A stretch of DNA of 63,199 nucleotides, counting the filler, from Perkinsus olseni (lineage: Eukaryota), in the NCBI GenBank assembly GCA_013115125.1. It is 48 parts of 48 records of this genome, joined end to end, with 100 filler letters (N's around TTAATTAATTAA, not from the genome) between each part and the next. Parts side by side here need not be neighbours in the genome. Positions count along the whole stretch, not along the records: positions 26,718 to 27,938 come from JABANN010002025.1; 47 more parts are not named here. One strand, given 5' to 3'. Made by a program: the position numbers and the translations under genes. The notes beneath the pieces are model-generated. The model ran no database searches and was not told where the DNA came from. It saw only the letters and a list, made by a program, of their open reading frames with translations. Shown here in pieces: positions 1-63,199 of this stretch (position 1 is the stretch's first letter; each line of letters begins with the position of its first letter).

Positions 1-5
1 ATGAT

Positions 6-1253
6 GTGCAGGAGCACCTGGGAGGTGCTCGGGTGTTCTCCACGTTGGATTTGCGTAGTGGGTACTGGCAGATCCCCGTGCGCCCGGAGGACCAGAGGAA
101 AACCGCTTTTTGTCCTGGTCCGGGCTTTCCGTTGTATGAATGGGTGAGGATGCCATTCGGGCTGGCCAGTGCCCCGGCTACGTTTCAACGCCTGATGGAT
201 CTTATTCTAGGCCATCTGCCGTTTGTGAGAGTCTACTTGGATGATGTTCTGATCTTTAGCCGTTCGGCGGAGGAGCACTTAGAGCATCTACGGATCGTCT
301 TTGATCTCCTCCGAGCGGCTGGTATGACCATCGCGGCGGAGAAGTGCGAATTATTCCAGGACCGGGTGACTTATTTGGGCCACCGGTTCGATCGCTCCGG
401 TATGAGTCCTGACCTGGGCAAGGTGGAGGTCATCTTGAGATGGCCCTCGCCTCGAAGTGCTCCGGCACTCAGGTCGTTTTTGGGACTCGCGGGGTATTAT
501 AGGAATTTTGTCCCGCACTTCGCGGATAGGTCTAGATGTTTGTATGAGCTTCTCACGTGCTGCACCAAGGATAAAGTGGTCGACTTGGCACCACGTTGGG
601 GGGAGCTCCATGAGTTGGCGTTGAAGGATTTGAAGCGGGCAATTGCTGATTTGCCCCTGTTGGCATATCCTGACTTCTCTCGCTCGTTTCAGCTGATGAC
701 GGATGCGAGTGATGTGGCTATTGGGGCCGTCCTGGAACAGGCATTCTTCAGTCAGGCTCTTACTCCTACGCAGAAGGTATGGCCGGTGTATGAGCGGGAG
801 GCGTACGCTGTGTTTAGGGCGCTGGAGAGGTTTCGACCTCTACTCTGGGGTTACCATTTTGACTTGGTCGTGTACTCGGACCATAAGCCCCTGGAGTGGA
901 TCCAGACCGCAACGACTCCCAAGGTTCAACGTTGGCTTATTTCGATGTCCCAGTTCAAGTTCAAGGTGCTCTACAAAAAGGGCAGGGCCAATGTGGTGGC
1001 GGACGCTTTGTCCCGAGTCGTTCTTCCAGATGACGAGGGGGAGCCCGCCGGAAGCCACGTCCCTGCCAAAGCTGTAGAGCGACTGGGGGGGCGTATACTT
1101 GAGGTGCAGGAGGAGTATCCAGTGCCTGAGAAGTTGCAGGGTAGCTTGTTGCCTGCCTGTGTTCTGACGGTGGGTGACCGTTGGTCGACCGAGGAGTTGG
1201 TGGGTCAGCAAGAAGATGATCAAGTTATTCGGGTCGTGCGTGATCGGGTACGG
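6..1253 (+). CDS. Ty3/Gypsy pol fragment (reverse transcriptase + RNase H)
   Basis: LDLRSGYWQI, MPFGL, YLDD, FLGLAGYYR, TDAS, YSDHKPL and NVVADALSR motifs. Confidence 0.95.
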
Positions 1254-1353
1254 NNNNNNNNNNNNNNNNNNNNNNNNNNNNNNNNNNNNNNNNNNNNTTA
1301 ATTAATTAANNNNNNNNNNNNNNNNNNNNNNNNNNNNNNNNNNNNNNNNNNNN
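1254..1353. other. Artificial contig-joining spacer (representative of 47 copies)
   Basis: N44-TTAATTAATTAA-N44 with stops in all six frames recurs every ~1.3 kb up to 61910-62009; contig lengths decrease along the window. Confidence 0.99.
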
Positions 1354-1418
1354 TTGATCGGCAGGGCGGGACGAGTCGAGTTGACGAGTTTTGGGTGGGA
1401 AGCTGCGATCGGGCCTAG
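1354..1418 (+). mobile_element. Candidate right end of a GTG...CTAG element (divergent)
   Basis: 65 bp at contig start ending GCTGCGA-N5-CCTAG followed by GT, the same spacing as GCTGCGAGTGTGCCTAG in the 13427/31829/40141/56836 copies. Confidence 0.45.
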
Positions 1419-1571
1419 GTTTGCAGAGACGAGCGCTGAAGTCACGTTGAGGAAAGTGCTTAGAACGCAAGAAGTTCGTGCTCCCGAGACAATATGAATT
1501 TTCCTAAGGAAAGGTCGCCCTTCCAGCGTCGTTCTCACCCGCTCGGTGTCAGTTAGCTTCTCCCTATCGGT

Positions 1572-2447
1572 ATGTTCACTCGCATCGTGATACTCTTAGC
1601 TCCGCTGGTGGCCCTCTACACCGAGGCTTCATCGTCCGGAGAGGAAAGGCCTTTTATGGCGAAAGCAGAGCACCACAGCGGGGCGAGATCTAAGAAGGCC
1701 CCGTCTGACGACACTCCCCAGAGTCCGACCTCCTCCAGTGACATCCCCTTCCTCTATGGCCTTAGTGGGAAGGAGACCTTCTACATCCTCCCCAAGTTGG
1801 ACACATGCAAGCTGAGTCTCCGCGAGTTCGATTCTGATGGGTCAAACTCGTGTGTAGCGGCCTACGCGGCTGCATCCTGTGAAAAGAGGGCCGATATGGA
1901 CGTGACGGTGTACGCCGTGGATGGAACCCATTGGACGACGAAGGAGTATAACTCTACTATCATTGAAAGTGACGGTAAGATGCAGTTCGATAACCTGACG
2001 GCCCACGGAAATACACACCTTTACTTGACCAAGAGGCTGAATGGCATCAAGAAACTGTACGAGCTCGATACGTCCATTCGCAATAAGCCATATGGGAGAG
2101 ACTTCTTCTACGGCGTCCGTGAGGGCACCAGGCTCATTGTGGATATCTTCGGGCCTGATGGGAAAGGATACTGTCGCATTAACGACAGAACCATACCCAA
2201 AGGAGTTGAAGTTGTAGTTTTCCCTGCCGGCCGTTCGCTATTCGCCCGAATCGCCAGAGAGGGGTCACCCAAAAATCTCCTGCTTAATGGGTTCGTGCGC
2301 GGTACGTTCTTCAGTATGGAGGAAGATGAGGATGACAAGGCAGATCCTACGGACCCCAAATCTTACTGGAGGGGTATAGAGTATGAGAACACTCCTCATC
2401 TCAGACAGTGCGACGACCTGGTCAAGTGGTATAGAGATTTCGCCTAG
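1572..2447 (+). CDS. Hypothetical secreted protein, 291 aa
   Basis: Complete intronless ORF with a hydrophobic signal-peptide-like N-terminus (MFTRIVILLAPLVALYTEASS); no family recognised. Confidence 0.65.
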   Translation: MFTRIVILLAPLVALYTEASSSGEERPFMAKAEHHSGARSKKAPSDDTPQSPTSSSDIPFLYGLSGKETFYILPKLDTCKLSLREFDSDGSNSCVAAYAAASCEKRADMDVTVYAVDGTHWTTKEYNSTIIESDGKMQFDNLTAHGNTHLYLTKRLNGIKKLYELDTSIRNKPYGRDFFYGVREGTRLIVDIFGPDGKGYCRINDRTIPKGVEVVVFPAGRSLFARIAREGSPKNLLLNGFVRGTFFSMEEDEDDKADPTDPKSYWRGIEYENTPHLRQCDDLVKWYRDFA

Positions 2448-2704
2448 GTAAATGTGGTGGCCCAGTTGGCTGGAGGGCTTTACATGGTAATCGTGACGAG
2501 CGTGCATGTTGTTGTTGATGTTAGTTGTCGTGCTATTCGAATCGTCCACTTGTGTTACAGTGATCAACTCGATATGACACAACTGGGATGCGTGTAGGGC
2601 TACGNNNNNNNNNNNNNNNNNNNNNNNNNNNNNNNNNNNNNNNNNNNNTTAATTAATTAANNNNNNNNNNNNNNNNNNNNNNNNNNNNNNNNNNNNNNNN
2701 NNNN

Positions 2705-2705
2705 G

Positions 2706-2773
<68 letters not shown>
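2705..2773. repeat. (GTT)n/(AAC)n microsatellite at contig end
   Basis: Pure GTT run. Confidence 0.95.
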
Positions 2774-3910
2774 GCTTGTTCTCGGTGTTGTTGTGGCCGG
2801 CCTTTGGCCGTTGCTGGGGAATGGCCGGTTGTTGCTTGAGAGGTAGCGGTGCTGCATTGTGCCATGGGTCTGTGATCGGCAGATGCCGCATCTATGGTTG
2901 TATCTGCATTGTTGCGGCTGCTTCGCGCACCCTGTTGGACCGCCTCGAGAGAAGTCGTGGCAGATTCCTTGATCACGGTCTATAGCTCTCCTTGCTCCGG
3001 GTGTCATGTTGGCCTGTCTGGGTCTTCCGTCGGGTGCCCCCGGTCTGCCGTGGGCGTACCGTCGTGCGGTCCAGAGGGCTTCGAGGTCGAGCTTGCCCAC
3101 GTCGGGTACGAAGTTCTTATCGGTGGCCGAACCCGCGGACCACTGCGATCTCACCGTGTGGTCGTACTTCTGGGCGACGGCCCAGTCGTTGTCTGCTGCT
3201 ATCTTGAACAGGACTCCTAGGTAGTTGAACGCCTCCGCCGGCTCCAGCTGGCCTCCCAGCATATAGGCCACGGTCATGCTGAGCATTCGGTGGGCTGTCG
3301 CCCCTGGTAATGAGGAGTTGGGGGAGTGATGCTGCCCAAGTGATGGAGATTGGAAGTACTTGAGTTCGTGGGGTGTGAACGCCGGTCTCTGGTTCCCGCC
3401 CCGGTTCCTACCTTCTTCGTATTTCTTGATGAGGTCGTTGAGCAGCCGGTTTGGTGCCGTCACGTTGGCGCTGATCCTGCCGACTCCAGTCTTCCTGCTA
3501 ACGTCGGTGATGCGTTGGGCCACGCTCTGCTCCGCTTGTTGCTGGCGTTCCGCATTCTCGTAGGACATGAGCTCCGTGACCAACTTTTGGAATGGGTTGT
3601 CGTACGTGTTGTGGAGTCTCTGCCTCTTGCTTGGCCTCGGGGAGCTGCCGCTGTGTGACCGGTGTCTGCGGCGCCTCCCTTTGTTGCTTGCCGTAGAGCT
3701 TCCGTCGCTGGGGCTTGGTGAACTATACCTGTGGCGTCTCCTGCGATTGCTTGTAGTGGAGTGCTCGTCGCTGGGGCTCGGACTTGGTGAGGGCCTGCGT
3801 CTGCTGGTTCTTCGCCCTGATTCGCCCTCTACTCCACTTGTCGGGGTCCTGCTCCGGTGAGACAGTCTGCTGCCTAGTCCCGAAGTGGCTGAAATGTTTA
3901 GTGAGATCAA
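2774..3910 (-). CDS. DIRS/Ngaro-type retrotransposon ORF1 (gag-like)
   Basis: S/R-rich N-terminus, W-x5-YDHTVR motif, C-terminal CHDFSRG..C..CRYNHRCGICRSQTH zinc finger of the kind seen in tyrosine-recombinase retroelement ORF1. Confidence 0.65.
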
Positions 3911-4118
3911 ATTTATCCTCTCACGACTGTAGACGGAAGATCTTGCACCACGGCTNNNNNNNNNNNNNNNNNNNNNNNNNNNNNNNNNNNNNNNNNNNNT
4001 TAATTAATTAANNNNNNNNNNNNNNNNNNNNNNNNNNNNNNNNNNNNNNNNNNNNCGAAACGCATGAGAAACGCGCGCGCCCGAGTCAGGCGATATTAGG
4101 GAGAAAACTCTCCGACTG

Positions 4119-5105
4119 ATGTTTCACCAGCAAGGGTATTGCTGCAGAGGTGCGTCCTGCCACTTCTCTCATGATGGGGCCGCTCTCTGCAAGCCGTCCG
4201 TAGTGAACCCACCCCAGAGGATTACCTCCGCGTATGACGCTCACAGGTTTTTGAGGCGTTTGGACGACGGCAATGATATCGACGCGCAGCTTTGCGCGAT
4301 CTACTCCGTGCGTGACAAGCTTAGAGAGTACGTGAGTGACCTAGGTCCAAATGAATTGGCTCTCACGGTCGGTCTGCTGGAACCCCTCAAGGATGCCTTC
4401 GACAATGAGAAGTTTACGGAAGTGCTCCGTGCGCTCAGTGCGAACCTGATCGTTGCGACCTCTGCTGGATATGTCGATGAGATCAATTCCGAGGCTCGTT
4501 TCATGGGGTACTTAGGGCTCTTAGTCCAGATCTGCCGAGCCTACCCTAGATGTATGGGATTAGTGCCGATGGTGTCAGTGAAGGCCCGTGCTGCGCAAGT
4601 GATCAAAAAACATGATCACCAGGCCCATATATACATACAGCAGATTGAATTCTATCTGGCTGGCGGTAGTGGTAACAAGGCTCATCAACGTGGTAGAAGC
4701 GCCAATAGGGTGCATCTCACCGAAGCCGAAAGCGAGGAATGTGAAGCCCTCATGAGAGAGGAAAATCTTCTACCTACGTTGGACGGGATTAGTGACAGGC
4801 ATTCTGGATCCACGCTCAGGCCGAAGCTCGTGAACAGGTTAACGGATTGTTGGGATGCTGGGAAGAAAGAGGACCTCCTCCTTTACAGAGCCATGCATTA
4901 TCACTGTCTGCGGCAAGAATTTTTGCTCCCTCTGAAAGAAGCGCTTCGCCCGGTCATGGGCATGGCTCCAGCAGGGTGTGAGGGCGGCAGGCCTGCTTGT
5001 TACGAGCATGTCTCTGCGAGCCGTACTCCCTTCGGTGTCTCCAACACAGGTGATCCCTATGTGGAGGTATCCTTCCGTTGCACACGGCCCATCGACTTTA
5101 CCCTG
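4119..5105 (+). CDS. CCCH zinc finger + ZNFX1-like helicase N-terminal region, truncated
   Basis: FHQQGYCCRGASCHFSH; LLPT..LRP..YRAMHYHCLRQEFLLPLKEAL resembles the ZNFX1 motif Y...FRLLREDF..PLREGI. Confidence 0.65.
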
Positions 5106-5133
5106 CAGGGTAAAGTCGATAGGCCGTGTGCAA
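5078..5133. repeat. Loopless palindrome, 28-bp arms, 1 mismatch
   Basis: ttgcacacggcccatcgactttaccctg / cagggtaaagtcgataggccgtgtgcaa. Confidence 0.95.
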
Positions 5134-5300
5134 GTCAAGGCGTTATGCTCAGCGTTTTGCAAGTCAAGAGAATGGGCGTCCCACGTACGGCAAGGTTGAG
5201 CTTCCCCTGTACAAGATGATCCTTTACTCCAAAGACAGAAAGGACAGGGAAACTTGCACGAGGCAGATTGAATGCCGACGACCATTGCAGCAACTTTCAG
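5134..5300 (-). mobile_element. Chapaev/Transib-like DDE transposase fragment
   Basis: LKVAAMVVGIQSASCKFPCPFCLW fits the (D)LK..LLG.Q....KYPCF.C.W motif of Chapaev-type transposases. Confidence 0.55.
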
Positions 5301-5806
5301 NNNNNNNNNNNNNNNNNNNNNNNNNNNNNNNNNNNNNNNNNNNNTTAATTAATTAANNNNNNNNNNNNNNNNNNNNNNNNNNNNNNNNNNNNNNNNNNNN
5401 TAACTCAATTCAACAGAGATTTTGCATCGAATGTCTGAGGGTTTCCAAAAGCGCTTATTTCAATACACTCGACCTCATCGCCTGCTTCGGCGACTCGTCG
5501 GAATAAACAAGCACGGTGCAAGTCCAAGCACCATTGCCCTAGCTTCGGTGCAACCCCACCTAGTCTTCCGGGTCTGGGCTAACTCGACCCAGGCACCGGC
5601 CGTTCTAGCGCTGCTGAGGAGTGCAGACATTCAGGTGATGAGGGATAACCAGGGAGCATATCCAGCCACTCCTCCACCGGCCAGCGCTATCGGAATCCCT
5701 CGCAGAGCTCCCTCATGAAACCTCCGCCTGCACCTTAGCTAGATTATTGAGGACCCAACAGTTCCCTAGTGATACGAAGGACAAAAGGAACGAGACAGCG
5801 TGGTGC

Positions 5807-6180
5807 TCAGTCACTATAGTTGCGGCCACAAGCACCGATGAACACCTCGACTTCGGTGCCGGCCTCCGGAACGATAGAAATCTCAGCTCCCGCGCGGATG
5901 GCAATCTGATAATAGGGAAACTGGAAAACCTTGCTGAAGCAGCACTGAAGATAACATACCACTTCCCCTTGCGACACGGACATGCCATTGATGGTCCCTT
6001 TGCCGCTGATGATGATACCCATCGACATGCACTGTCTCGACGGGACTAGCCGCCCTTCACCAGCAGCATCCACCTGATGTGAGAACGCCCGGTCAATGGC
6101 CCCAGCCATCCCTTGGTAGTGACCGACCTTCACGACCTCGAAGTCGTCAATGTCGTCAGGTGCATAAGTACTAGCCTCAC
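5807..6180 (-). CDS. Probable mannose-6-phosphate isomerase (type I), C-terminal exons
   Basis: TYAPDDIDDFEV, GIIISGKGTING..SQGEV and IRAGAEISI..VEVFIG in different frames, consistent with short introns; cupin-like PMI C-terminus. Confidence 0.45.
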
Positions 6181-6739
6181 ACTCAGAAAGTGAGGAGCAT
6201 TCGAGAAGCATTCACATGAGGTTTGACAGTCACGTAGCTCACCTTTATCAGTGTTCTCTTTTCAGGCAGTTTTCAGAAAAGTAGTCGAGGACCCTCATGG
6301 CCGGTTGTTCGAAGTAGGGCCTCATGATGCAGCCGTACCGTTTACCTCGACTTTCAGATTAACCAGCATAACACTGAGCGGAAGTGTCTTTTCAAATATC
6401 GTAGAGGTTTCTGGGGGGCTACTCTGCTATTCACGCCGGAGGTTACTAGAGTGACGGACGACTATACAAAACCCATCTTTCAGATCAGGTTGGTTTTCTT
6501 CGCGAAGTCCTTTCCCAAATTTGACGGGTGTGGGGCACACGCTTCGGCCTTTCAGGAATTACACCGATGGTCAAGCAAAGATCGACTACCTAACAGACGT
6601 CTCCCATGTGGCTGAGGGCCCCAGTCGAGTCATCGAGGANNNNNNNNNNNNNNNNNNNNNNNNNNNNNNNNNNNNNNNNNNNNTTAATTAATTAANNNNN
6701 NNNNNNNNNNNNNNNNNNNNNNNNNNNNNNNNNNNNNNN

Positions 6740-7978
6740 CTGTTGTTCATTTTTGTTGATGATCTGTGCGTCTCGGGTCCGACCAGAGCCACGATCATCC
6801 AGTTCAAGCTGTTGCTGTCGCTGCTCTTACGAGCAGGTTTCGATGCACAGCTCAGGAAAGTGTCCGTCTTATGCGCCGACTGTCGCCGTGACGAGTTACG
6901 CAGCTGCTTGGAGGAGGCTGGTCTAGGATTAGAGATCGCCGATGAAGGAGTCCTCCTAGGCGTCAAGCTTCGTTACGCAGGAGAGCGGCTGATTCTGAAC
7001 TGCGATCGGTCTCGGCGTATCAGTCAGGTGGTCAAGTTTTTGGCGGACATCAAGGAAAAGGAGGTCACCACCAAAAGGCGATGCTTCAAGGGCGCCGGCT
7101 GCTTGGCCTTCGATCCGGGCCAACAGCATGTTTGGGCGCGCAGTTGCGCGGATGCCCTCCGTGCCTTGATTGGTAAGCTGTATGCCAAGGTTGACTGGGC
7201 ATCGGCTATCGATCTGAGTGCTCTCACAGGAGATGCTAGATCTGAGTGCTCTCACAGGAGATGCTAGATCTGCTCTCGAGTGCATCCTTCAATGGATGGA
7301 AGATCTCTGCTCCGAAACTTGTGAACACTCCTCTCCTGTCCGGTTCGATGATCGTCAGAGCCTAGAGTTAGAGGCTGTTTGCGACGCGTCGAACAGCGGA
7401 GGTGGCTATGTGATTCGCACTGTCGAGGGCACGGTTATTCTCTCTTGCGCAGTTCGGTGGCGTAAAGGAGAACGTTTGTGGCACAGCAATCGAAGGGAGC
7501 TGTGTATGTTACTACGCATGCTCCAGGATTTGAGTGACTTCCTACATTTCCGTCAAAGGAGTACATGTGGGTCGGCCAATAAACCATCGGTCACGGTCCT
7601 ATGCGACAATAAGTCGTGTGTCCTATGGTCGCAAAGCAGTGATAGTCCCGAAATAGTGGAGGCGTCTCGAGCCATTGAGCGTCGAGCAATCGCCCGTCTC
7701 CTGGATGGACTTCATGCTGAGCTGGTCGCACTGAGATCTCTGTGCTCCTTGCGGATATGCCATGTCGCCGGCCACAAGAATCAGTTGGCGGATGCTCTGT
7801 CGCGGGCTTACGACAGGAGTACTCCCAACGGTAAGAGTCTAGCTGATTGTCTGTGTAGTATCGGCGACAGTGAGGATCTTCCGAGGGACCCTACACGTAG
7901 CGGTATCGGTTGGGCTAAGCCCAGTTCTAAGGATCCATTGGATCCAGGGTGGGAACCCGACGCCGAGGATGTAGCGGT
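6740..7978 (+). pseudogene. Divergent LTR-type pol (RT-RNase H) frameshifted by a 28-bp tandem duplication
   Basis: FVDD; CDAS..GGG; WHSNRREL; CDN; HVAGHKNQLADALSR; duplication 7211-7238/7239-7266. Confidence 0.85.
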
Positions 7979-8078
7979 NNNNNNNNNNNNNNNNNNNNNN
8001 NNNNNNNNNNNNNNNNNNNNNNTTAATTAATTAANNNNNNNNNNNNNNNNNNNNNNNNNNNNNNNNNNNNNNNNNNNN

Positions 8079-9316
8079 GCTGCATCAACATCGAGCATCC
8101 GTCGCCCAGGTCGAGCCGCACATTGACAGCCGCAGGGTCCAGCCCTTCTACCCCCGCCAACTTCCTCCTCACGTCATCAGCAGCGTCCCTAGCGTCGGCC
8201 AAGCCGTTCAACGTTCGGGTGGATGAAGCGCTGGACTGGAGGCCAATGGAGATGTCCGCCCGGGCCGAAACGTCGGAGTCTCCGGTATTTGAAAAATGCA
8301 CAGTGACGTCTTTCACTGGGAGGAAGCCGGCCAGCCTCGACCGGACCTCCTTTTCGATCTTCGATGCTGACAGCGTGTCATGCTCGTCATCAACCTGCTC
8401 AGAGGAGATCTGCTCCACAGTGGCTGGGGCGAGGTTGACCATCATCTCCGCTATCCGCGGGTCGGCCTCGATGACTGCCTTCCGTAGGGTGACAGCAGCC
8501 TGGTAAGCGGCCGACACCGTCATAGACTCCGGTACCAGCATCTGGAGGTCCACCAACATGTACGGGCCGGCCCTTCGAGCTCGGAGGTGCCGCACGTCTA
8601 TGATGTCCGGCGAGGAATCAACAGCAGCCCTTCGGACCTTATCCAGGAGGGCCTGATGGTCTACACGCTTGTCCAGCAGCTCGACCATGGCATCCCAAGT
8701 CAGGGATACGCCGGTCTTGCCGACCATAGCGGCGACGACCAGCCCTGCCACGGGATCCGCAAGGCTGGTGAGGCTGGTCAGTGATATACCCACCAGAGCT
8801 ACGATGGAGGAGAGGGCATCAGAACGATGATGATAGGCATTGGCGACTACCACAGACGAGTTGGCCTTCCGTCCAACATTGGCAGTCCATCGGAAGAGGC
8901 CCTCTTTCACTATTATAGAGGACACAACACCAGCCAAGGCCAAGGGGTAGTTGGTAATCTCACCCAGCTGGGCGGCCTCAGCAGCACCATGCTCCGCCGC
9001 AGCAGCCATGACCGCTCCCAGAGGGCCGCCAACTTCTCCCAGATGGGGCAGGCCGATTGCCATGATGATGTCCATGGCGTGCATCCCTATACCAGCAGCA
9101 GCCAGGCATACCATACCCCCCACGACCAGGGACCCCAACGCCTCGAACCTGCCATACCCGTAGGGGTAGTTCTTGTCTGGGGGCCTACGGGAGAGCTTCA
9201 CCGTACCGAGGGTAACGAAATCGCTGAGGAGATCCGAGATGGAGTGGAAGGCATCAGCCACGAGAGAGGCGCTGCCGCTGCTGATACCGGCGCCGAGCTT
9301 GAAGGCACTGAGGCCG
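8079..9316 (-). CDS. Cation diffusion facilitator metal transporter (MMT/MTP6/FieF-like), partial
   Basis: ADAFHSISD, YPYGYGRFE, ANAYHHRSDALSS, ADPVAG, LRARRAGP C-terminal domain. Confidence 0.92.
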
Positions 9317-9416
9317 NNNNNNNNNNNNNNNNNNNNNNNNNNNNNNNNNNNNNNNNNNNNTTAATTAATTAANNNNNNNNNNNNNNNNNNNNNNNNNNNN
9401 NNNNNNNNNNNNNNNN

Positions 9417-10653
9417 GAGCGATCACAGGATATTGCCCGCAAAATCCGCGATAGAATCATAAAATACACCCGCGGAGTGGCCAATGGCAATGCTGACCTC
9501 ATCCCGGTGCGCGAGCTCATCAGACTGGAGCACGTGATGCTCTCGATCACGAGACTTGCGAAGGTTGTCGCCGACTACTCCGAGGTCAAGCTGAAGGTCA
9601 TAACGGAGAACGAGTTTCATCTCGAAAATTTAGTGAGTGCTCCTGTCTTACATTCGCTGTAACTGTTACGGTCGTGTTTCCTTCCAGATTCCGGTACACC
9701 CCCTTCTATGGAGATTGTCGGCTTGGATCAAAGAGCCTCTTTACCCGGCTGATACTACATGGTTTGAGGGGTTGTGGTTCCCTGTCAGGCTGACTGTGTC
9801 TCTGACAATCCTGACTTTAAGTATCTTGGGTACTGCTGAGGACTACCCAGACCTTCAGGCGGAGGGATTCTGGATTCTTATGCCCGGTATCAGCTGCTTC
9901 CTCTCGACAGTGGGCTCTACCTTGAGCACGGGTGTGCGGCGTCTCCTCGGCGTGATAGTCGGTGGTGTGCTAGCCATAATAGCGACGTCGGTGCATCCGG
10001 ATAACGAGGCCGCGTTCATAGTTGAGATATTCCTGGTCGCTTCGGCAACGAGGTTCCTGGTTGTTGATTCTACGATAGGATACGCCGGAATGCAGATGTT
10101 CATCACATTCATAGTGGTTGCGGTGGTCAACGGGATCGATCCTGAGATAGCGCCGACTACGAGAATCTCCATGGCTGCTGTGAGGATGCTCTATACGGTG
10201 ATCGGCCTGACAGCAACGCTGATGCTTTCTCTACTCACGGTTCCCATTTTCATCTGTCGAGAGTTATCATGCAGAACTGCCGATGAGATCCGGGCTTTGG
10301 GTGAAGTTGTGGTGCATGGAATAACAGCTCTCACAGAATCGGCCGAGGCCGGCTCATCACCGAGATACGCAGATGCCGACCTAGGGTCGGTGGTGTCTAC
10401 TGGAAACCTCATCTTGCAGAAGGAGACAGCGAGAGCGGCAGCGACAAGCGGTGCGGAAGAGGAAAACACACTACTGCGGCTCGTCAGCGTGAACGCATCC
10501 AGATGCCAAATTAGCGCGGGCAGAATTATCTCTGCTCAGCGACACGTCATGAGAGTCTCTCGGTGTTCCATGTCTGTCTGTATTAGTCTAGAGCGCTGCA
10601 TGCATTCGATAGGCGCGACTGCTCGCAAGAATTTGCTCCTGCCGGCTCGAGAG
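9417..10653 (+). CDS. ALMT/FUSC-like (aromatic acid exporter family) membrane protein, partial
   Basis: About six hydrophobic segments with STVGSTLSTGVRRLLGVIVGG and a later R..Y..IG motif; in-frame 55-nt GT-AG intron at 9633-9687. Confidence 0.7.
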
Positions 10654-10753
10654 NNNNNNNNNNNNNNNNNNNNNNNNNNNNNNNNNNNNNNNNNNNNTTA
10701 ATTAATTAANNNNNNNNNNNNNNNNNNNNNNNNNNNNNNNNNNNNNNNNNNNN

Positions 10754-11435
10754 CAGGGTGAAACTCAGCTGCGGCCACTTCTGTTCCGGCTTGTATGGGG
10801 AGCCCTGCCCCATATGCCCAAAGTGCTGCCCCGAGGTCAAGTGCCGCATCTCCAAGAAGAAGATCGGACAGGCTGTGCAGCGGGGATCGAAACCTTATTC
10901 TCTCCCTGACTGTGGCCACACTTTTCTGGTGTCGGCTCTAGACAACTAAGTACCTTCTAGAAAGGCTTCCGCTATTCTACAACCTCGCAACCTTGCCAAT
11001 GTTGCCTTGGTCTCCTGCCCTTGGGAGATACTTTGTCTCAGATATATGGAGGATAACTTTGGCTCCGCCAGCAAACGCGTGGGCCTACCACGATGTGCTT
11101 GCTGCAAGGCACGAGTTCAAAGAGCCCCCAGGTGGGACTTCACATCACATCCTTCACATCTTCACTACCGTGTGCCCTGTTTTCTCGACGTGTCATGATG
11201 TCGAGCCGTTAACTATCGCTCGATTTTTAGGTATGGCAACATCATCAAGCTTCAGCTGAAGAGACTTTCAAGTGTGAAGGAGATGGCCAGCAAAGGCGTT
11301 AGCATGGAGACGAAGAGTATATGCCTATTTGCTGCAGCTCACTGGCAACTGGACGACCTCGGTCATCTGCAACCTATCCGTGTTGAAAAAAGTCCAGAGA
11401 TCAGCCCCGAGTCTATGATCCCTCATGGGGGATAA
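10754..11435 (+). CDS. ZNFX1-like protein C-terminus (NF-X1/RING-like zinc fingers), 3 exons
   Basis: LSCGHFCSGLYGEPCP..LPDCGHTF..ALD-YM..LPRCACCK..PRYGNIIK; introns 10946-11041 and 11132-11230; stop 11433-11435. Confidence 0.75.
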
Positions 11436-11839
11436 CCAGCGCGGAATGTCGTTCACCGTCGGTAGTTTTCAAGACGACGGGCCTAGACTTATGCGAGAAT
11501 GTATGAAATGTCTTTTTCGGAATATGTATCAACCCTCTGTCGTTTTACCTTAACTAGAGACCATACCTTAACGTACTGCTCTATTCGGACTGACTGTTCT
11601 CAAAGGTAGACAATGTCGTCATTTTCCTTGAATTCCCTATGTCTCTTGGGTTTGTTAATGGGGGGGATAAAGCCGGTAGCAGGTCGATAACTGTTGTGTC
11701 GAATCGGTGATCATCAGGTGAATTCTTCTGATACGGATGGTATAGCTCCTTCCCGTGGCCGCCTGCACGCCGTGTGTGTGTACATAGCTCCTGGGGGACG
11801 TATCGTCCCTCCTTCCAACCTCAACAATTCCCAAAGATC

Positions 11840-11990
11840 ATGCTTCCAGTGTCGTTTCGTGCCCCCATGCCTGCCGCCTGCCACTTCTTCGCTAGCGGCA
11901 ATTGCCGCAACGGTACAGCATGCCGGTTCTCTCACATCTCTGTCGACTCTGATCGTCCGAGTAAGCCTTATCTTCCTTGCAAGTTTTACC
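11840..11990 (+). CDS. N-terminus of a tandem CCCH zinc-finger protein
   Basis: CHFFASGNCRNGTACRFSH followed by a second PCKFY. Confidence 0.75.
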
Positions 11991-12192
11991 NNNNNNNNNN
12001 NNNNNNNNNNNNNNNNNNNNNNNNNNNNNNNNNNTTAATTAATTAANNNNNNNNNNNNNNNNNNNNNNNNNNNNNNNNNNNNNNNNNNNNGTCACTTGTG
12101 ATAAGTCTGTTACGGTTTACTTATCGCTAAGCAAGTCACGCGTCTAAGTTCATTCACGCGCAGACCCTGGTTGTGCTGTAGAACCCTCACCA

Positions 12193-13251
12193 TTACAATG
12201 AGGCAGCACATCCGAAGTCCGTTCTTCCCCATTGCCGCTTAGCGAATGCGGCCAGGCTCTCGCAGGCGCTGTCGGTGCACTCGTGGTCAACCTTGCGGCG
12301 ACCCCCGACACCAGTAAGCGATGCGTTGTGGTCCAGACAGTTAGCGCATTTCTGCACCGGACCAGCGATGGCCTGAGCGGGGCAGGACTGCCTCTCGTGA
12401 CCAAAGGCTGCACATCTCGTGCAGCGAACCTTGGACGGGTCCTGCTTGTGAGGGCAAGCAGGCCCAATGTGTCCAATACCGCAGCACCTGAAGCACACCG
12501 CGGGAGACTTAGAAGTCGCCCAGCGGCTGCGCAGGTGATTCAGGACCAGGTGACCCTTTCCCTCGCCGCGACTCGAGAGTCGGGAGTAGAGGATGGGGTT
12601 CACCGATAATACCAAGTGCTGGCCGCGCCAATAGATGGTGCTGACCAGCGAAGTCGCAGGGGGGTTCACCGTCGATGAAGACGACGAGCTGGTGCCCCCG
12701 ATATCCTTGACCAAGTCCGTGTTGGTCTCCCGGATCATACGATCGACATGATCGATCGTGACCCCGCGGTTGACAGCAGGGTTGAACAGAATTATCCTGG
12801 GCCAGAGGCCAGATCTGACCTTGGCCGTGTACCCCTTAGCGCGGTTGAGAGCTTCCACGCACGCCCCGGCCTGAGTGTCGTCGCTGAGGACCAGACCAAG
12901 GCCTCCTTTCAGAGGGAAGGTAGAGTTGACGACGATCTTGCTTCCCAGCAAACCGAGGATCAGATTACGGAAGCCCATGAATTCCGAGGCGTTCATCTCT
13001 GGAGCGTCGACGTCGTCTGACCTCAGCTCAATAACGCAAGAGCGCTTAGTAGATTTCTTGGCCTTCTCTAAGGCAGCTCTCACCGGGCCAGGTGGGGCCT
13101 TTGCCTTGGCTTTCGCTTTCGCCTTCGGCACCGGTGGAGCCGGGGTTACGATCCTGCGGGGGTGGTCCGGTGTACCACCGGCAACTCGTTGTCGCTTACC
13201 GCCGCCAGCTGCAGGCGCGACGGCCACGATCGTCCTCGGGACGTTATACAA
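12193..13251 (-). CDS. Non-LTR retrotransposon ORF1 (gag-like, three zinc knuckles)
   Basis: CFRCCGIGHIGPAC..CTRCAAFGHERQSC..CANC..H....C, the I/Jockey/R1/Tad-type ORF1 layout. Confidence 0.8.
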   Translation of the reverse strand: MYNVPRTIVAVAPAAGGGKRQRVAGGTPDHPRRIVTPAPPVPKAKAKAKAKAPPGPVRAALEKAKKSTKRSCVIELRSDDVDAPEMNASEFMGFRNLILGLLGSKIVVNSTFPLKGGLGLVLSDDTQAGACVEALNRAKGYTAKVRSGLWPRIILFNPAVNRGVTIDHVDRMIRETNTDLVKDIGGTSSSSSSTVNPPATSLVSTIYWRGQHLVLSVNPILYSRLSSRGEGKGHLVLNHLRSRWATSKSPAVCFRCCGIGHIGPACPHKQDPSKVRCTRCAAFGHERQSCPAQAIAGPVQKCANCLDHNASLTGVGGRRKVDHECTDSACESLAAFAKRQWGRTDFGCAASL

Positions 13252-13426
13252 TCCGGAAAGGAGCTATCAATACCATATCACGAGTAAATTGTAATCTCTC
13301 AATGTCGGGCTCCCCGGAGTCAGAGCNNNNNNNNNNNNNNNNNNNNNNNNNNNNNNNNNNNNNNNNNNNNTTAATTAATTAANNNNNNNNNNNNNNNNNN
13401 NNNNNNNNNNNNNNNNNNNNNNNNNN

Positions 13427-13497
13427 CCTGCATCGCAACACAATGAATGTCTAACTCGAGATCGCACGTCTAGCGGCTTTGCTGCGAGTGTGGCTAG
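13427..13497 (+). mobile_element. Right end of GTG...CTAG element (type A)
   Basis: Near-identical to 31829-31896(rc), 40071-40141 and 56836-56905; ends GTGTGGCTAG|GT and truncates an integrase tail. Confidence 0.85.
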
Positions 13498-14661
13498 GTG
13501 GAGCCAAACCTGCTTCCGGGGAAGCTGGGGACTGCACCAAGGAAGGTCGGGCCGAAGATGCTCGTGACGGTACCGAAGGAGGCTCCTCATCAGTTGCCTC
13601 CTCCATCTCGGGGACCTCAGGGATCTCCGGGGCCAACATCTCATCTCGCTGCACACCAGAGTCTTGAGAGTCAGGGCTCCGTACATCAGCAACCTCGTCA
13701 TTAACCAACAGTTGCGATGCCATCTGGCGTTGAACAGGGCCGGGTCGAACTTCGACACCATGTAGTCTCCAACCAAGCGTTGCATCTGGGGCAAGAGGTA
13801 CCGGAATTGGGCTTGATAGGACAACCGACTCCGCTTCTCGGGCCGAAGCATAGTCACGACCTTGAGGGGGAGTAAACACATCTTCCGGGACCTCATCACC
13901 AAGTCGTCGAAAGGGGAAGCTCGGCGCAGAAGGGGCTTCTTCTACCGGAGGATCCATACGCACAACGCCAAGTTGAGGAGGCACTGCATGAGGCTGAACC
14001 GGATCAGCCAACAAGAAGTCAGTGGAGATGACCTTCTCGGCCAGATCAGGGAAGTGTCGTAGGACCACCGTCTTGTTGTTGACACCTTGGATAAGCTTCA
14101 CGATGTACCAGTCGGGCTGCCACTTGGGAAGGAGCTTGTAACCAGGCTCACGGCCAGAGCGGAAGAGCTTGACTCGAACACGTTGTCCAACATACAGTCG
14201 TTGTCGAGAACGTTCTTGTTCCATAGCTCTACGATGAGGAGCTCCGCCAGCGGTAACCCATTCATCCACCACGTCAGCAATCGTAGCACGAGCTCGGGCC
14301 AAATACTCGGCGTAACCGTCAGGGTCGTACATCAGCGAGGAGAACTGGCTCAAACTAGGTAGCAGAGTCTGAGGAGGCTCTCTACCAAACATCAGGTAAT
14401 ACGGAGAAAACCCAGTGCTTGAATGAGGACAAGTGTTGTACTGCCACAGTACAGGCCGAAGATGTCCTTGCCAATCTCCCACACGTTGAGTATAGGCTCG
14501 TAACAGGTTGAGGATGGTGGAGTTGAACCGCTCGACATAGCCATTGGAGTTGGGATGATGAGGGGTAGAGCGAGCCTTCGCCACTCCCAGAATCTTCATG
14601 GCATCCGCGAAGACTTGGCTCTCAAAGGCACTTCCTTGGTCGCTGAGGAGGCGAGTAGGCG
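13498..14661 (-). CDS. Ty3/Gypsy integrase core and C-terminal tail
   Basis: LLSDQGSAF, STPHHPNSNGYVERFN, YNT.PHSSTGFSPY.LMFGREP, KLLPKW. Confidence 0.93.
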
Positions 14662-14761
14662 NNNNNNNNNNNNNNNNNNNNNNNNNNNNNNNNNNNNNNN
14701 NNNNNTTAATTAATTAANNNNNNNNNNNNNNNNNNNNNNNNNNNNNNNNNNNNNNNNNNNN

Positions 14762-15025
14762 AGCCCAACAGAAGAATAGGATTACCGGGGTCAGCGGAGC
14801 CCGCATGAGTGAGTACAGGTTGGAGTCGCATGCCCTTGGGCAAATTCCTTTTAGGAACCACCGTTATACGAGCACCAGAGTCGATAAGAGCCCTAACAAA
14901 CGGAGTACGGGCTTCTCCAGCAGATAAACGGGCAAAAATAAACGGACCATTAGCCTCACCAAAAGTACAGAGAGAAATCGGTGCCGACGACCGGGAGCCG
15001 CAATCCGGCCGTCGAATTAGTTTCC
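14762..15025 (-). CDS. Retroviral-type aspartic protease, -1 frame relative to gag
   Basis: Open frame GKLIRRPDCG...VRALIDSGARITVVP. Confidence 0.85.
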
Positions 15026-15026
15026 C
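14985..15026 (-). promoter_or_regulatory. -1 programmed ribosomal frameshift signal
   Basis: G GGA AAC slippery heptamer directly before the gag stop, 5-nt spacer, then a 10-bp stem with a 10-nt loop. Confidence 0.85.
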
Positions 15027-15982
15027 GAAAGAACGGGAACATTGCCCTGTATACCAGCCAAAAAGGTAGGACGGAGCGGGCAGTTACGGGCAAAGTGCTC
15101 TGTGTTACCGCAGATTGCGCAACCGGTAGAGAACTTCTTGTGCTGGCACTCCAAGGTAAGGTGCGGGCCTGCACATATACCACACCTTCGAGGACCTCGG
15201 CGTCGTAGTTGACCGTTCTGCGGAACTTGTCCGCTAAATTGGCGTTGTTGTGGAGTACCCAAGACAGCACAGAGGCGATCAAACTGCTCGACCTGCCGCG
15301 TTTGAGCACCCTCAAACGCTCCAAGTAACTTCGACAACATCTCGATGCTGGCATCTAACTTAGGTTCAATAGAGCGGACGGCATTAACACCAGTCTGGTC
15401 ACTATTGTCGACGTAGGCACCCAAAAGATCGCAAACATCAGCAGCAGTTCGGGGGCGTGCTCGGCGGATTTCAGCCTTCGCCGCACCTGTGGCCAACTTC
15501 GACAACTTCTCGACCAACAACGTCTCCCTAGCAGGTGAAGACAACCGATTCTCGGGCTTCAACAAGTCATTGTACTCGTTCAGATACCGTGAAAGAGCGG
15601 CCGCGTAAACGGACAGAGGTTGGATACGATCCCACTGATAGTTATCAAACCGACTCCAAGCTTCATCAGGTAAGCGGCACTTCTCAAAGGTCTTGATGAG
15701 AACTGCCTTGTCCGCTTCATAATTGGTCTTGGAGCACTGGGTCTTCCAAACGTTAGCCGGATCACCAGTGAGGAAGGCACCTAGGAAACGGGCACGTGAA
15801 TGATCATCGTAAAGGTTACCATAGGTGTAGAGCTCGTAGGACTCGAACCAATCCCTGATACTGTCCGTAGGCTTATTAGCAAACTTTTCGGGAACGGGCA
15901 CGAAAAGTCTCTTAGTCCGGGCGGGAAGACTACGGTCAGTAGGTCCTCCTGGAGGACTCGAAGTAGAATCAGTCGTAACCAT
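15017..15982 (-). CDS. Ty3/Gypsy gag
   Basis: PEKF...WFESYE capsid-like motif and two zinc knuckles (CGICAGPHLTLEC, CAICGNTEHFARNC). Confidence 0.88.
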   Translation of the reverse strand: MVTTDSTSSPPGGPTDRSLPARTKRLFVPVPEKFANKPTDSIRDWFESYELYTYGNLYDDHSRARFLGAFLTGDPANVWKTQCSKTNYEADKAVLIKTFEKCRLPDEAWSRFDNYQWDRIQPLSVYAAALSRYLNEYNDLLKPENRLSSPARETLLVEKLSKLATGAAKAEIRRARPRTAADVCDLLGAYVDNSDQTGVNAVRSIEPKLDASIEMLSKLLGAFEGAQTRQVEQFDRLCAVLGTPQQRQFSGQVPQNGQLRRRGPRRCGICAGPHLTLECQHKKFSTGCAICGNTEHFARNCPLRPTFLAGIQGNVPVLSGN

Positions 15983-16184
15983 AGGCGTATTAGTAGNNNN
16001 NNNNNNNNNNNNNNNNNNNNNNNNNNNNNNNNNNNNNNNNTTAATTAATTAANNNNNNNNNNNNNNNNNNNNNNNNNNNNNNNNNNNNNNNNNNNNTTCT
16101 AAACATACCATAGGAGCAACTTCTTCAACCGCGGACGGGATGTGGTAGACGTCTCACCATAGCCCGTAGAGGTGACATGAGGTC

Positions 16185-16830
16185 GGATCCACCTTGTTGA
16201 AAACCGAACGGTCCCGTGTGACCGTCGTTGAAGGCAACTGTCGGACTACCATCAACATCCTCAATGTCGGTGTCGGTCTCACCATGCTGAGACCATGCGA
16301 TCCCGTTGATCGCGAAATTTAGACGTCTAGACGTCAGGACCGGATCCACCGTGTTGAAACCCGAATGGTCCCTGTAACCATCGTCAACGATAACTGCCGG
16401 ACTACCGTTGAACGTCCTGAGCGTCGAACTTAGTGGAGGCTGGTTTCACCGTGTTGAAACCACGTGAACCCTTGCGTTCACGGCTGTGTGGCAACGATCG
16501 TAATACCACACAACTGACCTCGTCGTACTTCTATGCCAACTCGCAGTAGAGGACCGTAAGTGTGTCGTGGAACACACTGTAGGGGTAGTAGAGCGGGTCA
16601 ACGTAGAAACCAGGCTCACGACGTCGTCCACTTGAAGCTAGATCACACCATGTTGTAATCGTACGATCCCTTGCGATCGTGCTCTGCTGGCAACGGTCGG
16701 ACTACCATGCAGGTAAGCTTCAAATATAGACGTCGTTGTCTTGCCGTCGTGAATGACGTTGAGACCTGACTTCACCTTGTTGATAGTCACATGATCCCGG
16801 TGATCATGACTAGACGAAGACTGCCATGTC
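16185..16830. repeat. Degenerate direct repeats, ~100-200 bp spacing
   Basis: Recurring CACC.TGTTGAAA..CG..(C/T)GGTCCC and CTG.CGGACTACC blocks near 16190, 16347, 16447, 16647 and 16773. Confidence 0.6.
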
Positions 16831-18761
16831 AGTAACCGTCAGTAATCTCGGTGCCATCACGTAGTATCCGCTAAGGTAGACATCAGAGTAGGAACATTAG
16901 CTTTCGAAGTTGAGGTTCTAGTGTGAGGTTGGGACCGGTCATCTCTCGTCGTCAGTGATCCATGTTACCGTGCGGTCATAGGGTGAGGGAACTCCAGTCG
17001 TAAACGACTGGAGCTGCCTCTGTAGTTGTTGTTGTGGACGTAGATCAGACCGCAATAGTTGAAGCCTGTGTCGTCTTGACATCTAACCACCTCGTGGTGC
17101 GCATCCACGTTCTCTGCTTGCTGGCTTGTAGATAGCGGAACAAAGAGGGCCAGTCAGTGTAGCGCTTGTAGTCGCAGCATGCAGTGACCAGTGGTAGAGT
17201 CGTGACGACATAGGAGGATCATAGACGTCATGGGAGACAACGCAATCCCGGTAGAATGCGCGGTCGCGGGGTGAGCCTTGCAGGAAAAACGCAGAAATAG
17301 ACGTCGACCCCGCGTAGTGGAGCGAAGGTNNNNNNNNNNNNNNNNNNNNNNNNNNNNNNNNNNNNNNNNNNNNTTAATTAATTAANNNNNNNNNNNNNNN
17401 NNNNNNNNNNNNNNNNNNNNNNNNNNNNNGCACGTGGTGAGCCGTTCGCGACCCGATGCGCTCATGCCGGGCACTTCGGAGGTACGCACAGTATTGGGCT
17501 GTGTAGTACCATTTATTTTCTCCAGATCGGATAACAGAATCGCCAAAGACATTATTCCTTCAAGACGCTTCTCGCGTGACATTCTCGAGTTGTGTTAGGA
17601 GTATGAACTCCTCGCGGCCGCTCGGCTTCGCACCACTTTGGAAATTGAGTCATCCGAACGTCCTGATACAATTCACGCGCTTCCCGAATGACTGACAATC
17701 CTCAATATATCAATAATTATTCGCCCTGCGATGCGAGTAATGGCCACCCAAAAGGCTTCGAAGGGTCTCTAGATTCCGAGTGCTGGGCTCGGAGCGCAAC
17801 TAGTTGTCTCATATCGCTCACAGCCTAGCCGCGCCAGTCGATGCTTCACAACGGAACAAAGACAACATGAATCGAAAAGAACATCATTTTACAGGCTCCA
17901 TGATTCAACCGAACAACCTGGTACAAACACTCCGATACTTCGCATACATCATCCTCCACCATCTCCCAGTTGTATCAAGTTCCCCTCTACTGCTACTATT
18001 ACCAACCAGGAGGTTGTCTGATGCCAAATCAACCGAATACCTCTCAATCCACCATGACAAAGCCGATAGAGACACCTGATGGGAGCCAGCCCATCTCATT
18101 GCCCAGTAGAACTAGCTGCGAGAGACCCTCGCCGGGATACCATTCAACCACAACCATTCCGAAAATACTGGGATTCCCTTAGATGCGCATTATGGTGTGA
18201 ACTACTACCAAACGCGATTCGCAAGGTTACTCTCGTCGGTCCGCAGACACGATGCTACCAATTTTAGTCACGTTACATCATCGTGTACGAGCGAGGTGAA
18301 GCGTACGACTCAGATCGAGTGATTGCCGAATGTTCAACAGCGAGACCACACCATTACTCACTTTCGTTTCTTCTCCACTGTCAGCCGCTCTCGACGGCTC
18401 AGCCCTGAGCACAGCTCGAAAGAATTCTGCCACCTGAAAGCTGACGATACCGCCCGCAAGTATACTAACCGCAGCACCATCACCTCAGACTCTCGCAACG
18501 GCGTTCTTAATCGCTCAAGGATACTCTTCTGGAATATCTTCGGTGTGATCTCTTCTTTATTATCACTGACCTTAAACACCCGCGCTAGCCACTTGTGGCA
18601 AGCTGGGGCATCGAAAGATGATTCCAAGTACTCCAGAACTGCCTGAGCATTATAAAACCGANNNNNNNNNNNNNNNNNNNNNNNNNNNNNNNNNNNNNNN
18701 NNNNNTTAATTAATTAANNNNNNNNNNNNNNNNNNNNNNNNNNNNNNNNNNNNNNNNNNNN

Positions 18762-19168
18762 CTTCTGAGGAAGATGATACTGAAGATAGAAGGATAGTTG
18801 ATGTCCCCTCTCTAAGAGAACGCTTAGGTAGTGCTGAAGGGTTACGCTTCGGTAAATTCCTAAGGATTAAGCCACCCAAGGATTCGGTTGTGATCACAGT
18901 AGGAGAAGATTATGTAGGGATGGCAGTCGTTCTCGAGTGTGAGGAAGAGGATAATGAAGATAAGGTTCTCCTTCGGCCGACGAAGGTTGAATTATTTGAT
19001 GGTTGCATCACGGTTAAGAAGGTTGAGGATGTTGACTTGGTGAATGCCGAGTTGGACTCTCTCATCTATGTGTGCCCTGACAGTCGTCGTTGGACTCGCA
19101 GGAGGAGTAAGGAGGTGCTGCAACTGTTGGAGGACATCAACGCCAGGGGCTTCGGCTCCACTATATAG
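18762..19168 (+). CDS. Possible C-terminal tail of an LTR pol/integrase
   Basis: Beta-rich segment ending SRRWTRRRSKE, like the RQLTRKSRD ending of the integrase at 47788-48813. Confidence 0.3.
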
Positions 19169-20092
19169 CTTACAATTACCGTATTGTAGCGACTATTGTT
19201 ATTTGACTATTGTTGTTACGGCTAACCCTGACTATCGTTACTGATTTTTATTGAGACTGTACGGCAGTAAAGTTGCTGCAGTATAGTTATTATTGAGGCG
19301 CCCAATTGCTTAGGGTGTTCATCTTGTTTGCACCGTGTTATGGTGTAGGCGACTAGTTGCGCACATCTTGCGGTCTTGATCTATCTTGGGATTCCTTAAC
19401 GACGGTCGCGCGTCCGTTGGTTCCTAAGTGAGACGGTGCTCCTTAAGGGCGGTTATTTAGCCCCGGGTTGGGAGCTGGTCTTTATTGCGTAGCCGACAGT
19501 CCACTCGTATGGCGGAAAGCGGTTAGGGCGTTTAGACTGGTCTTATCGTTGCGAAATCGTTTGAAACGGCTGCTGGAGGTTCGCAACCTTTGAAGGTCTC
19601 GCTCTATTAATACCGTGAGGGAGTTTAATATTCCTTTTGGACGTTAAGGGTTTTGGTTATTGTTTTCTACTGCATTGCTCTTTGCAGTAGTGTTGCCCCT
19701 TGAGGTCCTACCCACGGATTTTTACGCTTTCTTATGGTTGATAATCTGGACAAGGCTATTACGAAGATTGTCGAAGTGGTTTCCGAAGGCCGTATTTTGA
19801 AGCCGGAGGAGGTCTTGGCTATGGTTGAAGATGTTGATTATTATGCTGAGGCTGAATCTATGGTCAAGATGGTCGAGGAAGCTAAGAAGAATGGTATGGA
19901 TTTCGCTGTTCGCTGCATGTGTGAATTGACGCCCGACTGCTCAACAGGAGTACTCATGTAGGAAAGTGTGGTACTGAGACCGTAACCGCTGTNNNNNNNN
20001 NNNNNNNNNNNNNNNNNNNNNNNNNNNNNNNNNNNNTTAATTAATTAANNNNNNNNNNNNNNNNNNNNNNNNNNNNNNNNNNNNNNNNNNNN

Positions 20093-21322
20093 CATCAGAA
20101 TGACCGATAGAGTGAGCCTTGCCAACCACACTGTCCGCCATCGCCGGAGGAACCACAGGTAAATACGGTGAAGTACCATCAGGTGCCCGTTGCCAATATA
20201 ACAATCCATCAATCACACGCAATTCATGCGATATTCTGGCAAGGTGGGTCTGTAACCGAGACTGAGGATCAATGTAACACCCCCTACGTAATCGCTTGAT
20301 CACGTACTGAATGTCATCATCAACTCTCTGTGCCTTACCAACAGCAACTTTATCCACCTCAAGTTTTAGCGGCAAGTCTGCGAAGCACGCATCACAAACG
20401 TGGCCATCGTTTGCAAAGTAACACTCGGCCGCTTGCACCACAACATTGGTAGATACCACCGTCTTCTCACCATAGTCTTCTCGCACACCATCTTGCTCAC
20501 TCACTCGTTGTAGTTGGTCACGATAATCCAATAACTTGGTCAGAAATGGATGCCTGGTCAACCTATCAGCAGAATTGACCTCTGTCGATACCACTTCAAT
20601 CTGTAACCTCAACCAATCAGACGGGGAATACAGTTCTTCGATAAGGGCCAAATATTTCTGCAATATTGGACAGACCTCTCTTCTCACATTCCCCGCCACA
20701 CGTCTTGTTCTCAATATCGTCGCCACAGTTGTATTATCAGTTTGTACGATAATAGCGGGAAACTTTTTCGGTGAAGCCATCTCCAACTCCTTGACTGCTG
20801 CAAGTCCCATATATGCCGCTTGGAGCTCCTTCACCGATATAGCTATATCAGCTTTAGTTCTTGCAAAGACCATCGAAGCCTCATCATATAGAGTACCTTC
20901 TTGCCGAAGTTCATATCCTGCAACCCACTTGCTCGCATCTGCAACCACAGTAATATCGCCTTGTAAATTGTAACGACGCGGTAAATAAAGAGTACCGGCT
21001 TCTAACACCAGAGCGTGCCACTCACATAGTAGCTTCTCCAATTCACCGGAAACTTTAGCACTCCATGGGACTTGTAGCGAATGCAGCTCTCGTGAAACCA
21101 GACCTTGTAGTATATGCTTGAAGAGGCTGTTCCATGCACCAGTAACCACCAAGTCTGGGAGTTTACCCAGCAAGGACAGCGCACCACTGTATGATACCGA
21201 AGACACCGTCGTCAAGGCATCTCGGAACTTGACCCATTGCACATCAGGAAACTTGATAAACTGGCCACAGTCAGTGTAGACTACACCTAGAGCGGAAACA
21301 TCGCCTGGCAATACATTGATGT
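20093..21322 (-). CDS. Divergent LTR pol (RT C-terminus, RNase H, start of integrase)
   Basis: ADASKWVAGY, ISVKEL.AA, TDN, NSADRLTR, then Q..DD and DGLLY...PVVP...AH..GH. Confidence 0.85.
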
Positions 21323-22580
21323 NNNNNNNNNNNNNNNNNNNNNNNNNNNNNNNNNNNNNNNNNNNNTTAATTAATTAANNNNNNNNNNNNNNNNNNNNNN
21401 NNNNNNNNNNNNNNNNNNNNNNCATGTCAAAGCTTCGTACCAACAGAGTTATCTCAATTTTAGCGATTTGCATATCAAAATGGCACACACTGTAGAGTAG
21501 TCCACTGATGAGTGCTGTCGTCGTTGATTATTGTTATCATCATCAGGATATTATGGGAGAATATGTATTATATGAAAGATCCTTCATTCTAACCTCAATT
21601 ATCAAAGCTATTCATGAAGATAGGATAGATATCGATGATCCACAACAGATGACATCAAGTAGTACACCACCACATACAGCTGATGATGATGTTCATGTTG
21701 ATAGTATTATTATTAGTCTACTTCTCTTGCAGGTGTTGTTGATGATGTATTCTTTGTACTACATAAAGCAATACAACGATCATTATCTACTGCTGATATT
21801 GACTCATCATGTGCTGTTATTAATCATATTGTGCAAGTACTTAGTAATGAGTATAAATCAATATGTCTCGATAGACCATTACAAGACTCTAAAAGGAATT
21901 TCGCATCATTCCTAGCACATAGGGTAATAATACAACACTTATTATCGGTAAACATCATCATCATCATTGCCATGATGATCAGGATTATATATTGGAAGCG
22001 ATAAGCGGAGAGAATGATGAGTCATTGGGGCAGGGCAACAATAGAATTGCTGTATCAACAGGATATGCTCATCCTCATACAGCACATCATCATCACCCAC
22101 TCTATCGAATGTACTACAACTGTTATTAGTTGATAGTAGTATAGAGTACGTGAACATCAGGTATAGACAGAGTGATGGAGAGACAGCATTAGATGTGGTG
22201 ACATCATCACAAAGTTGGCCTCATGCTCTATCTAATACAGCACTTAGTGCAGTGTAATAATAATACATGACCACTGCCTGGTCTACCACCAACAACCGCA
22301 TCATTGGTCATCTGCAGATATGTTGATAAGTTGAGAGAGTCGGCGGCGTCGGCGGCTCTTGCTACTGATAATGATGTTCATGATAAGAAAGAGATGTTCC
22401 TCCATACTATACAACAACTTGAACAGGTACTAGTCAAAGCAGCAGCCCTCATCATCATAACAACGATAATCGTCAGGTACGATCAGAGTTCGATGAGTTA
22501 ACCCACCTTGGATGTAAAATGTGTTTGCATCAAGTGAAGGTAGTAGTAGTAGTGGTAGTGTCGGTAGTTGTAACGATGCG

Positions 22581-22650
<70 letters not shown>

Positions 22651-22651
22651 G
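22581..22651. repeat. (GTT)n microsatellite at contig end
   Basis: Pure GTT run. Confidence 0.95.
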
Positions 22652-23682
22652 NNNNNNNNNNNNNNNNNNNNNNNNNNNNNNNNNNNNNNNNNNNNTTAAT
22701 TAATTAANNNNNNNNNNNNNNNNNNNNNNNNNNNNNNNNNNNNNNNNNNNNGAATGGGGGAAAAAGGAGACAATCTACACAATTGTCGAGACTTCATCAT
22801 TTGTGTCCTTTTGGGACGCAACAGTTTCGTCCTCTTCAAAAGAGCCGAACTCTTGCTCAATGAAATCGATCACGGCAGAGCATAAGCCCCTTGGTTTATT
22901 AACTGTGATTCGACTAGTTGGCGTTTCATCGAGTTCCCGGAGGAGAGCCGTAGGCCCCAGTCCTCTCGCTGCCTCGTACAAGCTGATTCTCTCTTTATGC
23001 ACACGAGAAGGGCGCAGCGCCCCGAGTGGATCTAGTCCTGTTCCCTGGGGCACACCGTTTGAAATCGTGCATCTTGCGGTCAAAGACCTCACCGCTGCCG
23101 TTAGAGAACCACGTGAGGACGGGGCTGAGCCCGTCATTAGAAAGGAAGCAGTCCGAATGCTTTAGGAGACGCTATCAAATGGAACGTTGAAGACGCCAGC
23201 GGGCTCTCGGCGTCTGCGGGGGGCACGCCTCACACCATTTCAGAGACCAGAGCGCTTTGACGAGAAACACCCTATGGGGCGATAGCGGAACATATATCTC
23301 GGCGGACCGCAGTAAGGCACTTATGCTAACGTCTGCGGGTCAAGGCCAAGGTGATTGCTCGACTCACACCGTGATCGCAAGAATCTTCATCATAAACATC
23401 TTCAAGATATGGGTGAGTTGAGAAAGATGATCGCGCCCTTGGGGCAGGGCTCCTGCCGCTGCCTGCGGCCCGCGGGGGCCTTGACTACAAAACTCGACGC
23501 TGCGTCGGTCCCGAAGTAATGAGAAATAGCTCCCGCTCAAACAGATCAAATAGAATATGGTTTTCTACTAGGGCTCCGACTATTCAATACTCACTTTAAT
23601 AATCAACATCCACTAACGCTTCAGCATGCTAAATCGACTTTCGATAAATATAAGCGAAAAGCGACGAAAATAAATCAGCGCG

Positions 23683-23974
23683 CTACAACATCTGCGCGCA
23701 TGTGCGGATTTGATCCGGTAGACTAGGTGAGGACGATCGAGCAATCTCAATTCCTCCTAATGTGAAGTCGTAGCGGGCGTAGACAAAATAAATGTTTTCC
23801 TCTGAGAGCATCAGTCACAGCACAGCGATGACCTCCCCTGTGCTTACGGGTGATTCTCTTGAACTTGGTTTTCTCATACAGCGCAATGGCGGTCGCTTTG
23901 GTCGTCTGCACGAGAAGGTACATGGCGACAACATCGCGTTTCTGTGCTGCGATTTGAGATGATAGAAATGTCTC
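23683..23974 (-). CDS. GNAT acetyltransferase C-terminus, 2 exons
   Basis: AMYLLVQTTKATAIALYEKTKF resembles GNAT motif B; a GTAAG..CAG intron keeps the frame into ENIYFVYARY. Confidence 0.55.
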
Positions 23975-24533
23975 NNNNNNNNNNNNNNNNNNNNNNNNNN
24001 NNNNNNNNNNNNNNNNNNTTAATTAATTAANNNNNNNNNNNNNNNNNNNNNNNNNNNNNNNNNNNNNNNNNNNNGGAAGAATTTGTGCCACGGGAAAAAG
24101 ATTTGTGGCGCGCGCGGAAGAATTTGTGCCGGAAGAAAAATGGTACGTACTGACGAGGGAAAGCCTGTGGTTGCGTTTTGTCTGAGGTGGTACTGTCGTG
24201 TTGTTAATACTACAGTGGTGAGTCAGACGTTTGGTGTTCGTGTTGGGTTGTTCATATACGCTTTGACGGAGGAGAAGTATTCCGTACTACGCAGTACGGA
24301 CGCACAAAACTACACTACCCCGATGTGATGACATAATTGGTAGGCTCACCGCCGTTTCCACCACCATGCAATACAACAACAGTCAATGTTAAGGAAAAGC
24401 AGCACAAACTTGGAAGCGATGATGCTATGATAACAACAACATAAGAAAGCAGTCGAACAGTACATTAATAGTACTTGAATGATGATTATGATGATAAGAG
24501 TTATAGTGATGACTGAGTGCAAAGACCCCACGA

Positions 24534-25224
24534 TTATTTGGTAGGCTTGTTGTTGTTCCTGTTCTTGTTGCTATCATTGCTACCCTTCTTAGTCCTTCTA
24601 TTATTATCATCATCAACTGTCTTATCATCACCATTGTCTTGATATGATGATACGCTCAATACATGACCACTGTCACCATTAACATCATCACCAATGTTAT
24701 CGTATACATCATGATCAATGATTGCTATATAATCTTGTATTGTATGAATAAGTTGTACCAATAATCCAGCCTCTATCTCTCTAACTTCCATCACTGGTAT
24801 TTGTAATAAACTCTTATCCCTCAACAAGGATACATCACCACCCTCTTGTAGCCTCCTGCTGGATTCTATCATATTCTTTGCGTTATAATCCTGAATGCTA
24901 CGTAGTAACGCTTTAGCAGCATATAGCTCTAATTTATACGATAATCTGCCATTGATAACAACCGCCATATCAACCCCCTTCTTATTGGTAGTATTATTTT
25001 TCAATTCATTATTGCCATGAGTATTATTATTATTATTATTATTATTATCGTAGTAACCATGATGTAGTAGGGCGTATAATCTGAAGCAAGGTAATAGTCT
25101 CTCATCCACTACTAGCTGGCCCTCCTCTCTTGATAACCAGAATCTCATCTCAATATCATCATCATCATCATCATCACCATTGATGTTCATAACAGGGCAT
25201 CCATACTGACCCCAAGCAGTGGTC
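24534..25224 (-). CDS. N/D-rich hypothetical protein, possibly SET/Rubisco-LSMT substrate-binding-like C-terminus
   Basis: LLPCFRL...LSYKLELYAAKAL...VREIEAGLL; weak pattern match only. Confidence 0.3.

Positions 25225-25296
<72 letters not shown>
25225..25296. repeat. (GTT)n microsatellite at contig end
   Basis: Pure GTT run. Confidence 0.95.
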
Positions 25297-25396
25297 NNNN
25301 NNNNNNNNNNNNNNNNNNNNNNNNNNNNNNNNNNNNNNNNTTAATTAATTAANNNNNNNNNNNNNNNNNNNNNNNNNNNNNNNNNNNNNNNNNNNN

Positions 25397-25462
25397 GGGT
25401 CCTTCCCCGCTCGGGCCGCTACATTTGTGAGGTACCCCGCATAGAGCGAGGCCTCCGTCCAC
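25397..25462 (-). mobile_element. Left end of GTG...CTAG element (type C)
   Basis: Reverse complement matches 63133-63198; junction tCTCG|GTGGACGG; truncates the protease at KVLG. Confidence 0.85.
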
Positions 25463-26617
25463 CGAGAACCTTGTGCCGCTGCGCACCGTCGAAGGGGATC
25501 AGGGTGGTCTCGTCAGGGAGCAAGGGGACGGACACACCGGCACGTTGCCAACGGTCGAGCTCATCAGCAGATACCAAAGCCACTTCACAGCCAGAATCGA
25601 GGAGACCACGGGCCGAACAGGAGGAAGTGTCGCCACAATTGCCGATCGTAACTTCCAGGAGCTGTAGCCGAGAGTTCTTGGAGTCAACATCCAAGTGTAC
25701 GGCGTTAACTTCAGCGGTCTTGGGGGGATCGGCAGTAGTACGAGGTCGCTTCCTGGACGGCTCAGGGCACGGACAAGCTCGTCCAAAGTGTCCAGTACCA
25801 CCACACCTGTGGCACTGGATACCCGCACAGTGAGCGGCAGGGTTACCAACCGGTCGGTCATGATGTACACCACACTGGGGACAACGGAGGTTCAGGAAGG
25901 CAACCTGAATCTCGGGACAAAGAGAGGTACCGTGGGCATGTGAAAGGCAACGTTGACACTTAAACTTGCGGAGGAACTCCAGGCAGAAGATGGCGGGGTC
26001 GCTGCAAGTGTCGTCGGGCCTCTGAGCTGTAGGGTCAGTTGGGTAACGGGCAGGCATCGGTCGGCCACCAGAACGAGGAGGCTGAGCTTGAGTCGCTGGT
26101 GAGGATGTCATCACAGGAGGAGTCGGACACGCTGCACCAGACTGCACAATGCCAACGTGCTTGCCGAGAGAGCTGGACTTGAACTCGGCATCATAGAAGC
26201 TACGGGCCCTCTCGCACATGAGAGGGAACGTCCGAACCTCATTACGGGGGGCACGAAGAATATCTTGCTGACCGGCCACAGTTAAACTGCTGAACCAGAA
26301 GGCGCTGACCTCGCTGTCGTCCAAGGGACAGTGCTTCTCGGTCTGAATGGCTCTAACAAGAGACCGAAACTTGGAGAGGTGGGCTTCAAAGTGGCGGTGA
26401 CCGGGCTCAGCAAGTTGGAGAGTACGGAGTGACTGGTAGTAGTCGAAGAGACCAGAGCAGGACTTCGTGTACTCACGACACAGATAATGCCAGACCAACT
26501 CCAGATGGCGTTCAAAGTCGGTGTCGCACTTGAACACGGTCGGACTTCCCTGCTCCAAGTCGATGGCACAGAGGACGTTACTCTCCACAGTACTGCTGAG
26601 GTTGTGCAAGACGAAGA
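25463..26617 (-). CDS. LTR retrotransposon gag-protease (three zinc knuckles, LLDSG)
   Basis: CQRCLSHAHGTSLC, CPQCGVHH, CHRCGGTGHFGRAC, GLLDSGCEV. Confidence 0.85.
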
Positions 26618-26717
26618 NNNNNNNNNNNNNNNNNNNNNNNNNNNNNNNNNNNNNNNNNNNNTTAATTAATTAANNNNNNNNNNNNNNNNNNNNNNNNNNN
26701 NNNNNNNNNNNNNNNNN

Positions 26718-26786
26718 GAGCTGGAAACGCGCGCGGGGCCCTACCCACGCGCTGAAAAATAATTGTGACGGGATAACGTCAAACAC
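26718..26786 (-). mobile_element. Left end of GTG...CTAG element (type C-related)
   Basis: gCTAG|GTGTTTGACG; TGACG/CGTCA hairpin, TCACAA, then GGGTAGGGCCCCGCG hairpin shared with 57965-58032. Confidence 0.7.
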
Positions 26787-27114
26787 CTAGCGGTGCGCTG
26801 CCTGATCGGTGCACTTCGTTGGCACCATGCTAGTGCCGGGTCGGTCGGGGGTGGTGCTGGGTGGTTCTGCTCTTGCCGCAACTCCGTTGCGTGCTGCTGA
26901 CTTGCTCTCATGCCGCTGCGCTGTGCTGTACTGGTGCTGGACTGGTTGCGCTGTCTCGCGCCACTTGCCGTAGTGTCGCTCGGGGCAGCTCTAGCTTGAT
27001 CCTATGCCGTCGGCGGTTGCGCTGGCGCGCGTTACTTAGAGTGGTGGTGGGGGGAATTGAACCTGTGACATTGGGCCGGTCCGCGCACCCCACTGCGGTG
27101 GGGACCCCGCACGG

Positions 27115-27187
27115 ACCTTCTGGAGTTTGAACCTGCGACCTGAGGGATGATAGACCTGAGACATGACCATTCGAGTAGTACCTACTG
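27115..27187 (-). pseudogene. Degenerate tRNA-like unit
   Basis: CAGTAG leader, B-box GGTTCAAACTCC, tRNA-like spacing, arms do not pair. Confidence 0.5.
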
Positions 27188-27253
27188 TGACGAGAGTACT
27201 GTTTGTTGAGACTCCTGCACCGATAAGAGAGTGTTGTGTGATAATGCTACTGA

Positions 27254-27330
27254 TTCTCTACCCAGGGTTTGAACCTGGGTCACCAGCATGACAGTCCACA
27301 GCACTAACTACTAGGCTACCCTGACTACTG
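27254..27330 (-). pseudogene. Degenerate tRNA(Asp-GTC)-like unit
   Basis: A-box TAGCCTAGTAG, CT-GTC-AT at the anticodon position, T-arm CCAGGTTCAAACCCTGG. Confidence 0.6.
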
Positions 27331-27496
27331 ACCTGATAGCCTGTGTCTTGAGCACCCCACTTGTCTGACACTTGGAGCTGTCATTGTCTGGCTTCTGTCG
27401 TGTCCCTCTGACTCCCCGAGTCCGAACTTCGCTACTGAACACTCCCACACCCCAGTCGGACACCTAATCCAAGTACTGAGACTGTTTCCTTAATAT

Positions 27497-27573
27497 TTCC
27501 CAACCTGGGATTGAACCCGGGTCACTCGACCAACAACCCAGAACCCTAACCAACTACACTAGTCTGACTACTG
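27497..27573 (-). pseudogene. Degenerate tRNA-like unit
   Basis: CAGTAGTCAG leader shared with the previous unit, A-box TAGTGTAGTTGG, B-box GGTTCAATCCC. Confidence 0.6.
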
Positions 27574-27868
27574 AAGAGACAACTGTAGTAAAATCGACGG
27601 GAATTTTAATTCCAAAACACTAAATCGATTATAGCTCGTAAATGGCTCATAAAATTGAAAAAATTCCTTCACTATAATACTCAGCTCGACGAGAGGAGTC
27701 GATTGGTGACCTTTTCAGCCCCATCCTATGTGCCAATCACGAAATCGGCTTCAGCACTGCGCATTTTTGCAGTGAGCCTCCATACGGCACAATAGAGCGC
27801 GCCCGGGGCCCCTCCCCCAGGCTACAAAAAAAGTAGCGGAGGAGATGAAGATACGCTGCTCCCTGCAC

Positions 27869-27938
27869 CTAGCGACCGAACGTCCAAAGGCCGCTAGAGG
27901 CTCCTCAAGGGGCACTAGGTACCACAGAGGTAGGAGGA
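27869..27938 (-). mobile_element. Right end of GTG...CTAG element (type A-related)
   Basis: 70 bp at contig end; TCTAGCGGC shared with type A; hairpin CTAGCGGCC..GGTCGCTAG ends at GCTAG|GT. Confidence 0.7.
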
Positions 27939-28071
27939 NNNNNNNNNNNNNNNNNNNNNNNNNNNNNNNNNNNNNNNNNNNNTTAATTAATTAANNNNNN
28001 NNNNNNNNNNNNNNNNNNNNNNNNNNNNNNNNNNNNNNTATGTCCTGCCCAATTTCTGCGATGGTATATAT

Positions 28072-28987
28072 GTGGTATATAATGGCTTCCTCTACAAGGA
28101 TGACACTCCCTTTCGTGGAGCACCGGCTGGCACCAGCTACTGGGCCTGCCAGCGCACCCGCAGACGGACTGCGACCAGCCCGGCTAAAAATTACGCATCC
28201 AGGCTGGTTATCTACGGTGGTGTATATGATGACTCGGTGGAACTCAGCTTGCTGAAAGAGGTCGAAGAGCACATTTGTGGGACGAGGAACGCCGGCGGCC
28301 ACCATCTGCGTATCAGTATGGGCACGTTCGTTTGCTCTGGGCTCCGGAGTCCGGGGTTCCAACGGGCAGAATGGGAAGGGCTATTGGCAAGAAATAGCAG
28401 GTATCCACACCATAGGCCGGCCCGGCCGACGTTCTGTGAGCTTTGAAGACCGTAACGAGCTAGGGTCAGCTGGTATCCCCATCCCCGATGCAGTGATAGA
28501 CTTGTGGATGAGACTGCTGACTCTGCGGAAGAAACTATGGCGGGATCCTATGCCTCTTGCTGGTATGCTGCTCCACGCTTAGCAACCACATTATCCGCCT
28601 ATCCCTTCTGCTTTCTTGGCTTCTATCGACCTCTTTGTCCAACCGCTAGCAGATGTCGACGCTGGTCACTATGCCTGTACGGTTGTGAAGCGCGGCCGCG
28701 TTTACTTCTGCGACTCCCTGTGCCCCAGTTCGAAGCCTGACAAGGGGATGATTGACCAGCTGAAGAGCATACATGGCGTTGGGGTAGAGGTGACAATATT
28801 GCCGGTTCAACAACAGAGTCCATTATCCAAATAATGTGGGGCATTTTGCCTCGCCTTCTGCACTGAGTGTTGTTTGGGCGGCGTCCAACCCAGCCAAGCA
28901 AGGTTTCGGCAGTTTAGGCAGTTTCCCCGCTTATCTACCAGTGAGGCGAAACCTGTCTACAACCCTCGGCGGAAGATCACGTTGTAA
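28072..28987 (+). pseudogene. FLYWCH-like zinc finger + Ulp1/C48-like cysteine protease, disrupted (transposon-associated)
   Basis: YNGFLY..YWAC; GHYAC..YFCDSL..VQQQ then in-frame TAA (28832-28834) just before CGAFCLA; frames are broken. Confidence 0.65.
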
Positions 28988-31828
28988 GTTGTGGACTATA
29001 CTTAATGCAGGTATATGAAGTTCTCCGTTTCCGTTGAAGTAATCTTCCAGCACTGTGTTGCGTTGAAAGTGAGGAGGAAGCTGGTCATAATGCCACCGCA
29101 ATCATCGTAAGAGAGAACTATTGATGACTTGATTTATTACATTGCGTGCACACAGTGCGCTGCACACCTGTATTTCAGGAACTTCGTCAATCTGTATATT
29201 TCCGTCGAATGCCGGAATATATCTTCTTTATACTTGAGCTTACAAAGGGAGCTAAAGGNNNNNNNNNNNNNNNNNNNNNNNNNNNNNNNNNNNNNNNNNN
29301 NNTTAATTAATTAANNNNNNNNNNNNNNNNNNNNNNNNNNNNNNNNNNNNNNNNNNNNTTAGTCCAGACAGAAGAGCCCACATTGCCAAGTGATACCACG
29401 ACTTCTGCTTGACACTCGTCAATATGTCCTGGAAAGTCCGTGGCGGCTTCTCTGGCGCCGGTCGTGACCACCGGAGAAACCCAGAAGGAGTATCGGAAGC
29501 GTCGTACTCAACGATCGGGGCGTCCATACCGAGCGTCTGGCGGCAGATGCTCCGGCAAAAGAAGGCGAGTCACCCTTAGAGATGCACACGTGCACGCCGT
29601 GACAGGAACAGTGACACGGGGTCTCAACTAGCCTTCACGCCAACCACTCTATGTTCCCGGCCGTAGATTACTCATCCCTCTGAGGGCTCTGTATATTCTG
29701 AGCCTACACTGAGTGTACAGTATAACTTCGGTCTCTGAGTTCTCGGGGGAATTGGGCTACGTACGCGTGCTAACAATGAGAACTCAGCCCCTTCACTCCC
29801 GGCGCGAGCAAGGTCGGGTCGCGAATCAGAAAACGGGAGAAATCGAGGCACAAAAACTCCGAGGGCACGAGTCGTGCAGGTTGATTAAGCAGAATATGCG
29901 AGGAGAATCAGCAATTTCGAAGTCGGGACGTTGCATCCTACGTCAGAGTGGTGACACTGAACCAGGCCGTAGCGACCACATTGATGACTTCCACTCTCGG
30001 CACGCATGCTCACTCTTTACTCAATAGACAGTGTGGCGGCCCAAAAGACGCGAATGAAGAAGTTCTGACAATTGTTTTTGATTGTTCCTTTCCCCCCATT
30101 CTCTTCAACGGAATCGGTTGTCTTTAAGATTTTCTGTGGGGGGGGGGGGCTTTAGTATTCTCACGCTGGTACGCTAGTACGCTGGTCGTGGACTTGATCA
30201 TGAGCCGTTAAGAAAACGGGGAGAAAAGTTGTTGTATACAAACCGTTAGGCCTAGAGGCCGTACACCTCTAGGTCTTATTTTTGATATCGGAGCCCAGGG
30301 AAGGGTGAATGGGGAGTAGCTTTCTTGTGATTCCGCCATACCTCTGGCGCCACAGGCATCAGAGCGCGAAGGGGCAGATAGTATGACACCTCCGCCATCC
30401 GTGCCGGGCCGCGAGGATAAACGTTCCTCCCAAGCAGCGTCTGAAGTACTTCCTCGACAACTGCCTAGGAATAACTTAGAAGGCTCTACCGATAAGTTGG
30501 ATATTGTAGATTGGTGCCAACTCAACCTTGATAGTATGATAGGAAGTGATGTACTTATCTAATCCTAGACGGATCAANNNNNNNNNNNNNNNNNNNNNNN
30601 NNNNNNNNNNNNNNNNNNNNNTTAATTAATTAANNNNNNNNNNNNNNNNNNNNNNNNNNNNNNNNNNNNNNNNNNNNCGGAACTAGCACGCCTGGAGGAT
30701 GGCCAGGCGACCATTACCTATGGTTCTGGTTACGGTCCTACTTACCCTATGATTTTGGGGAGTTGTGACGGTATATCGGATAGTGGGACGTTGACTGAAG
30801 GATTGGTTTGTTGTGGCCGTTCTCATCAACGAGATCCCTGTGATGTCTTATCCACCGGCGACTCTCGAGTCCTCTGGACTTCGAGGACTAGGGACCGCCG
30901 GGAGGTTACTACGGCGGGTGCATCTTCCTTGGGTAACCAAGAGGGCCTATTGGGAGAGCACGCGGGCCACACTCGAGGCATGGTATCATTAGAGGTACCA
31001 TATGACTTTCGAGCTGATATTGGTATCGTAGGGAACCTCGACAGGGTAATGATATCACCCCCATCAAGTTCTGGAAGGGAACGTGTCCGTATGGTGGGGA
31101 TTGGAGAGGATCGATGGGTAATGTCTTCTATGAACAACAATCCCCTGTAATACAGGGGATTGTCCAACACTACCATACCCATCATACAGGGCCTGTATGG
31201 TGGGTATGGTGGTGTTGGTGGTTCTGTTGGTGTCATGGGGAGAGTGGATGTTGGTCATGATTATGGTGCCGCTGTGAAGGGCACACCTTGTACCATTGGT
31301 ATGGCTGCGAGTAATACTGCTACCACTACAGTAATCCCTACTACTAGCTCAGTATGCTGTTATATGTTATCGATTGGTAAGGCTGTCCGTGAGGGCGACC
31401 TACCTAATTCGTCGACCTCTGTTGGTCGAGGAATGCAAGAGACTGCACCATTACTACTTGAAGAATTAAATGATGCAAGGCTCAACCATACTGGAGGATC
31501 TTCCTCAAGTTGTTATGATATAGAAGTAGAGGAAGGGAATTTAGACACCTCTAAGGTGCCAAGGAAGGATAAAGAAGTAAGTAAGGAAAAGGGACGCACA
31601 GGTACCACATCCGTTCAAGATCCCCCAAGAGAGTCCGCCCAAGATCCGGGAGATAAGGATGCAGTGGAGAGAGAAAAGGATTATGTGTCCTTGGATGGAT
31701 CGGATAAGGATCAAAGTAAGCAACGCGGGCAACGGGATGGGGGAAGGAGGGATGGATTAAAGGATTGGCCACCTAAGGATAGGAGTGGCCGGAAAGGATT
31801 TAAAGGAAGGAGCGAACGAGCGAGCGAA

Positions 31829-31896
31829 CTAGGCACACTCGCAGCAAAGCCGCTAGACGTGCGATCTCGAGTTAGGCATTCATTGTGTTGCGATGG
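31829..31896 (-). mobile_element. Right end of GTG...CTAG element (type A)
   Basis: Reverse complement matches 56838-56905; junction GTGTGCCTAG|TT. Confidence 0.85.
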
Positions 31897-32257
31897 NNNN
31901 NNNNNNNNNNNNNNNNNNNNNNNNNNNNNNNNNNNNNNNNTTAATTAATTAANNNNNNNNNNNNNNNNNNNNNNNNNNNNNNNNNNNNNNNNNNNNATGA
32001 GATAGAGCCCACGGGGGCTTGTTCCTTCGCCCACGCAGCGAGTTGCTCGGCCATATGCAGCGCAGGATAACAACAACGAAGGAAGAGCTATCACACGAGA
32101 AGGGGACCGTACGCTGAGGATGCAAACACAACGCCAAAAGTACCGGACACTTATTGTTACCACCCCATCTCACCGTACGTAAGGGCATGGGAAATAGTAT
32201 TAAGCTGCAGTGCAGACTCCGTACACAAGGAGGAGAGCCCTTCCCAAGGACCCAGCG

Positions 32258-33214
32258 CTAACCCGTGTGAGGCATAGACACAATCTTCAAAGCTAAATCA
32301 AGCACAAAAGATTGTCCCACCTTTGTCCAGCCCGAAGGTAACACCCCTGAAGTCTCTAAAGTTGAACGAAGTGACCGGGACAGCAAGTCGGCAACCTCAT
32401 TCCGGGCACCAGGCAGATGACACGCCTCCAACCTGGGGGCCCAGGAAGTGATAACCGATAACAAGAATCGCAGCGAAGCAGATCTCGACTTAAACGAATT
32501 CACAACGTTTACAGCAGGCTCATTATCCCCCACCCATGTGACATAACATGGAGGAATACCCGGCAGATGCTGAATACAGTGCAAGCCAAGAACCATGGCG
32601 AATAATTCTAGGTAGCACACATCCCCCGAGGTAAAGACGAAGTCGATAGGAGTCTCACCTGCAGGGAACCGTGATCGTTTCAAGAGGTCCCAGATGGCGG
32701 GATCCTCGGCACTCGTTATACTAAACCACTGAGCTTCTGCAGGACGCGAGCGAGGAAAGAAAACCCCACCCATCCCAGACACACTCGCATCAGTGACCAG
32801 TAAGTACTCACAAGGCGACGACACCGCACTCCTACCCTGAGGTACACGAGCAACCCGGGCAACCCTCATCGCATGGTTGGCTGACACGAAATCTGCGAGC
32901 TCAGCGAAAAGGTGGCAACGCGAATCAGACAGTCGTATGGACCGCAAACCCTTCGAAGCCATCAATCCCTTCAACTCGTAGAGAGAAGCCAATTTTGGCC
33001 TAACCTGCACCAACCAGCTGGAACACCAAACGAGACGCCCTATCAGAGTCTCCAACGTCTTCACATCAATGAAATGGCTCGAAGACGCCGCGCGAAGTGG
33101 GTTGACAATTTGAGTGAGTCGATCACCCGGGATGCTCAGTAATAGATCGCCATGATCCAAATCAGCACGGAATCCAAGCATTCGAACATTCTGTCGAAGA
33201 GCGTGGACTTTGGA
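32258..33214 (-). CDS. DIRS/Ngaro-type RT C-terminus + RNase H
   Basis: MLGF..D, LIGRL.W, VTDAS..GMGG, YLELFA, GDN, HLPGARNEVADLLSR; ORF stops right after RNase H. Confidence 0.8.
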   Translation of the reverse strand, partial: SKVHALRQNVRMLGFRADLDHGDLLLSIPGDRLTQIVNPLRAASSSHFIDVKTLETLIGRLVWCSSWLVQVRPKLASLYELKGLMASKGLRSIRLSDSRCHLFAELADFVSANHAMRVARVARVPQGRSAVSSPCEYLLVTDASVSGMGGVFFPRSRPAEAQWFSITSAEDPAIWDLLKRSRFPAGETPIDFVFTSGDVCYLELFAMVLGLHCIQHLPGIPPCYVTWVGDNEPAVNVVNSFKSRSASLRFLLSVITSWAPRLEACHLPGARNEVADLLSRSLRSTLETSGVLPSGWTKVGQSFVLDLALKIVSMPHTG

Positions 33215-33314
33215 NNNNNNNNNNNNNNNNNNNNNNNNNNNNNNNNNNNNNNNNNNNNTTAATTAATTAANNNNNNNNNNNNNNNNNNNNNNNNNNNNNN
33301 NNNNNNNNNNNNNN

Positions 33315-33463
33315 GGTGCCTCCATGGAGTTCCTCATAGTGTCAATAGAGGGACCAGTGAATCCAAAGGCCATCCCAACAGCGAGAGGTGCCAGAAGGGA
33401 TCCCATCACGTAAAGGATGGATCTGATGTCTGACCTTAAACCGTTGATGAACGTGATGGGCAT
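33315..33463 (-). CDS. MFS sugar transporter N-terminus (downstream tandem copy)
   Basis: LLAPLAVGMAFGFTGPSI, GLUT8/ERD6-like first helix. Confidence 0.75.
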
Positions 33464-33934
33464 CGGAGAGTTCCGAACTGATATGTCTAGCGATGAAGCG
33501 ATCAACTCGTTCAATCAGTGTGCTATCAGGCTACGCTTCTGACTCCTACTTGAACAGCTGCACCACCTCGTGAGCTACCGGCTGAACACCGGCTTTTTAC
33601 GCAAATCCAAAAGTATCGAAACCCCGTCCTAACCCTCCTTGGGTCCTAATGGCACTAGATTATCATGTTACGCGGGACTCTCAGTACTAACCGAGCAAGA
33701 CTGCTGTGAAAAATTGCACGTGATGAGTGTGAGCACTAACGCAACACGCTGCTCGTAGAAGATGGGCTTACCGGGACAAGGGCAAGGCTTAGTCGACCAG
33801 CGGACTGGCGCAGGTTTAACCTCCTGCCGTAATGATTTACTTGCAAGTGCTAGGTTACAACGAGGTTTGTGGGCCTCAGCTGGGAGGATCAACGAATCAC
33901 ATTATAACTAAAACTACACGAAAGAAGGCAGAGA

Positions 33935-34530
33935 CTAATGTACGAAGAGAGCGCGGACCTCATCCAAGCTCTTTCCTTTGGTTTCGGGGACCATAAGATA
34001 GACAAAAGTGAAAAGCATCGCTGCGATGCAGGCGAAGAACCAAAAGACCGCCTCGATAGATGTACCCGATATTGCATAGTCGAGTGTGACAAGGCAGACG
34101 AAGCCGCTCACTGTGTTCCCCAAAGCTGACATGCTTGCTGCGAAGCTACGGATTTGGTCAGGGAAAATCTCCGATGATATCATAAACCGAACCGGGCCAC
34201 TACCAAAAGCATAGGCGATTTGATAGAGATAAGCCGACACCACAGAGAGCCAGGCCAGGTTGGATGCAGTTCCATTGCGGTCCATATAGAAATATGCACC
34301 CATCACTAGTTGGCCAACCATCATACCGAGGCAGCTGATAAGTAGTAAAGGTCGCCGACCAGACCGTTCGATAAAACAGCAAGCGACTGCATTCGCAGCC
34401 ACCATAACGAGCTGAACTGTTATGGCCATGATGTCTGGTCTTCCTAGGCGGGCTTTGAGAAAAATAGATGTTTGAAAGAAGGTGGCGACGGAAACACCAG
34501 TGAACTGCACCAACACATGAATCATGACGG
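33935..34530 (-). CDS. MFS sugar transporter C-terminal half
   Basis: QFTG, IERSGRRPLL, GPVRFMISSEIFP, VPETKGKSLDE. Confidence 0.93.
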
Positions 34531-34630
34531 NNNNNNNNNNNNNNNNNNNNNNNNNNNNNNNNNNNNNNNNNNNNTTAATTAATTAANNNNNNNNNNNNNN
34601 NNNNNNNNNNNNNNNNNNNNNNNNNNNNNN

Positions 34631-34661
34631 GTTGTTGTTGTTGTTGTTGTTGTTGTTGTTG
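34631..34661. repeat. (GTT)n microsatellite
   Basis: GTT run at contig start. Confidence 0.9.
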
Positions 34662-34741
34662 AGTTGTGATGTACCGCCCGTGTATTATTAAACAACACAT
34701 TCCTGGGGAAGTGATAGTAAATGTATCAAATATTACAATAG

Positions 34742-35844
34742 TCATCGGATGGCCTGTTGGACGAGCCGTACCCAGGAGGCCTCTGCAGCGGCTTTGAGTG
34801 GGGGTAAAACCGCAGACAACTCATCCTCACTGAAAATGTTACAATTGGGGTCGAGTGGATCCGCTAAGAAAAGGCCATGCTGGGGTTGCTGAGTAGATTC
34901 CTCCGAAATGGTGATGATGATGGACTCGTCTTGTTGTTGAAGTGCCGTTGTAGAGACGTGTTGAAGCCAACGTAAAAGACCAATGAAGAGATTACCAAGA
35001 TCATCAACATCCCCACGAGTTGATAAGTAGTTGAGACCAAATACATCTGCCTCCTCTCGAGATGATACCAATGAAAACACTTGTCGTGGTAGATGGCCAT
35101 ACTTCAATACAGGAAGACCTCGTCGTCGTGCAGTGTGCAGGTTTGGTAGGACTTGTTGTTGCTGTAGAAATGCTATACATAGTAATGCCCATTGGAAACC
35201 GGTGAGATTATTATTAATCGACCCGACACCCGATAATAGATTGTCCCGACCCCACCGTCTGATAAGACAGACCAGTGGGGCTAGTAAGGGACTACAATAG
35301 GAATAACTACGCAGTAATCTTGCATGCAACAATCGACGTGTAAATGATAATGATGATGGTGGAGAGTTGCAAGAGGTGGTGGCCTTAACAACCCGAAGGA
35401 GAAAGTCGGGTAGTCGAGTATCGCCTTGTTGTTGTTGTTGATGATGTTCATCCTTCAATCGACATCGTATAGAATTCGTGTCTTCTAACATGATACCATT
35501 ACTATCGAATTTACTAAACTCATGAAGACCACCGGCAATAGCTTCAGCAAGTGAAGCTTCATCAGAGCTTTCACTAACCCCACCAAACATTGGGAGGAGA
35601 ATATCAACACTCGAGTCCTCTTTGGATGCCAACCCGCTGGCGTATGACCCTATCGGGACTAACTGGACTTCTATTCCAACCGGAGTTGTTTGTGATATTA
35701 TAAACGTTTCGAATTCGTTTATAATGGAAGATATTTCGCCAGCAAGTGCGGCATCAACATGATGTGTTGTGAAGTACTCGTCGGCAAGTGATCGTGCAAG
35801 GAGATTGTCAACCTTTTCAACGACCGATGGTGAAAGTTTCTTAA
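34742..35844 (-). CDS. Cid1/TUTase-like non-canonical poly(A/U) polymerase, partial
   Basis: IGSYASGLA..SSVDI, LIRRWG, LTGFQWALLCIAFLQ..VLPNL, LFLADPLDP..N. Confidence 0.8.
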
Positions 35845-36192
35845 NNNNNNNNNNNNNNNNNNNNNNNNNNNNNNNNNNNNNNNNNNNNTTAATTAATTAA
35901 NNNNNNNNNNNNNNNNNNNNNNNNNNNNNNNNNNNNNNNNNNNNAAAAGATATCTGCGACGAACTCGGCAGCAATGAGGGAATCTTTCGACATTCAAGTA
36001 CAACATAAATGAGGTTGAAAGATACCGTTCCGATTACATCAATCCACAACACGCTCCACTGGACCTCATCTCCCACCAAGAACAGCCAAAATCTTGCAAT
36101 CTTACAATTCCTCAACTCTCCCCCTCATCGAACCAACGCATCAACTCAAGACACTCTAGAAACACATCCGAAACAACATGTACTCGTCAAAC

Positions 36193-36990
36193 TCAAATAC
36201 CATCTTTTACCATCAACCTCGCTCGATTCTCTGCCGCAGTTTCCTCGCTCTCAACCACCGCCAGTCGATGCAAAAACGCCGCTTCGCCCGGTGTCCACTC
36301 GATCGAGCAAGCTTTTCCAAACTCCGCCAGGACGCTTCTCACGGCAGTAAGAACGCTCCAAGTACTGATGAGGTAGACTTCGTGTCGAAGTAGGGCAGAC
36401 AGACAAGAGTGGCCGAATTCAGCAAGCCAACAGTCCGGGCCGCCGGGATCGAACCTCTGCCCATTGACGTCCGACAGCGACTGCAAGGCGCCCTCAACCT
36501 CCTCATCTATTTCACTCACGACATCATTGCTCGCCAAATCCCTCCATTCCTTATGACAGAAAGGCTTCATCGCCTGCGCTATATGGATCGCCCTCAACCC
36601 CTGCAGACCGTGGTGTAACATCAGTGATCTCAGAAGCAGGCAAAGATGCGCCGTCGAGGGACTCCACGCCGACAGGTCCTCCACAGCCGCAAGGATACTC
36701 GTCCAGTGGGCCGGATCTAGCTGATTTTCGAGCGTCAAATTTTCCACCGTCTTCGCCAAATCGAAGGGCCTCGGTGGCAAAGCGGTCCCCAAACTGCTGA
36801 GATTTTTCCCCAGCTTCGCTCCGCCTTTTTTGTGATCGACCTCGGCCGTCAAAGATCTTATCAAAGACACGATGGCGAATTCTTGCCGAACACCGAGCTT
36901 GGCGAAAGCCGTCAAAACAGCGACCGTTTGGACTTGGTTCAACGACCCGGTGAGGGCGGGACGGCAAAAGTTATCGACCAGGGCCTTTAG
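36193..36990 (-). CDS. Helical-repeat (HPR/RAP-family-like) hypothetical protein fragment
   Basis: LNQVQTVAVLTAFAKLG-type helical repeat; weak. Confidence 0.3.
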   Translation of the reverse strand, partial: LKALVDNFCRPALTGSLNQVQTVAVLTAFAKLGVRQEFAIVSLIRSLTAEVDHKKGGAKLGKNLSSLGTALPPRPFDLAKTVENLTLENQLDPAHWTSILAAVEDLSAWSPSTAHLCLLLRSLMLHHGLQGLRAIHIAQAMKPFCHKEWRDLASNDVVSEIDEEVEGALQSLSDVNGQRFDPGGPDCWLAEFGHSCLSALLRHEVYLISTWSVLTAVRSVLAEFGKACSIEWTPGEAAFLHRLAVVESEETAAENRARLMVKDGI

Positions 36991-38569
36991 AGTCTGAGGA
37001 AAGAGGCGGATCTATTCAACCCACAACATGCGAGCTTCAACCTAAGATACGCATTCGCGCTCGCGATGCACAGAGTTACTGAGATGAATTAGACGAGATG
37101 ACATCAATTCGAGTGCTTCATCCATCGCCAGGAAAAATCAAAAATCTCATAAAATATNNNNNNNNNNNNNNNNNNNNNNNNNNNNNNNNNNNNNNNNNNN
37201 NTTAATTAATTAANNNNNNNNNNNNNNNNNNNNNNNNNNNNNNNNNNNNNNNNNNNNCGTACTCGGGTATCTTGCCGAGGTAGAATCTATCGTTCCAGCC
37301 AGACCGACGCTCGGCCTGAGTGAGGTAGGGTGCACATACATCGCCTCATTTGGGACAGCGAGATGAAGTGGACCACATGGCAGGAGTTAACCGCGGCAAA
37401 CTACTTTACCCGACTCATGGTATCAGTATCCCAATCTCGGCCTATAGATAAAGCTAAAGTCACTCAGCATTTTCAACGGCTACGGGGCTCATATAGTAAA
37501 GAAAATGGCCTATGCTGACTGCGACATGCTCGTGATCCATTTCCGGCATACGATTTGAGGTCCCTGTCACCTGTCGTTTCTCTATAGCTGCCTGCCGAGG
37601 TCGATAGCGAGGTGGCAGGAGGTCAACCTCACTAACTCTGCTCGATCGAAGTGCGTCTGATCGAGTCGATCTTTCTTGTCCGAAGCTCATGAGGGGTACC
37701 AGAGGGAGGGTCATTATTGTGTTAAGGATACTATTCGGAAGCCTCGGTGGAGCATAAGCTCCTCAGTAGGTTGCGACTATCTCGATATCCCCACGAATAT
37801 AACAATTGTTGAGCTCAAAGGTTTGGATCTCGGCTATTAATCGATTCATCTCTCGCGTCCTCGACGTCAGAGCCTGAAAAATACACCCTCCGCCTGTCGT
37901 CCGAGCGAAGAGAATGTAAATTTTGCCAGGATCAACAAGAATTTGGCAAGCCGTTTGAGCCGTGAGCGGGCATAGACAATCTTGAGTAGAAAGTTGAGTT
38001 GCAACATGAGTCTGGCGTTTCGTTGATGAACAGAGGGAGTACTCTGAGACTGTCGTACTGATCTGATACGTGATGGCTGGAAAGGATTCAGCTACTGGGG
38101 GAGAGGACACACAGCGTACGATACTGTCCACCATCACAACTGACCACCACAGAACAACGACTCTACGACACCCGCACAGAAATATGACGATATTTAGGGG
38201 GCTCGAGGGAGCTGAATCGACACTGTCGAGCCTGATTCCCGAGCCGAGCTTGCCATTTCATAGCCTCCTTGTAACGCTATCACTCTACTGAGACCAGACG
38301 CCGAGTGACAGTGCAGCTCAACGTCTGGTGAGTGGCACTCAGTTAGTGCACGAGCCGTCAGCGGAAGCGACTCTCGAGCTCGAGTTCCACACTTCCGAGG
38401 CGAGCGCAATGGAGTCGCTCGAGCGCATTCGGTAACCCAGTCTCTAGATTTTCCCCACAGTCCTCAACGNNNNNNNNNNNNNNNNNNNNNNNNNNNNNNN
38501 NNNNNNNNNNNNNTTAATTAATTAANNNNNNNNNNNNNNNNNNNNNNNNNNNNNNNNNNNNNNNNNNNN

Positions 38570-39320
38570 GGCACTAGAGGTTCAATGAAGTACGCCAATC
38601 GATCGGTGAGACTGTCTGATCCGAGGGCGACATAGTTGGCGTTTTTCTTGAGGACCTTCCAGGCAGAGGGCTCGTAGTTCGGGGTCTTCACGCAGTCGAG
38701 GGCTGCGTCCATGCTGTCAGCTGGGCACTGGTCGTTGGGGAGCTGGAAGCCGTCCTTAGTGTAATCGAGGACCACATAGCACCGAGGGACTTAACGTAAT
38801 CAGCGTTCCTTCCGCTACAGACGGCATAGACCTTCGCACCGTGGGCCTTGGCGATCTGTACGGCACTCGCTCCGGTACCACCGCTTGCACCGAGTATCAG
38901 CACGTTCTTGCCGGGAGCCAACACGTCGCCTTCCTTCAGAGCCTGTAGACTAGCCAAAGAGGCGACCGGCAAGGAGGCGGCGACGACGGGTGACATGCCC
39001 TTTGGAATGCGGGCAATACGAGACACATCAGCCACGGTATACTCACAGAAGGAACCTTGGCGAGCTACGCCGTAGACCAGATCACCCTTCTTGTACTCAC
39101 CGGAACCAATGGTTACTAAGCCTGCGAAGTCGAAACCTGTCGCTCGGCCTACAGCATTTTGCTTGACGATAGGCATGTGCGGAAGGCCAAGGTCGACCGG
39201 ATTGATGCTGGCTGCGAGGACCTTAACCTGGACCTGCCCGTCCGACGGTTGAGGGACCGGCATAACTTCTTTAAAGAAGACGATCTCTCCATCGTCGGAT
39301 CTGTAGATACAGGCCTTCAT
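38570..39320 (-). pseudogene. MDR-family quinone oxidoreductase/alcohol dehydrogenase-like gene with a 1-bp frameshift
   Basis: AASINPVD, GFDFAG, VLILGASGGTG; SLGA-(D)VVLDY is split by one missing G near 38778. Confidence 0.88.
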
Positions 39321-39880
39321 CACCAGTGAGTGGCTTCAGATAGGCCAGTTGATCAGCCGCTAAGCGCAGGGTTCCGGCGGTAGCACGCATGCACACCTGC
39401 TTCCCTGTCCCCAGTTTCCATGTGCAATGGGACCATGTAGTCCGCATAATCGCCTTTACTGTCAGTAGGAGCGCGGATCGACTCAGCCCGAAGGTTCGGC
39501 CGTTCGGAGTTGTCCAGGTCATCGGAATGAAAACACCTATTGCCCGCTGCCCAGGTGCCGTGCACCACTGGCTAGTGGTGACACCATCGATGGTGACACC
39601 TACCGCTCGAGTAGTGAGCTCGAGAAGCCACGAAACCATTCAAGGTTGACCCTCTCCTGCAGGTGGTCCTTCTTGATGGGTGCTTGTTGACCCGCGTTAG
39701 GATTGAGAGGATGTTGATGAGGGCAGAAGGAGCGCCCTCCTTGACGAGCGGGTCTCGGAGACCGCAGCGGAGTCCGCTGTNNNNNNNNNNNNNNNNNNNN
39801 NNNNNNNNNNNNNNNNNNNNNNNNTTAATTAATTAANNNNNNNNNNNNNNNNNNNNNNNNNNNNNNNNNNNNNNNNNNNN

Positions 39881-39949
39881 ACCCCAACGCGCAATGTTTG
39901 GTAGTACTGCGTATGTTTTTGTTTCTGGCGAAACCGGCGCGTTACCCAC
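39881..39949 (-). mobile_element. Left end of GTG...CTAG element (type B variant)
   Basis: tCTAG|GTGGGTAACGCGCCGGTTTCGCCAGAAAC, compared with GTGGTAAGGCGCCGGGTTTGCCAAAAAC at 47787 and 62077. Confidence 0.7.
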
Positions 39950-40141
39950 CTAGACCTATCACTTGCCTTACTTGTGCCTTCCCACGGCATTTACGACCCG
40001 CTGATCCATTCGACTGCTCTTTGTTTCGCTGGTTCACGTATTTGGCTGCATGTATCGCAGACTAATACGACCTCCATCGCAACACAATGAATGCCTAACT
40101 CGAGATCGCACGTCTAGCGGCTTTGCTGCGAGTGTGCCTAG
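39950..40141 (+). mobile_element. Right end of type A element (longest view, up to ~190 bp)
   Basis: Last 70 bp match 56836-56905; junction CCTAG|AT; the upstream extent is inferred. Confidence 0.75.
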
Positions 40142-41023
40142 ATTGGTATTACTAGTCGGTATTGAGCAATTACTATGAGGACCTCTGCAACTATAGCTCA
40201 AGTGACTACTCTGATTATCTCTCTAGTATTGAGTTAATCTAGTGGCGTGACTAGTAATCGTGTAATCGTTCGGATTCGGTTAATCCACGGTCCTCCGGTG
40301 GTGTTGTCGGCTCCAGATTACCTCCATTCCGAGGTTCCTCTCCAGCTTTACTACTGCTGCCGCCGCTGGACCGCGCAGTGGAATGTGACGTCATGAGAGC
40401 ACATGCATTTTTTTACGTTGAGTTCCACCAGTCGGGCAGGATCCTGGCGAGGAGAGGAGAGCTGACGTTTTGGAAGCTTTTGTTGTCTTGGTCGTCAGTA
40501 TGCAAAAAGCGTCAACTTATCATCCCCACCCGGCGGCTCTATTACCGGCTTCTTCCGACGGGAACCCGACTGAAACAGTAACAGTCGGAGCGGATCAGAC
40601 CACCCCTTTAGCGATGCCCTATGCGGCCCATAGCCGGGCGACTGCATCTCGGCTGAGGGATGCGCAAAACGAGGGGGTTACTGTACCGGAATTACAGCAT
40701 TTACAAGATGATGGAGGGTTCGACGAAGGAGAAGGGCTCAGTAATCCGGCGTCAGGAGGGTATGATAGCGATGGCCAAGGGAATGCACAGGGAGATCAGG
40801 AGGAGGAGGAAACGCAGAAAGGAGAACAAGGAGAGCAACAAGGAGAGGGGACACAGGGGCCGATGCGTGTTCAACAGCAGCCACAACAACAGCAGCAGCT
40901 TCAAAATGGAGACCAGCAAAGGATGATCATAGCACAGCATCAACAGCAAATACTAATGGTGTGTCCAGCTGCCGTGCCACCCGGGCCTTCACTTTACGTT
41001 CCATTGCTGTCCAGATGCAACAT

Positions 41024-41024
41024 C

Positions 41025-41089
<65 letters not shown>

Positions 41090-41090
41090 C
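41024..41090. repeat. (AAC)n microsatellite at contig end
   Basis: Pure AAC run. Confidence 0.95.
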
Positions 41091-42327
41091 NNNNNNNNNN
41101 NNNNNNNNNNNNNNNNNNNNNNNNNNNNNNNNNNTTAATTAATTAANNNNNNNNNNNNNNNNNNNNNNNNNNNNNNNNNNNNNNNNNNNNTGGGAAAGCA
41201 GTATTTCATCAAATGATGGTCCACCCGGGCGCAGCTCTGTCAACAAAGAAGCACCTCGTTATATTGGAAGAAAACTCCCGTGTGTCGTGGACAGTGAAGT
41301 TGGCGGCCGTCGCGAGAGGCTCGTGTTTTTGTTAGGCGTTTTTCATGTACACTCCACCACTACCGGGATGAGAGACAGACGCCTTGGAGAGATCGTATCT
41401 TCGCAGAGTCACTCGAAAGAAGTAAGGTTACACCACAAACCGCGTACGCGGATGGCTACTCACGCGCAGTTCTCGGTGTGACCCCTGGTGGAGCTTCAGC
41501 CGCGTTCGGACCTGATTCGGTTGCATACGTTTTTGCCTCGAACGCTTCTCCAAGTCTCAGGGCGAGAGCAATCCTCGTGGCGTGTCGAACTACGCCAAGA
41601 TGATGAGGAGTTCAGGTCCTGGCTGCATGTATGCTGCGGTGGCCGTCCAGGTCTGGCGAGGACGACTCCAATGGTCGAGTCCTCCTCATCACTAGTGGTC
41701 TAGATAAGACATTGAGGTGGGGCACCGTTCTTCACTGTGGGAGCGTTGCCCCAGGAATGTCCTTCCGGCAGGTTCTGGGATGGAAACTTCACCAGAATCA
41801 AGATCTGGGAGTTTCCCAAAACGTACATCGGCTCGCTGTGTTGGGCTGCTCAAAGGCACACTTTGTTCGGGGCGGATCATTTCGGGGACTGTGTCTATCA
41901 GTGGACCATCGCTTCATGGACAGAAGTGAGTTATTCACTGGACGAGCTCTAACCGGACGCTGAAGAGTCGGAGTGCCTAGCACTCCCACACTAGCTGGAT
42001 CGCAGTTACGCACCCAGGAGACACCCACCACTCTGAGGCGAATCCATGCTGACTCGGCAGCGCATAGTTCGACTATCAATCGAATTCTATGGATCGATCG
42101 TCTGGAAGCCATTGTTACTGCGGGGATGGACAAGTAGGCGGCTGATCGAGGCTCTGGGTGACCATGGCTCTCAGAAAGATCATTCTATGGGACACGATAC
42201 AATGTCGAACTCTGTACGAGTTGAGCGGTGCGCATACCAAGGGTGTCATGCATTTGGCGTATAGTGATGCGTCATGTAAGAAGCCATAGGGTGTCTGCTC
42301 TCGTGAGGAACTACATTGACTGAAACA

Positions 42328-42399
42328 TACCCGATGCAGGATTCGAACCTACGACCATCTGCTCCGTAGGCAGACATTCTATCCAGCTGAACTAATCGG
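42328..42399 (-). tRNA. tRNA-Arg(ACG), ~2 nt of 5' end cut by the gap
   Basis: Anticodon arm TCTGC-CTACGGA-GCAGA, T-loop GGTTCGAATCC, acceptor CCGAT/ATCGG. Confidence 0.93.
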
Positions 42400-42499
42400 N
42401 NNNNNNNNNNNNNNNNNNNNNNNNNNNNNNNNNNNNNNNNNNNTTAATTAATTAANNNNNNNNNNNNNNNNNNNNNNNNNNNNNNNNNNNNNNNNNNNN

Positions 42500-43707
42500 T
42501 TGTTGTTGTCATGGACGACTTTGTCGTGGCCGGTGAGGCGCACGTGATTGATGTCGTCGAACAACTGTTGCTGTCGGGCTGGGACCTGTGTGGTTTCGTC
42601 TGTCCCGAGGCTAAGCGCGAGAGATGGTCGGGTGATCAGAGTACCCGTTGGCTCGGGAATCTCTGGTGCTGGGACGATGAGCACGAGAAGCTGTCTGTCA
42701 AGCGCTGTGATGCTCCGGTAGTCCCGGAGGCTGCAGGCTTGAGTAAGCGCGCTGTGTTCAAGTTGGCCGGGAAGATCGGCTGTGTTACTGGTGGCGCTTA
42801 CGAGGCGCTAGCCAGATGCCATTCCGATGCAGCTCGAGTAGCTGCTGGTCAGGCCGGTTCCTGGGACGGCCAGGATCAACCATGGGCGAAGACAGCAGCC
42901 CATCACTTAGGCTTGGCATGCGAGTATTGGCGACGAGCGGCAGTTGATGAGGACGGTGACGTCCCAATCTTCTCGAAATGTAGTCATCTCACTATTGATG
43001 TTGATGCTAGTGGGCTGGGCTACGGTTACTGCTGGCGTGATGAAGAAGGCCGAGTGCTAGGAGCCGAGGGACGTATACAGAGTAAGAGCATGGCCTTTGC
43101 GGCCTGGCATATTAATCGAAGGGAGTTGTTTGCCATCGCTGCTGCGTTGCGGAAGACTGTGGAAGTTGTCGAGGCGAACGGTTTTCCCGTTCTGAATGTG
43201 ATTACGGTGAGAAGCGACTCTCGGGTTGCGATCAGACAGTCTTCTCCTTGGTTCATTCCTGCCACGAAAAGTGTTGAACGCCGAGCCATATTGCGATTGC
43301 GCGGTGTCATCGCAGACATTAGTCATGCTCTCTCCTGTCGAGTACCTTCGATATACCTTCGAATGGTCCACATTAGTGGTCATTTGAACTCTGTCGCCGA
43401 TACGCTCTCTCGGGTCGGATCTAGCAAGAAGGCTGTTGATCTGAGTACTGTTTGGTCGGAAACCTCTACTGAAGATGGTTCTAGTGTGAACTGTGCAGTG
43501 GTAGATGTGGTTTCATGGTTGGACGACGATGACCATGGCGCGATAGCTCTTCCTAGTTTCAAGAGTTGGATACGGTCGCGGGAATCGACTCGCGATGACT
43601 CTGATGATGATGGTACTCCAATTGGTTCTGCTGGGAAGGCTGCTCTGTTCCGTCAATTTCTGAAACTCAAGCAGGAAGAAGATCCTCTGTGTAAACGTGT
43701 ACTTCAG
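42500..43707 (+). CDS. Divergent LTR pol (RT-RNase H), same clade as 6740-7978
   Basis: SMDD, VDASGLGYG, WHINRREL, SDS, HISGHLNSVADTLSR, ending in QEEDP. Confidence 0.85.
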
Positions 43708-43885
43708 NNNNNNNNNNNNNNNNNNNNNNNNNNNNNNNNNNNNNNNNNNNNTTAATTAATTAANNNNNNNNNNNNNNNNNNNNNNNNNNNNNNNNNNNNN
43801 NNNNNNNCAATACACAACGCCAAGTGGGTAGCGTAGATGGATTAGATGATTATAGTAGTATTACAATATTACTATGACACGGGTT

Positions 43886-44052
43886 GGGGGAAAAATCGAG
43901 AAAAGGGGAGGGGAAAAAAGAAAAAGAGGGAAAGGGAGGGAAAAGAAGGAAAAGAAAGAGGGAAAAGGGGAAGGAAGAGAGAAAGAAGAGAGAAAGAAGA
44001 GAAAAAGAAGAGAAAAAGAAGAGCAAAGGAAGAAAAAATGAAACCAAAAAGG
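43886..44052 (+). repeat. Polypurine (A/G) low-complexity tract
   Basis: ~165 nt almost entirely A and G. Confidence 0.9.
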
Positions 44053-45113
44053 TGAGTATACGTTTCATTGTATTTTTATTTTTTTCTCTCCGATATCATG
44101 TGCCGATGCGTTCTCGAGTGTAGCCAGCCGGGTGAAGAGTGTAACAAGTTATTCTCTGTTAGTCACCCCCAGAGCCTCAACTGACAACGCAAGCGAATAA
44201 CAACGAGAATAAAGGAGATTGTAGACAGATCATTGTCCACCTCACACAGTCTCCCGACCAGAGCCTCTAGGTCTTGTACAGTGGATGGATTATGAAGCCA
44301 CGGTTTACGCACATCAACCATGACCGGTTGAGCGCGTTTTTCCCCAGTGAACGCTTCCCTCTTGGATTCGTCCCCACCTTCTTCTACATGAGCCACATCC
44401 GAACTTGACCCGGGATTATCTCGAGGTGACTCCGACGAGTGATGGTTAGAACTCCCATCTCCGACACTTGTGGAAGCTTGACTCCTAGACGACCCTCCGG
44501 CGAGACTCGTGCCTGGAAGACGAGAGGTTGCCAGACTGGCAATGCCAGTGTAGGAACTATCACGGGTCAACAAGACGCAGTCATACTGGATGAGCTGGTG
44601 AACTCGCGGGTTTCCTACCTGATTGAACCGACAGATGTTTGGTGAACCAGCTCCGCTTCTTCGCTGCTTCCGCTCTTTGACACATTATAGCTTCCTTTAT
44701 CTTCAAAATTTCTTTCGGAAGGCGGCCTAAAATAGTCAGCGAGACACTACGCGAACCCCTCGCTTGATATGACCAGATCTCTGAGGGCGGGGGTCCTCGC
44801 CCTTTCTCCAAGCTTCTATGAGGTGTTTGTACTTCGCGTGAGCCTGTTCCTTAGTAAGCTTGACTTTTGTCATAGTGGAACATACTGTACTAAGAGCGAA
44901 TTAATAAAAAGACGCGCGCGGACAGAATCGCAAACCATACGACACTTGCGGGACAATTAGCCTAGCTGACACAATCTTGCGCTCTTGTAGTTTCTTAAGA
45001 GCACAATCTTGCGNNNNNNNNNNNNNNNNNNNNNNNNNNNNNNNNNNNNNNNNNNNNTTAATTAATTAANNNNNNNNNNNNNNNNNNNNNNNNNNNNNNN
45101 NNNNNNNNNNNNN

Positions 45114-45380
45114 ATACAGGTTTCGCCAACCCGGATTTCGCCAAAATGACACCTAACGGATTTCCAGACTCTTGGACATGTTTGTTAGGCAATATAAGGG
45201 CAGGGACAGATTCGAACAATTTGGCGAAATACCAGGCATAGCGACAAGTTTCGCCACATAGTTGTTGCGACATACGGGTTTTGCCAAAGATGGTCAAATC
45301 TGGGCTACGCAGGGTTTTGCCAAGTTCCTTGTTGGCGTAAGACGGTACTGAACCGTGTTTCGCCAATCGCTACACCGTAC
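45114..45380. repeat. Clustered TT(C/T)GCCA / TTGGCG motifs, likely DNA-transposon subterminal region
   Basis: About eight short motifs in both orientations at the contig start. Confidence 0.5.
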
Positions 45381-46419
45381 AGGTAACGCCAATTTCAGCT
45401 TAAAATTTCCAGGTCGCTGGGGATGTTAAATCATGTGATACGAGGACGTCGTCGATCAATTACTTTGACACTCTTGCTCGTGCAAAGACGGTTGGCGGAG
45501 CGGTTGGAGTGTCACGCTTCACATCAAAAGGCCGCACGTTCGAATCTTGGTAGGTATTTTTATTACTCCGTTTTGAAACTGAGAAATTTTGAATCATCAG
45601 GAATGGCATTCATCATGAACATTGTAGGTTTCTCTGTAGTAAGCACTTAGATTTTCGTCGGGCAGTGGCCATCACTTTATCCTAACACTCAGAAGTTGAT
45701 AATTTTCAGTAATGGAACAGTCCAATCCTACTGATCATGAAGTTGTCGGCTTTGTCAACAGCATCAGCACATGGCGCAACACACCAGACGGTGGGTCTCG
45801 GGTGCTCCAGTTATTTTTCGAACTGGTTCAACTGGTTGTGAGCCAGTTCCATCTTTTATACGACAGCATTAAGAGAGGCCGTGAGACCCTCCGCAGTATC
45901 TCGCAGTACTCTCCGGATTGGTGGATAGTCGTACATGGCCCAGCGGATTTGCGTGTGTTCTCCTTATGGCCTGAGTTCAACGGTTCTGCGGGTGTGAGCG
46001 GTCGCCCATCGTTGCAAATTTTTGGGGATTTTCTGTTGCGCCTGAACCAGATGGATACCGCCAAACTGGTTGATGGGTTGAAATACCGCTTGTTCGTGTT
46101 GACACATCACGTTGAACTTCCTCAAGATCATCGCTTTGCTGATCTTCTGAGGGCCTTTCTTCTTGGGATGAAATGGGAGTCTTATGATTATGAGTATATG
46201 TGTCGCTTGTTTCCGCATGCTCGCAACCGAAATACCGACTACTCGGTCTGCCTGGCGGTTGCTAAGGGGTTCGCGAAGATACAAGATCTGCCAGATTATG
46301 TATATTCTATCATGTACNNNNNNNNNNNNNNNNNNNNNNNNNNNNNNNNNNNNNNNNNNNNTTAATTAATTAANNNNNNNNNNNNNNNNNNNNNNNNNNN
46401 NNNNNNNNNNNNNNNNNGT

Positions 46420-47621
46420 GGTGCGGCCTGGGCCGCAATATTATGTTGCCCTCCTAGGGAATCTGCGGAAACAAGGGCTCAAGATGAGGCGCCTTTGGTG
46501 GTATTCCGTGGTATTGGAGGAATCTTCGGCTCTACGAACTCTATGGAGAGCTGGACCATTCCCAAGAAGGAACTCTATGCACTATTCAGAGGCTGCGAGG
46601 CTATGGTTAAGGTGGCCAATATTCTCGAGGAGGCCGGACTGATCCGTTCGACATCCCAGCTTCGATGGTTCCTATACACGGACTCGGCTATCAGTGTGTT
46701 CCGGCTCAAGGGTGGAGACAAGAAGCTCTCCAAGATCGAGGCCAAGTGGATCACCTACATCCGAGCTACCTGTCGAAGCTTTGGCTGGTGTGTTAGCCAT
46801 GTAAATGGTTCTCGGAATGTTGCTGACTCACCTTCTCGCGGAGTTATCTTCCCTGAGAATGCCGGAGATCACGCTTGCCTATCGCTCAGCATCAAGGAAG
46901 CTCGCTTGGTCGCTTCTGGCTTATCATTGGCGTCGTATAATCCTACCCAAGGTTCTCATGGTGATGATGAAGCTGAAGATGGCGCGGGACAGCAGCTCTG
47001 CGCTGTCGCTGGTACGACCGATAGTGGGGATGTACTACCGTCTTTCAACGTCTCGGATGTGTTCGACACCAACAAATTACTGGATCACCAACAAAGGTCA
47101 ACCCTACTGAGGGAATTGGGAAGGTGGTACACTAATGGCAAGAGATGGGATGAGACGTTTACCTTACCTCGGCGGTTCGTTGAGGTTGAAGGTCCCCTCT
47201 ATGAAGTAGCAGAAGACGGGTTACTCTACCGAATTTCCTGCGTTGACACGAAGGGCGACGTCATGAAGAAGGTTGCTTTGGCACGAGAAGACCCGTCCTT
47301 CATCAACAGCGTCATCGATAAAGTTCATGACTTGGTTGGACATCTAGGAACCGACAAGGTCGGACCGGCCGTCAAGTTTAACTTCTACTGCCCTCGGTTA
47401 TCTACCCTGGTGAATCAGCGTCTCCGTACGTGTCATCAGTGCCAAGTGATCAATGCTTCGAGAAGGACGACAAAGGTATGGGGGAGAGTCTCATTCAAGG
47501 GCACCAGACCAGCTCAAGTGGTGGCCATCGACTTTATGATAATGCCTGAAGGAAAGTTCGTTGGTTCCTCTGTTGTATTCAGGGGAATTTTGAGCATCAC
47601 CTGTGGGGTGACGCATTATAC
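46420..47621 (+). CDS. BEL/Pao-like pol: RNase H + integrase zinc-binding domain and core start
   Basis: TIPKKEL.A, YTDS.I, HVNGSRNVADSPSRG, H...GHLG..CHQCQ, VAIDF. Confidence 0.88.
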
Positions 47622-47721
47622 NNNNNNNNNNNNNNNNNNNNNNNNNNNNNNNNNNNNNNNNNNNNTTAATTAATTAANNNNNNNNNNNNNNNNNNNNNNN
47701 NNNNNNNNNNNNNNNNNNNNN

Positions 47722-47787
47722 CCAGGCTCGCTGATGTGTCGCTTGCGCGACAGTTTATGGTTTTTGGCAAACCCGGCGCCTTACCAC
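47722..47787 (-). mobile_element. Left end of GTG...CTAG element (type B)
   Basis: Matches 62012-62077; junction cCTTG|GTGGTAAG interrupts the integrase (D)QG motif; TGTCGC-GCAA-GCGACA hairpin. Confidence 0.85.
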
Positions 47788-48813
47788 CAAGGATGCCACT
47801 TCGTGGCGGACGCCTTCAGGCAGTATTGTAAGGCCAACAACATGGAGCTCTCCTTCGGCAGCGCCCATAACCCAATGAGGCAGGGGCTGGTGGAGAAACA
47901 TGTGGGAGAGTTAAAGAGGGGCCTTAGGAAGTTAGGCAGGTGTGATTCTGTGGCGGTGTCACTGGTGTGTTCAGCTAGCAACAACAGTGACATCGGTGAC
48001 ACAGGATTCACTCCGCATGAGTTGGTCTTCGGAGATGCCGGCAGGAGCGCCCTCTGGCGAGCCCTCGGCGACGACTCTGAAGAGGCGAACATGTGGGGAC
48101 GGATGGACCTCGAAGACTACTGTCAGAGCCTCGCGAACTTGCTTAAGGAGCAGGATAATGAGTGGTCTAGGGTCCAGAAGGAGTATCGCCAGAGCCAAGC
48201 AAGCCGCAGATCCACGGGAGCAGCTACTCCACTGAAGGAGAATGACCTCGTATGGTGGATCAGGGACGACGACAAAATCCGCGGCCGCATCGCCCAAGGA
48301 CCGTATGCGGTGGTTGGCCCTCTGGTTTCTGACTCCGGGACTGACGGTGACGACGCCACCCAACCAACGACTTACCGACTGGCTGGGGGGCGGGTAATCC
48401 CCAGACACCGATTGGTCAAATATCTGGATGCGGCGGACATTTCCGGATACCCTGAGCTTCTGGGGGGCGCAGGTTTAGTACCGGTCGATATGCGATGCAG
48501 TGACTTTACCAAGCTCCGAGTCGGGGATCTGGTAGGTTGGGTCACCGAGGAGGAGCTGGGAGACGACTCACGAACCACGTGGAGCATCGATCTGGGGTTG
48601 CTCCACAAGCAGATCTTGGCTGATGAATGGCAGGTTCGTCGCCTCTATTACAACACCGACACACATCAATGGGTTGATGTCGGTAACAAGAAAGTCGACA
48701 TATTGTCCAAGAAGGCTTCGGAATTGATCATCGGTCTAGCCTTGAGACGTGATCGTCAGCTGACTCGTAAGAGTCGTGATCGCTTAGTGTCGGCTGGGTA
48801 CTTTTGCTCTTAA
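47788..48813 (+). CDS. LTR retrotransposon integrase core and C-terminus
   Basis: QG.HF, HNPMRQGLVE, TGFTPHELVFG, GPY. Confidence 0.9.
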   Translation, partial: QGCHFVADAFRQYCKANNMELSFGSAHNPMRQGLVEKHVGELKRGLRKLGRCDSVAVSLVCSASNNSDIGDTGFTPHELVFGDAGRSALWRALGDDSEEANMWGRMDLEDYCQSLANLLKEQDNEWSRVQKEYRQSQASRRSTGAATPLKENDLVWWIRDDDKIRGRIAQGPYAVVGPLVSDSGTDGDDATQPTTYRLAGGRVIPRHRLVKYLDAADISGYPELLGGAGLVPVDMRCSDFTKLRVGDLVGWVTEEELGDDSRTTWSIDLGLLHKQILADEWQVRRLYYNTDTHQWVDVGNKKVDILSKKASELIIGLALRRDRQLTRKSRDRLVSAGYFCS

Positions 48814-48839
48814 CCCAACGACTTTGTTAGGTCCCTCGC

Positions 48840-48924
48840 AAAAGGGGGGGCGTGTCCCGACAGCGATCCCTAAACACTCTAGTTGCAGTAGATAGTGCAC
48901 CATCACAGTATATTGGTCGCGGGT
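48840..48924 (+). mobile_element. Polypurine tract and start of 3' LTR
   Basis: AAAAGGGGGGG then TGT at 48853, just after the integrase stop. Confidence 0.7.
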
Positions 48925-49024
48925 NNNNNNNNNNNNNNNNNNNNNNNNNNNNNNNNNNNNNNNNNNNNTTAATTAATTAANNNNNNNNNNNNNNNNNNNN
49001 NNNNNNNNNNNNNNNNNNNNNNNN

Positions 49025-49250
49025 AGCAACCCGAGATGAGGTACTTGCAGGAACCACGGCCGTAGAGACTTTCATACCAACCACCGTATACTAGGTACGT
49101 CACAGAGCTTCCAGTGTCGATACCGAGTCCTATCACATAACCATCGAAGTTCATCCTTACTCGACTTCTCTTCATTGGAAATGATAGCACCGAAGAGGTA
49201 AAGGCCAGCTTCCACGTCAGTGCTGACTGGAGAATCGCCGACCCCCGCAT
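49025..49250 (-). CDS. Pepsin-like aspartyl protease N-terminus
   Basis: FDG...LGIDTGSS catalytic motif; ATG directly follows a pyrimidine tract + CAG. Confidence 0.75.
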
Positions 49251-49798
49251 CTGGGAGGAAAGGACACAAGACTATCACGAGGCAAGCATGAATAACGTGC
49301 CATGCCCCGGCAAGTCCACGGATAGGGAATAGGCTGTTCCGAACAGCCTAGAAAGCGAACTCGAATCCCGAAGTGTTGGCAACTCTTGCATCACACAAAA
49401 GGAGACAGATACATGCATCCTGCTGCATGACGGTTTTCATAGTCTACCATAAACCAAGCGGAAAGAAGAAGCATCTTCCCGACAAGCCTAGACCTTCATC
49501 TCCTCCTGCACCCTCAATGGAATAGTTTTTACAGCATGGTCATGCCCGTTGCAGAGTCAACAAGCTGCGGGATTCCAGCCGGTCCCAGCCGTACCGCCCA
49601 GATCGCAATGGATTCGAATCAGGAGGTATTCAAATCCTGCAAAATCGCGTATCATATTCAAGACTTACGAGGGCGAGAACCTCCGAATTCAATATCAATA
49701 ACGAATGCGTAGTCCGTCAACACCCCTCGACACAAGACGCCACGTGAACCGTCACGGAGTGGGCACAGCCCTGCTACATTCAGATGTCCCCACACTGT

Positions 49799-49849
49799 GG
49801 GCAACAGGCGCAAGTACTGTGGGGCCCACAGTACTTGCGCCTGTTGCCC
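49799..49849. repeat. Perfect palindrome, 25-bp arms, 1-nt spacer
   Basis: gggcaacaggcgcaagtactgtggg-g-cccacagtacttgcgcctgttgccc. Confidence 0.95.
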
Positions 49850-50150
49850 CGGTGTTGCCTCATACTCGCAAGGTGTCCAGCACAGGAAGCGAGGCTTACG
49901 CCCAGAGAGATTACACGCGTGTCGTTGCAACGGCTCTTTCCAGCAACGAGGAGTCTAACTGGACCGTGAAGCACACAGACGGGCTGTTCAAAAGACAAGC
50001 GCGAGTTGGTTCCCAGGGAGACAAAAAAAAGACGACGAAGAAGAAGAACGTGGACGTTCTTGAAGAAAGTGCCTCAGGAACGTGACGTTCCGACCCTTGG
50101 TCGAGATCTTCAGGGTCGGCGTCGCGTCCGTTTTACGCTTGCTGAGACGG

Positions 50151-50227
50151 GTCAGTTTGGCCGAGTGGTCTAAGGCGCCAGACTCAAGTTCTGGTGGAGA
50201 GATCCTCGTGGGTTCGAATCCCACAGC
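50151..50227 (+). tRNA. tRNA-Leu(CAA), 3' end cut by the gap
   Basis: TGGCCGAGTGGTCTAAGGC D-arm, CCAGA-CTCAAGT-TCTGG anticodon arm, long variable arm, GGTTCGAATCC. Confidence 0.93.
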
Positions 50228-50329
50228 NNNNNNNNNNNNNNNNNNNNNNNNNNNNNNNNNNNNNNNNNNNNTTAATTAATTAANNNNNNNNNNNNNNNNN
50301 NNNNNNNNNNNNNNNNNNNNNNNNNNNCG

Positions 50330-51529
50330 CTAACGGATGAGAGATGGGAAGAATGTGTACTTGATTGGAGTAAATCAAGATCTGGGCGAGGCGTTGGTAT
50401 AATAGCAGGTGACATCAATTGTCATGGCAGTTGGAGTGGTCTTGGCACTTCAGCGGGCGATAGGGTTGAGGAATGGTGTGTAACAAGGGGACAAGAGGTC
50501 TTGAATGACCCTTTGGTTCCGACACGGATTGCTACTACGACCAACCCCGATGGAGAATTGATGATCCAAGAATCGAGCCCAGACGTGTTTATCGCGAGAA
50601 CGCAAGTAGCAGTGAACTGTTTCTGGGAAGCTTTGCCTGATGAGTGTTGCGGATCGGATCATGTCCCGAGCCAACTAACTTTCCGGTGGCCGCGTGGGGG
50701 AGAACGAGGTGTGGGTAAACCAAGGAAGAAGTGGAAATTGAAGAAGGCCGACTGGAAGTTGTTTAGCGAAGAGCTGGAAGGGGGAGTTGACGTAGATGTG
50801 GAGACAACGAATGCGCAGCAGCTATACGATGCTCTAGAGTTGAATATTAAGATGGCGCTCCGGAAGTCTGTGCCGCGGAGTAGTCGAGCCAAGGAATATG
50901 TTTGGTGGAATGACGAAGTGGATAGTGCGGTGAAAAGTCGAAGAATGGCATTGAAGAGGTTTCGAGAGACAAAAACACTAGAGGACGGGGAAGTCTATTT
51001 AGAAATGAAGAGTTACTGTGGTCAAGTGATAAGGGAGGCGAAGAGGAGAAGTTGGGAGGATTTTTGCTCCACTCTGAATCCGAGTGTACACGATAATGCG
51101 ATATGGCGAGTAATATCGGCTTTGGATGGATCTCAACCGAAGGGTCGAAATCAGTACCCTCTGGTTTTGCCTAAGGTTATTGGAGAGGGACATAATATTT
51201 ATGTTGATGAGAGATCCAAAGCAGAAGCCTTCAATAAACACAATACCCGGTCGGAGCATTACACTGAACGCCGGGACGAAAGAAGAGCATATCGACGTAT
51301 TCGTGATCGTGCTAAGGCAGAATTGTTTGGGGTGAATGTGGAGGGAAGAGATGGGAAATTGGCGAGGGGTACAGTGGTTCGTGTTCTAGTTGGGGATGAG
51401 GATGGGGCGGAGGAATGGTATGAAGGTGTTATCACGCACGTTGATGAATCTGGGGACCATCATCATTGTCGAATTGATTGGATTAATGGCGATGAACCAG
51501 AGTGGCTGGTATTGGACCGTGAGAAATGG
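50330..51529 (+). CDS. LINE ORF2 fragment (APE endonuclease end + linker) running into a Tudor-like domain
   Basis: AGDINCH, SSPDVF, GSDHVP, KADW..F, WWN, AKRRSW..F, KAEAFN; then WYEGVITHVD..CRIDWINGDEPEWL. Confidence 0.85.
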
Positions 51530-51629
51530 NNNNNNNNNNNNNNNNNNNNNNNNNNNNNNNNNNNNNNNNNNNNTTAATTAATTAANNNNNNNNNNNNNNN
51601 NNNNNNNNNNNNNNNNNNNNNNNNNNNNN

Positions 51630-52774
51630 GAGCTCCTCATCGTAGAGCTATGGAACAAGAACGTTCTCGACAACGACTGTATGTTGGACAACGTGTTCGA
51701 GTTAAGCTTTTCCGCTCCGGCCGTGAGCCTGGTTACAAGCTCCTTCCTAAGTGGCAGCCCGACTGGTACATCATGAAGTTCATCCAAGGTGTCAACAACA
51801 AGACGGTGGTCCTACGACATTTCCCTGATCTGTCTGAGAAGGTCATCATCTCCACTGACTTCTTGTTGGCTGACCCGGTTCAGCCTCATGTAGTGCCCCC
51901 TCAACTTGGCGTTGTGCGTATGGACCCCCCGGTAGAAGAAGCCCCTTCTGCGCCGAGCTTTCCCTTTCGACGACTTGGTGATGAGGTTCCGGAAGATGTG
52001 TTTACTCCCCCTCAAGGTCGTGACTATGTTTCGGCCCGAGAAGCGGAGACGGTTGTTCTATCAAGCCCAATTCCGGTACCTCTTGTCCCGGACGCAACGC
52101 TTGGTTGGAGACTACATGGTGTCGAAGTTCGACCGGGCCCTGTTCAACGCGAGATGGCACCGCAAATGTTGGTTGATGACGAGGTTGCTCATGTACGGAG
52201 CCCTGACTCTCAGGACTCTGGTGTGCAGCGAAACGAGATGTTGGCCCCGGAGATCCCCGAGGTTCCCGAGATGGAGGAGGCAGCTGATGATGAGCCTCTT
52301 TCGGTACCGTCACGAGCATCTTCGGACCGACCTTCTTTGGTGCAGTCTCCAGCTTCTTCGGAAGCAGTTGTGGACCCACCAAGTGCGGATCGTGACATCT
52401 CTCTGCTACCGGCGCCATTGACTAGGACTCCGGCATCTGATGCTTCGATGGAGGTGCATCGAGAAGAGAATTCTGAGGCGGATGACTTGTCGTCGCTTCA
52501 TGATCTCTTTGCGACTCCTGAGGGTAGTTCGGCCCGTAGTGCTGCTACCCCTTTGGCCGAAGGTTCGGCCCGTTCAGAAGGTTCTGACCACCCAAGTCCC
52601 GTGGTTGCCGCTGATGACCCTGGCGACCATCAAGATGTTGCTGCGGATTCTCAACCTCAAGGTCCTTCTCAGCCTGAGGTAGCCCCCTCGCATGTGTCGA
52701 GGTCTGGTCGTACGGTTCGACCTCCTAGGAGGTATTCGCCTGGTGCTTATACTTCCCAGGGTGGCCTTAAGTAA
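51630..52774 (+). CDS. Ty3/Gypsy integrase C-terminal tail (paralogue of 13498-14661)
   Basis: Near-identical protein, ends SRSGRTVRPPRRYS; polypurine tract at 52819-52830. Confidence 0.9.
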
Positions 52775-55365
52775 GGTCTATGTGAAAATCCCACCCTTGA
52801 CCCGTGATAGGATTTTGCGGGGAGGAGAGGTNNNNNNNNNNNNNNNNNNNNNNNNNNNNNNNNNNNNNNNNNNNNTTAATTAATTAANNNNNNNNNNNNN
52901 NNNNNNNNNNNNNNNNNNNNNNNNNNNNNNNACTCTGAGTCATCCACAGATGGGACTCGAACGGCTGTCAACAATAACTCAGTGCGTGCCTCCGGCTCCC
53001 AACACCTGCACTAAATAAACATCATGTCCCACCGCTGCATTTTTGTGTCGCGTGTCCCCACACGGTCGGCTTTGATGATATTTGATGGAGTTCCGGACCG
53101 AGACTCTCGGTCCATAACTCGTGCATACCGTATCAGTAATATAATAGGGAGAGCACGAGTTGATGGACGGACGAATAAATCACCAGCTACAGCTGTGGAG
53201 CACTTTGCACCATTCAAGCGCTCTAGCCTATTCCACTTCCTCTGTGTGCTCTGTCAATACAGTGCGTTCGCTTTTGATATGCAAATCGCAAAAACCGGGG
53301 TTTCTCCCTTAGTACGGAGCTTTAAGGGTGAAAGTTGGACTGCTCATGTATTTCTAAGAGAGGAATCCAATGGTGTATCGACCAGCCGTTTCATCGACCG
53401 TTTCATCGTTGTAGAGAGCGCGAAGTGAATTTCGCGCGCGCCAAGTGTTCGGTTTTGGTATGCAACCGTGCCGTTAAGAGGAATTACGCGACGGTAACCA
53501 CACGGCAGGGTCCGTGCGCATTGGGTAGCACTACGTAGAGCCGTATGCTGCTAACACCGGGCTCGCGTAGCACTGTACGCTACAAAATTACCTCGCTTTA
53601 CGATTTTTCGTTGACCCGTGCCTCGCACCATGTAATGATCGATTTGCGGCCGATAACTGGATGATCTGATGCTCGCGGATCTTGCACTACCTGGTGAGAC
53701 CCTCTAAATGTCAAAAAGACCGGAAAGAGGCACACCGCGAGCTTCTTCACTCATGATTGGGCGCACGGTGCTCGGACGTGCGCACGTTATGAACAGTTTC
53801 GTGCACGAAACGGCTCGGATAACAGTACTTCATCAATGTTTTCGGCAACGCATTGCGATTAGCTTGCGATTCGTGTGCGAACTATCGCCCAACTCGCAAA
53901 AATAACGAAAATTTCGTACAATGATAACGCCATGCACTCATATGTGTGGCTTGGGCTGTTTAGTTTAACAGCCTCGATCTACAGCATTAAGCCCTCCAGG
54001 AGAGTATGGGAACAGCGCAGCGCACCCGCGAGAGCACCAAACCTGAGACCCGAAAACGCCGAACCTGCGACCCGTACGCTGGGCCGGACTGCAGGCCGCA
54101 TCTTGGGACTCCGATGAAAGTGCTCCGAGCGGGNNNNNNNNNNNNNNNNNNNNNNNNNNNNNNNNNNNNNNNNNNNNTTAATTAATTAANNNNNNNNNNN
54201 NNNNNNNNNNNNNNNNNNNNNNNNNNNNNNNNNTGTCATTCTTGGATTCAACAATGTCATTCTTGTCTGCTCACGTGTCAAACTTGCACGGGAAATGGTG
54301 TAGTAGTCTTCTTGTTGTTCTTGGTAGTAGTAGTAGTAGTGTTAGCAACAGCAGCAGCAGCAACAGCAGTAGCAGCACAGTATAGCATAGTATCAATGGC
54401 CTCCCATTATTACTATGATGATGAAGTAACCTTAAAGTTCATCTACCATAATACCACTGATGGGCATCATCATCATCACGAGTCGTAGGAGTAGGAGTGC
54501 AGGGGGGAAGTAGTGATGTATAGAGTTAAGCAGATGTGAAATAGTAATTGTATACTACCAGAAAGAAAAAGAATAAGCAGAACAGCGAATAAAAATGTTA
54601 ATAGATTATGCCAAGTGGACGGTATCAGCCTAGATAACCGATGATCATGGCCCTTGAACACGCTTCAGCTTCTTCCCCTCTCATGATGATGATGATGATG
54701 ATGATACAGTTTCAGTGGATTGTTGTGTAGAACGCAGTGGAATAGTATGATAATGTGAAGATACAGTATAAGAATGAGAATACTGTATTATCGTTAGCAT
54801 TATTATGTACACAGAGATACCGATTTATGGAGCTGTGTTGTGGTAGTAGCAGCTCCTTAGATGAATTGACAACACAATGCTCATTAAATCTTAAACACCA
54901 TCTTATCATCATCATGATGATGATGTTTATGGATAGGAAAGATAACAACTAGTACGACCGGGCTATGCGGGCTTTTATCACATAAGAAGTGAGCATCATA
55001 ATGGGGACATTGTGTGTAGGTATCCGTCTACTATTGAAGAGCGAAAGAAGTGTGTCATAGTTATTCAACTACTGTTAGTACTCATGTGTTGATGATAAGA
55101 GGGTATGGTAGTGATGATACTGATGAATCTTCACTCGCCAACAACAAGAGTCGTAGAGCATCATAATATACGTAGCTGATACCTGGTCATTAGCGAACCT
55201 GATGTAACACTCATTCCTTGCACTGCGAAGTCAGTGTTTATTCTCGATAATCTACTATGTTGTTTACTATAATTATTATTACCATAATTCATCCTACGAA
55301 AACTCTTTTTCATGCCCAATACAAGCTGATCCATAATCATCACCATGTGCATGTACATGACGTTC

Positions 55366-55433
<68 letters not shown>

Positions 55434-55434
55434 G
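55366..55434. repeat. (GTT)n microsatellite at contig end
   Basis: Pure GTT run. Confidence 0.95.
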
Positions 55435-55534
55435 NNNNNNNNNNNNNNNNNNNNNNNNNNNNNNNNNNNNNNNNNNNNTTAATTAATTAANNNNNNNNNN
55501 NNNNNNNNNNNNNNNNNNNNNNNNNNNNNNNNNN

Positions 55535-56735
55535 ACCTTGGGCTCGGTACCAGATCCACGAATAGTGACAGTCGCCTGATTGTCAAAGTAAAGAGTAATC
55601 ATCTGAGCATCAGGAGTCATCGGTAAAGTGGACTTCTTGTCCTTATTTCTCGAATCATAACCAGTAGTAACATCACGGACATCAGCTATTTTAGATGAAC
55701 CCAACTCGGTCTTGTAGTTACCGTTACTGCGGAACTCGTCAAACATCTGCTTCATAACCTTCGGATCATCGCAGATGAAATAACCATTATGTTGAGCAAA
55801 GAAACCAACCATCTTACGAAGTTCATTCAGTCGTTCAAGAAGAGTGATACCTTTCTCCTTACGCCAGTAGTTAGCCATCTCGCACCACACACTGCAGGCG
55901 CTGATACCATCCTTATCGGGCACGCTCATAGTAAGTGCACTTCCCAAGGCCTCCTCGTAAGCCGTACAGTGGACCAGATTCGGGTGTTTGGCGGTCATTT
56001 CCAACGACTTGTTGGCCATCCACTTGAAGCCTGTGAGAGTATCAACATAAACTCCGCCGTAGTAATCAGACAAGGCCTTGAGCATCTTAGAGGACACCGT
56101 CGAGTTGATGACCAGACAATTCTTGGGATCGACACCACGACGATGGGCCATCAACAACTGCCAGTCACCGAAAATGGTACCAAGCTCATCACCAGTGAAC
56201 TGATGCCACGACCCGTCCTTCTGCTTCTCGCAAGAAGTAAAACGATCGGCATCCGGATCATTAGCCAATACATAATCAGCATCCTCATCAAGAGCTTGTT
56301 GTTTACTCATATCGAGGGCACCCTTCTCCTCAGGATTTGGGAAAGCTACGGTAGAGAACTCCGGATCAGGATGAGCTTGTGCTTCAACGATTGAGACACA
56401 ACTCTCGGGGATACCGAACTTGTCCAGCAAACCAGTCGCAAACGGCAGACCGACACCTTGCATGGCCGTGTAGACGAACTTCAAGTTGCATTCCTTATTG
56501 AGGTCGGGGAATCGGCATAGTTCATGATACATCTGATCGATGTAGGTATACAAGGCATCATCGTAGGGGTCGATGGTCTTCGACTGGGCGTCTTCCTTCA
56601 ACAGACAAGTATCCAAATCCAACATATTCAAAGCATCTTCCCACGGCGTCAGATTGTCAGCGATTTTGGCCTCAATCTCAGAATCAACTGGAGGAATGAT
56701 TTGAGCACCATTATCGCCGTAGACTTTGAAACCGT
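55535..56735 (-). CDS. PGM2: Phosphoglucomutase/phosphopentomutase (PGM2-type), partial
   Basis: GFKVY..NGAQIIPP, FPNPEE, ANDPDADR, TLTGFKW, YEEALG, DKDG, RGSGTEPK. Confidence 0.93.
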
Positions 56736-56835
56736 NNNNNNNNNNNNNNNNNNNNNNNNNNNNNNNNNNNNNNNNNNNNTTAATTAATTAANNNNNNNNN
56801 NNNNNNNNNNNNNNNNNNNNNNNNNNNNNNNNNNN

Positions 56836-56905
56836 CTCCATCGCAACACAATGAATGCCTAACTCGAGATCGCACGTCTAGCGGCTTTGCTGCGAGTGTG
56901 CCTAG
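56836..56905 (+). mobile_element. Right end of GTG...CTAG element (type A)
   Basis: Junction GTGTGCCTAG|GT; GCGGC-TTT-GCTGC hairpin 12 nt from the end. Confidence 0.85.
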
Positions 56906-57964
56906 GTCCTGAGAGGCCCTATACCTTTGTTCAAGCTCAGCTTTCCAAGACGGTGAGCCAGAATGCTCAGTTGGCGACAGTACAGATAGGCGGAGATGAG
57001 GTCTCGACCCATACAGTTCTCGACACCAACTCTGGTATAGCCGCCAAGGATCAGGTCGCCGACAAGCCCAACGACTCAGCATCACGGTCACCAGCTGATA
57101 ATAAGAAGTCTTCTGCCAGACCCAAGACATGCTGGAGGTGTTTTCAACGTAATCATTCTGCACAAGATTGCCGTTGCCCTCAACCTAAAAAGATAGGGTT
57201 GAGGTGTCGGTGTGGAAGTGGTAAACACGTGACTGCTGTATGCCCCGTTCGTCCAGAGCAACTGAAGTGTGAAAGATGCAGTGACTCATCAACCCTACCC
57301 AATCAGATCCCGCACAGGTCAGGTGTGTGTCCCTATGCCTGGGAAGATATCCAGAAGGTGAAGAATGCTGTTGCTCCGGGTCCTCCAACTAGCCTGGCAC
57401 ATATTGATGGTGTTCTAAGTACTCAACTTCCCGAACTGGAGATCTGTGCCCTTGCCACTGAAGGCGTTACCAGCCGAGCTCTTCAACCTCGTACGCCTAT
57501 CACAGTCGGTGTACCTCATTCATCTTCGACGGTCTCAGTCTTGGCTCTCTGGGACACAGGGGCATCTGGCACGTTCGTCAGGGTAGACGTGTTGGAGGCT
57601 CTAGCTGCTAAATCGGGGAAGAAGTTCACGAAGCCCTCATCTTCTTCTAGTACGGTATGTGCAACCTTGGCTGACAACAAGACCAAAATCGAGCTTTTGG
57701 GAACTTGTCTCATCAAACTGACTTCCCCTAAGACTACAGCTACAGTTCGTGCCTTTGTTACTGACCGGTTGTCCTATCCGTTGGTGATTGGCGTCCCGGC
57801 ACTACTTGCTCTGAGAGCAAATCTTCATTTTGATTCTAATGGAGAGGTTCACATCACAACCGGGGCATCAACGGTCCCCATCTCTACGTCAACCGTTAGT
57901 CCTGTTAAGGGCTCTCTTGTCGCGACTAACCCCACCTGTGCTACAGCTCCATCGGTCGGCCTTG
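56906..57964 (+). CDS. LTR gag-protease fragment (three zinc knuckles, LWDTG)
   Basis: CWRCFQRNHSAQDC, CRCGSGKHVTAVC, CERC..H..VC, ALWDTGASG, LVIG. Confidence 0.85.
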
Positions 57965-58032
57965 GTGAACGGAGGGCTCGCTTCCATGCGGGGTACCTCA
58001 CAAATGTTAGCCCGAGCGGGAAGGGCCCCGCG
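57965..58032 (+). mobile_element. Left end of GTG...CTAG element (type C, diverged)
   Basis: cCTTG|GTGAACGG; homologous to 63133-63199 with the hairpin kept and its loop altered. Confidence 0.8.
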
Positions 58033-58675
58033 NNNNNNNNNNNNNNNNNNNNNNNNNNNNNNNNNNNNNNNNNNNNTTAATTAATTAANNNNNNNNNNNN
58101 NNNNNNNNNNNNNNNNNNNNNNNNNNNNNNNNTCGCACATAGATCGTCGTTTTTCATCAAGTCGAGCAATGGAGGCTAAGCCACGCCCGGCCGCATAATA
58201 GAAATTATAAAACGGGCGAGCGTCGCCGTTCCGAGGCACTTCAGGTTGAGCACGACCTAGAGAGGTGCTGGAGTCTTCGACCCCCTTCCGGGAGGCAGCC
58301 TCCCATAGAGGAAGTTGATCGCGACTAGTAGAATCGGTATCCGTGCAGGTGAAGGTAGCATCAACATTAGAGGCAGTACCGTACTTGACCATATTCAGTG
58401 TCAGATAGACAGTAGACGGTGACATCATCATAGAGGTCCTCGTAGAGGCGGAGAAGGCCAGCCGTAGAGCCAGCAAGAATGTAAGGGGAACGTAAGAGCA
58501 TGAGTACCACGCGTGCTCAGGTAGTTCAAGGCCAATAAGAAGGTATCCTTGACACACGTAACAGACTTCGAGCCGAGGATAGCCGAGGATCCTCGACCTT
58601 GCCGAGGATAGAGAGAGATGAGCCGTTGGCGACATTGATGTGATAAGAGAAACATCCGGTCAAGACACCCGGTGT

Positions 58676-58718
58676 CCGGTGTCATAGACACCGGTGTCAT
58701 AGACACCGGTGTCATAGA
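58676..58718. repeat. 15-bp tandem repeat (~3 copies) containing palindrome GACACCGGTGTC
   Basis: gacaccggtgtcata units. Confidence 0.9.
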
Positions 58719-59067
58719 AGCCAGGTCTACTGACGGGTGTATCACGACTCGTACACCGAAAACTCGTACACTTTCATTTCGTACACGACTCGTACACTGA
58801 ATGCTCGTTCACCCCTTGGATCCGTACACCGTCGTTTCGTACACTTAAAACTCGTACACATAATACTCGTACACATAAAACTCATACACGTAAAACCCAT
58901 ACACATAAAACTCGTACATCGTCAGCTCGTACACGAGCACGACTCGTACACTATGCTGCTTGAGTCGCATTTTTGGGCCGCGCGCTGAGAGCAATGGCGG
59001 AGCGAAGGAAGTAAAATTGTCTATAGAGAGCGAATTGTTTGCGCCACTCTGTTAGTAAATATTCAAT

Positions 59068-59135
59068 AGTGTGAGTGGTATGGAGGTTAAGGTAACGGGT
59101 TATCAATCCAAAGGTCGCGGGTTCGATCCTATGTA
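59068..59135 (+). pseudogene. Degenerate tRNA-like unit
   Basis: TGGTATGGAGG A-box-like, TT-ATC-AA, GGTCGCGGGTTCGATCC. Confidence 0.55.
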
Positions 59136-59203
59136 CAGATTCGGCACGACAGGGAGGAGATAAATAGCCAAGTAGAGGCGGCAGTGCGCCGGCGGAGCCG
59201 GCG

Positions 59204-59258
59204 GAAAATTTTTTAGGCAAGTCGCGGAGCGGCTCCGCGACTTGCCTAAAAAATTTTC
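59204..59258. repeat. Perfect palindrome, 27-bp arms, 1-nt spacer
   Basis: gaaaattttttaggcaagtcgcggagc-g-gctccgcgacttgcctaaaaaattttc. Confidence 0.95.
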
Positions 59259-59779
59259 GCAGGGTGTACGAAATGACGGTGTACGAGTTGAAAGTGGGTG
59301 TGTGTATGAAATGACGGTGTACGAGCANNNNNNNNNNNNNNNNNNNNNNNNNNNNNNNNNNNNNNNNNNNNTTAATTAATTAANNNNNNNNNNNNNNNNN
59401 NNNNNNNNNNNNNNNNNNNNNNNNNNNACTTCAATCTGCATCTACTTCTGGACTTATCTCACTTCATCAACCAGCCTCAAGTGACAATACGTCTAGCCGG
59501 CCTCGAATTAGCTGTAGCCATCTTGAACCGAGTACGACCACGAGCCACGGAAACCAGACAACATCAAGGTAGGTCTTGAGAAAAGCGATCTCCACGTGGA
59601 TTCTCTGAGGTTACTCGCAGAAAGATGGGCATGATCAGAAACAACATCAGACAAATCCAACATAACGGCGTTATCTGCTCTGGCCAGAAACAGGAACGCA
59701 TAAGAAAGGAGCGGCTGCACGAAAGATCGCACAGCAGTCGCAGAATCAATCGCGCGACACAGAATATCGGCGGTATTAC

Positions 59780-60618
59780 ACCGCGCTTACCCTCCATCAT
59801 AGGGCCCTTGCCAACCGTTGTATGGTGCACTATAATCGGCCCTCTCTTCACCGCCGGAACGGCGGGGAGCTGGAGGAACGCACCGACCTAGGTCGAAACG
59901 AGGGGGAGGTGGAAGTCGGACCACAGTAGACAGCCAACCAACCGAAGTGACATCTCTCAGGATATCTTCCGGCAATTCTCGCTGATCATCATTACCAGAC
60001 AAGGGGGCGTCTTACGCTTGATCAACAACATCTTAGACACCGTCAACGCACGACTTTCCGACCCAACGGGGTTCCGAGGAGGAGATTACTCCTCCCTCGC
60101 AGAACCAAAACCAGGAGAACGTTCAGGAGTAGACACAACCGACCCGGGAGAACTTGGGGGAGATTCGGGATAACAACCGGAGTCTCAGCTCGGGGATTCA
60201 CCAAACCTTCAACCACAGGGGAGATTCGGGATAGCCAACTAGAGTCTTAGCTCGGAGACCCATCAAACCTTCTTCCACACCATCTTCCACTGCCGCCACA
60301 GTCATCACTGATGACTCATCAGGGAACCAGAGAGAACAGGGACCTCATTCAGTAGCTCATACTGAAACCGACCAGGACGTCAAGGCAGCTTCAAGCCAAG
60401 AGGCAAGACGTGAAAACAGACGTTGAAGTCCAGAACATCCGCAATATTACAAGTACCAACACTCGCCGTCCAAATGAAGTTCAGTGGTCACGGCCACACC
60501 AGAGAAGCCCAGACGAGGAAAACGTTCCAAACCTCATAAGAAGGAGATGCCACAGCTAGTTTCCAGGACTAGTCGGCTTAGAATGGAAAGGGCAGTCACG
60601 GGCAAAGTGACCCGCCTT
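59780..60618 (-). pseudogene. Degenerate, probably internally deleted Gypsy element
   Basis: gag end KAGHFARDCP..PGN* parallels 15017-15100; no protease motif follows; P/S-rich tail ending PRRSGG..YS. Confidence 0.45.
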
Positions 60619-60718
60619 NNNNNNNNNNNNNNNNNNNNNNNNNNNNNNNNNNNNNNNNNNNNTTAATTAATTAANNNNNNNNNNNNNNNNNNNNNNNNNN
60701 NNNNNNNNNNNNNNNNNN

Positions 60719-61463
60719 ACTCTCCAACTCACCCCTCGTTACCGCTATCGGCTCAGTGGCCCAACACAACACCCCTACTGATGTAAGAGACTCTATAACG
60801 GCTAATGTCCGTTATCCATCGGTGGGAGGGGTTCGACTCCCTTATACAGCACCGCCGCTGGTGTTGAGCATTATACGATCGTGTGCTCAGGATTACCCCC
60901 CAATGAGATCAGACTCGTGGTTCCGCTTTGGTACCTACCTAGGAACTTGCAACTTTGGCGAAGACTGGGAAGAGGAGAAAACTACCAAGAAGAGCATCAA
61001 TATTCACATCATGGATCGTCAGTTTCATACACACGCCGCTCGTTGCCCCGAAACTGCAACTCGACCGTCCTTTCTAATATCGTAGGCGAGGCAATGGTGT
61101 CTGTCGGACGTTAGTCTCATCAATGTTTGTTTCAGCTACAGAGATGACACAAAGCTGCACTGGTATGCCACGGGTGACAGTTGGGAAGTCAGCCTTCCGA
61201 CCGTTATCTTCCCACGAGGCCCTCCTGAAAACACTGGCCGTGATCCCCTTCGAGAGCTAAAATATGAGGGAGAGGATTACTCTATTGCAGATTATTGTTC
61301 TACCGTTATACAGGCCGTTGGGAAACTCTGGACCTTCAAAGATTTGTGCAACAAATTCCATGAAGGGTACCTAGCAGCCATGGAAGCTGCTGATCGTGAA
61401 GGATGGCAGAAGGTTCCAAACAAAGGCATCAATCATACGGATTATTTCCCTCCTCGAAGATAG
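60719..61463 (+). CDS. Hypothetical protein, 3' part with intron 61082-61135
   Basis: A GT-AG intron joins ..PSFLIS to YRDDTK..FPPRR* in frame. Confidence 0.55.
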
Positions 61464-62009
61464 AGTGACAGTCCTCGTTTTCTTACAATTTATTAACAAT
61501 TCACCGTTAAGTTTTTTTCCATATTTATGATTTTTATGAAGCACATGTTTGAAACTGGATGATGATGTTGTTGTTGTTGTTGTTGTTGTGCGTAGCTGCG
61601 ATGGTGCTTAGTCTGGTCAGACGAGATGTTTTCTTCGCGGAGTTATCGATCACCCTTCCCGCTGCCCTTCCCTCTGCTTCCTCGCGACCGTGGTGTCTTG
61701 AAAGTGAAATTTCTGATGCTCTGGAATTTTTCATTGTGACATCACTTTTTGCTTACATACTTCTGTCGATTCTCTCGCAACCGCAGTGCACTCTCTCGAT
61801 GCTTCACTTGCGACAAACACGATATCTCGTTTTTACCGAGTAAATGATTGAAACGGTCACACTGTCTTGAAATCGATTAGTAACAGTAATGACAACAACA
61901 GCGTACAACNNNNNNNNNNNNNNNNNNNNNNNNNNNNNNNNNNNNNNNNNNNNTTAATTAATTAANNNNNNNNNNNNNNNNNNNNNNNNNNNNNNNNNNN
62001 NNNNNNNNN

Positions 62010-62077
62010 GCCCAGGCTCGCTGATGTGTCGCTTGCGCGACAGTTTATGGTTTTTGGCAAACCCGGCGCCTTACCAC
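62010..62077 (-). mobile_element. Left end of GTG...CTAG element (type B)
   Basis: Matches 47722-47787; junction gCTGG|GTGGTAAG inside RNase H. Confidence 0.85.
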
Positions 62078-63132
62078 CCAGCAACCATTTACTACCACTG
62101 GCTGTAGATGTTGTAGTCGACACGTGATTAACTTCAGAGACAGCGTGCACAACCCATGCCCCCCCTGTCGAAGAAGCATCTGCACAACACTCGAGTACAC
62201 TCGGTGGAGAGGAACCGACGGAGTGAGTACACGGTTCTTGTAGCAAACCATTTAGACGTTGAAGACAATTCACTACCACCTCAGACTCTTTAACAGTTAG
62301 CGGTAAAGGATCATCCCACTTCGATGATTTACTACCTGCGATCCTTCGCAGCAGATCACCCAAGGCTCTAGTCTCAGCATGCTGATAGAGCGGGTCAGAG
62401 CCAGTACTCGCACAACCAGCTGCAGCAAATATCGCGCGCTTAGACCACGTAGTAACATTTAACAAATTCGAAGGGAAAGAAGACTTCTTGCAACGTAACA
62501 CCAGCTGACCATGATCAATTTGCCAAAGCAGACCCAAGTGCTTGAAAGATTCACCTTCTGCTAAGCGAGCTGTGTTACGTTCAATCTGGGGAAACTCGAA
62601 ATGAGTCCCCCTATACGTTCTATTTGTTCAATAAAACGCGAGACAACATCTGAATAATCACCCCAACATAGTATTGAGAGATCATCGAGATAAACGTATA
62701 CCAGAGAATGGCCTCGTAGGCAGCACTGATCTTGCGGTGATAGAGCAGCAAACGCTTTCTGCAGCAAGTAGTCACTCAGGCATATGAACAACCCACATGG
62801 GCCTACATTGAGGCCGAATACAAGCCGCGAACAGGAAAACGTTTGGTTATTGGACTTCAAAGTCAATGGTCGAGAAGTATGGAGGCGGTAAAACGCCTGA
62901 GCCCCGTCAAGCGTAATCAGCCTACACTTCTCTTCACTACGCCAGTTCAATCGTATCGACTGAAGAATCTGGGAACAAGTAGGGCCGCTATAACTAGCAT
63001 TCGGCAATGATTGGTTTTCCCGGCGAGCATCTACAACAGGCCTACACGGGGTACTTCGACCCGGTGAAGGGAGGGGAAACACTAGAAGTCCAGGACCCAT
63101 ATCATTACCACTTTTTAGACCTTCACTGCTAG
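62078..63132 (-). pseudogene. Divergent LTR pol (RT + start of RNase H), frameshifted
   Basis: RPVVDAR..N, LDGAQAF, RLVFGL..GP, YLDD, KHLG, ADASSTGG; frame changes at the C5/G5 run 62607-62611. Confidence 0.85.
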
Positions 63133-63199
63133 GTGGACGGAGGCCTCGCTCTATGCGGGGTACCTCACAAATGTAGCGGCCCGAGCGGGGAAGGACCCG
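63133..63199 (+). mobile_element. Left end of GTG...CTAG element (type C)
   Basis: gCTAG|GTGGACGG; hairpin GAGG-CCTCGC-TCTAT-GCGGGG-TA-CCTC. Confidence 0.85.

What the first reader, a model, noticed from the sequence alone, without database searches (positions are those of the whole stretch)
13427..63199. Family of TIR-less, hairpin-ended mobile elements (GTG...SCTAG) inserting at NCTNG^NT
Seen: many contigs stop 65-71 bp inside recurring non-coding sequences. Right-end/host junctions read gCTAG|gT (13497), cCTAG|tT (31829 rc), cCTAG|aT (40141), cCTAG|gT (56905, and candidate 1418). Host/left-end junctions read tCTCG|GTG (25462 rc), tCTAG|GTG (39949 rc), cCTTG|GTG (47787 rc, 57965), gCTGG|GTG (62077 rc), gCTAG|GTG (63133). 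Positions 2, 3, 5 and 7 (C, T, G, T) never vary. Position 4 varies only at left junctions and position 6 only at right junctions, which fits a join at the central G better than a target duplication. The ends have hairpins but no TIR. Known: Helitrons end in CTRR with a hairpin about 11 nt upstream but insert at A^T, and IS91-family elements insert beside a CTTG/GTTC tetranucleotide without duplication. Inference: an HUH-type or recombinase-mobilised family I do not recognise. The pairing of left with right ends is inferred, and no transposase is visible here.
Basis: partly seen in the sequence, partly recalled or inferred. Interest (0 to 1): 0.9.

Follow-up and report, generated by a model that had tools for sequence, protein, structure and literature searches.

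The report
Unclassified high-copy transposon ends, Perkinsus
Short contigs of a Perkinsus (oyster and clam parasite) genome break inside a very abundant, recently active mobile DNA family that starts with GTG, ends with CTAG, has no inverted ends and apparently makes no target duplication; which enzyme moves it is still unknown.

Summary
The window is 48 contigs of about 1.2 kb from a Perkinsus species. I added three members: R2, L-C and L-D.

- **Junction motif:** all 8 left junctions read CTNG|GTG and all 6 right junctions read CTAG|NT.
- **Inverted ends:** none. 0 of 15 left-by-right comparisons beat shuffles.
- **Hairpins:** not statistically supported. Only 1 of 11 folds beats shuffles.
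- **Abundance and mobility:** public DNA runs show the ends at hundreds to thousands of times unique depth. A 4%-diverged relative lacks both insertions that bound contig 56836-58032. CTAG|GTG head-to-tail joints exist in DNA.
- **Empty sites:** two read CTNG^GT, and one of them argues against a 4-bp duplication.
- **What is missing:** no transposase, no certain full-length copy and no RNA data.

My best reading (0.35) is a rolling-circle, HUH-type family with IS91/Helitron-like logic but different termini and target. The main rivals are a Crypton-like circle integrase and an introner whose GT...AG ends are splice sites. I found no description in print, but Repbase, Dfam and paper supplements could not be searched.

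The parts
13427..13497 (+). R-type 3' end, junction gCTAG|GT; the flank is the integrase-side region of an LTR retrotransposon, antisense to the element
31829..31896 (-). R-type 3' end, junction cCTAG|TT
39950..40141 (+). Last 192 bp of an R-type element inside a contig, junction cCTAG|AT; its upstream part is cut off by the L-B' insertion at 39949/39950
   Evidence: loose ends before 56839 agree with 40048-40077
56836..56905 (+). R-type 3' end, junction cCTAG|GT; absent at this place in the relative X8
27869..27938 (-). R2 3' end; shares the block TCTAGCGGC(C)TTTG and the terminal CTAG with R; junction CTAG|GTG directly onto the L-D start
1354..1418 (+). Candidate third 3' end (cCTAG|GT); a single copy, so it could be chance
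25397..25462 (-). L-A 5' start, junction tCTCG|GTG; the flank is a gag-like ORF (zinc knuckle), sense
63133..63199 (+). L-A 5' start, junction gCTAG|GTG; the flank is a reverse-transcriptase-like ORF, antisense
57965..58032 (+). L-A' 5' start (84% to L-A), junction cCTTG|GTG; absent at this place in X8
47722..47787 (-). L-B 5' start, junction cCTTG|GTG; the flanking ORF looks integrase-like by eye only (no Pfam hit), antisense
62010..62077 (-). L-B 5' start, junction gCTGG|GTG; the flank is a reverse-transcriptase-like ORF, sense
39881..39949 (-). L-B' 5' start, junction tCTAG|GTG, inserted inside an R-type element (nested)
26718..26786 (-). L-C 5' start, junction gCTAG|GTG; its 9-bp stem is the only end hairpin that beats shuffles
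26787..27868 (-). Begins with the L-D start (GTG plus the conserved GGGGCCCC module at the same distance as in L-A' and L-C) and ends in CTAG directly before L-C. Candidate complete 1,082-bp non-coding copy in a head-to-tail array. It carries four degenerate tRNA-like units. That its CTAG is the true 3' end is inference.
52377..52383 (-). Paralogous empty site (93% over 754 bp to 13494-14244), reading CTTG^GTG where the filled copy has ...CTAG|GTG

Best explanation
These are the two ends of a large family of mostly non-coding DNA transposons in a Perkinsus genome. The family multiplied recently, to hundreds or thousands of copies.

**Shown**
- An element runs exactly from 5'-GTG to CTAG-3'.
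- It lies directly after a host CTNG and usually before GT or NT.
- It has no inverted ends.
- As far as the data go, it makes no target duplication.
- Every place where DNA is cut or joined fits one strand-specific word, CTNG^NT: the left boundary reads CTNG^GTG, the right boundary CTAG^NT, and the empty target CTNG^GT.

**Inferred mechanism**
- One single-strand nicking and joining enzyme of the HUH or rolling-circle type acts, as in bacterial IS91 and eukaryotic Helitrons.
- It nicks after the host CTNG at the left end.
- It peels or copies one strand until it meets the element's own CTAG terminator.
- It rejoins that strand after a CTNG elsewhere.
- Because each inserted copy ends in CTAG^NT, it recreates a target. 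This explains the head-to-tail joints and arrays.

The copies seen here would be non-autonomous passengers of an enzyme encoded elsewhere in the genome.
For: **Real, abundant, recently mobile**
- In run X1, 135 contigs were laid on 56836-58032, and in X2 324. Only one contig in each run covers the unique middle, because the flat depths of 80.2 and 141 equal those of records 5 and 11.
- Summed depth over the R end is 2,667-3,351 times unique depth in X1 and 3,549-4,833 times in X2.
- Summed depth over L-A' is 237-658 times in X1 and 2,161-2,401 times in X2. The tool warns that this is not a copy number.
- In the relative X8 the ratios are only 4-9 (R) and 55-71 (L-A'). (All.)
- X8 differs at 41 of 1,059 bases. 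Its 5,672-nt contig spans 56902-57960 and continues with unlike sequence on both sides, so both insertions are absent there.
- Copies within the window are 95.8-100% identical.

**Motif**
- 8 of 8 left junctions read CTNG|GTG and 6 of 6 right junctions read CTAG|NT.
- Both empty sites read CTNG^GT: CTTG^GT in the paralog at 52380/52379 and CTAG^GT in X8.

**No target duplication**
- N differs within both near-identical subfamily pairs: L-A has C and A, L-B has T and G.
- N is A in 6 of 6 right ends against 3 of 7 left flanks. One-sided exact test by hand gives p about 0.05.
- The filled right end reads CTAG where its paralog's empty site reads CTTG.

**No inverted ends**
- 0 of 15 left-by-right pairs beat shuffles.

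**Head-to-tail joints**
- CTAG|GTG joints occur in DNA runs at depth 2,955 in X2 and about single-copy depth in X1 and X2.
- One such joint lies inside contig 26718-27938.

**End conservation, as recalled for Helitron families**
- The 3' end is the more conserved one. One R type has 4 copies here, against six left-end types (L-A, L-A', L-B, L-B', L-C, L-D).
- R and R2 share a block 18-32 nt from the end.

**Context**
- A RepHel gene is reported in the dinoflagellate Symbiodinium microadriaticum (PMC8788227, passage seen).
Against: - **No enzyme seen.** 38 reading frames scanned in Pfam show no Rep/HUH, Pif1-type helicase or Y1 transposase. The window samples only about 58 kb.
- **Helitron hallmarks fail.** The 5' end is GTG, not TC. 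The target is G^NT, not A^T.
- **Hairpins are weak.** The R 3' stem (GCGGC/GCTGC, ending 12 nt from the tip) and most other end folds are no better than shuffles.
- **One empty site misfits.** In X8 the match stops at 57960, four bases before the junction. A CTTG follows only after five extra bases and is then followed by TC, not NT.
- **Pairing unproven.** Both junctions of a single insertion have not been seen, except in the candidate 26787-27868.
- **Small numbers.** The evidence against a 4-bp duplication rests on p about 0.05 plus one paralog comparison.
- **Biased flank sample.** Flanks taken from run contigs are biased towards copies that resemble this locus.
Confidence: 0.35

Rival explanations
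1. Crypton-like element. A tyrosine (or other site-specific) recombinase excises a double-stranded circle whose joint reads CTAG|GT. It recombines that joint with look-alike CTNGNT sites. The CTNG on the left and the CTAG on the right are then the short direct repeats that such recombination leaves.
For: - Cryptons have neither inverted nor long direct repeats, only 4-6-bp direct repeats at both termini that are taken to be the recombination substrate (PMC3212892, passages seen). The layout CTNG...CTAG fits that form.
- Target and joined ends share one 6-nt pattern.
- CTAG|GTG joints exist in DNA.
Against: - The two 4-mers differ in 4 of 7 left flanks compared with 0 of 6 right ends.
- The host-type base at -2 on the left and the element-type base at -2 on the right put both strand exchanges within about one base. 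That does not suit the 6-8-bp overlaps of tyrosine recombinases or the 2-bp overlaps of serine recombinases (established knowledge, recalled). With these small numbers this is only about p 0.04 (my estimate).
- Hundreds to thousands of copies would be unusual for Cryptons (recalled).
- No recombinase is seen in 38 reading frames.
Confidence: 0.2
2. Introner. Whatever enzyme moves it, the element is exactly a spliceosomal intron (GT...AG). Insertions in transcribed genes are spliced out without a scar, and that tolerance let the family reach thousands of copies. The GT and AG are kept for splicing.
For: - All six left-end types start with GT and all three right-end types end with AG.
- With no duplication, removal from GT to AG would restore the host sequence exactly.
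- Both insertions bounding 56906-57964 lie in sense in a gag-protease frame that evolved under constraint. 24 of 38 differences to X8 fall at third codon positions and 22 are synonymous.
- R has CTAAC 46 nt from its end.
- Introners are known in the related Amoebophrya (PMC7789003, passages).
- Introners derived from helitrons, cryptons and elements of unknown mechanism are reported (PMC12130899, abstract and passages).
Against: - Beyond GT and AG the ends are poor splice sites. They read GTGGAC, GTGAAC, GTGGTA, GTGGGT, GTGTTT and GTGCAG, against GTGAGT in the one plain intron seen (9633-9687).
- There is no pyrimidine run before CTAG, and an internal CTAG lies between CTAAC and the end.
- The invariant C and T at -4 and -3 of the target have no role in splicing.
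- Orientation to the host frame is mixed, about 4 sense to 3 antisense.
- All hosts identified here are retrotransposons or non-coding DNA.
- None of the 6 contigs that carry a recognisable ordinary cellular gene ends in the family.
- Elements are at least 192-260 nt, against a 55-nt ordinary intron.
Confidence: 0.2
3. An ordinary cut-and-paste (DDE) element that duplicates a 4-bp CTNG target, as IS5, IS1380 and IS701-type bacterial elements do at CTAG. Its inverted repeats would be too short or too far inside to see.
For: - In both empty sites the homology runs through the 4-mer. A single CTNG in the target flanked by CTNG...CTAG in the filled state looks like a duplication.
- One run contig shows an R end reading CTTG before an L-A' start (loose end before 57959).
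Against: - No inverted repeat: 0 of 15 pairs beat shuffles, and the first 12 nt share only 2-5 bases.
- Right 4-mers are CTAG in 6 of 6 but left 4-mers in only 3 of 7.
- The paralog empty site reads CTTG against CTAG in the filled copy.
Confidence: 0.08
4. Termini of a retroelement (LTR, tyrosine-recombinase retrotransposon, or SINE) that have been delimited wrongly.
For: - Most flanks are retrotransposon genes: rve_3, zinc knuckles, protease motif, YLDD.
- Shifted by one base, all left ends start with TG.
- The candidate full copy carries tRNA-like units.
Against: - No right end finishes in CA.
- Left ends interrupt gag, protease and reverse-transcriptase frames in both orientations.
- X8 has the same frame without the insertions.
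- 5' ends are exact, not truncated as with LINE-driven copies.
- There is no A-rich or simple-repeat tail.
- Rfam finds no small-RNA head in any end.
Confidence: 0.1

Closest known systems
IS91 / ISCR rolling-circle insertion sequences (bacteria)
   Same: - One end abuts a host tetranucleotide (CTTG or GTTC in IS91, recalled). Here the host word is CTNG, and it is CTTG in 2 of 7 left flanks.
- No target duplication and no matching inverted ends.
- Transfer stops at a similar word at the other end.
- Tandem or head-to-tail products occur.
   Different: - The host here is a eukaryote.
- Copies seen are non-coding and number hundreds to thousands.
- The target word is looser (N at position 3) and has a T two bases downstream.
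- No HUH transposase has been seen.
Helitrons (eukaryotic rolling-circle transposons)
   Same: - The 3' terminus CTAG fits CTRR.
- A short stem lies about 12 nt from the tip in R.
- No inverted repeats and no duplication.
- Abundant non-autonomous copies with a conserved 3' end and variable 5' ends.
- A possible captured host fragment (tRNA-like units).
- A RepHel is reported in a dinoflagellate (PMC8788227).
   Different: - The 5' end is GTG, not TC.
- Insertion is at CTNG^NT, not A^T.
- The hairpin is not statistically supported.
- No Rep/Hel has been seen.
IS200/IS605 family (Y1 HUH, single-strand transposition)
   Same: - Insertion lies directly 3' of a specific 4-5-nt host word.
- The element's own right end finishes in a similar but distinct word.
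- No inverted ends and no duplication.
- Subterminal stems (recalled).
   Different: - That family is prokaryotic. No eukaryotic genomic family of this kind is known to me.
- Stems here are mostly not significant.
- No TnpA or TnpB-like frame has been seen.
Cryptons (tyrosine-recombinase DNA transposons)
   Same: - No inverted or long direct repeats.
- 4-6-bp direct repeats at both termini are thought to be the crossover site (PMC3212892).
- A circle joint is expected.
   Different: - The repeats here are not identical in most cases.
- Copy number is far higher.
- No recombinase has been seen.
Introner elements / transposon-derived introns
   Same: - Boundaries are exactly GT...AG.
- The family is abundant and near-identical, in a lineage next to dinoflagellates and Amoebophrya, where introners abound (PMC7789003, PMC12130899).
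   Different: - Splicing has not been shown.
- The splice-site context is weak.
- The insertions seen lie in retrotransposons, in both orientations.
- Amoebophrya introners have inverted repeats of 8-20 nt and direct repeats of 3-5 nt. These elements do not.

Membership tests
Helitron | 3' terminus CTRR | tested here: met
   CTAG in 6 of 6 right ends
Helitron | 5' terminus TC and insertion between host A and T | tested here: not met
   5' GTG in 8 of 8. The host base before the element is G in 8 of 8. After the element comes N then T. The hallmark itself is recalled.
Helitron | Short hairpin about 10-12 nt before the 3' end | tested here: inconclusive
   R has a 5-bp stem ending 12 nt from the tip. 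The R2 stem reaches the tip. Folds are no better than shuffles (z +0.33, -0.94, +1.05).
Helitron | Rep (HUH) plus Pif1-type helicase protein in autonomous copies | not testable with these tools
   No whole genome is held. None of the 38 window reading frames has it.
IS91 / ISCR | One end abuts a fixed host tetranucleotide, without duplication | tested here: met
   CTNG before the 5' end in 8 of 8. The data favour no duplication. The IS91 feature is recalled.
IS91 / ISCR | HUH (Y2) transposase gene; bacterial host | tested here: not met
   The host is a eukaryote: the PGM fragment is 92% identical to Perkinsus marinus. No transposase is seen.
IS200/IS605 | Subterminal hairpins at both ends that present the cleavage words | tested here: inconclusive
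   Small stems exist in every left end. Only L-C beats shuffles. A GC-rich module is conserved 33-68 nt from the 5' end in L-A', L-C and L-D.
Crypton | No inverted repeats; short identical direct repeats at both termini | tested here: inconclusive
   No inverted repeats. The 4-mers CTNG and CTAG are alike but differ in 4 of 7 left flanks. No single insertion has both ends in hand.
Crypton | Tyrosine recombinase gene | not testable with these tools
   No full-length autonomous copy is available.
Introner | Element boundaries supply GT...AG | tested here: met
   GT in 8 of 8 and AG in 6 of 6
Introner | Copies sit in genes, in sense, and are spliced from RNA | not testable with these tools
   No whole genome and no RNA data. 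In this window the hosts are retrotransposons or non-coding DNA and orientation is mixed.
LTR retrotransposon | TG...CA termini with a 4-6-bp duplication | tested here: not met
   No right end finishes in CA. Left ends interrupt gag, protease and RT frames.
TIR transposon / MITE | Terminal inverted repeats | tested here: not met
   0 of 15 left-by-right pairs beat 200 shuffles. The first 12 nt share 2-5 bases. Only the outer 65-100 nt could be compared.

The most novel reading that the evidence does not exclude
This is a 'scarless introner'. The nicking word of the transposon (CTNG^GT ... CTAG^) makes the whole element, first base to last, a GT...AG spliceosomal intron. It inserts with no duplication at sites ending in G^GT. 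Every sense insertion in a transcribed gene can then be removed exactly. That would be a direct route from a rolling-circle or other unknown-mechanism transposon to perfect new introns, in the sister lineage of dinoflagellates.
Probability: 0.15. Interest if true: 0.85.

Novelty: new variant of a known kind. Interest (0 to 1): 0.6.

Why it matters
- **Transposon biology.** If the ends belong to a rolling-circle or HUH-type element, this would be a eukaryotic lineage whose termini (GTG...CTAG) and target (CTNG^NT) differ from every Helitron variant I know and resemble bacterial IS91 logic. That bears on how such transposons diversified in alveolates.
- **Intron origins.** If the GT...AG ends are used by the spliceosome, the family would be a clean model of intron gain without target duplication.
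- **Assembly.** The family is the commonest cause of contig breaks in this sample (12 of 96 ends). Any assembly or annotation of this parasite's genome has to deal with it.
- **Recent activity.** The copy-number contrast with the 4%-diverged relative points to a very recent burst.

Tried and rejected
- **Whole genome.** None is held for this window, so ends could not be paired or counted directly.
- **Laying reads on several contigs at once.** I then laid one contig.
- **RNA.** No RNA holder is listed. X7 is only guessed to be RNA. Its ratio of end depth to unique depth resembles that of the DNA runs, so it says nothing about expression or splicing.
- **Exact-pattern scans.** A 30-nt R-end stretch in metagenome contigs and in prokaryote genome contigs, and a 22-nt L-A stretch in metagenome contigs, gave 0 matches each.
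- **Interior of the R element through predicted proteins.**
  - The 46-residue open frame of 39950-40087 found nothing among longer proteins.
  - In the representative library it found only 14 low-identity (32-44%) hits, each matched in several short stretches, which I read as chance matches to repetitive proteins.
- **A wasted search.** The first homology search for the phosphoglucomutase fragment used 'longer' lengths and gave only hits of 44% identity or less. The repeat with default lengths named the genus.
- **Rfam.** At gathering and at E up to 1, nothing lies on any end.
- **Earlier findings of this scan.** There is nothing for this genome or these sequences. The word searches gave only Naegleria notes and bacterial CTAG-target MITE notes.
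- **Rejected: adapter or vector artefact.** The ends have many variants and flanks in 3 studies, and one copy lies inside a contig.
- **Rejected: LTR ends.** There is no CA terminus.
- **Rejected: spliced-leader RNA genes.** The flanks do not end in the leader sequence (passages of PMC9399869).
- **Rejected: Dada transposons of Perkinsus.** From memory these have inverted ends and 6-7-bp duplications. The passages of PMC3706591 that I saw describe their tRNA-gene targets and 6-bp target duplications.
- **Weak flank similarity.** The similarity between the two R flanks at 13498 and 56906 (3 of 300 shuffles) is a gapped, patchy alignment that I take as chance.

Full report
**What the window is.**
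The 63,199 bases are 48 contigs of 1,190-1,253 bp, sorted by length and joined by N44-TTAATTAATTAA-N44 spacers. No whole genome is held. A 399-residue phosphoglucomutase fragment (55537-56733, minus strand) is 92% identical to proteins named from Perkinsus marinus. It is also 92% identical to a partial P. olseni protein and 79% identical to a P. chesapeaki protein. The window's G+C content of about 48% matches the 47.4% given for P. marinus (table in PMC7789003, seen). I therefore treat the source as a Perkinsus species, a genus-level inference from one gene.

About half of the contigs carry retrotransposon genes: RVT_1 with RNase H, integrase domains, zinc knuckles and an endonuclease-RT. Others carry ordinary genes without breaks: phosphoglucomutase, a cation-efflux protein, a sugar transporter and an ALMT-like protein.

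**Check of the observation.**
Self-BLAST shows these repeats:
- one right-end type, R, in four copies that are 95.8-100% identical (13427-13497, 31829-31896 reverse, 40071-40141, 56836-56905);
- left-end type L-A in two copies at 98.6%, plus an 84% variant L-A';
- left-end type L-B in two copies at 98.6%.

L-B' (39881-39949) is a diverged relative of L-B (0 of 300 shuffles reach the score).

I found three further members on contig 26718-27938. Read on the minus strand, it starts with a right end, R2, that shares the block TCTAGCGGC(C)TTTG and the final CTAG with R. It ends with a left end, L-C. The sequence directly after R2's CTAG is itself a left end, L-D. L-D starts with GTG and has the same GC-rich module (...GGGaAGGGCCCCG...) at the same distance from the GTG as L-A' and L-C (0, 0 and 3 of 300 shuffles).

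In all 12 cases at contig ends, the contig stops 65-71 nt inside the repeat. This is what a short-read assembler does at a high-copy repeat. Twelve of 96 contig ends are of this kind, against six that end in (GTT)n.

**The junction motif.**
All 8 left junctions read C-T-N-G | G-T-G, with N = C, A, T, T, G, A, A, A. All 6 right junctions read C-T-A-G | N-T, with N = G, T, A, G, G, G. The flanks are otherwise unrelated, and CTAG is rare in the window at 0.62 of expectation. The motif is therefore not chance.

One caution applies. CTAG alone at 65-71 nt from a contig end is expected about 1.7 times among 96 ends (my estimate). The single-copy candidate at 1418 is therefore not established.

**Is the 4-mer host or element, and is there a duplication?**
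Within both near-identical subfamily pairs, the only difference next to the boundary is N (L-A: C and A; L-B: T and G). N, and with it the C and T further out, is therefore host sequence. On the right side the 4-mer is CTAG in 6 of 6, against 3 of 7 on the left (one-sided exact test by hand, p about 0.05).

Contig 13427-14661 has a 93% paralog over 754 bp in contig 51630-52831. The paralog lacks the R end. At the matching place it reads CTTG^GTG, where the filled copy reads CTAG|GTG. A copied target would have kept CTTG. The numbers are small, and no single insertion with both junctions is in hand.

**No inverted ends, weak hairpins.**
None of 15 left-by-right comparisons scores above shuffles, and the first 12 nt share only 2-5 bases. 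Small stems can be drawn in every end. Of 11 folds, only L-C is better than its shuffles (z -3.4), and the others range from -1.05 to +1.05. 'Hairpin-ended' is therefore not supported as a statistical statement. A conserved subterminal GC-rich module in L-A', L-C and L-D is supported.

**Evidence from public runs.**
Contig 56836-58032 has an R end on its left and an L-A' start on its right. I laid it against the contigs of four coded runs.
- **Depth.** In X1 and X2 the unique middle is covered by exactly one contig each, at flat depths of 80.2 and 141. The other 134 and 323 laid contigs sit on the two 70-nt ends.
  - Summed depth over the R end is 2,667-3,351 times (X1) and 3,549-4,833 times (X2) that of the middle.
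  - Summed depth over L-A' is 237-658 times (X1) and 2,161-2,401 times (X2).
  - The tool warns that summed depth is not a copy number. Together with the count of distinct contigs, it indicates hundreds to thousands of copies.
- **The relative X8.** It differs at 41 of 1,059 bases. Its 5,672-nt contig matches 56902-57960 and runs on with unlike sequence on both sides, so that copy lacks both insertions.
  - On the left its sequence enters the match at the CTAG, so the empty target reads CTAG^GT.
  - On the right the match stops at 57960, four bases before the junction. A CTTG appears only after five extra bases and is followed by TC. This does not fit the model cleanly and is unexplained.
  - X8 also holds far less of both ends, at 4-9 and 55-71 times unique depth. 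That points to a burst in the lineage of the window.
- **Joints.** Contigs that join the R end directly to the L-A' start (CTAG|GTG) exist at depth 2,955 in X2, about 21 times unique depth. A variant with five bases between the ends occurs at about single-copy depth in X1 and X2. Because an inserted copy ends in CTAG^NT, it recreates the target word. Head-to-tail neighbours in the same orientation are therefore expected, and contig 26718-27938 shows such an array. Extrachromosomal circles cannot be told apart from tandems with these data.

**Hosts and orientation.**
The middle of contig 56836-58032 is a gag-protease frame with a CCHC knuckle and an LWDTGAS motif. 24 of 38 differences to X8 fall at third codon positions and 22 are synonymous. 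Other flanks are as follows:
- a region after an integrase domain (rve_3);
- a gag-like frame with a zinc knuckle;
- a frame that looks integrase-like by eye but has no Pfam hit;
- a reverse-transcriptase-like frame with YLDD;
- the inside of an R element, as a nested insertion.

Orientation relative to the host frame is mixed, about four sense to three antisense. None of the six contigs with a recognisable ordinary cellular gene ends in the family. Short contigs bounded by repeats are a biased sample of repeat-rich DNA, so this says little about target preference.

**A possible complete copy.**
On contig 26718-27938 the 1,082 bp between R2's CTAG and L-C's GTG (26787-27868, minus strand) begin with L-D and end in CTAG. 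If that CTAG is the true 3' end, this is a full non-coding copy. It has no Pfam-recognisable frame and carries four degenerate tRNA-like units. It is equally possible that L-C simply landed at an internal CTAG of a longer element.

**How it most likely works.**
Three places are cut or joined in one round of movement. The left boundary reads CTNG^GTG, the right boundary CTAG^NT and the empty target CTNG^GT. All three fit one strand-specific word, CTNG^NT. Both strand exchanges must lie within about one base, and there are no inverted ends and no duplication.

That pattern is what a single-strand nicking and joining enzyme of the HUH class produces. It parallels three known families, all recalled from memory:
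- IS91: host tetranucleotide CTTG or GTTC beside one end, with termination at a like word.
- IS200/IS605: insertion 3' of a fixed word, with a different word ending the element.
- Helitrons: CTRR 3' end with a nearby stem, a conserved 3' end, variable 5' ends and abundant non-autonomous copies.

A RepHel gene is reported in a dinoflagellate (PMC8788227, passage). I put this reading at 0.35. It is an inference from junction anatomy alone.

No Rep, helicase, Y1, tyrosine or serine recombinase, or non-retroviral DDE enzyme occurs in the 38 reading frames scanned. Two Helitron hallmarks, 5' TC and the A^T target, are not met. I therefore do not file the family as a Helitron.

**Rivals.**
- **Crypton-like circle integration (0.2).** It fits the published description 'no inverted repeats, 4-6-bp direct repeats at both termini' (PMC3212892). 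It is strained by the unequal 4-mers and by the copy number.
- **Introner (0.2).** The boundaries are exactly GT...AG, and related lineages are full of introners (PMC7789003). Helitron-, Crypton- and unknown-mechanism introners are in print (PMC12130899). However, the splice context is poor compared with the one plain intron in the window (9633-9687), the CT of the target has no splicing role, and no RNA data were available. This reading is about function and could be true together with any mechanism.
- **DDE element with a 4-bp duplication (0.08), or mis-delimited retroelement ends (0.1).** These fit worse, as set out in the Rival explanations section.

**Novelty and limits.**
Searches of the held papers found no description of such a family in Perkinsus. 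The searches were:
- Perkinsus with 'introner';
- with 'transposable elements' and 'genome assembly';
- with intron and splice-site terms;
- for the draft-genome papers;
- with 'Helitron';
- with Crypton, tyrosine recombinase and Repbase.

Repbase and Dfam could not be searched, although curated P. marinus repeats exist there (PMC3706591). The supplements of the introner surveys were closed. The draft-genome paper for P. olseni and P. chesapeaki is not in the library; it appears only among the references of other papers. The family may therefore already have a name. On what I could test, it is a new variant of a known kind: a transposon without inverted ends or target duplication, with its own termini and target word.

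Noticed in passing
window 26787-27868 (-): Four degenerate tRNA-like units with GGTTCAAnnCC T-arm boxes lie in a row inside the candidate full-length element. Neither ARAGORN nor Rfam calls them. They could be a captured or decayed tRNA gene array.
   Followed up: partly
window 5078-5133, 49799-49849, 59204-59258, 31137-31163: Near-perfect palindromes of 51-56 nt (96-98%) and one of 27 nt. They may be fold-back elements or assembly artefacts.
   Followed up: no
window 7212-7267: An exact 28-bp tandem duplication inside a reading frame shifts the frame. The joint between the two units reads CTAG|AT, which fits the family's target word.
   Followed up: no
window 38570-39335 (-): An alcohol-dehydrogenase-like gene has a one-base frame break around 38750-38770. 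It is either a pseudogene or an assembly error.
   Followed up: no
window 42327-42402 (-), 50151-50232 (+): Two contigs end exactly in tRNA genes, one of them tRNA-Arg(ACG). This fits the very high tRNA gene copy numbers reported for P. marinus (PMC3706591, passage seen).
   Followed up: no
six contig ends (2705, 22651, 25296, 34631, 41090, 55434): (GTT)n/(AAC)n microsatellites are the second most common cause of contig breaks in this sample.
   Followed up: no
window 9633-9687 (+): The one ordinary-looking intron seen is 55 nt, GTGAGT...TTCCTTCCAG, in an ALMT/FUSC-like transporter gene. I used it as the only local yardstick for splice sites.
   Followed up: partly
whole window: CTAG is under-represented at 0.62 of expectation, even though it ends a very abundant repeat.
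   Followed up: no
run X8 against X1/X2 on window 56836-58032: The relative X8 holds far less of both ends at 90% likeness or more (4-9 and 55-71 times unique depth). L-A' is several-fold richer in X2 than in X1 relative to R. This suggests subfamily bursts that differ between isolates.
   Followed up: partly

What the first reader, a model, noticed from the sequence alone, without database searches (positions are those of the whole stretch)
26718..27938. Head-to-tail stack of three elements with one complete 1,082-bp copy
Seen on the minus strand: [right end 27938-27869] GCTAG|GT [27868-26787] GCTAG|GT [left end 26786-26718]. The middle unit starts with the family left-end hairpin (GGG.AGGG(G)CCCCG, shared with 26718-26786 and 57965-58032) and ends in hairpins plus GCTAG. 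The three units are different relatives, not a simple tandem duplication. Inference: each insertion regenerates a CTAG|GT target, so elements can pile into cassette-like arrays, loosely analogous to integron arrays.
Basis: partly seen in the sequence, partly recalled or inferred. Interest (0 to 1): 0.85.

Follow-up and report, generated by a model that had tools for sequence, protein, structure and literature searches.

The report
Stacked target-regenerating transposons in Perkinsus
This short contig from a Perkinsus-like protist holds one whole copy and two cut-off ends of an abundant non-coding mobile element that always lands just after the four letters CTNG and itself ends in CTAG, so copies can pile up head to tail.

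Summary
The coordinates are exactly one 1,221-bp contig of a eukaryotic draft assembly, very probably Perkinsus, set between artificial N/TTAATTAATTAA linkers. The 70- and 69-nt "ends" are the stubs a k≈71 de Bruijn assembler leaves when it runs into repeats.

The borders are real. Word depth in public runs jumps at both junctions, and both stubs, and a copy of the middle unit's 3' end, occur with other neighbours.

Screening all 96 contig ends found more ends. The family is 5'-GTG…CTAG-3', with no terminal inverted repeats and no target duplication. Its 5' flank is always C-T-N-G (9 of 9), with T at +2 after the 3' end. Two filled/empty comparisons give the target as CTTG|NT. Insertions lie in LTR-retrotransposon ORFs in both orientations, so the elements are not intron-like.

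The closest logic is IS91/Helitron rolling-circle elements (target CTTG/CTCG, ter end CTCG, no duplication, head-to-tail arrays), not integrons. No transposase was seen, so the mechanism is inferred. The middle unit is non-coding, internally a mosaic, and carries decayed tRNA-like modules.

Verdict: a real stack, a probable new variant of a known kind, of moderate interest.

The parts
27869..27938 (-). X stub: the last 70 nt (3' end) of an upstream element, ending ...TCTAGCGGCCTTTGGACGTTCGGTCGCTAG. It is cut off by the contig end. The terminal GGTCGCTAG (27877-27869) can pair with CTAGCGGCC (27897-27889).
   Evidence: It shares TCTAGCGGC(C)TTTG...CTAG with the 3' ends on c13427, c56836, c30678 and c39881. 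Word depth is about 20-fold above the middle. X7 record 25 matches 27866-27938 and then runs into 133 unlike letters.
26787..27868 (-). Middle unit, 1,082 bp: 5'-GTGCAGGG...CACCGCTAG-3'. It is non-coding, has no terminal inverted repeats and is the only complete member seen.
   Evidence: longest ORF 112 aa; no Pfam; no terminal inverted repeat; highly repeated: 740 Logan contigs of run X1 laid over the whole 1,221-bp contig, word depth 1.5k-55k across the middle; variant blocks.
27797..27844 (-). 5' subterminal region of the middle unit. It holds the hairpin CTCCTCCGCTAC-T7-GTAGC..GGGGGAG and the family motif GGGGGAGGGGCCCCGGGCGCGC.
   Evidence: fold; not better than shuffles, z -1.05. (motif enriched). 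D3 (35 nt, 74% to the Y stub).
27498..27567 (-). Decayed tRNA-Asn(GTT)-like cloverleaf with A-box- and B-box-like motifs. A second tRNA-like module lies at 27262-27318, and two further T-arm-like motifs lie near 27133 and 27063.
   Evidence: ARAGORN only at a relaxed threshold. (none at default settings). (Rfam tRNA 15.6 bits, below the gathering score of 29). (4 of the window's 13 GGTTCRA..CC motifs). (spacings of 242-243 and 70-71).
26787..26833 (-). 3' end of the middle unit: CTAGC(AT)GGTGC ... GCACCGCTAG. The terminal GCTAG pairs with the upstream CTAGC.
   Evidence: pairing present, z +0.48, not significant. X7 record 19, a copy with 37 differences in 343, stays alike to 26784 and is then unlike. 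X1 loose end at 26796: other elements share only the last ~10 nt.
26718..26786 (-). Y stub: the first 69 nt (5' end) of a downstream element, GTGTTTGACG..., with the GC-rich hairpin CGCGTGGG-TAGGGC-CCCGCGCG. It is cut off by the contig end.
   Evidence: z -3.37, 0 of 200 shuffles; contigs of X5 and X7 match 26718-26787 and then differ, giving another neighbour that reads ...CCTCG|GTGTTTG on this strand.
25397..25462 (-). Type-A 5' stub (GTGGACGGAGG...), flank CTCG. It interrupts, in sense, the Gag-protease ORF of a Bel/Pao-like LTR retrotransposon.
57965..58032 (+). Type-A 5' stub (GTGAACGGAGG...), flank CTTG.
63133..63199 (+). Type-A 5' stub (GTGGACGGAGG...), flank CTAG.
47722..47787 (-). Type-B 5' stub (GTGGTAAGGCGCCGGG...), flank CTTG. 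It sits antisense in the integrase ORF of a young LTR retrotransposon.
62010..62077 (-). Type-B 5' stub, flank CTGG.
39881..39949 (-). Type-B' 5' stub (GTGGGTAACGCGCCGG...), flank CTAG.
13427..13497 (+). 3' stub ...TCTAGCGGCTTTGCTGCGAGTGTGGCTAG, followed by GTGGAGCC. It sits antisense to an rve_3-bearing retrotransposon ORF.
56836..56905 (+). 3' stub ...GTGTGCCTAG, followed by GTCC. The next 1,059 bp are a Gag zinc-knuckle/aspartyl-protease fragment.
31829..31896 (-). 3' stub ...GTGTGCCTAG, followed by TTCG.
40072..40141 (+). Internal copy of the same 3' end, followed by ATTG.
52376..52383 (-). Paralogous empty site ...GCACTTG|GTGGGTCC... The junction lies between 52380 and 52379. It matches the filled site on c13427.
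   Evidence: (754 nt, 93.4%).

Best explanation
What it is: the contig is a head-to-tail pile of three different non-autonomous members of one abundant transposon family of a Perkinsus-like protist. Only the middle member (1,082 bp) is complete, because the short-read assembler stopped about 70 nt into the repeats on either side.

Family features:
- Members are 5'-GTG...CTAG-3'.
- They have a GC-rich motif or palindrome near the 5' end and an upstream CTAGC that can pair with the terminal GCTAG.
- They have no terminal inverted repeats, no ORF, and interiors that differ from member to member.
- They insert without target duplication immediately 3' of a C-T-N-G tetranucleotide, before N-T.

Stacking (inferred from shown features): the element brings its own CTAG end and GT start, so both new junctions are again CTNG|NT sites. 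Later insertions can therefore land flush against earlier ones.

Mechanism (not shown): a single-strand, HUH-nuclease rolling-circle mechanism of the IS91/Helitron kind. One nuclease specificity (cut after CTNG) would serve the donor 5' cut, the donor 3' cut and the target cut. Arrays would arise from re-insertion at regenerated sites or from read-through of the terminator.
For: Borders and independence of the three parts:
- Depth steps and loose ends fall at 26784-26787 and 27866 in independent runs.
- The stubs have the k-1 length.

Family ends:
- Eight CTNG|GT stubs lie 64-74 nt from contig ends against 1.1 expected.
- The eight family 5' junctions aligned (those stubs minus the doubtful c45114, plus the middle unit) share invariant C-T-.-G-G-T.
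- Six of 6 3' ends read CTAG.

Target:
- All 9 of 9 5' flanks are CTNG: CTAG x4, CTTG x2, CTCG x3 counting the loose end, CTGG x1.
- Five of them are clearly unstacked. The window frequency of CTNG is 0.0169, so P is about 1e-9.
- T stands at +2 after the 3' end or in the empty site in 5 of 5 independent cases.

No duplication, and GTG is element-borne:
- The empty paralogue c51630 reads CTTG|GTGG where c13427 reads ...CTAG|GTGG.
- The intact 1,312-aa protein, 99% identical up to the junction, has Asp971. The empty site is therefore CCTTG|(G/A)TC, while the element starts GTGG.

The units are insertions, not introns:
- They sit in LTR-retrotransposon ORFs in sense (c25397; both ends on c56836) and in antisense (c13427, c47722).

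Analogy:
- IS91 makes no duplication. Its target is 5'-CTTG, GTTC or CTCG next to oriIS, its terIS is cut at 5'-CTCG, and both ends have subterminal palindromes (passages of PMC13181058).
- Helitrons end in CTAG after a hairpin, make no duplication and form head-to-tail junctions and tandem arrays (passages of PMC5876387).
Against: - No Rep/helicase or other HUH protein was seen. Of 94 ORFs of >=110 aa in the window, 49 were scanned against Pfam, and only retrotransposon and housekeeping domains appeared. The genome itself is not held.
- The 5' end is GT, not the Helitron TC, and the insertion site is G|N, not A|T or T|T.
- The terminal hairpins are not better than shuffles, except in the Y stub.
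- For the 5' border of the middle unit, the one other copy shown (X7 record 24) diverges 13 nt inside the border.
- With a CTNG|NT target, any DNA between two insertions starts NT and ends CTNG. The middle unit's membership therefore rests on its internal 5' motif and its 3' CTAGC...GCTAG pairing, not on its borders.
- No complete second copy could be recovered.
Confidence: 0.5

Rival explanations
1. Tyrosine-recombinase (Crypton-like, or integron-like in logic) site-specific integration. A circular form whose joint reads CTAG.GTG recombines with genomic CTNG.(N)T sites. Both hybrid junctions stay recombination sites, so units stack.
For: It predicts the same junction pattern and stacking. There are no terminal inverted repeats and no duplication.
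Against: The shared core would be only C-T-.-G plus T, with a variable third base. Recombinases of this kind usually need a longer identical overlap (established knowledge, recalled). No recombinase domain appeared among the 49 of 94 ORFs scanned. The tetranucleotides CTTG and CTCG are those of IS91.
Confidence: 0.15
2. A tRNA-derived SINE-like retroposon moved by a site-specific endonuclease/reverse transcriptase that nicks at CTNG|NT.
For: The middle unit carries decayed tRNA-like modules with A-box- and B-box-like motifs. A non-LTR endonuclease fragment is present in the window (Exo_endo_phos_2, below the curated cut-off).
Against: - The tRNA-like modules lie about 300 nt inside the unit, not at its 5' end.
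- There is no poly(A) or simple-repeat tail.
- The 5' ends are precise (GTG) in five sequence types, not truncated.
- There is no duplication.
- Other members have unrelated interiors.
Confidence: 0.1
3. Intron-generating transposons (introners), or reverse-spliced introns. The GT...AG units would be spliced from transcripts and inserted at proto-splice sites.
For: All units start GT and end AG. Every 5' flank ends in G. Three junctions lie in sense inside retrotransposon ORFs. Introners derive from many transposon classes, including ones of unknown mechanism (passages of PMC12130899).
Against: - Two of five oriented junctions are antisense to the interrupted ORF.
- The hosts are retrotransposons, not cellular genes.
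- The flank C-T-N-G is not the MAG proto-splice consensus (recalled).
- The 5' sites GTGCAG, GTGTTT, GTGGAC and GTGAAC fit GTRAGT poorly, and several AG lie upstream of the terminal AG.
- Three units abut with no exon between them.
Confidence: 0.07
4. Not a biological stack: a chimeric or collapsed contig, or a piece of a complex satellite, in which the adjacency of X, the middle and Y is an assembly product.
For: The contig is short and made wholly of repeats. No public run holds more than 0.49 of its words. No listed Logan contig spans a junction by 31 nt on both sides (table 8; only 25 of 809 records shown).
Against: - A de Bruijn contig needs reads that carry the junction k-mers.
- Stacking is seen repeatedly. 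GTG follows the 3' end in X7 records 19 and 25, and a GCTAG end precedes the type-A stub on c62010.
- X1 contigs cross 26787 by 10 nt into another ...CACCGCTAG end.
- Clean filled/empty comparisons show true insertions.
Confidence: 0.05

Closest known systems
IS91 family (IS91, IS801, IS1294), bacterial HUH Y2 rolling-circle insertion sequences
   Same: No target duplication. Insertion next to a tetranucleotide (5'-CTTG, CTCG, GTTC; T always at position 2) that abuts one end. The other end is cut after a like tetranucleotide (CTCG in IS91, CTAG here). Subterminal palindromes, two unlike ends, and read-through that carries neighbouring DNA (passages of PMC13181058).
   Different: IS91 is bacterial and encodes its transposase. 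Here the host is a eukaryote, no transposase is known, all copies seen are non-coding, and GTTC-type targets were not seen.
Helitrons / Helitron-like elements (HLE1, HLE2/Helitron2/Helentron, Phytophthora proto-Helentron)
   Same: Eukaryotic. No terminal inverted repeats (HLE1). 3' end CTAG with possible pairing just before it. No duplication. Non-autonomous copies that share only their ends. Head-to-tail junctions and tandem arrays (passages of PMC5876387 and PMC11417382).
   Different: The 5' end is GTG, not TC (HLE1) or TT (proto-Helentron). Insertion is at CTNG|NT, not A|T, T|T or T|C. The 3' pairing includes the terminal CTAG itself instead of lying about 10 nt upstream. No RepHel was seen.
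IS200/IS605 family (for example IS608)
   Same: Single-strand HUH elements that insert 3' of a fixed 4-5-nt target without duplication and have subterminal hairpins at both ends (passage of PMC5876387; details recalled).
   Different: They are bacterial or archaeal. Their target and right-end cleavage sites are read by base pairing with guide bases at the hairpin foot, which was not tested here.
Integron gene-cassette arrays
   Same: Units with a recombination site at one end stack head to tail at a regenerated site.
   Different: Integrons are bacterial. They need IntI and folded attC sites, and their cassettes carry genes. None of these is present here.
Introners (intron-generating transposons)
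   Same: Abundant non-autonomous elements with GT...AG ends in a protist (passages of PMC12130899 and PMC7789003).
   Different: Both orientations occur relative to ORFs. The hosts are retrotransposons. The units abut with no exon between them. The Amoebophrya elements have inverted and direct repeats, which these lack.

Membership tests
Helitron (HLE1) | 5' end starts TC | tested here: not met
   All eight 5' ends aligned start GTG. Definition.
Helitron (HLE1) | 3' end CTRR (CTAG) | tested here: met
   Six of 6 3' ends read CTAG.
Helitron (HLE1) | Palindrome/hairpin shortly before the 3' end | tested here: inconclusive
   CTAGC...GCTAG pairing is present in X and in the middle unit, but the folds are no better than shuffles (z -0.94, +0.48, +0.33). 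The stem includes the terminal CTAG.
Helitron (HLE1) | Inserts between A and T (HLE2: T and T) | tested here: not met
   Insertion is between the G of CTNG and N-T.
Helitron (HLE1) | No target site duplication | tested here: met
   Two filled/empty comparisons (67 with 69). The 3' ends are CTAG in 6 of 6, whereas the 5' flanks vary.
Helitron (HLE1) | Autonomous copies encode Rep/helicase | not testable with these tools
   No genome is held. None was found among the 49 of 94 window ORFs scanned.
IS91 family | Target tetranucleotide (CTTG/GTTC/CTCG) abutting one end, like tetranucleotide at the other end's cut | tested here: met
   Flanks read CTTG, CTCG, CTGG or CTAG. The element's own end is CTAG. 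Definition.
IS91 family | HUH Y2 transposase; bacterial host | tested here: not met
   The host is eukaryotic: LTR retrotransposons, and 99% identity to a protein named from Perkinsus olseni. No transposase was seen.
Introner | Sits in genes in sense and is spliced at its GT...AG ends | tested here: not met
   Two of five oriented junctions are antisense. Splicing itself could not be tested, because no RNA holder was listed.
Integron cassette array | IntI integrase, attI and attC sites, promoterless gene cassettes | tested here: not met
   No integrase of that kind and no genes in the units. The genome is eukaryotic.
Dada transposons of Perkinsus | Terminal inverted repeats, 6-7-bp duplication, insertion inside tRNA genes | tested here: not met
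   No terminal inverted repeats and no duplication. The targets are retrotransposon ORFs. Definition from passages of PMC3706591.

The most novel reading that the evidence does not exclude
Perkinsozoa would harbour a so far undescribed group of eukaryotic single-strand (HUH) transposons that keep the IS91-type rule: cut after a CTNG tetranucleotide at the donor 5' flank, at the element's own 3' end and at the target. They would number in the thousands, prefer retrotransposons and each other as landing sites, and build mixed head-to-tail arrays because every insertion regenerates two targets. That would be a missing link between bacterial IS91 and eukaryotic Helitrons.
Probability: 0.3. Interest if true: 0.75.

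Novelty: new variant of a known kind. Interest (0 to 1): 0.5.

Why it matters
If the rule CTNG|[GTG...CTAG]|NT holds genome-wide, three things follow.

- It gives a simple, testable signature for annotating a major repeat family that breaks Perkinsus short-read assemblies. At least 12 of the 96 contig ends in this window are such stubs.
- It would extend the known range of target rules of eukaryotic rolling-circle-like elements towards the bacterial IS91 rule.
- It would show a self-propagating way to build mixed transposon arrays without an integron-type machinery.

Three library searches found nothing in print on such an element or on Helitrons of Perkinsus. The supplements of the Helitron survey (PMC11417382) were not read and may list Perkinsus.

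Tried and rejected
- **Whole-genome search:** no genome is held.
- **Earlier notes:** none for this genome or these sequences.
- **Public contig scans** with two 3'-end patterns: 0 hits in metagenome contigs and 0 in genome contigs.
- **Profile search** (nhmmer) with the 5'- and 3'-end alignments: no further copy in the window (best extra hit E 0.034).
- **RNA evidence:** no RNA holder listed. X7 is only guessed to be RNA. No contig skips 26787-27868. One X7 contig skips 26806-27077 (TC..CC, side 22), which I read as a deletion variant.
- **Rfam:** only four sub-threshold matches, with no group II intron and no true tRNA.
- **CTAG as a 4-bp duplication** (IS5/MITE-like): rejected. The 5' flanks are CTTG, CTCG or CTGG, while the 3' ends are CTAG in 6 of 6, and the empty site reads CTTG.
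- **A 2-3-bp GT(G) duplication:** rejected. The 5' ends are GTG in 8 of 8, while unstacked 3' flanks are GT, GT, TT and AT, and one empty site reads (G/A)TC.
- **Terminal inverted repeats:** none.
- **Taxon from phosphoglucomutase:** uninformative, because I searched only proteins of 700 aa or more.
- **Laying reads on two contigs at once:** not possible across the linker.
Full report
**1. What the coordinates are**

The window is not one stretch of genome. It is 48 contigs of 1,253 to 1,190 bp, sorted by size and joined by N44-TTAATTAATTAA-N44 linkers. The finding, 26718-27938, is exactly one 1,221-bp contig.

Other contigs carry Ty3/gypsy and Bel/Pao-type reverse transcriptase, RNase H, integrase and zinc-knuckle fragments, a non-LTR endonuclease fragment, and housekeeping genes (phosphoglucomutase, a cation-efflux transporter, a sugar transporter). 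The genome is therefore eukaryotic.

One retrotransposon ORF is 99% identical (339 of 341 residues) to a 1,312-aa protein whose source name gives Perkinsus olseni. The window is very probably from Perkinsus or a close relative. No genome is held and there are no earlier notes.

**2. The observation**

On the minus strand the contig reads as three parts:
- a 70-nt stub X ending ...TCGGTCGCTAG;
- a 1,082-bp unit GTGCAGGG...CACCGCTAG;
- a 69-nt stub Y starting GTGTTTGACG.

In an all-against-all BLAST of the 48 contigs, 11 of the 12 hit pairs are 66-72-nt stretches sitting at contig ends. That is what a de Bruijn assembler with k near 71 leaves when a unique path runs into a repeat. The assembler itself therefore marks 27868|27869 and 26786|26787 as the points where repeats begin.

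Public runs agree (4 of 12 listed runs laid, from four studies):
- Summed word depth rises about 20-fold at the 27866 bin and about 4-fold near 26787-26799.
- Contigs match 26718-26787 or 27866-27938 and then run on into unlike sequence.
- A diverged copy of the middle unit's 3' part (37 differences in 343) stays alike to 26784 and is then unlike.

So the three parts are separate repeats with different copy numbers and other neighbours.

For the 5' border of the middle unit, the single other copy shown diverges 13 nt inside the border. That border is therefore less secure.

The whole contig is repeated DNA. In run X1, 740 Logan contigs were laid on it. There are also variant blocks: 27222-27261 is replaced in most copies, and one contig carries a 272-bp deletion.

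**3. The family**

It has 5 hits (4 distinct sites) against 0.71 expected, and 0 of 100 shuffles reach 5.

I screened all 96 contig ends for CTNG|GT lying 64-74 nt from the end. That gave 8 stubs against 1.1 expected. The 5' ends, the middle unit's included, fall into five sequence types:
- A: c25397, c56836, c62010 right end;
- B: c47722, c62010 left end;
- B': c39881;
- C: the Y stub;
- D: the middle unit.

One further hit, c45114, starts GTC and is doubtful.

Types A and B had already been found blind by BLAST. Aligned, the eight family 5' junctions (the doubtful c45114 left out, the middle unit added) share invariant C-T-.-G-G-T at the junction.

Four contigs carry the 3' end ...TCTAGCGGCTTTGCTGCGAGTGTG(C/G)CTAG. 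The X stub is a relative (TCTAGCGGCCTTTG...GCTAG), and the middle unit ends ...CTAGC(AT)GGTGC...GCACCGCTAG. All 6 of 6 3' ends are CTAG.

There are no terminal inverted repeats. The middle unit has no ORF longer than 112 aa and no Pfam match.

The terminal "hairpins" are mostly no better than shuffled sequence. Only the Y stub stands out, at z -3.37.

**4. The insertion rule**

Every 5' flank reads C-T-N-G (9 of 9):
- CTAG four times. Three of these are clearly the 3' end of another unit (those before the middle unit, the Y stub and the type-A stub on c62010). The fourth, on c39881, is of unknown origin.
- CTTG twice.
- CTCG three times, counting the other neighbour of Y seen in runs X5 and X7.
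- CTGG once.

With CTNG at a frequency of 0.0169 in the window, the five clearly unstacked cases alone give P of about 1e-9.

After the 3' end the flanks are GTGG, GTCC, TTCG and ATTG, so T is always at +2.

Two filled/empty comparisons fix the rule:
- c13427 reads ...GGCTAG|GTGGAGCC, where its 93% paralogue c51630 reads ...GCACTTG|GTGGGTCC with the ORF running on.
- c47722's flank matches the intact protein from residue 972 on. Residue 971 is Asp, so the empty site is CCTTG|(G/A)TC, while the element begins GTGG.

From these I conclude that the target is CTNG|NT, that there is no duplication, and that GTG belongs to the element.

I tested a CTAG or GT(G) duplication and rejected both (see Tried and rejected).

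**5. Where they land**

- c25397 is the Gag-protease part of a Bel/Pao-like polyprotein: 58% identity to residues 264-643 of an 1,879-aa protein with Peptidase_A17 and integrase domains. It is cut, in sense, by a type-A end.
- The 1,059 bp between the two ends on c56836 are a zinc-knuckle/aspartyl-protease fragment, in sense.
- The ends on c13427 and c47722 sit antisense in integrase ORFs.

Both orientations occur and the hosts are retrotransposons. Together with the poor splice-site fit, this makes the intron-generating reading unlikely.

**6. How it most likely works**

*Shown:* unlike ends; a fixed tetranucleotide before the 5' end and a like one (CTAG) as the 3' end; no duplication; members that share only their ends; head-to-tail abutment; very high copy number.

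*Inferred:* one nuclease that cuts after CTNG could make the donor 5' cut, the donor 3' cut and the target cut. This is how IS91 works. IS91 has its target CTTG, CTCG or GTTC beside oriIS, is cut at CTCG in terIS, makes no duplication, has palindromes at both ends and shows read-through (passages of PMC13181058). Its eukaryotic relatives, the Helitrons, end in hairpin-CTAG and form head-to-tail junctions and tandem arrays (passages of PMC5876387).

An inserted unit leaves CTNG|GT on its left and CTAG|NT on its right, so stacking follows.

The family fails the Helitron definition on two tested points: 5' TC, and an A|T or T|T target. No Rep protein could be sought. I therefore file it as "works like IS91/Helitron" and not as a member.

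**7. A caution**

With this target rule, any DNA between two insertions begins NT and ends CTNG. c56836 shows exactly that with a retrotransposon fragment.

The middle unit counts as an element for three other reasons:
- It has the family 5' motif at the right distance.
- Its CTAGC...GCTAG 3' arrangement is like that of X.
- It has a high, uneven copy number.

Its interior holds one decayed tRNA-Asn-like cloverleaf and three further T-arm-like modules. These may be captured or decayed tRNA genes. Perkinsus marinus, a relative, is known for very many tRNA genes (passages of PMC3706591).

**8. Novelty and verdict**

Library searches found nothing on a eukaryotic element with 5'-GTG and a CTNG target, or on Helitrons of Perkinsus. 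Supplements were not read.

The stack is real, and the target-regeneration idea is right in substance. The integron analogy is not apt. The mechanism is inferred, at about 0.5.

Interest is moderate. The family is probably a new variant of rolling-circle-like elements, and it causes many of the assembly breaks in this window.

Noticed in passing
whole window; linkers e.g. 26618-26717 and 27939-28038: The window is a chain of 48 size-sorted short contigs joined by N44-TTAATTAATTAA-N44. Anything that seems to span a linker is an artefact.
   Followed up: yes
2705, 22651, 25296, 34631, 41090, 42500, 55434 (contig ends): Seven contig ends run into (GTT)n or (CAA)n, in both orientations, some on low-GC contigs (0.38-0.45). 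This microsatellite is another common cause of assembly breaks.
   Followed up: no
42327-42402 (-) and 50200-50227 (+): A tRNA-Arg(ACG) runs into the end of contig c41191. Contig c49025 ends in a tRNA 3' half (GGTTCGAATCCCACAGC). Multi-copy tRNA genes seem to break the assembly too, which fits the high tRNA copy numbers reported for Perkinsus marinus (PMC3706591).
   Followed up: partly
47722-47787 (-), 62010-62077 (-), 39881-39949 (-): In the type-B and B' 5' ends, the GC-rich motif (GTGGTAAGGCGCCGGG, compare GTGGGTAGGGCCCCGCG inside the Y stub) sits at the very terminus. It looks as if types A, C and D carried an extra ~50-nt leader in front of it.
   Followed up: no
62010-63199: Contig c62010 is bounded by two family 5' ends that point outwards (type B on the left, type A on the right). 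Its inner 1,050 bp end in ...CACTGCTAG with an upstream CACTAG, so they may be another unit.
   Followed up: partly
27222-27261 and 26806-27077: In the public runs most copies of the middle unit carry a different block in place of 27222-27261: loose ends at 27221 and 27262 in X1, X5 and X7, and a depth dip. One X7 contig lacks 26806-27077.
   Followed up: no
1354-1418 (+), 9417.. (-), 49025-49094 (+), 59428-59496 (+): Four further contig ends have CTAG 65-70 nt from the end and could be 3' stubs of other family types. About 2.6 such ends are expected by chance, and two of the four lack T at +2.
   Followed up: partly
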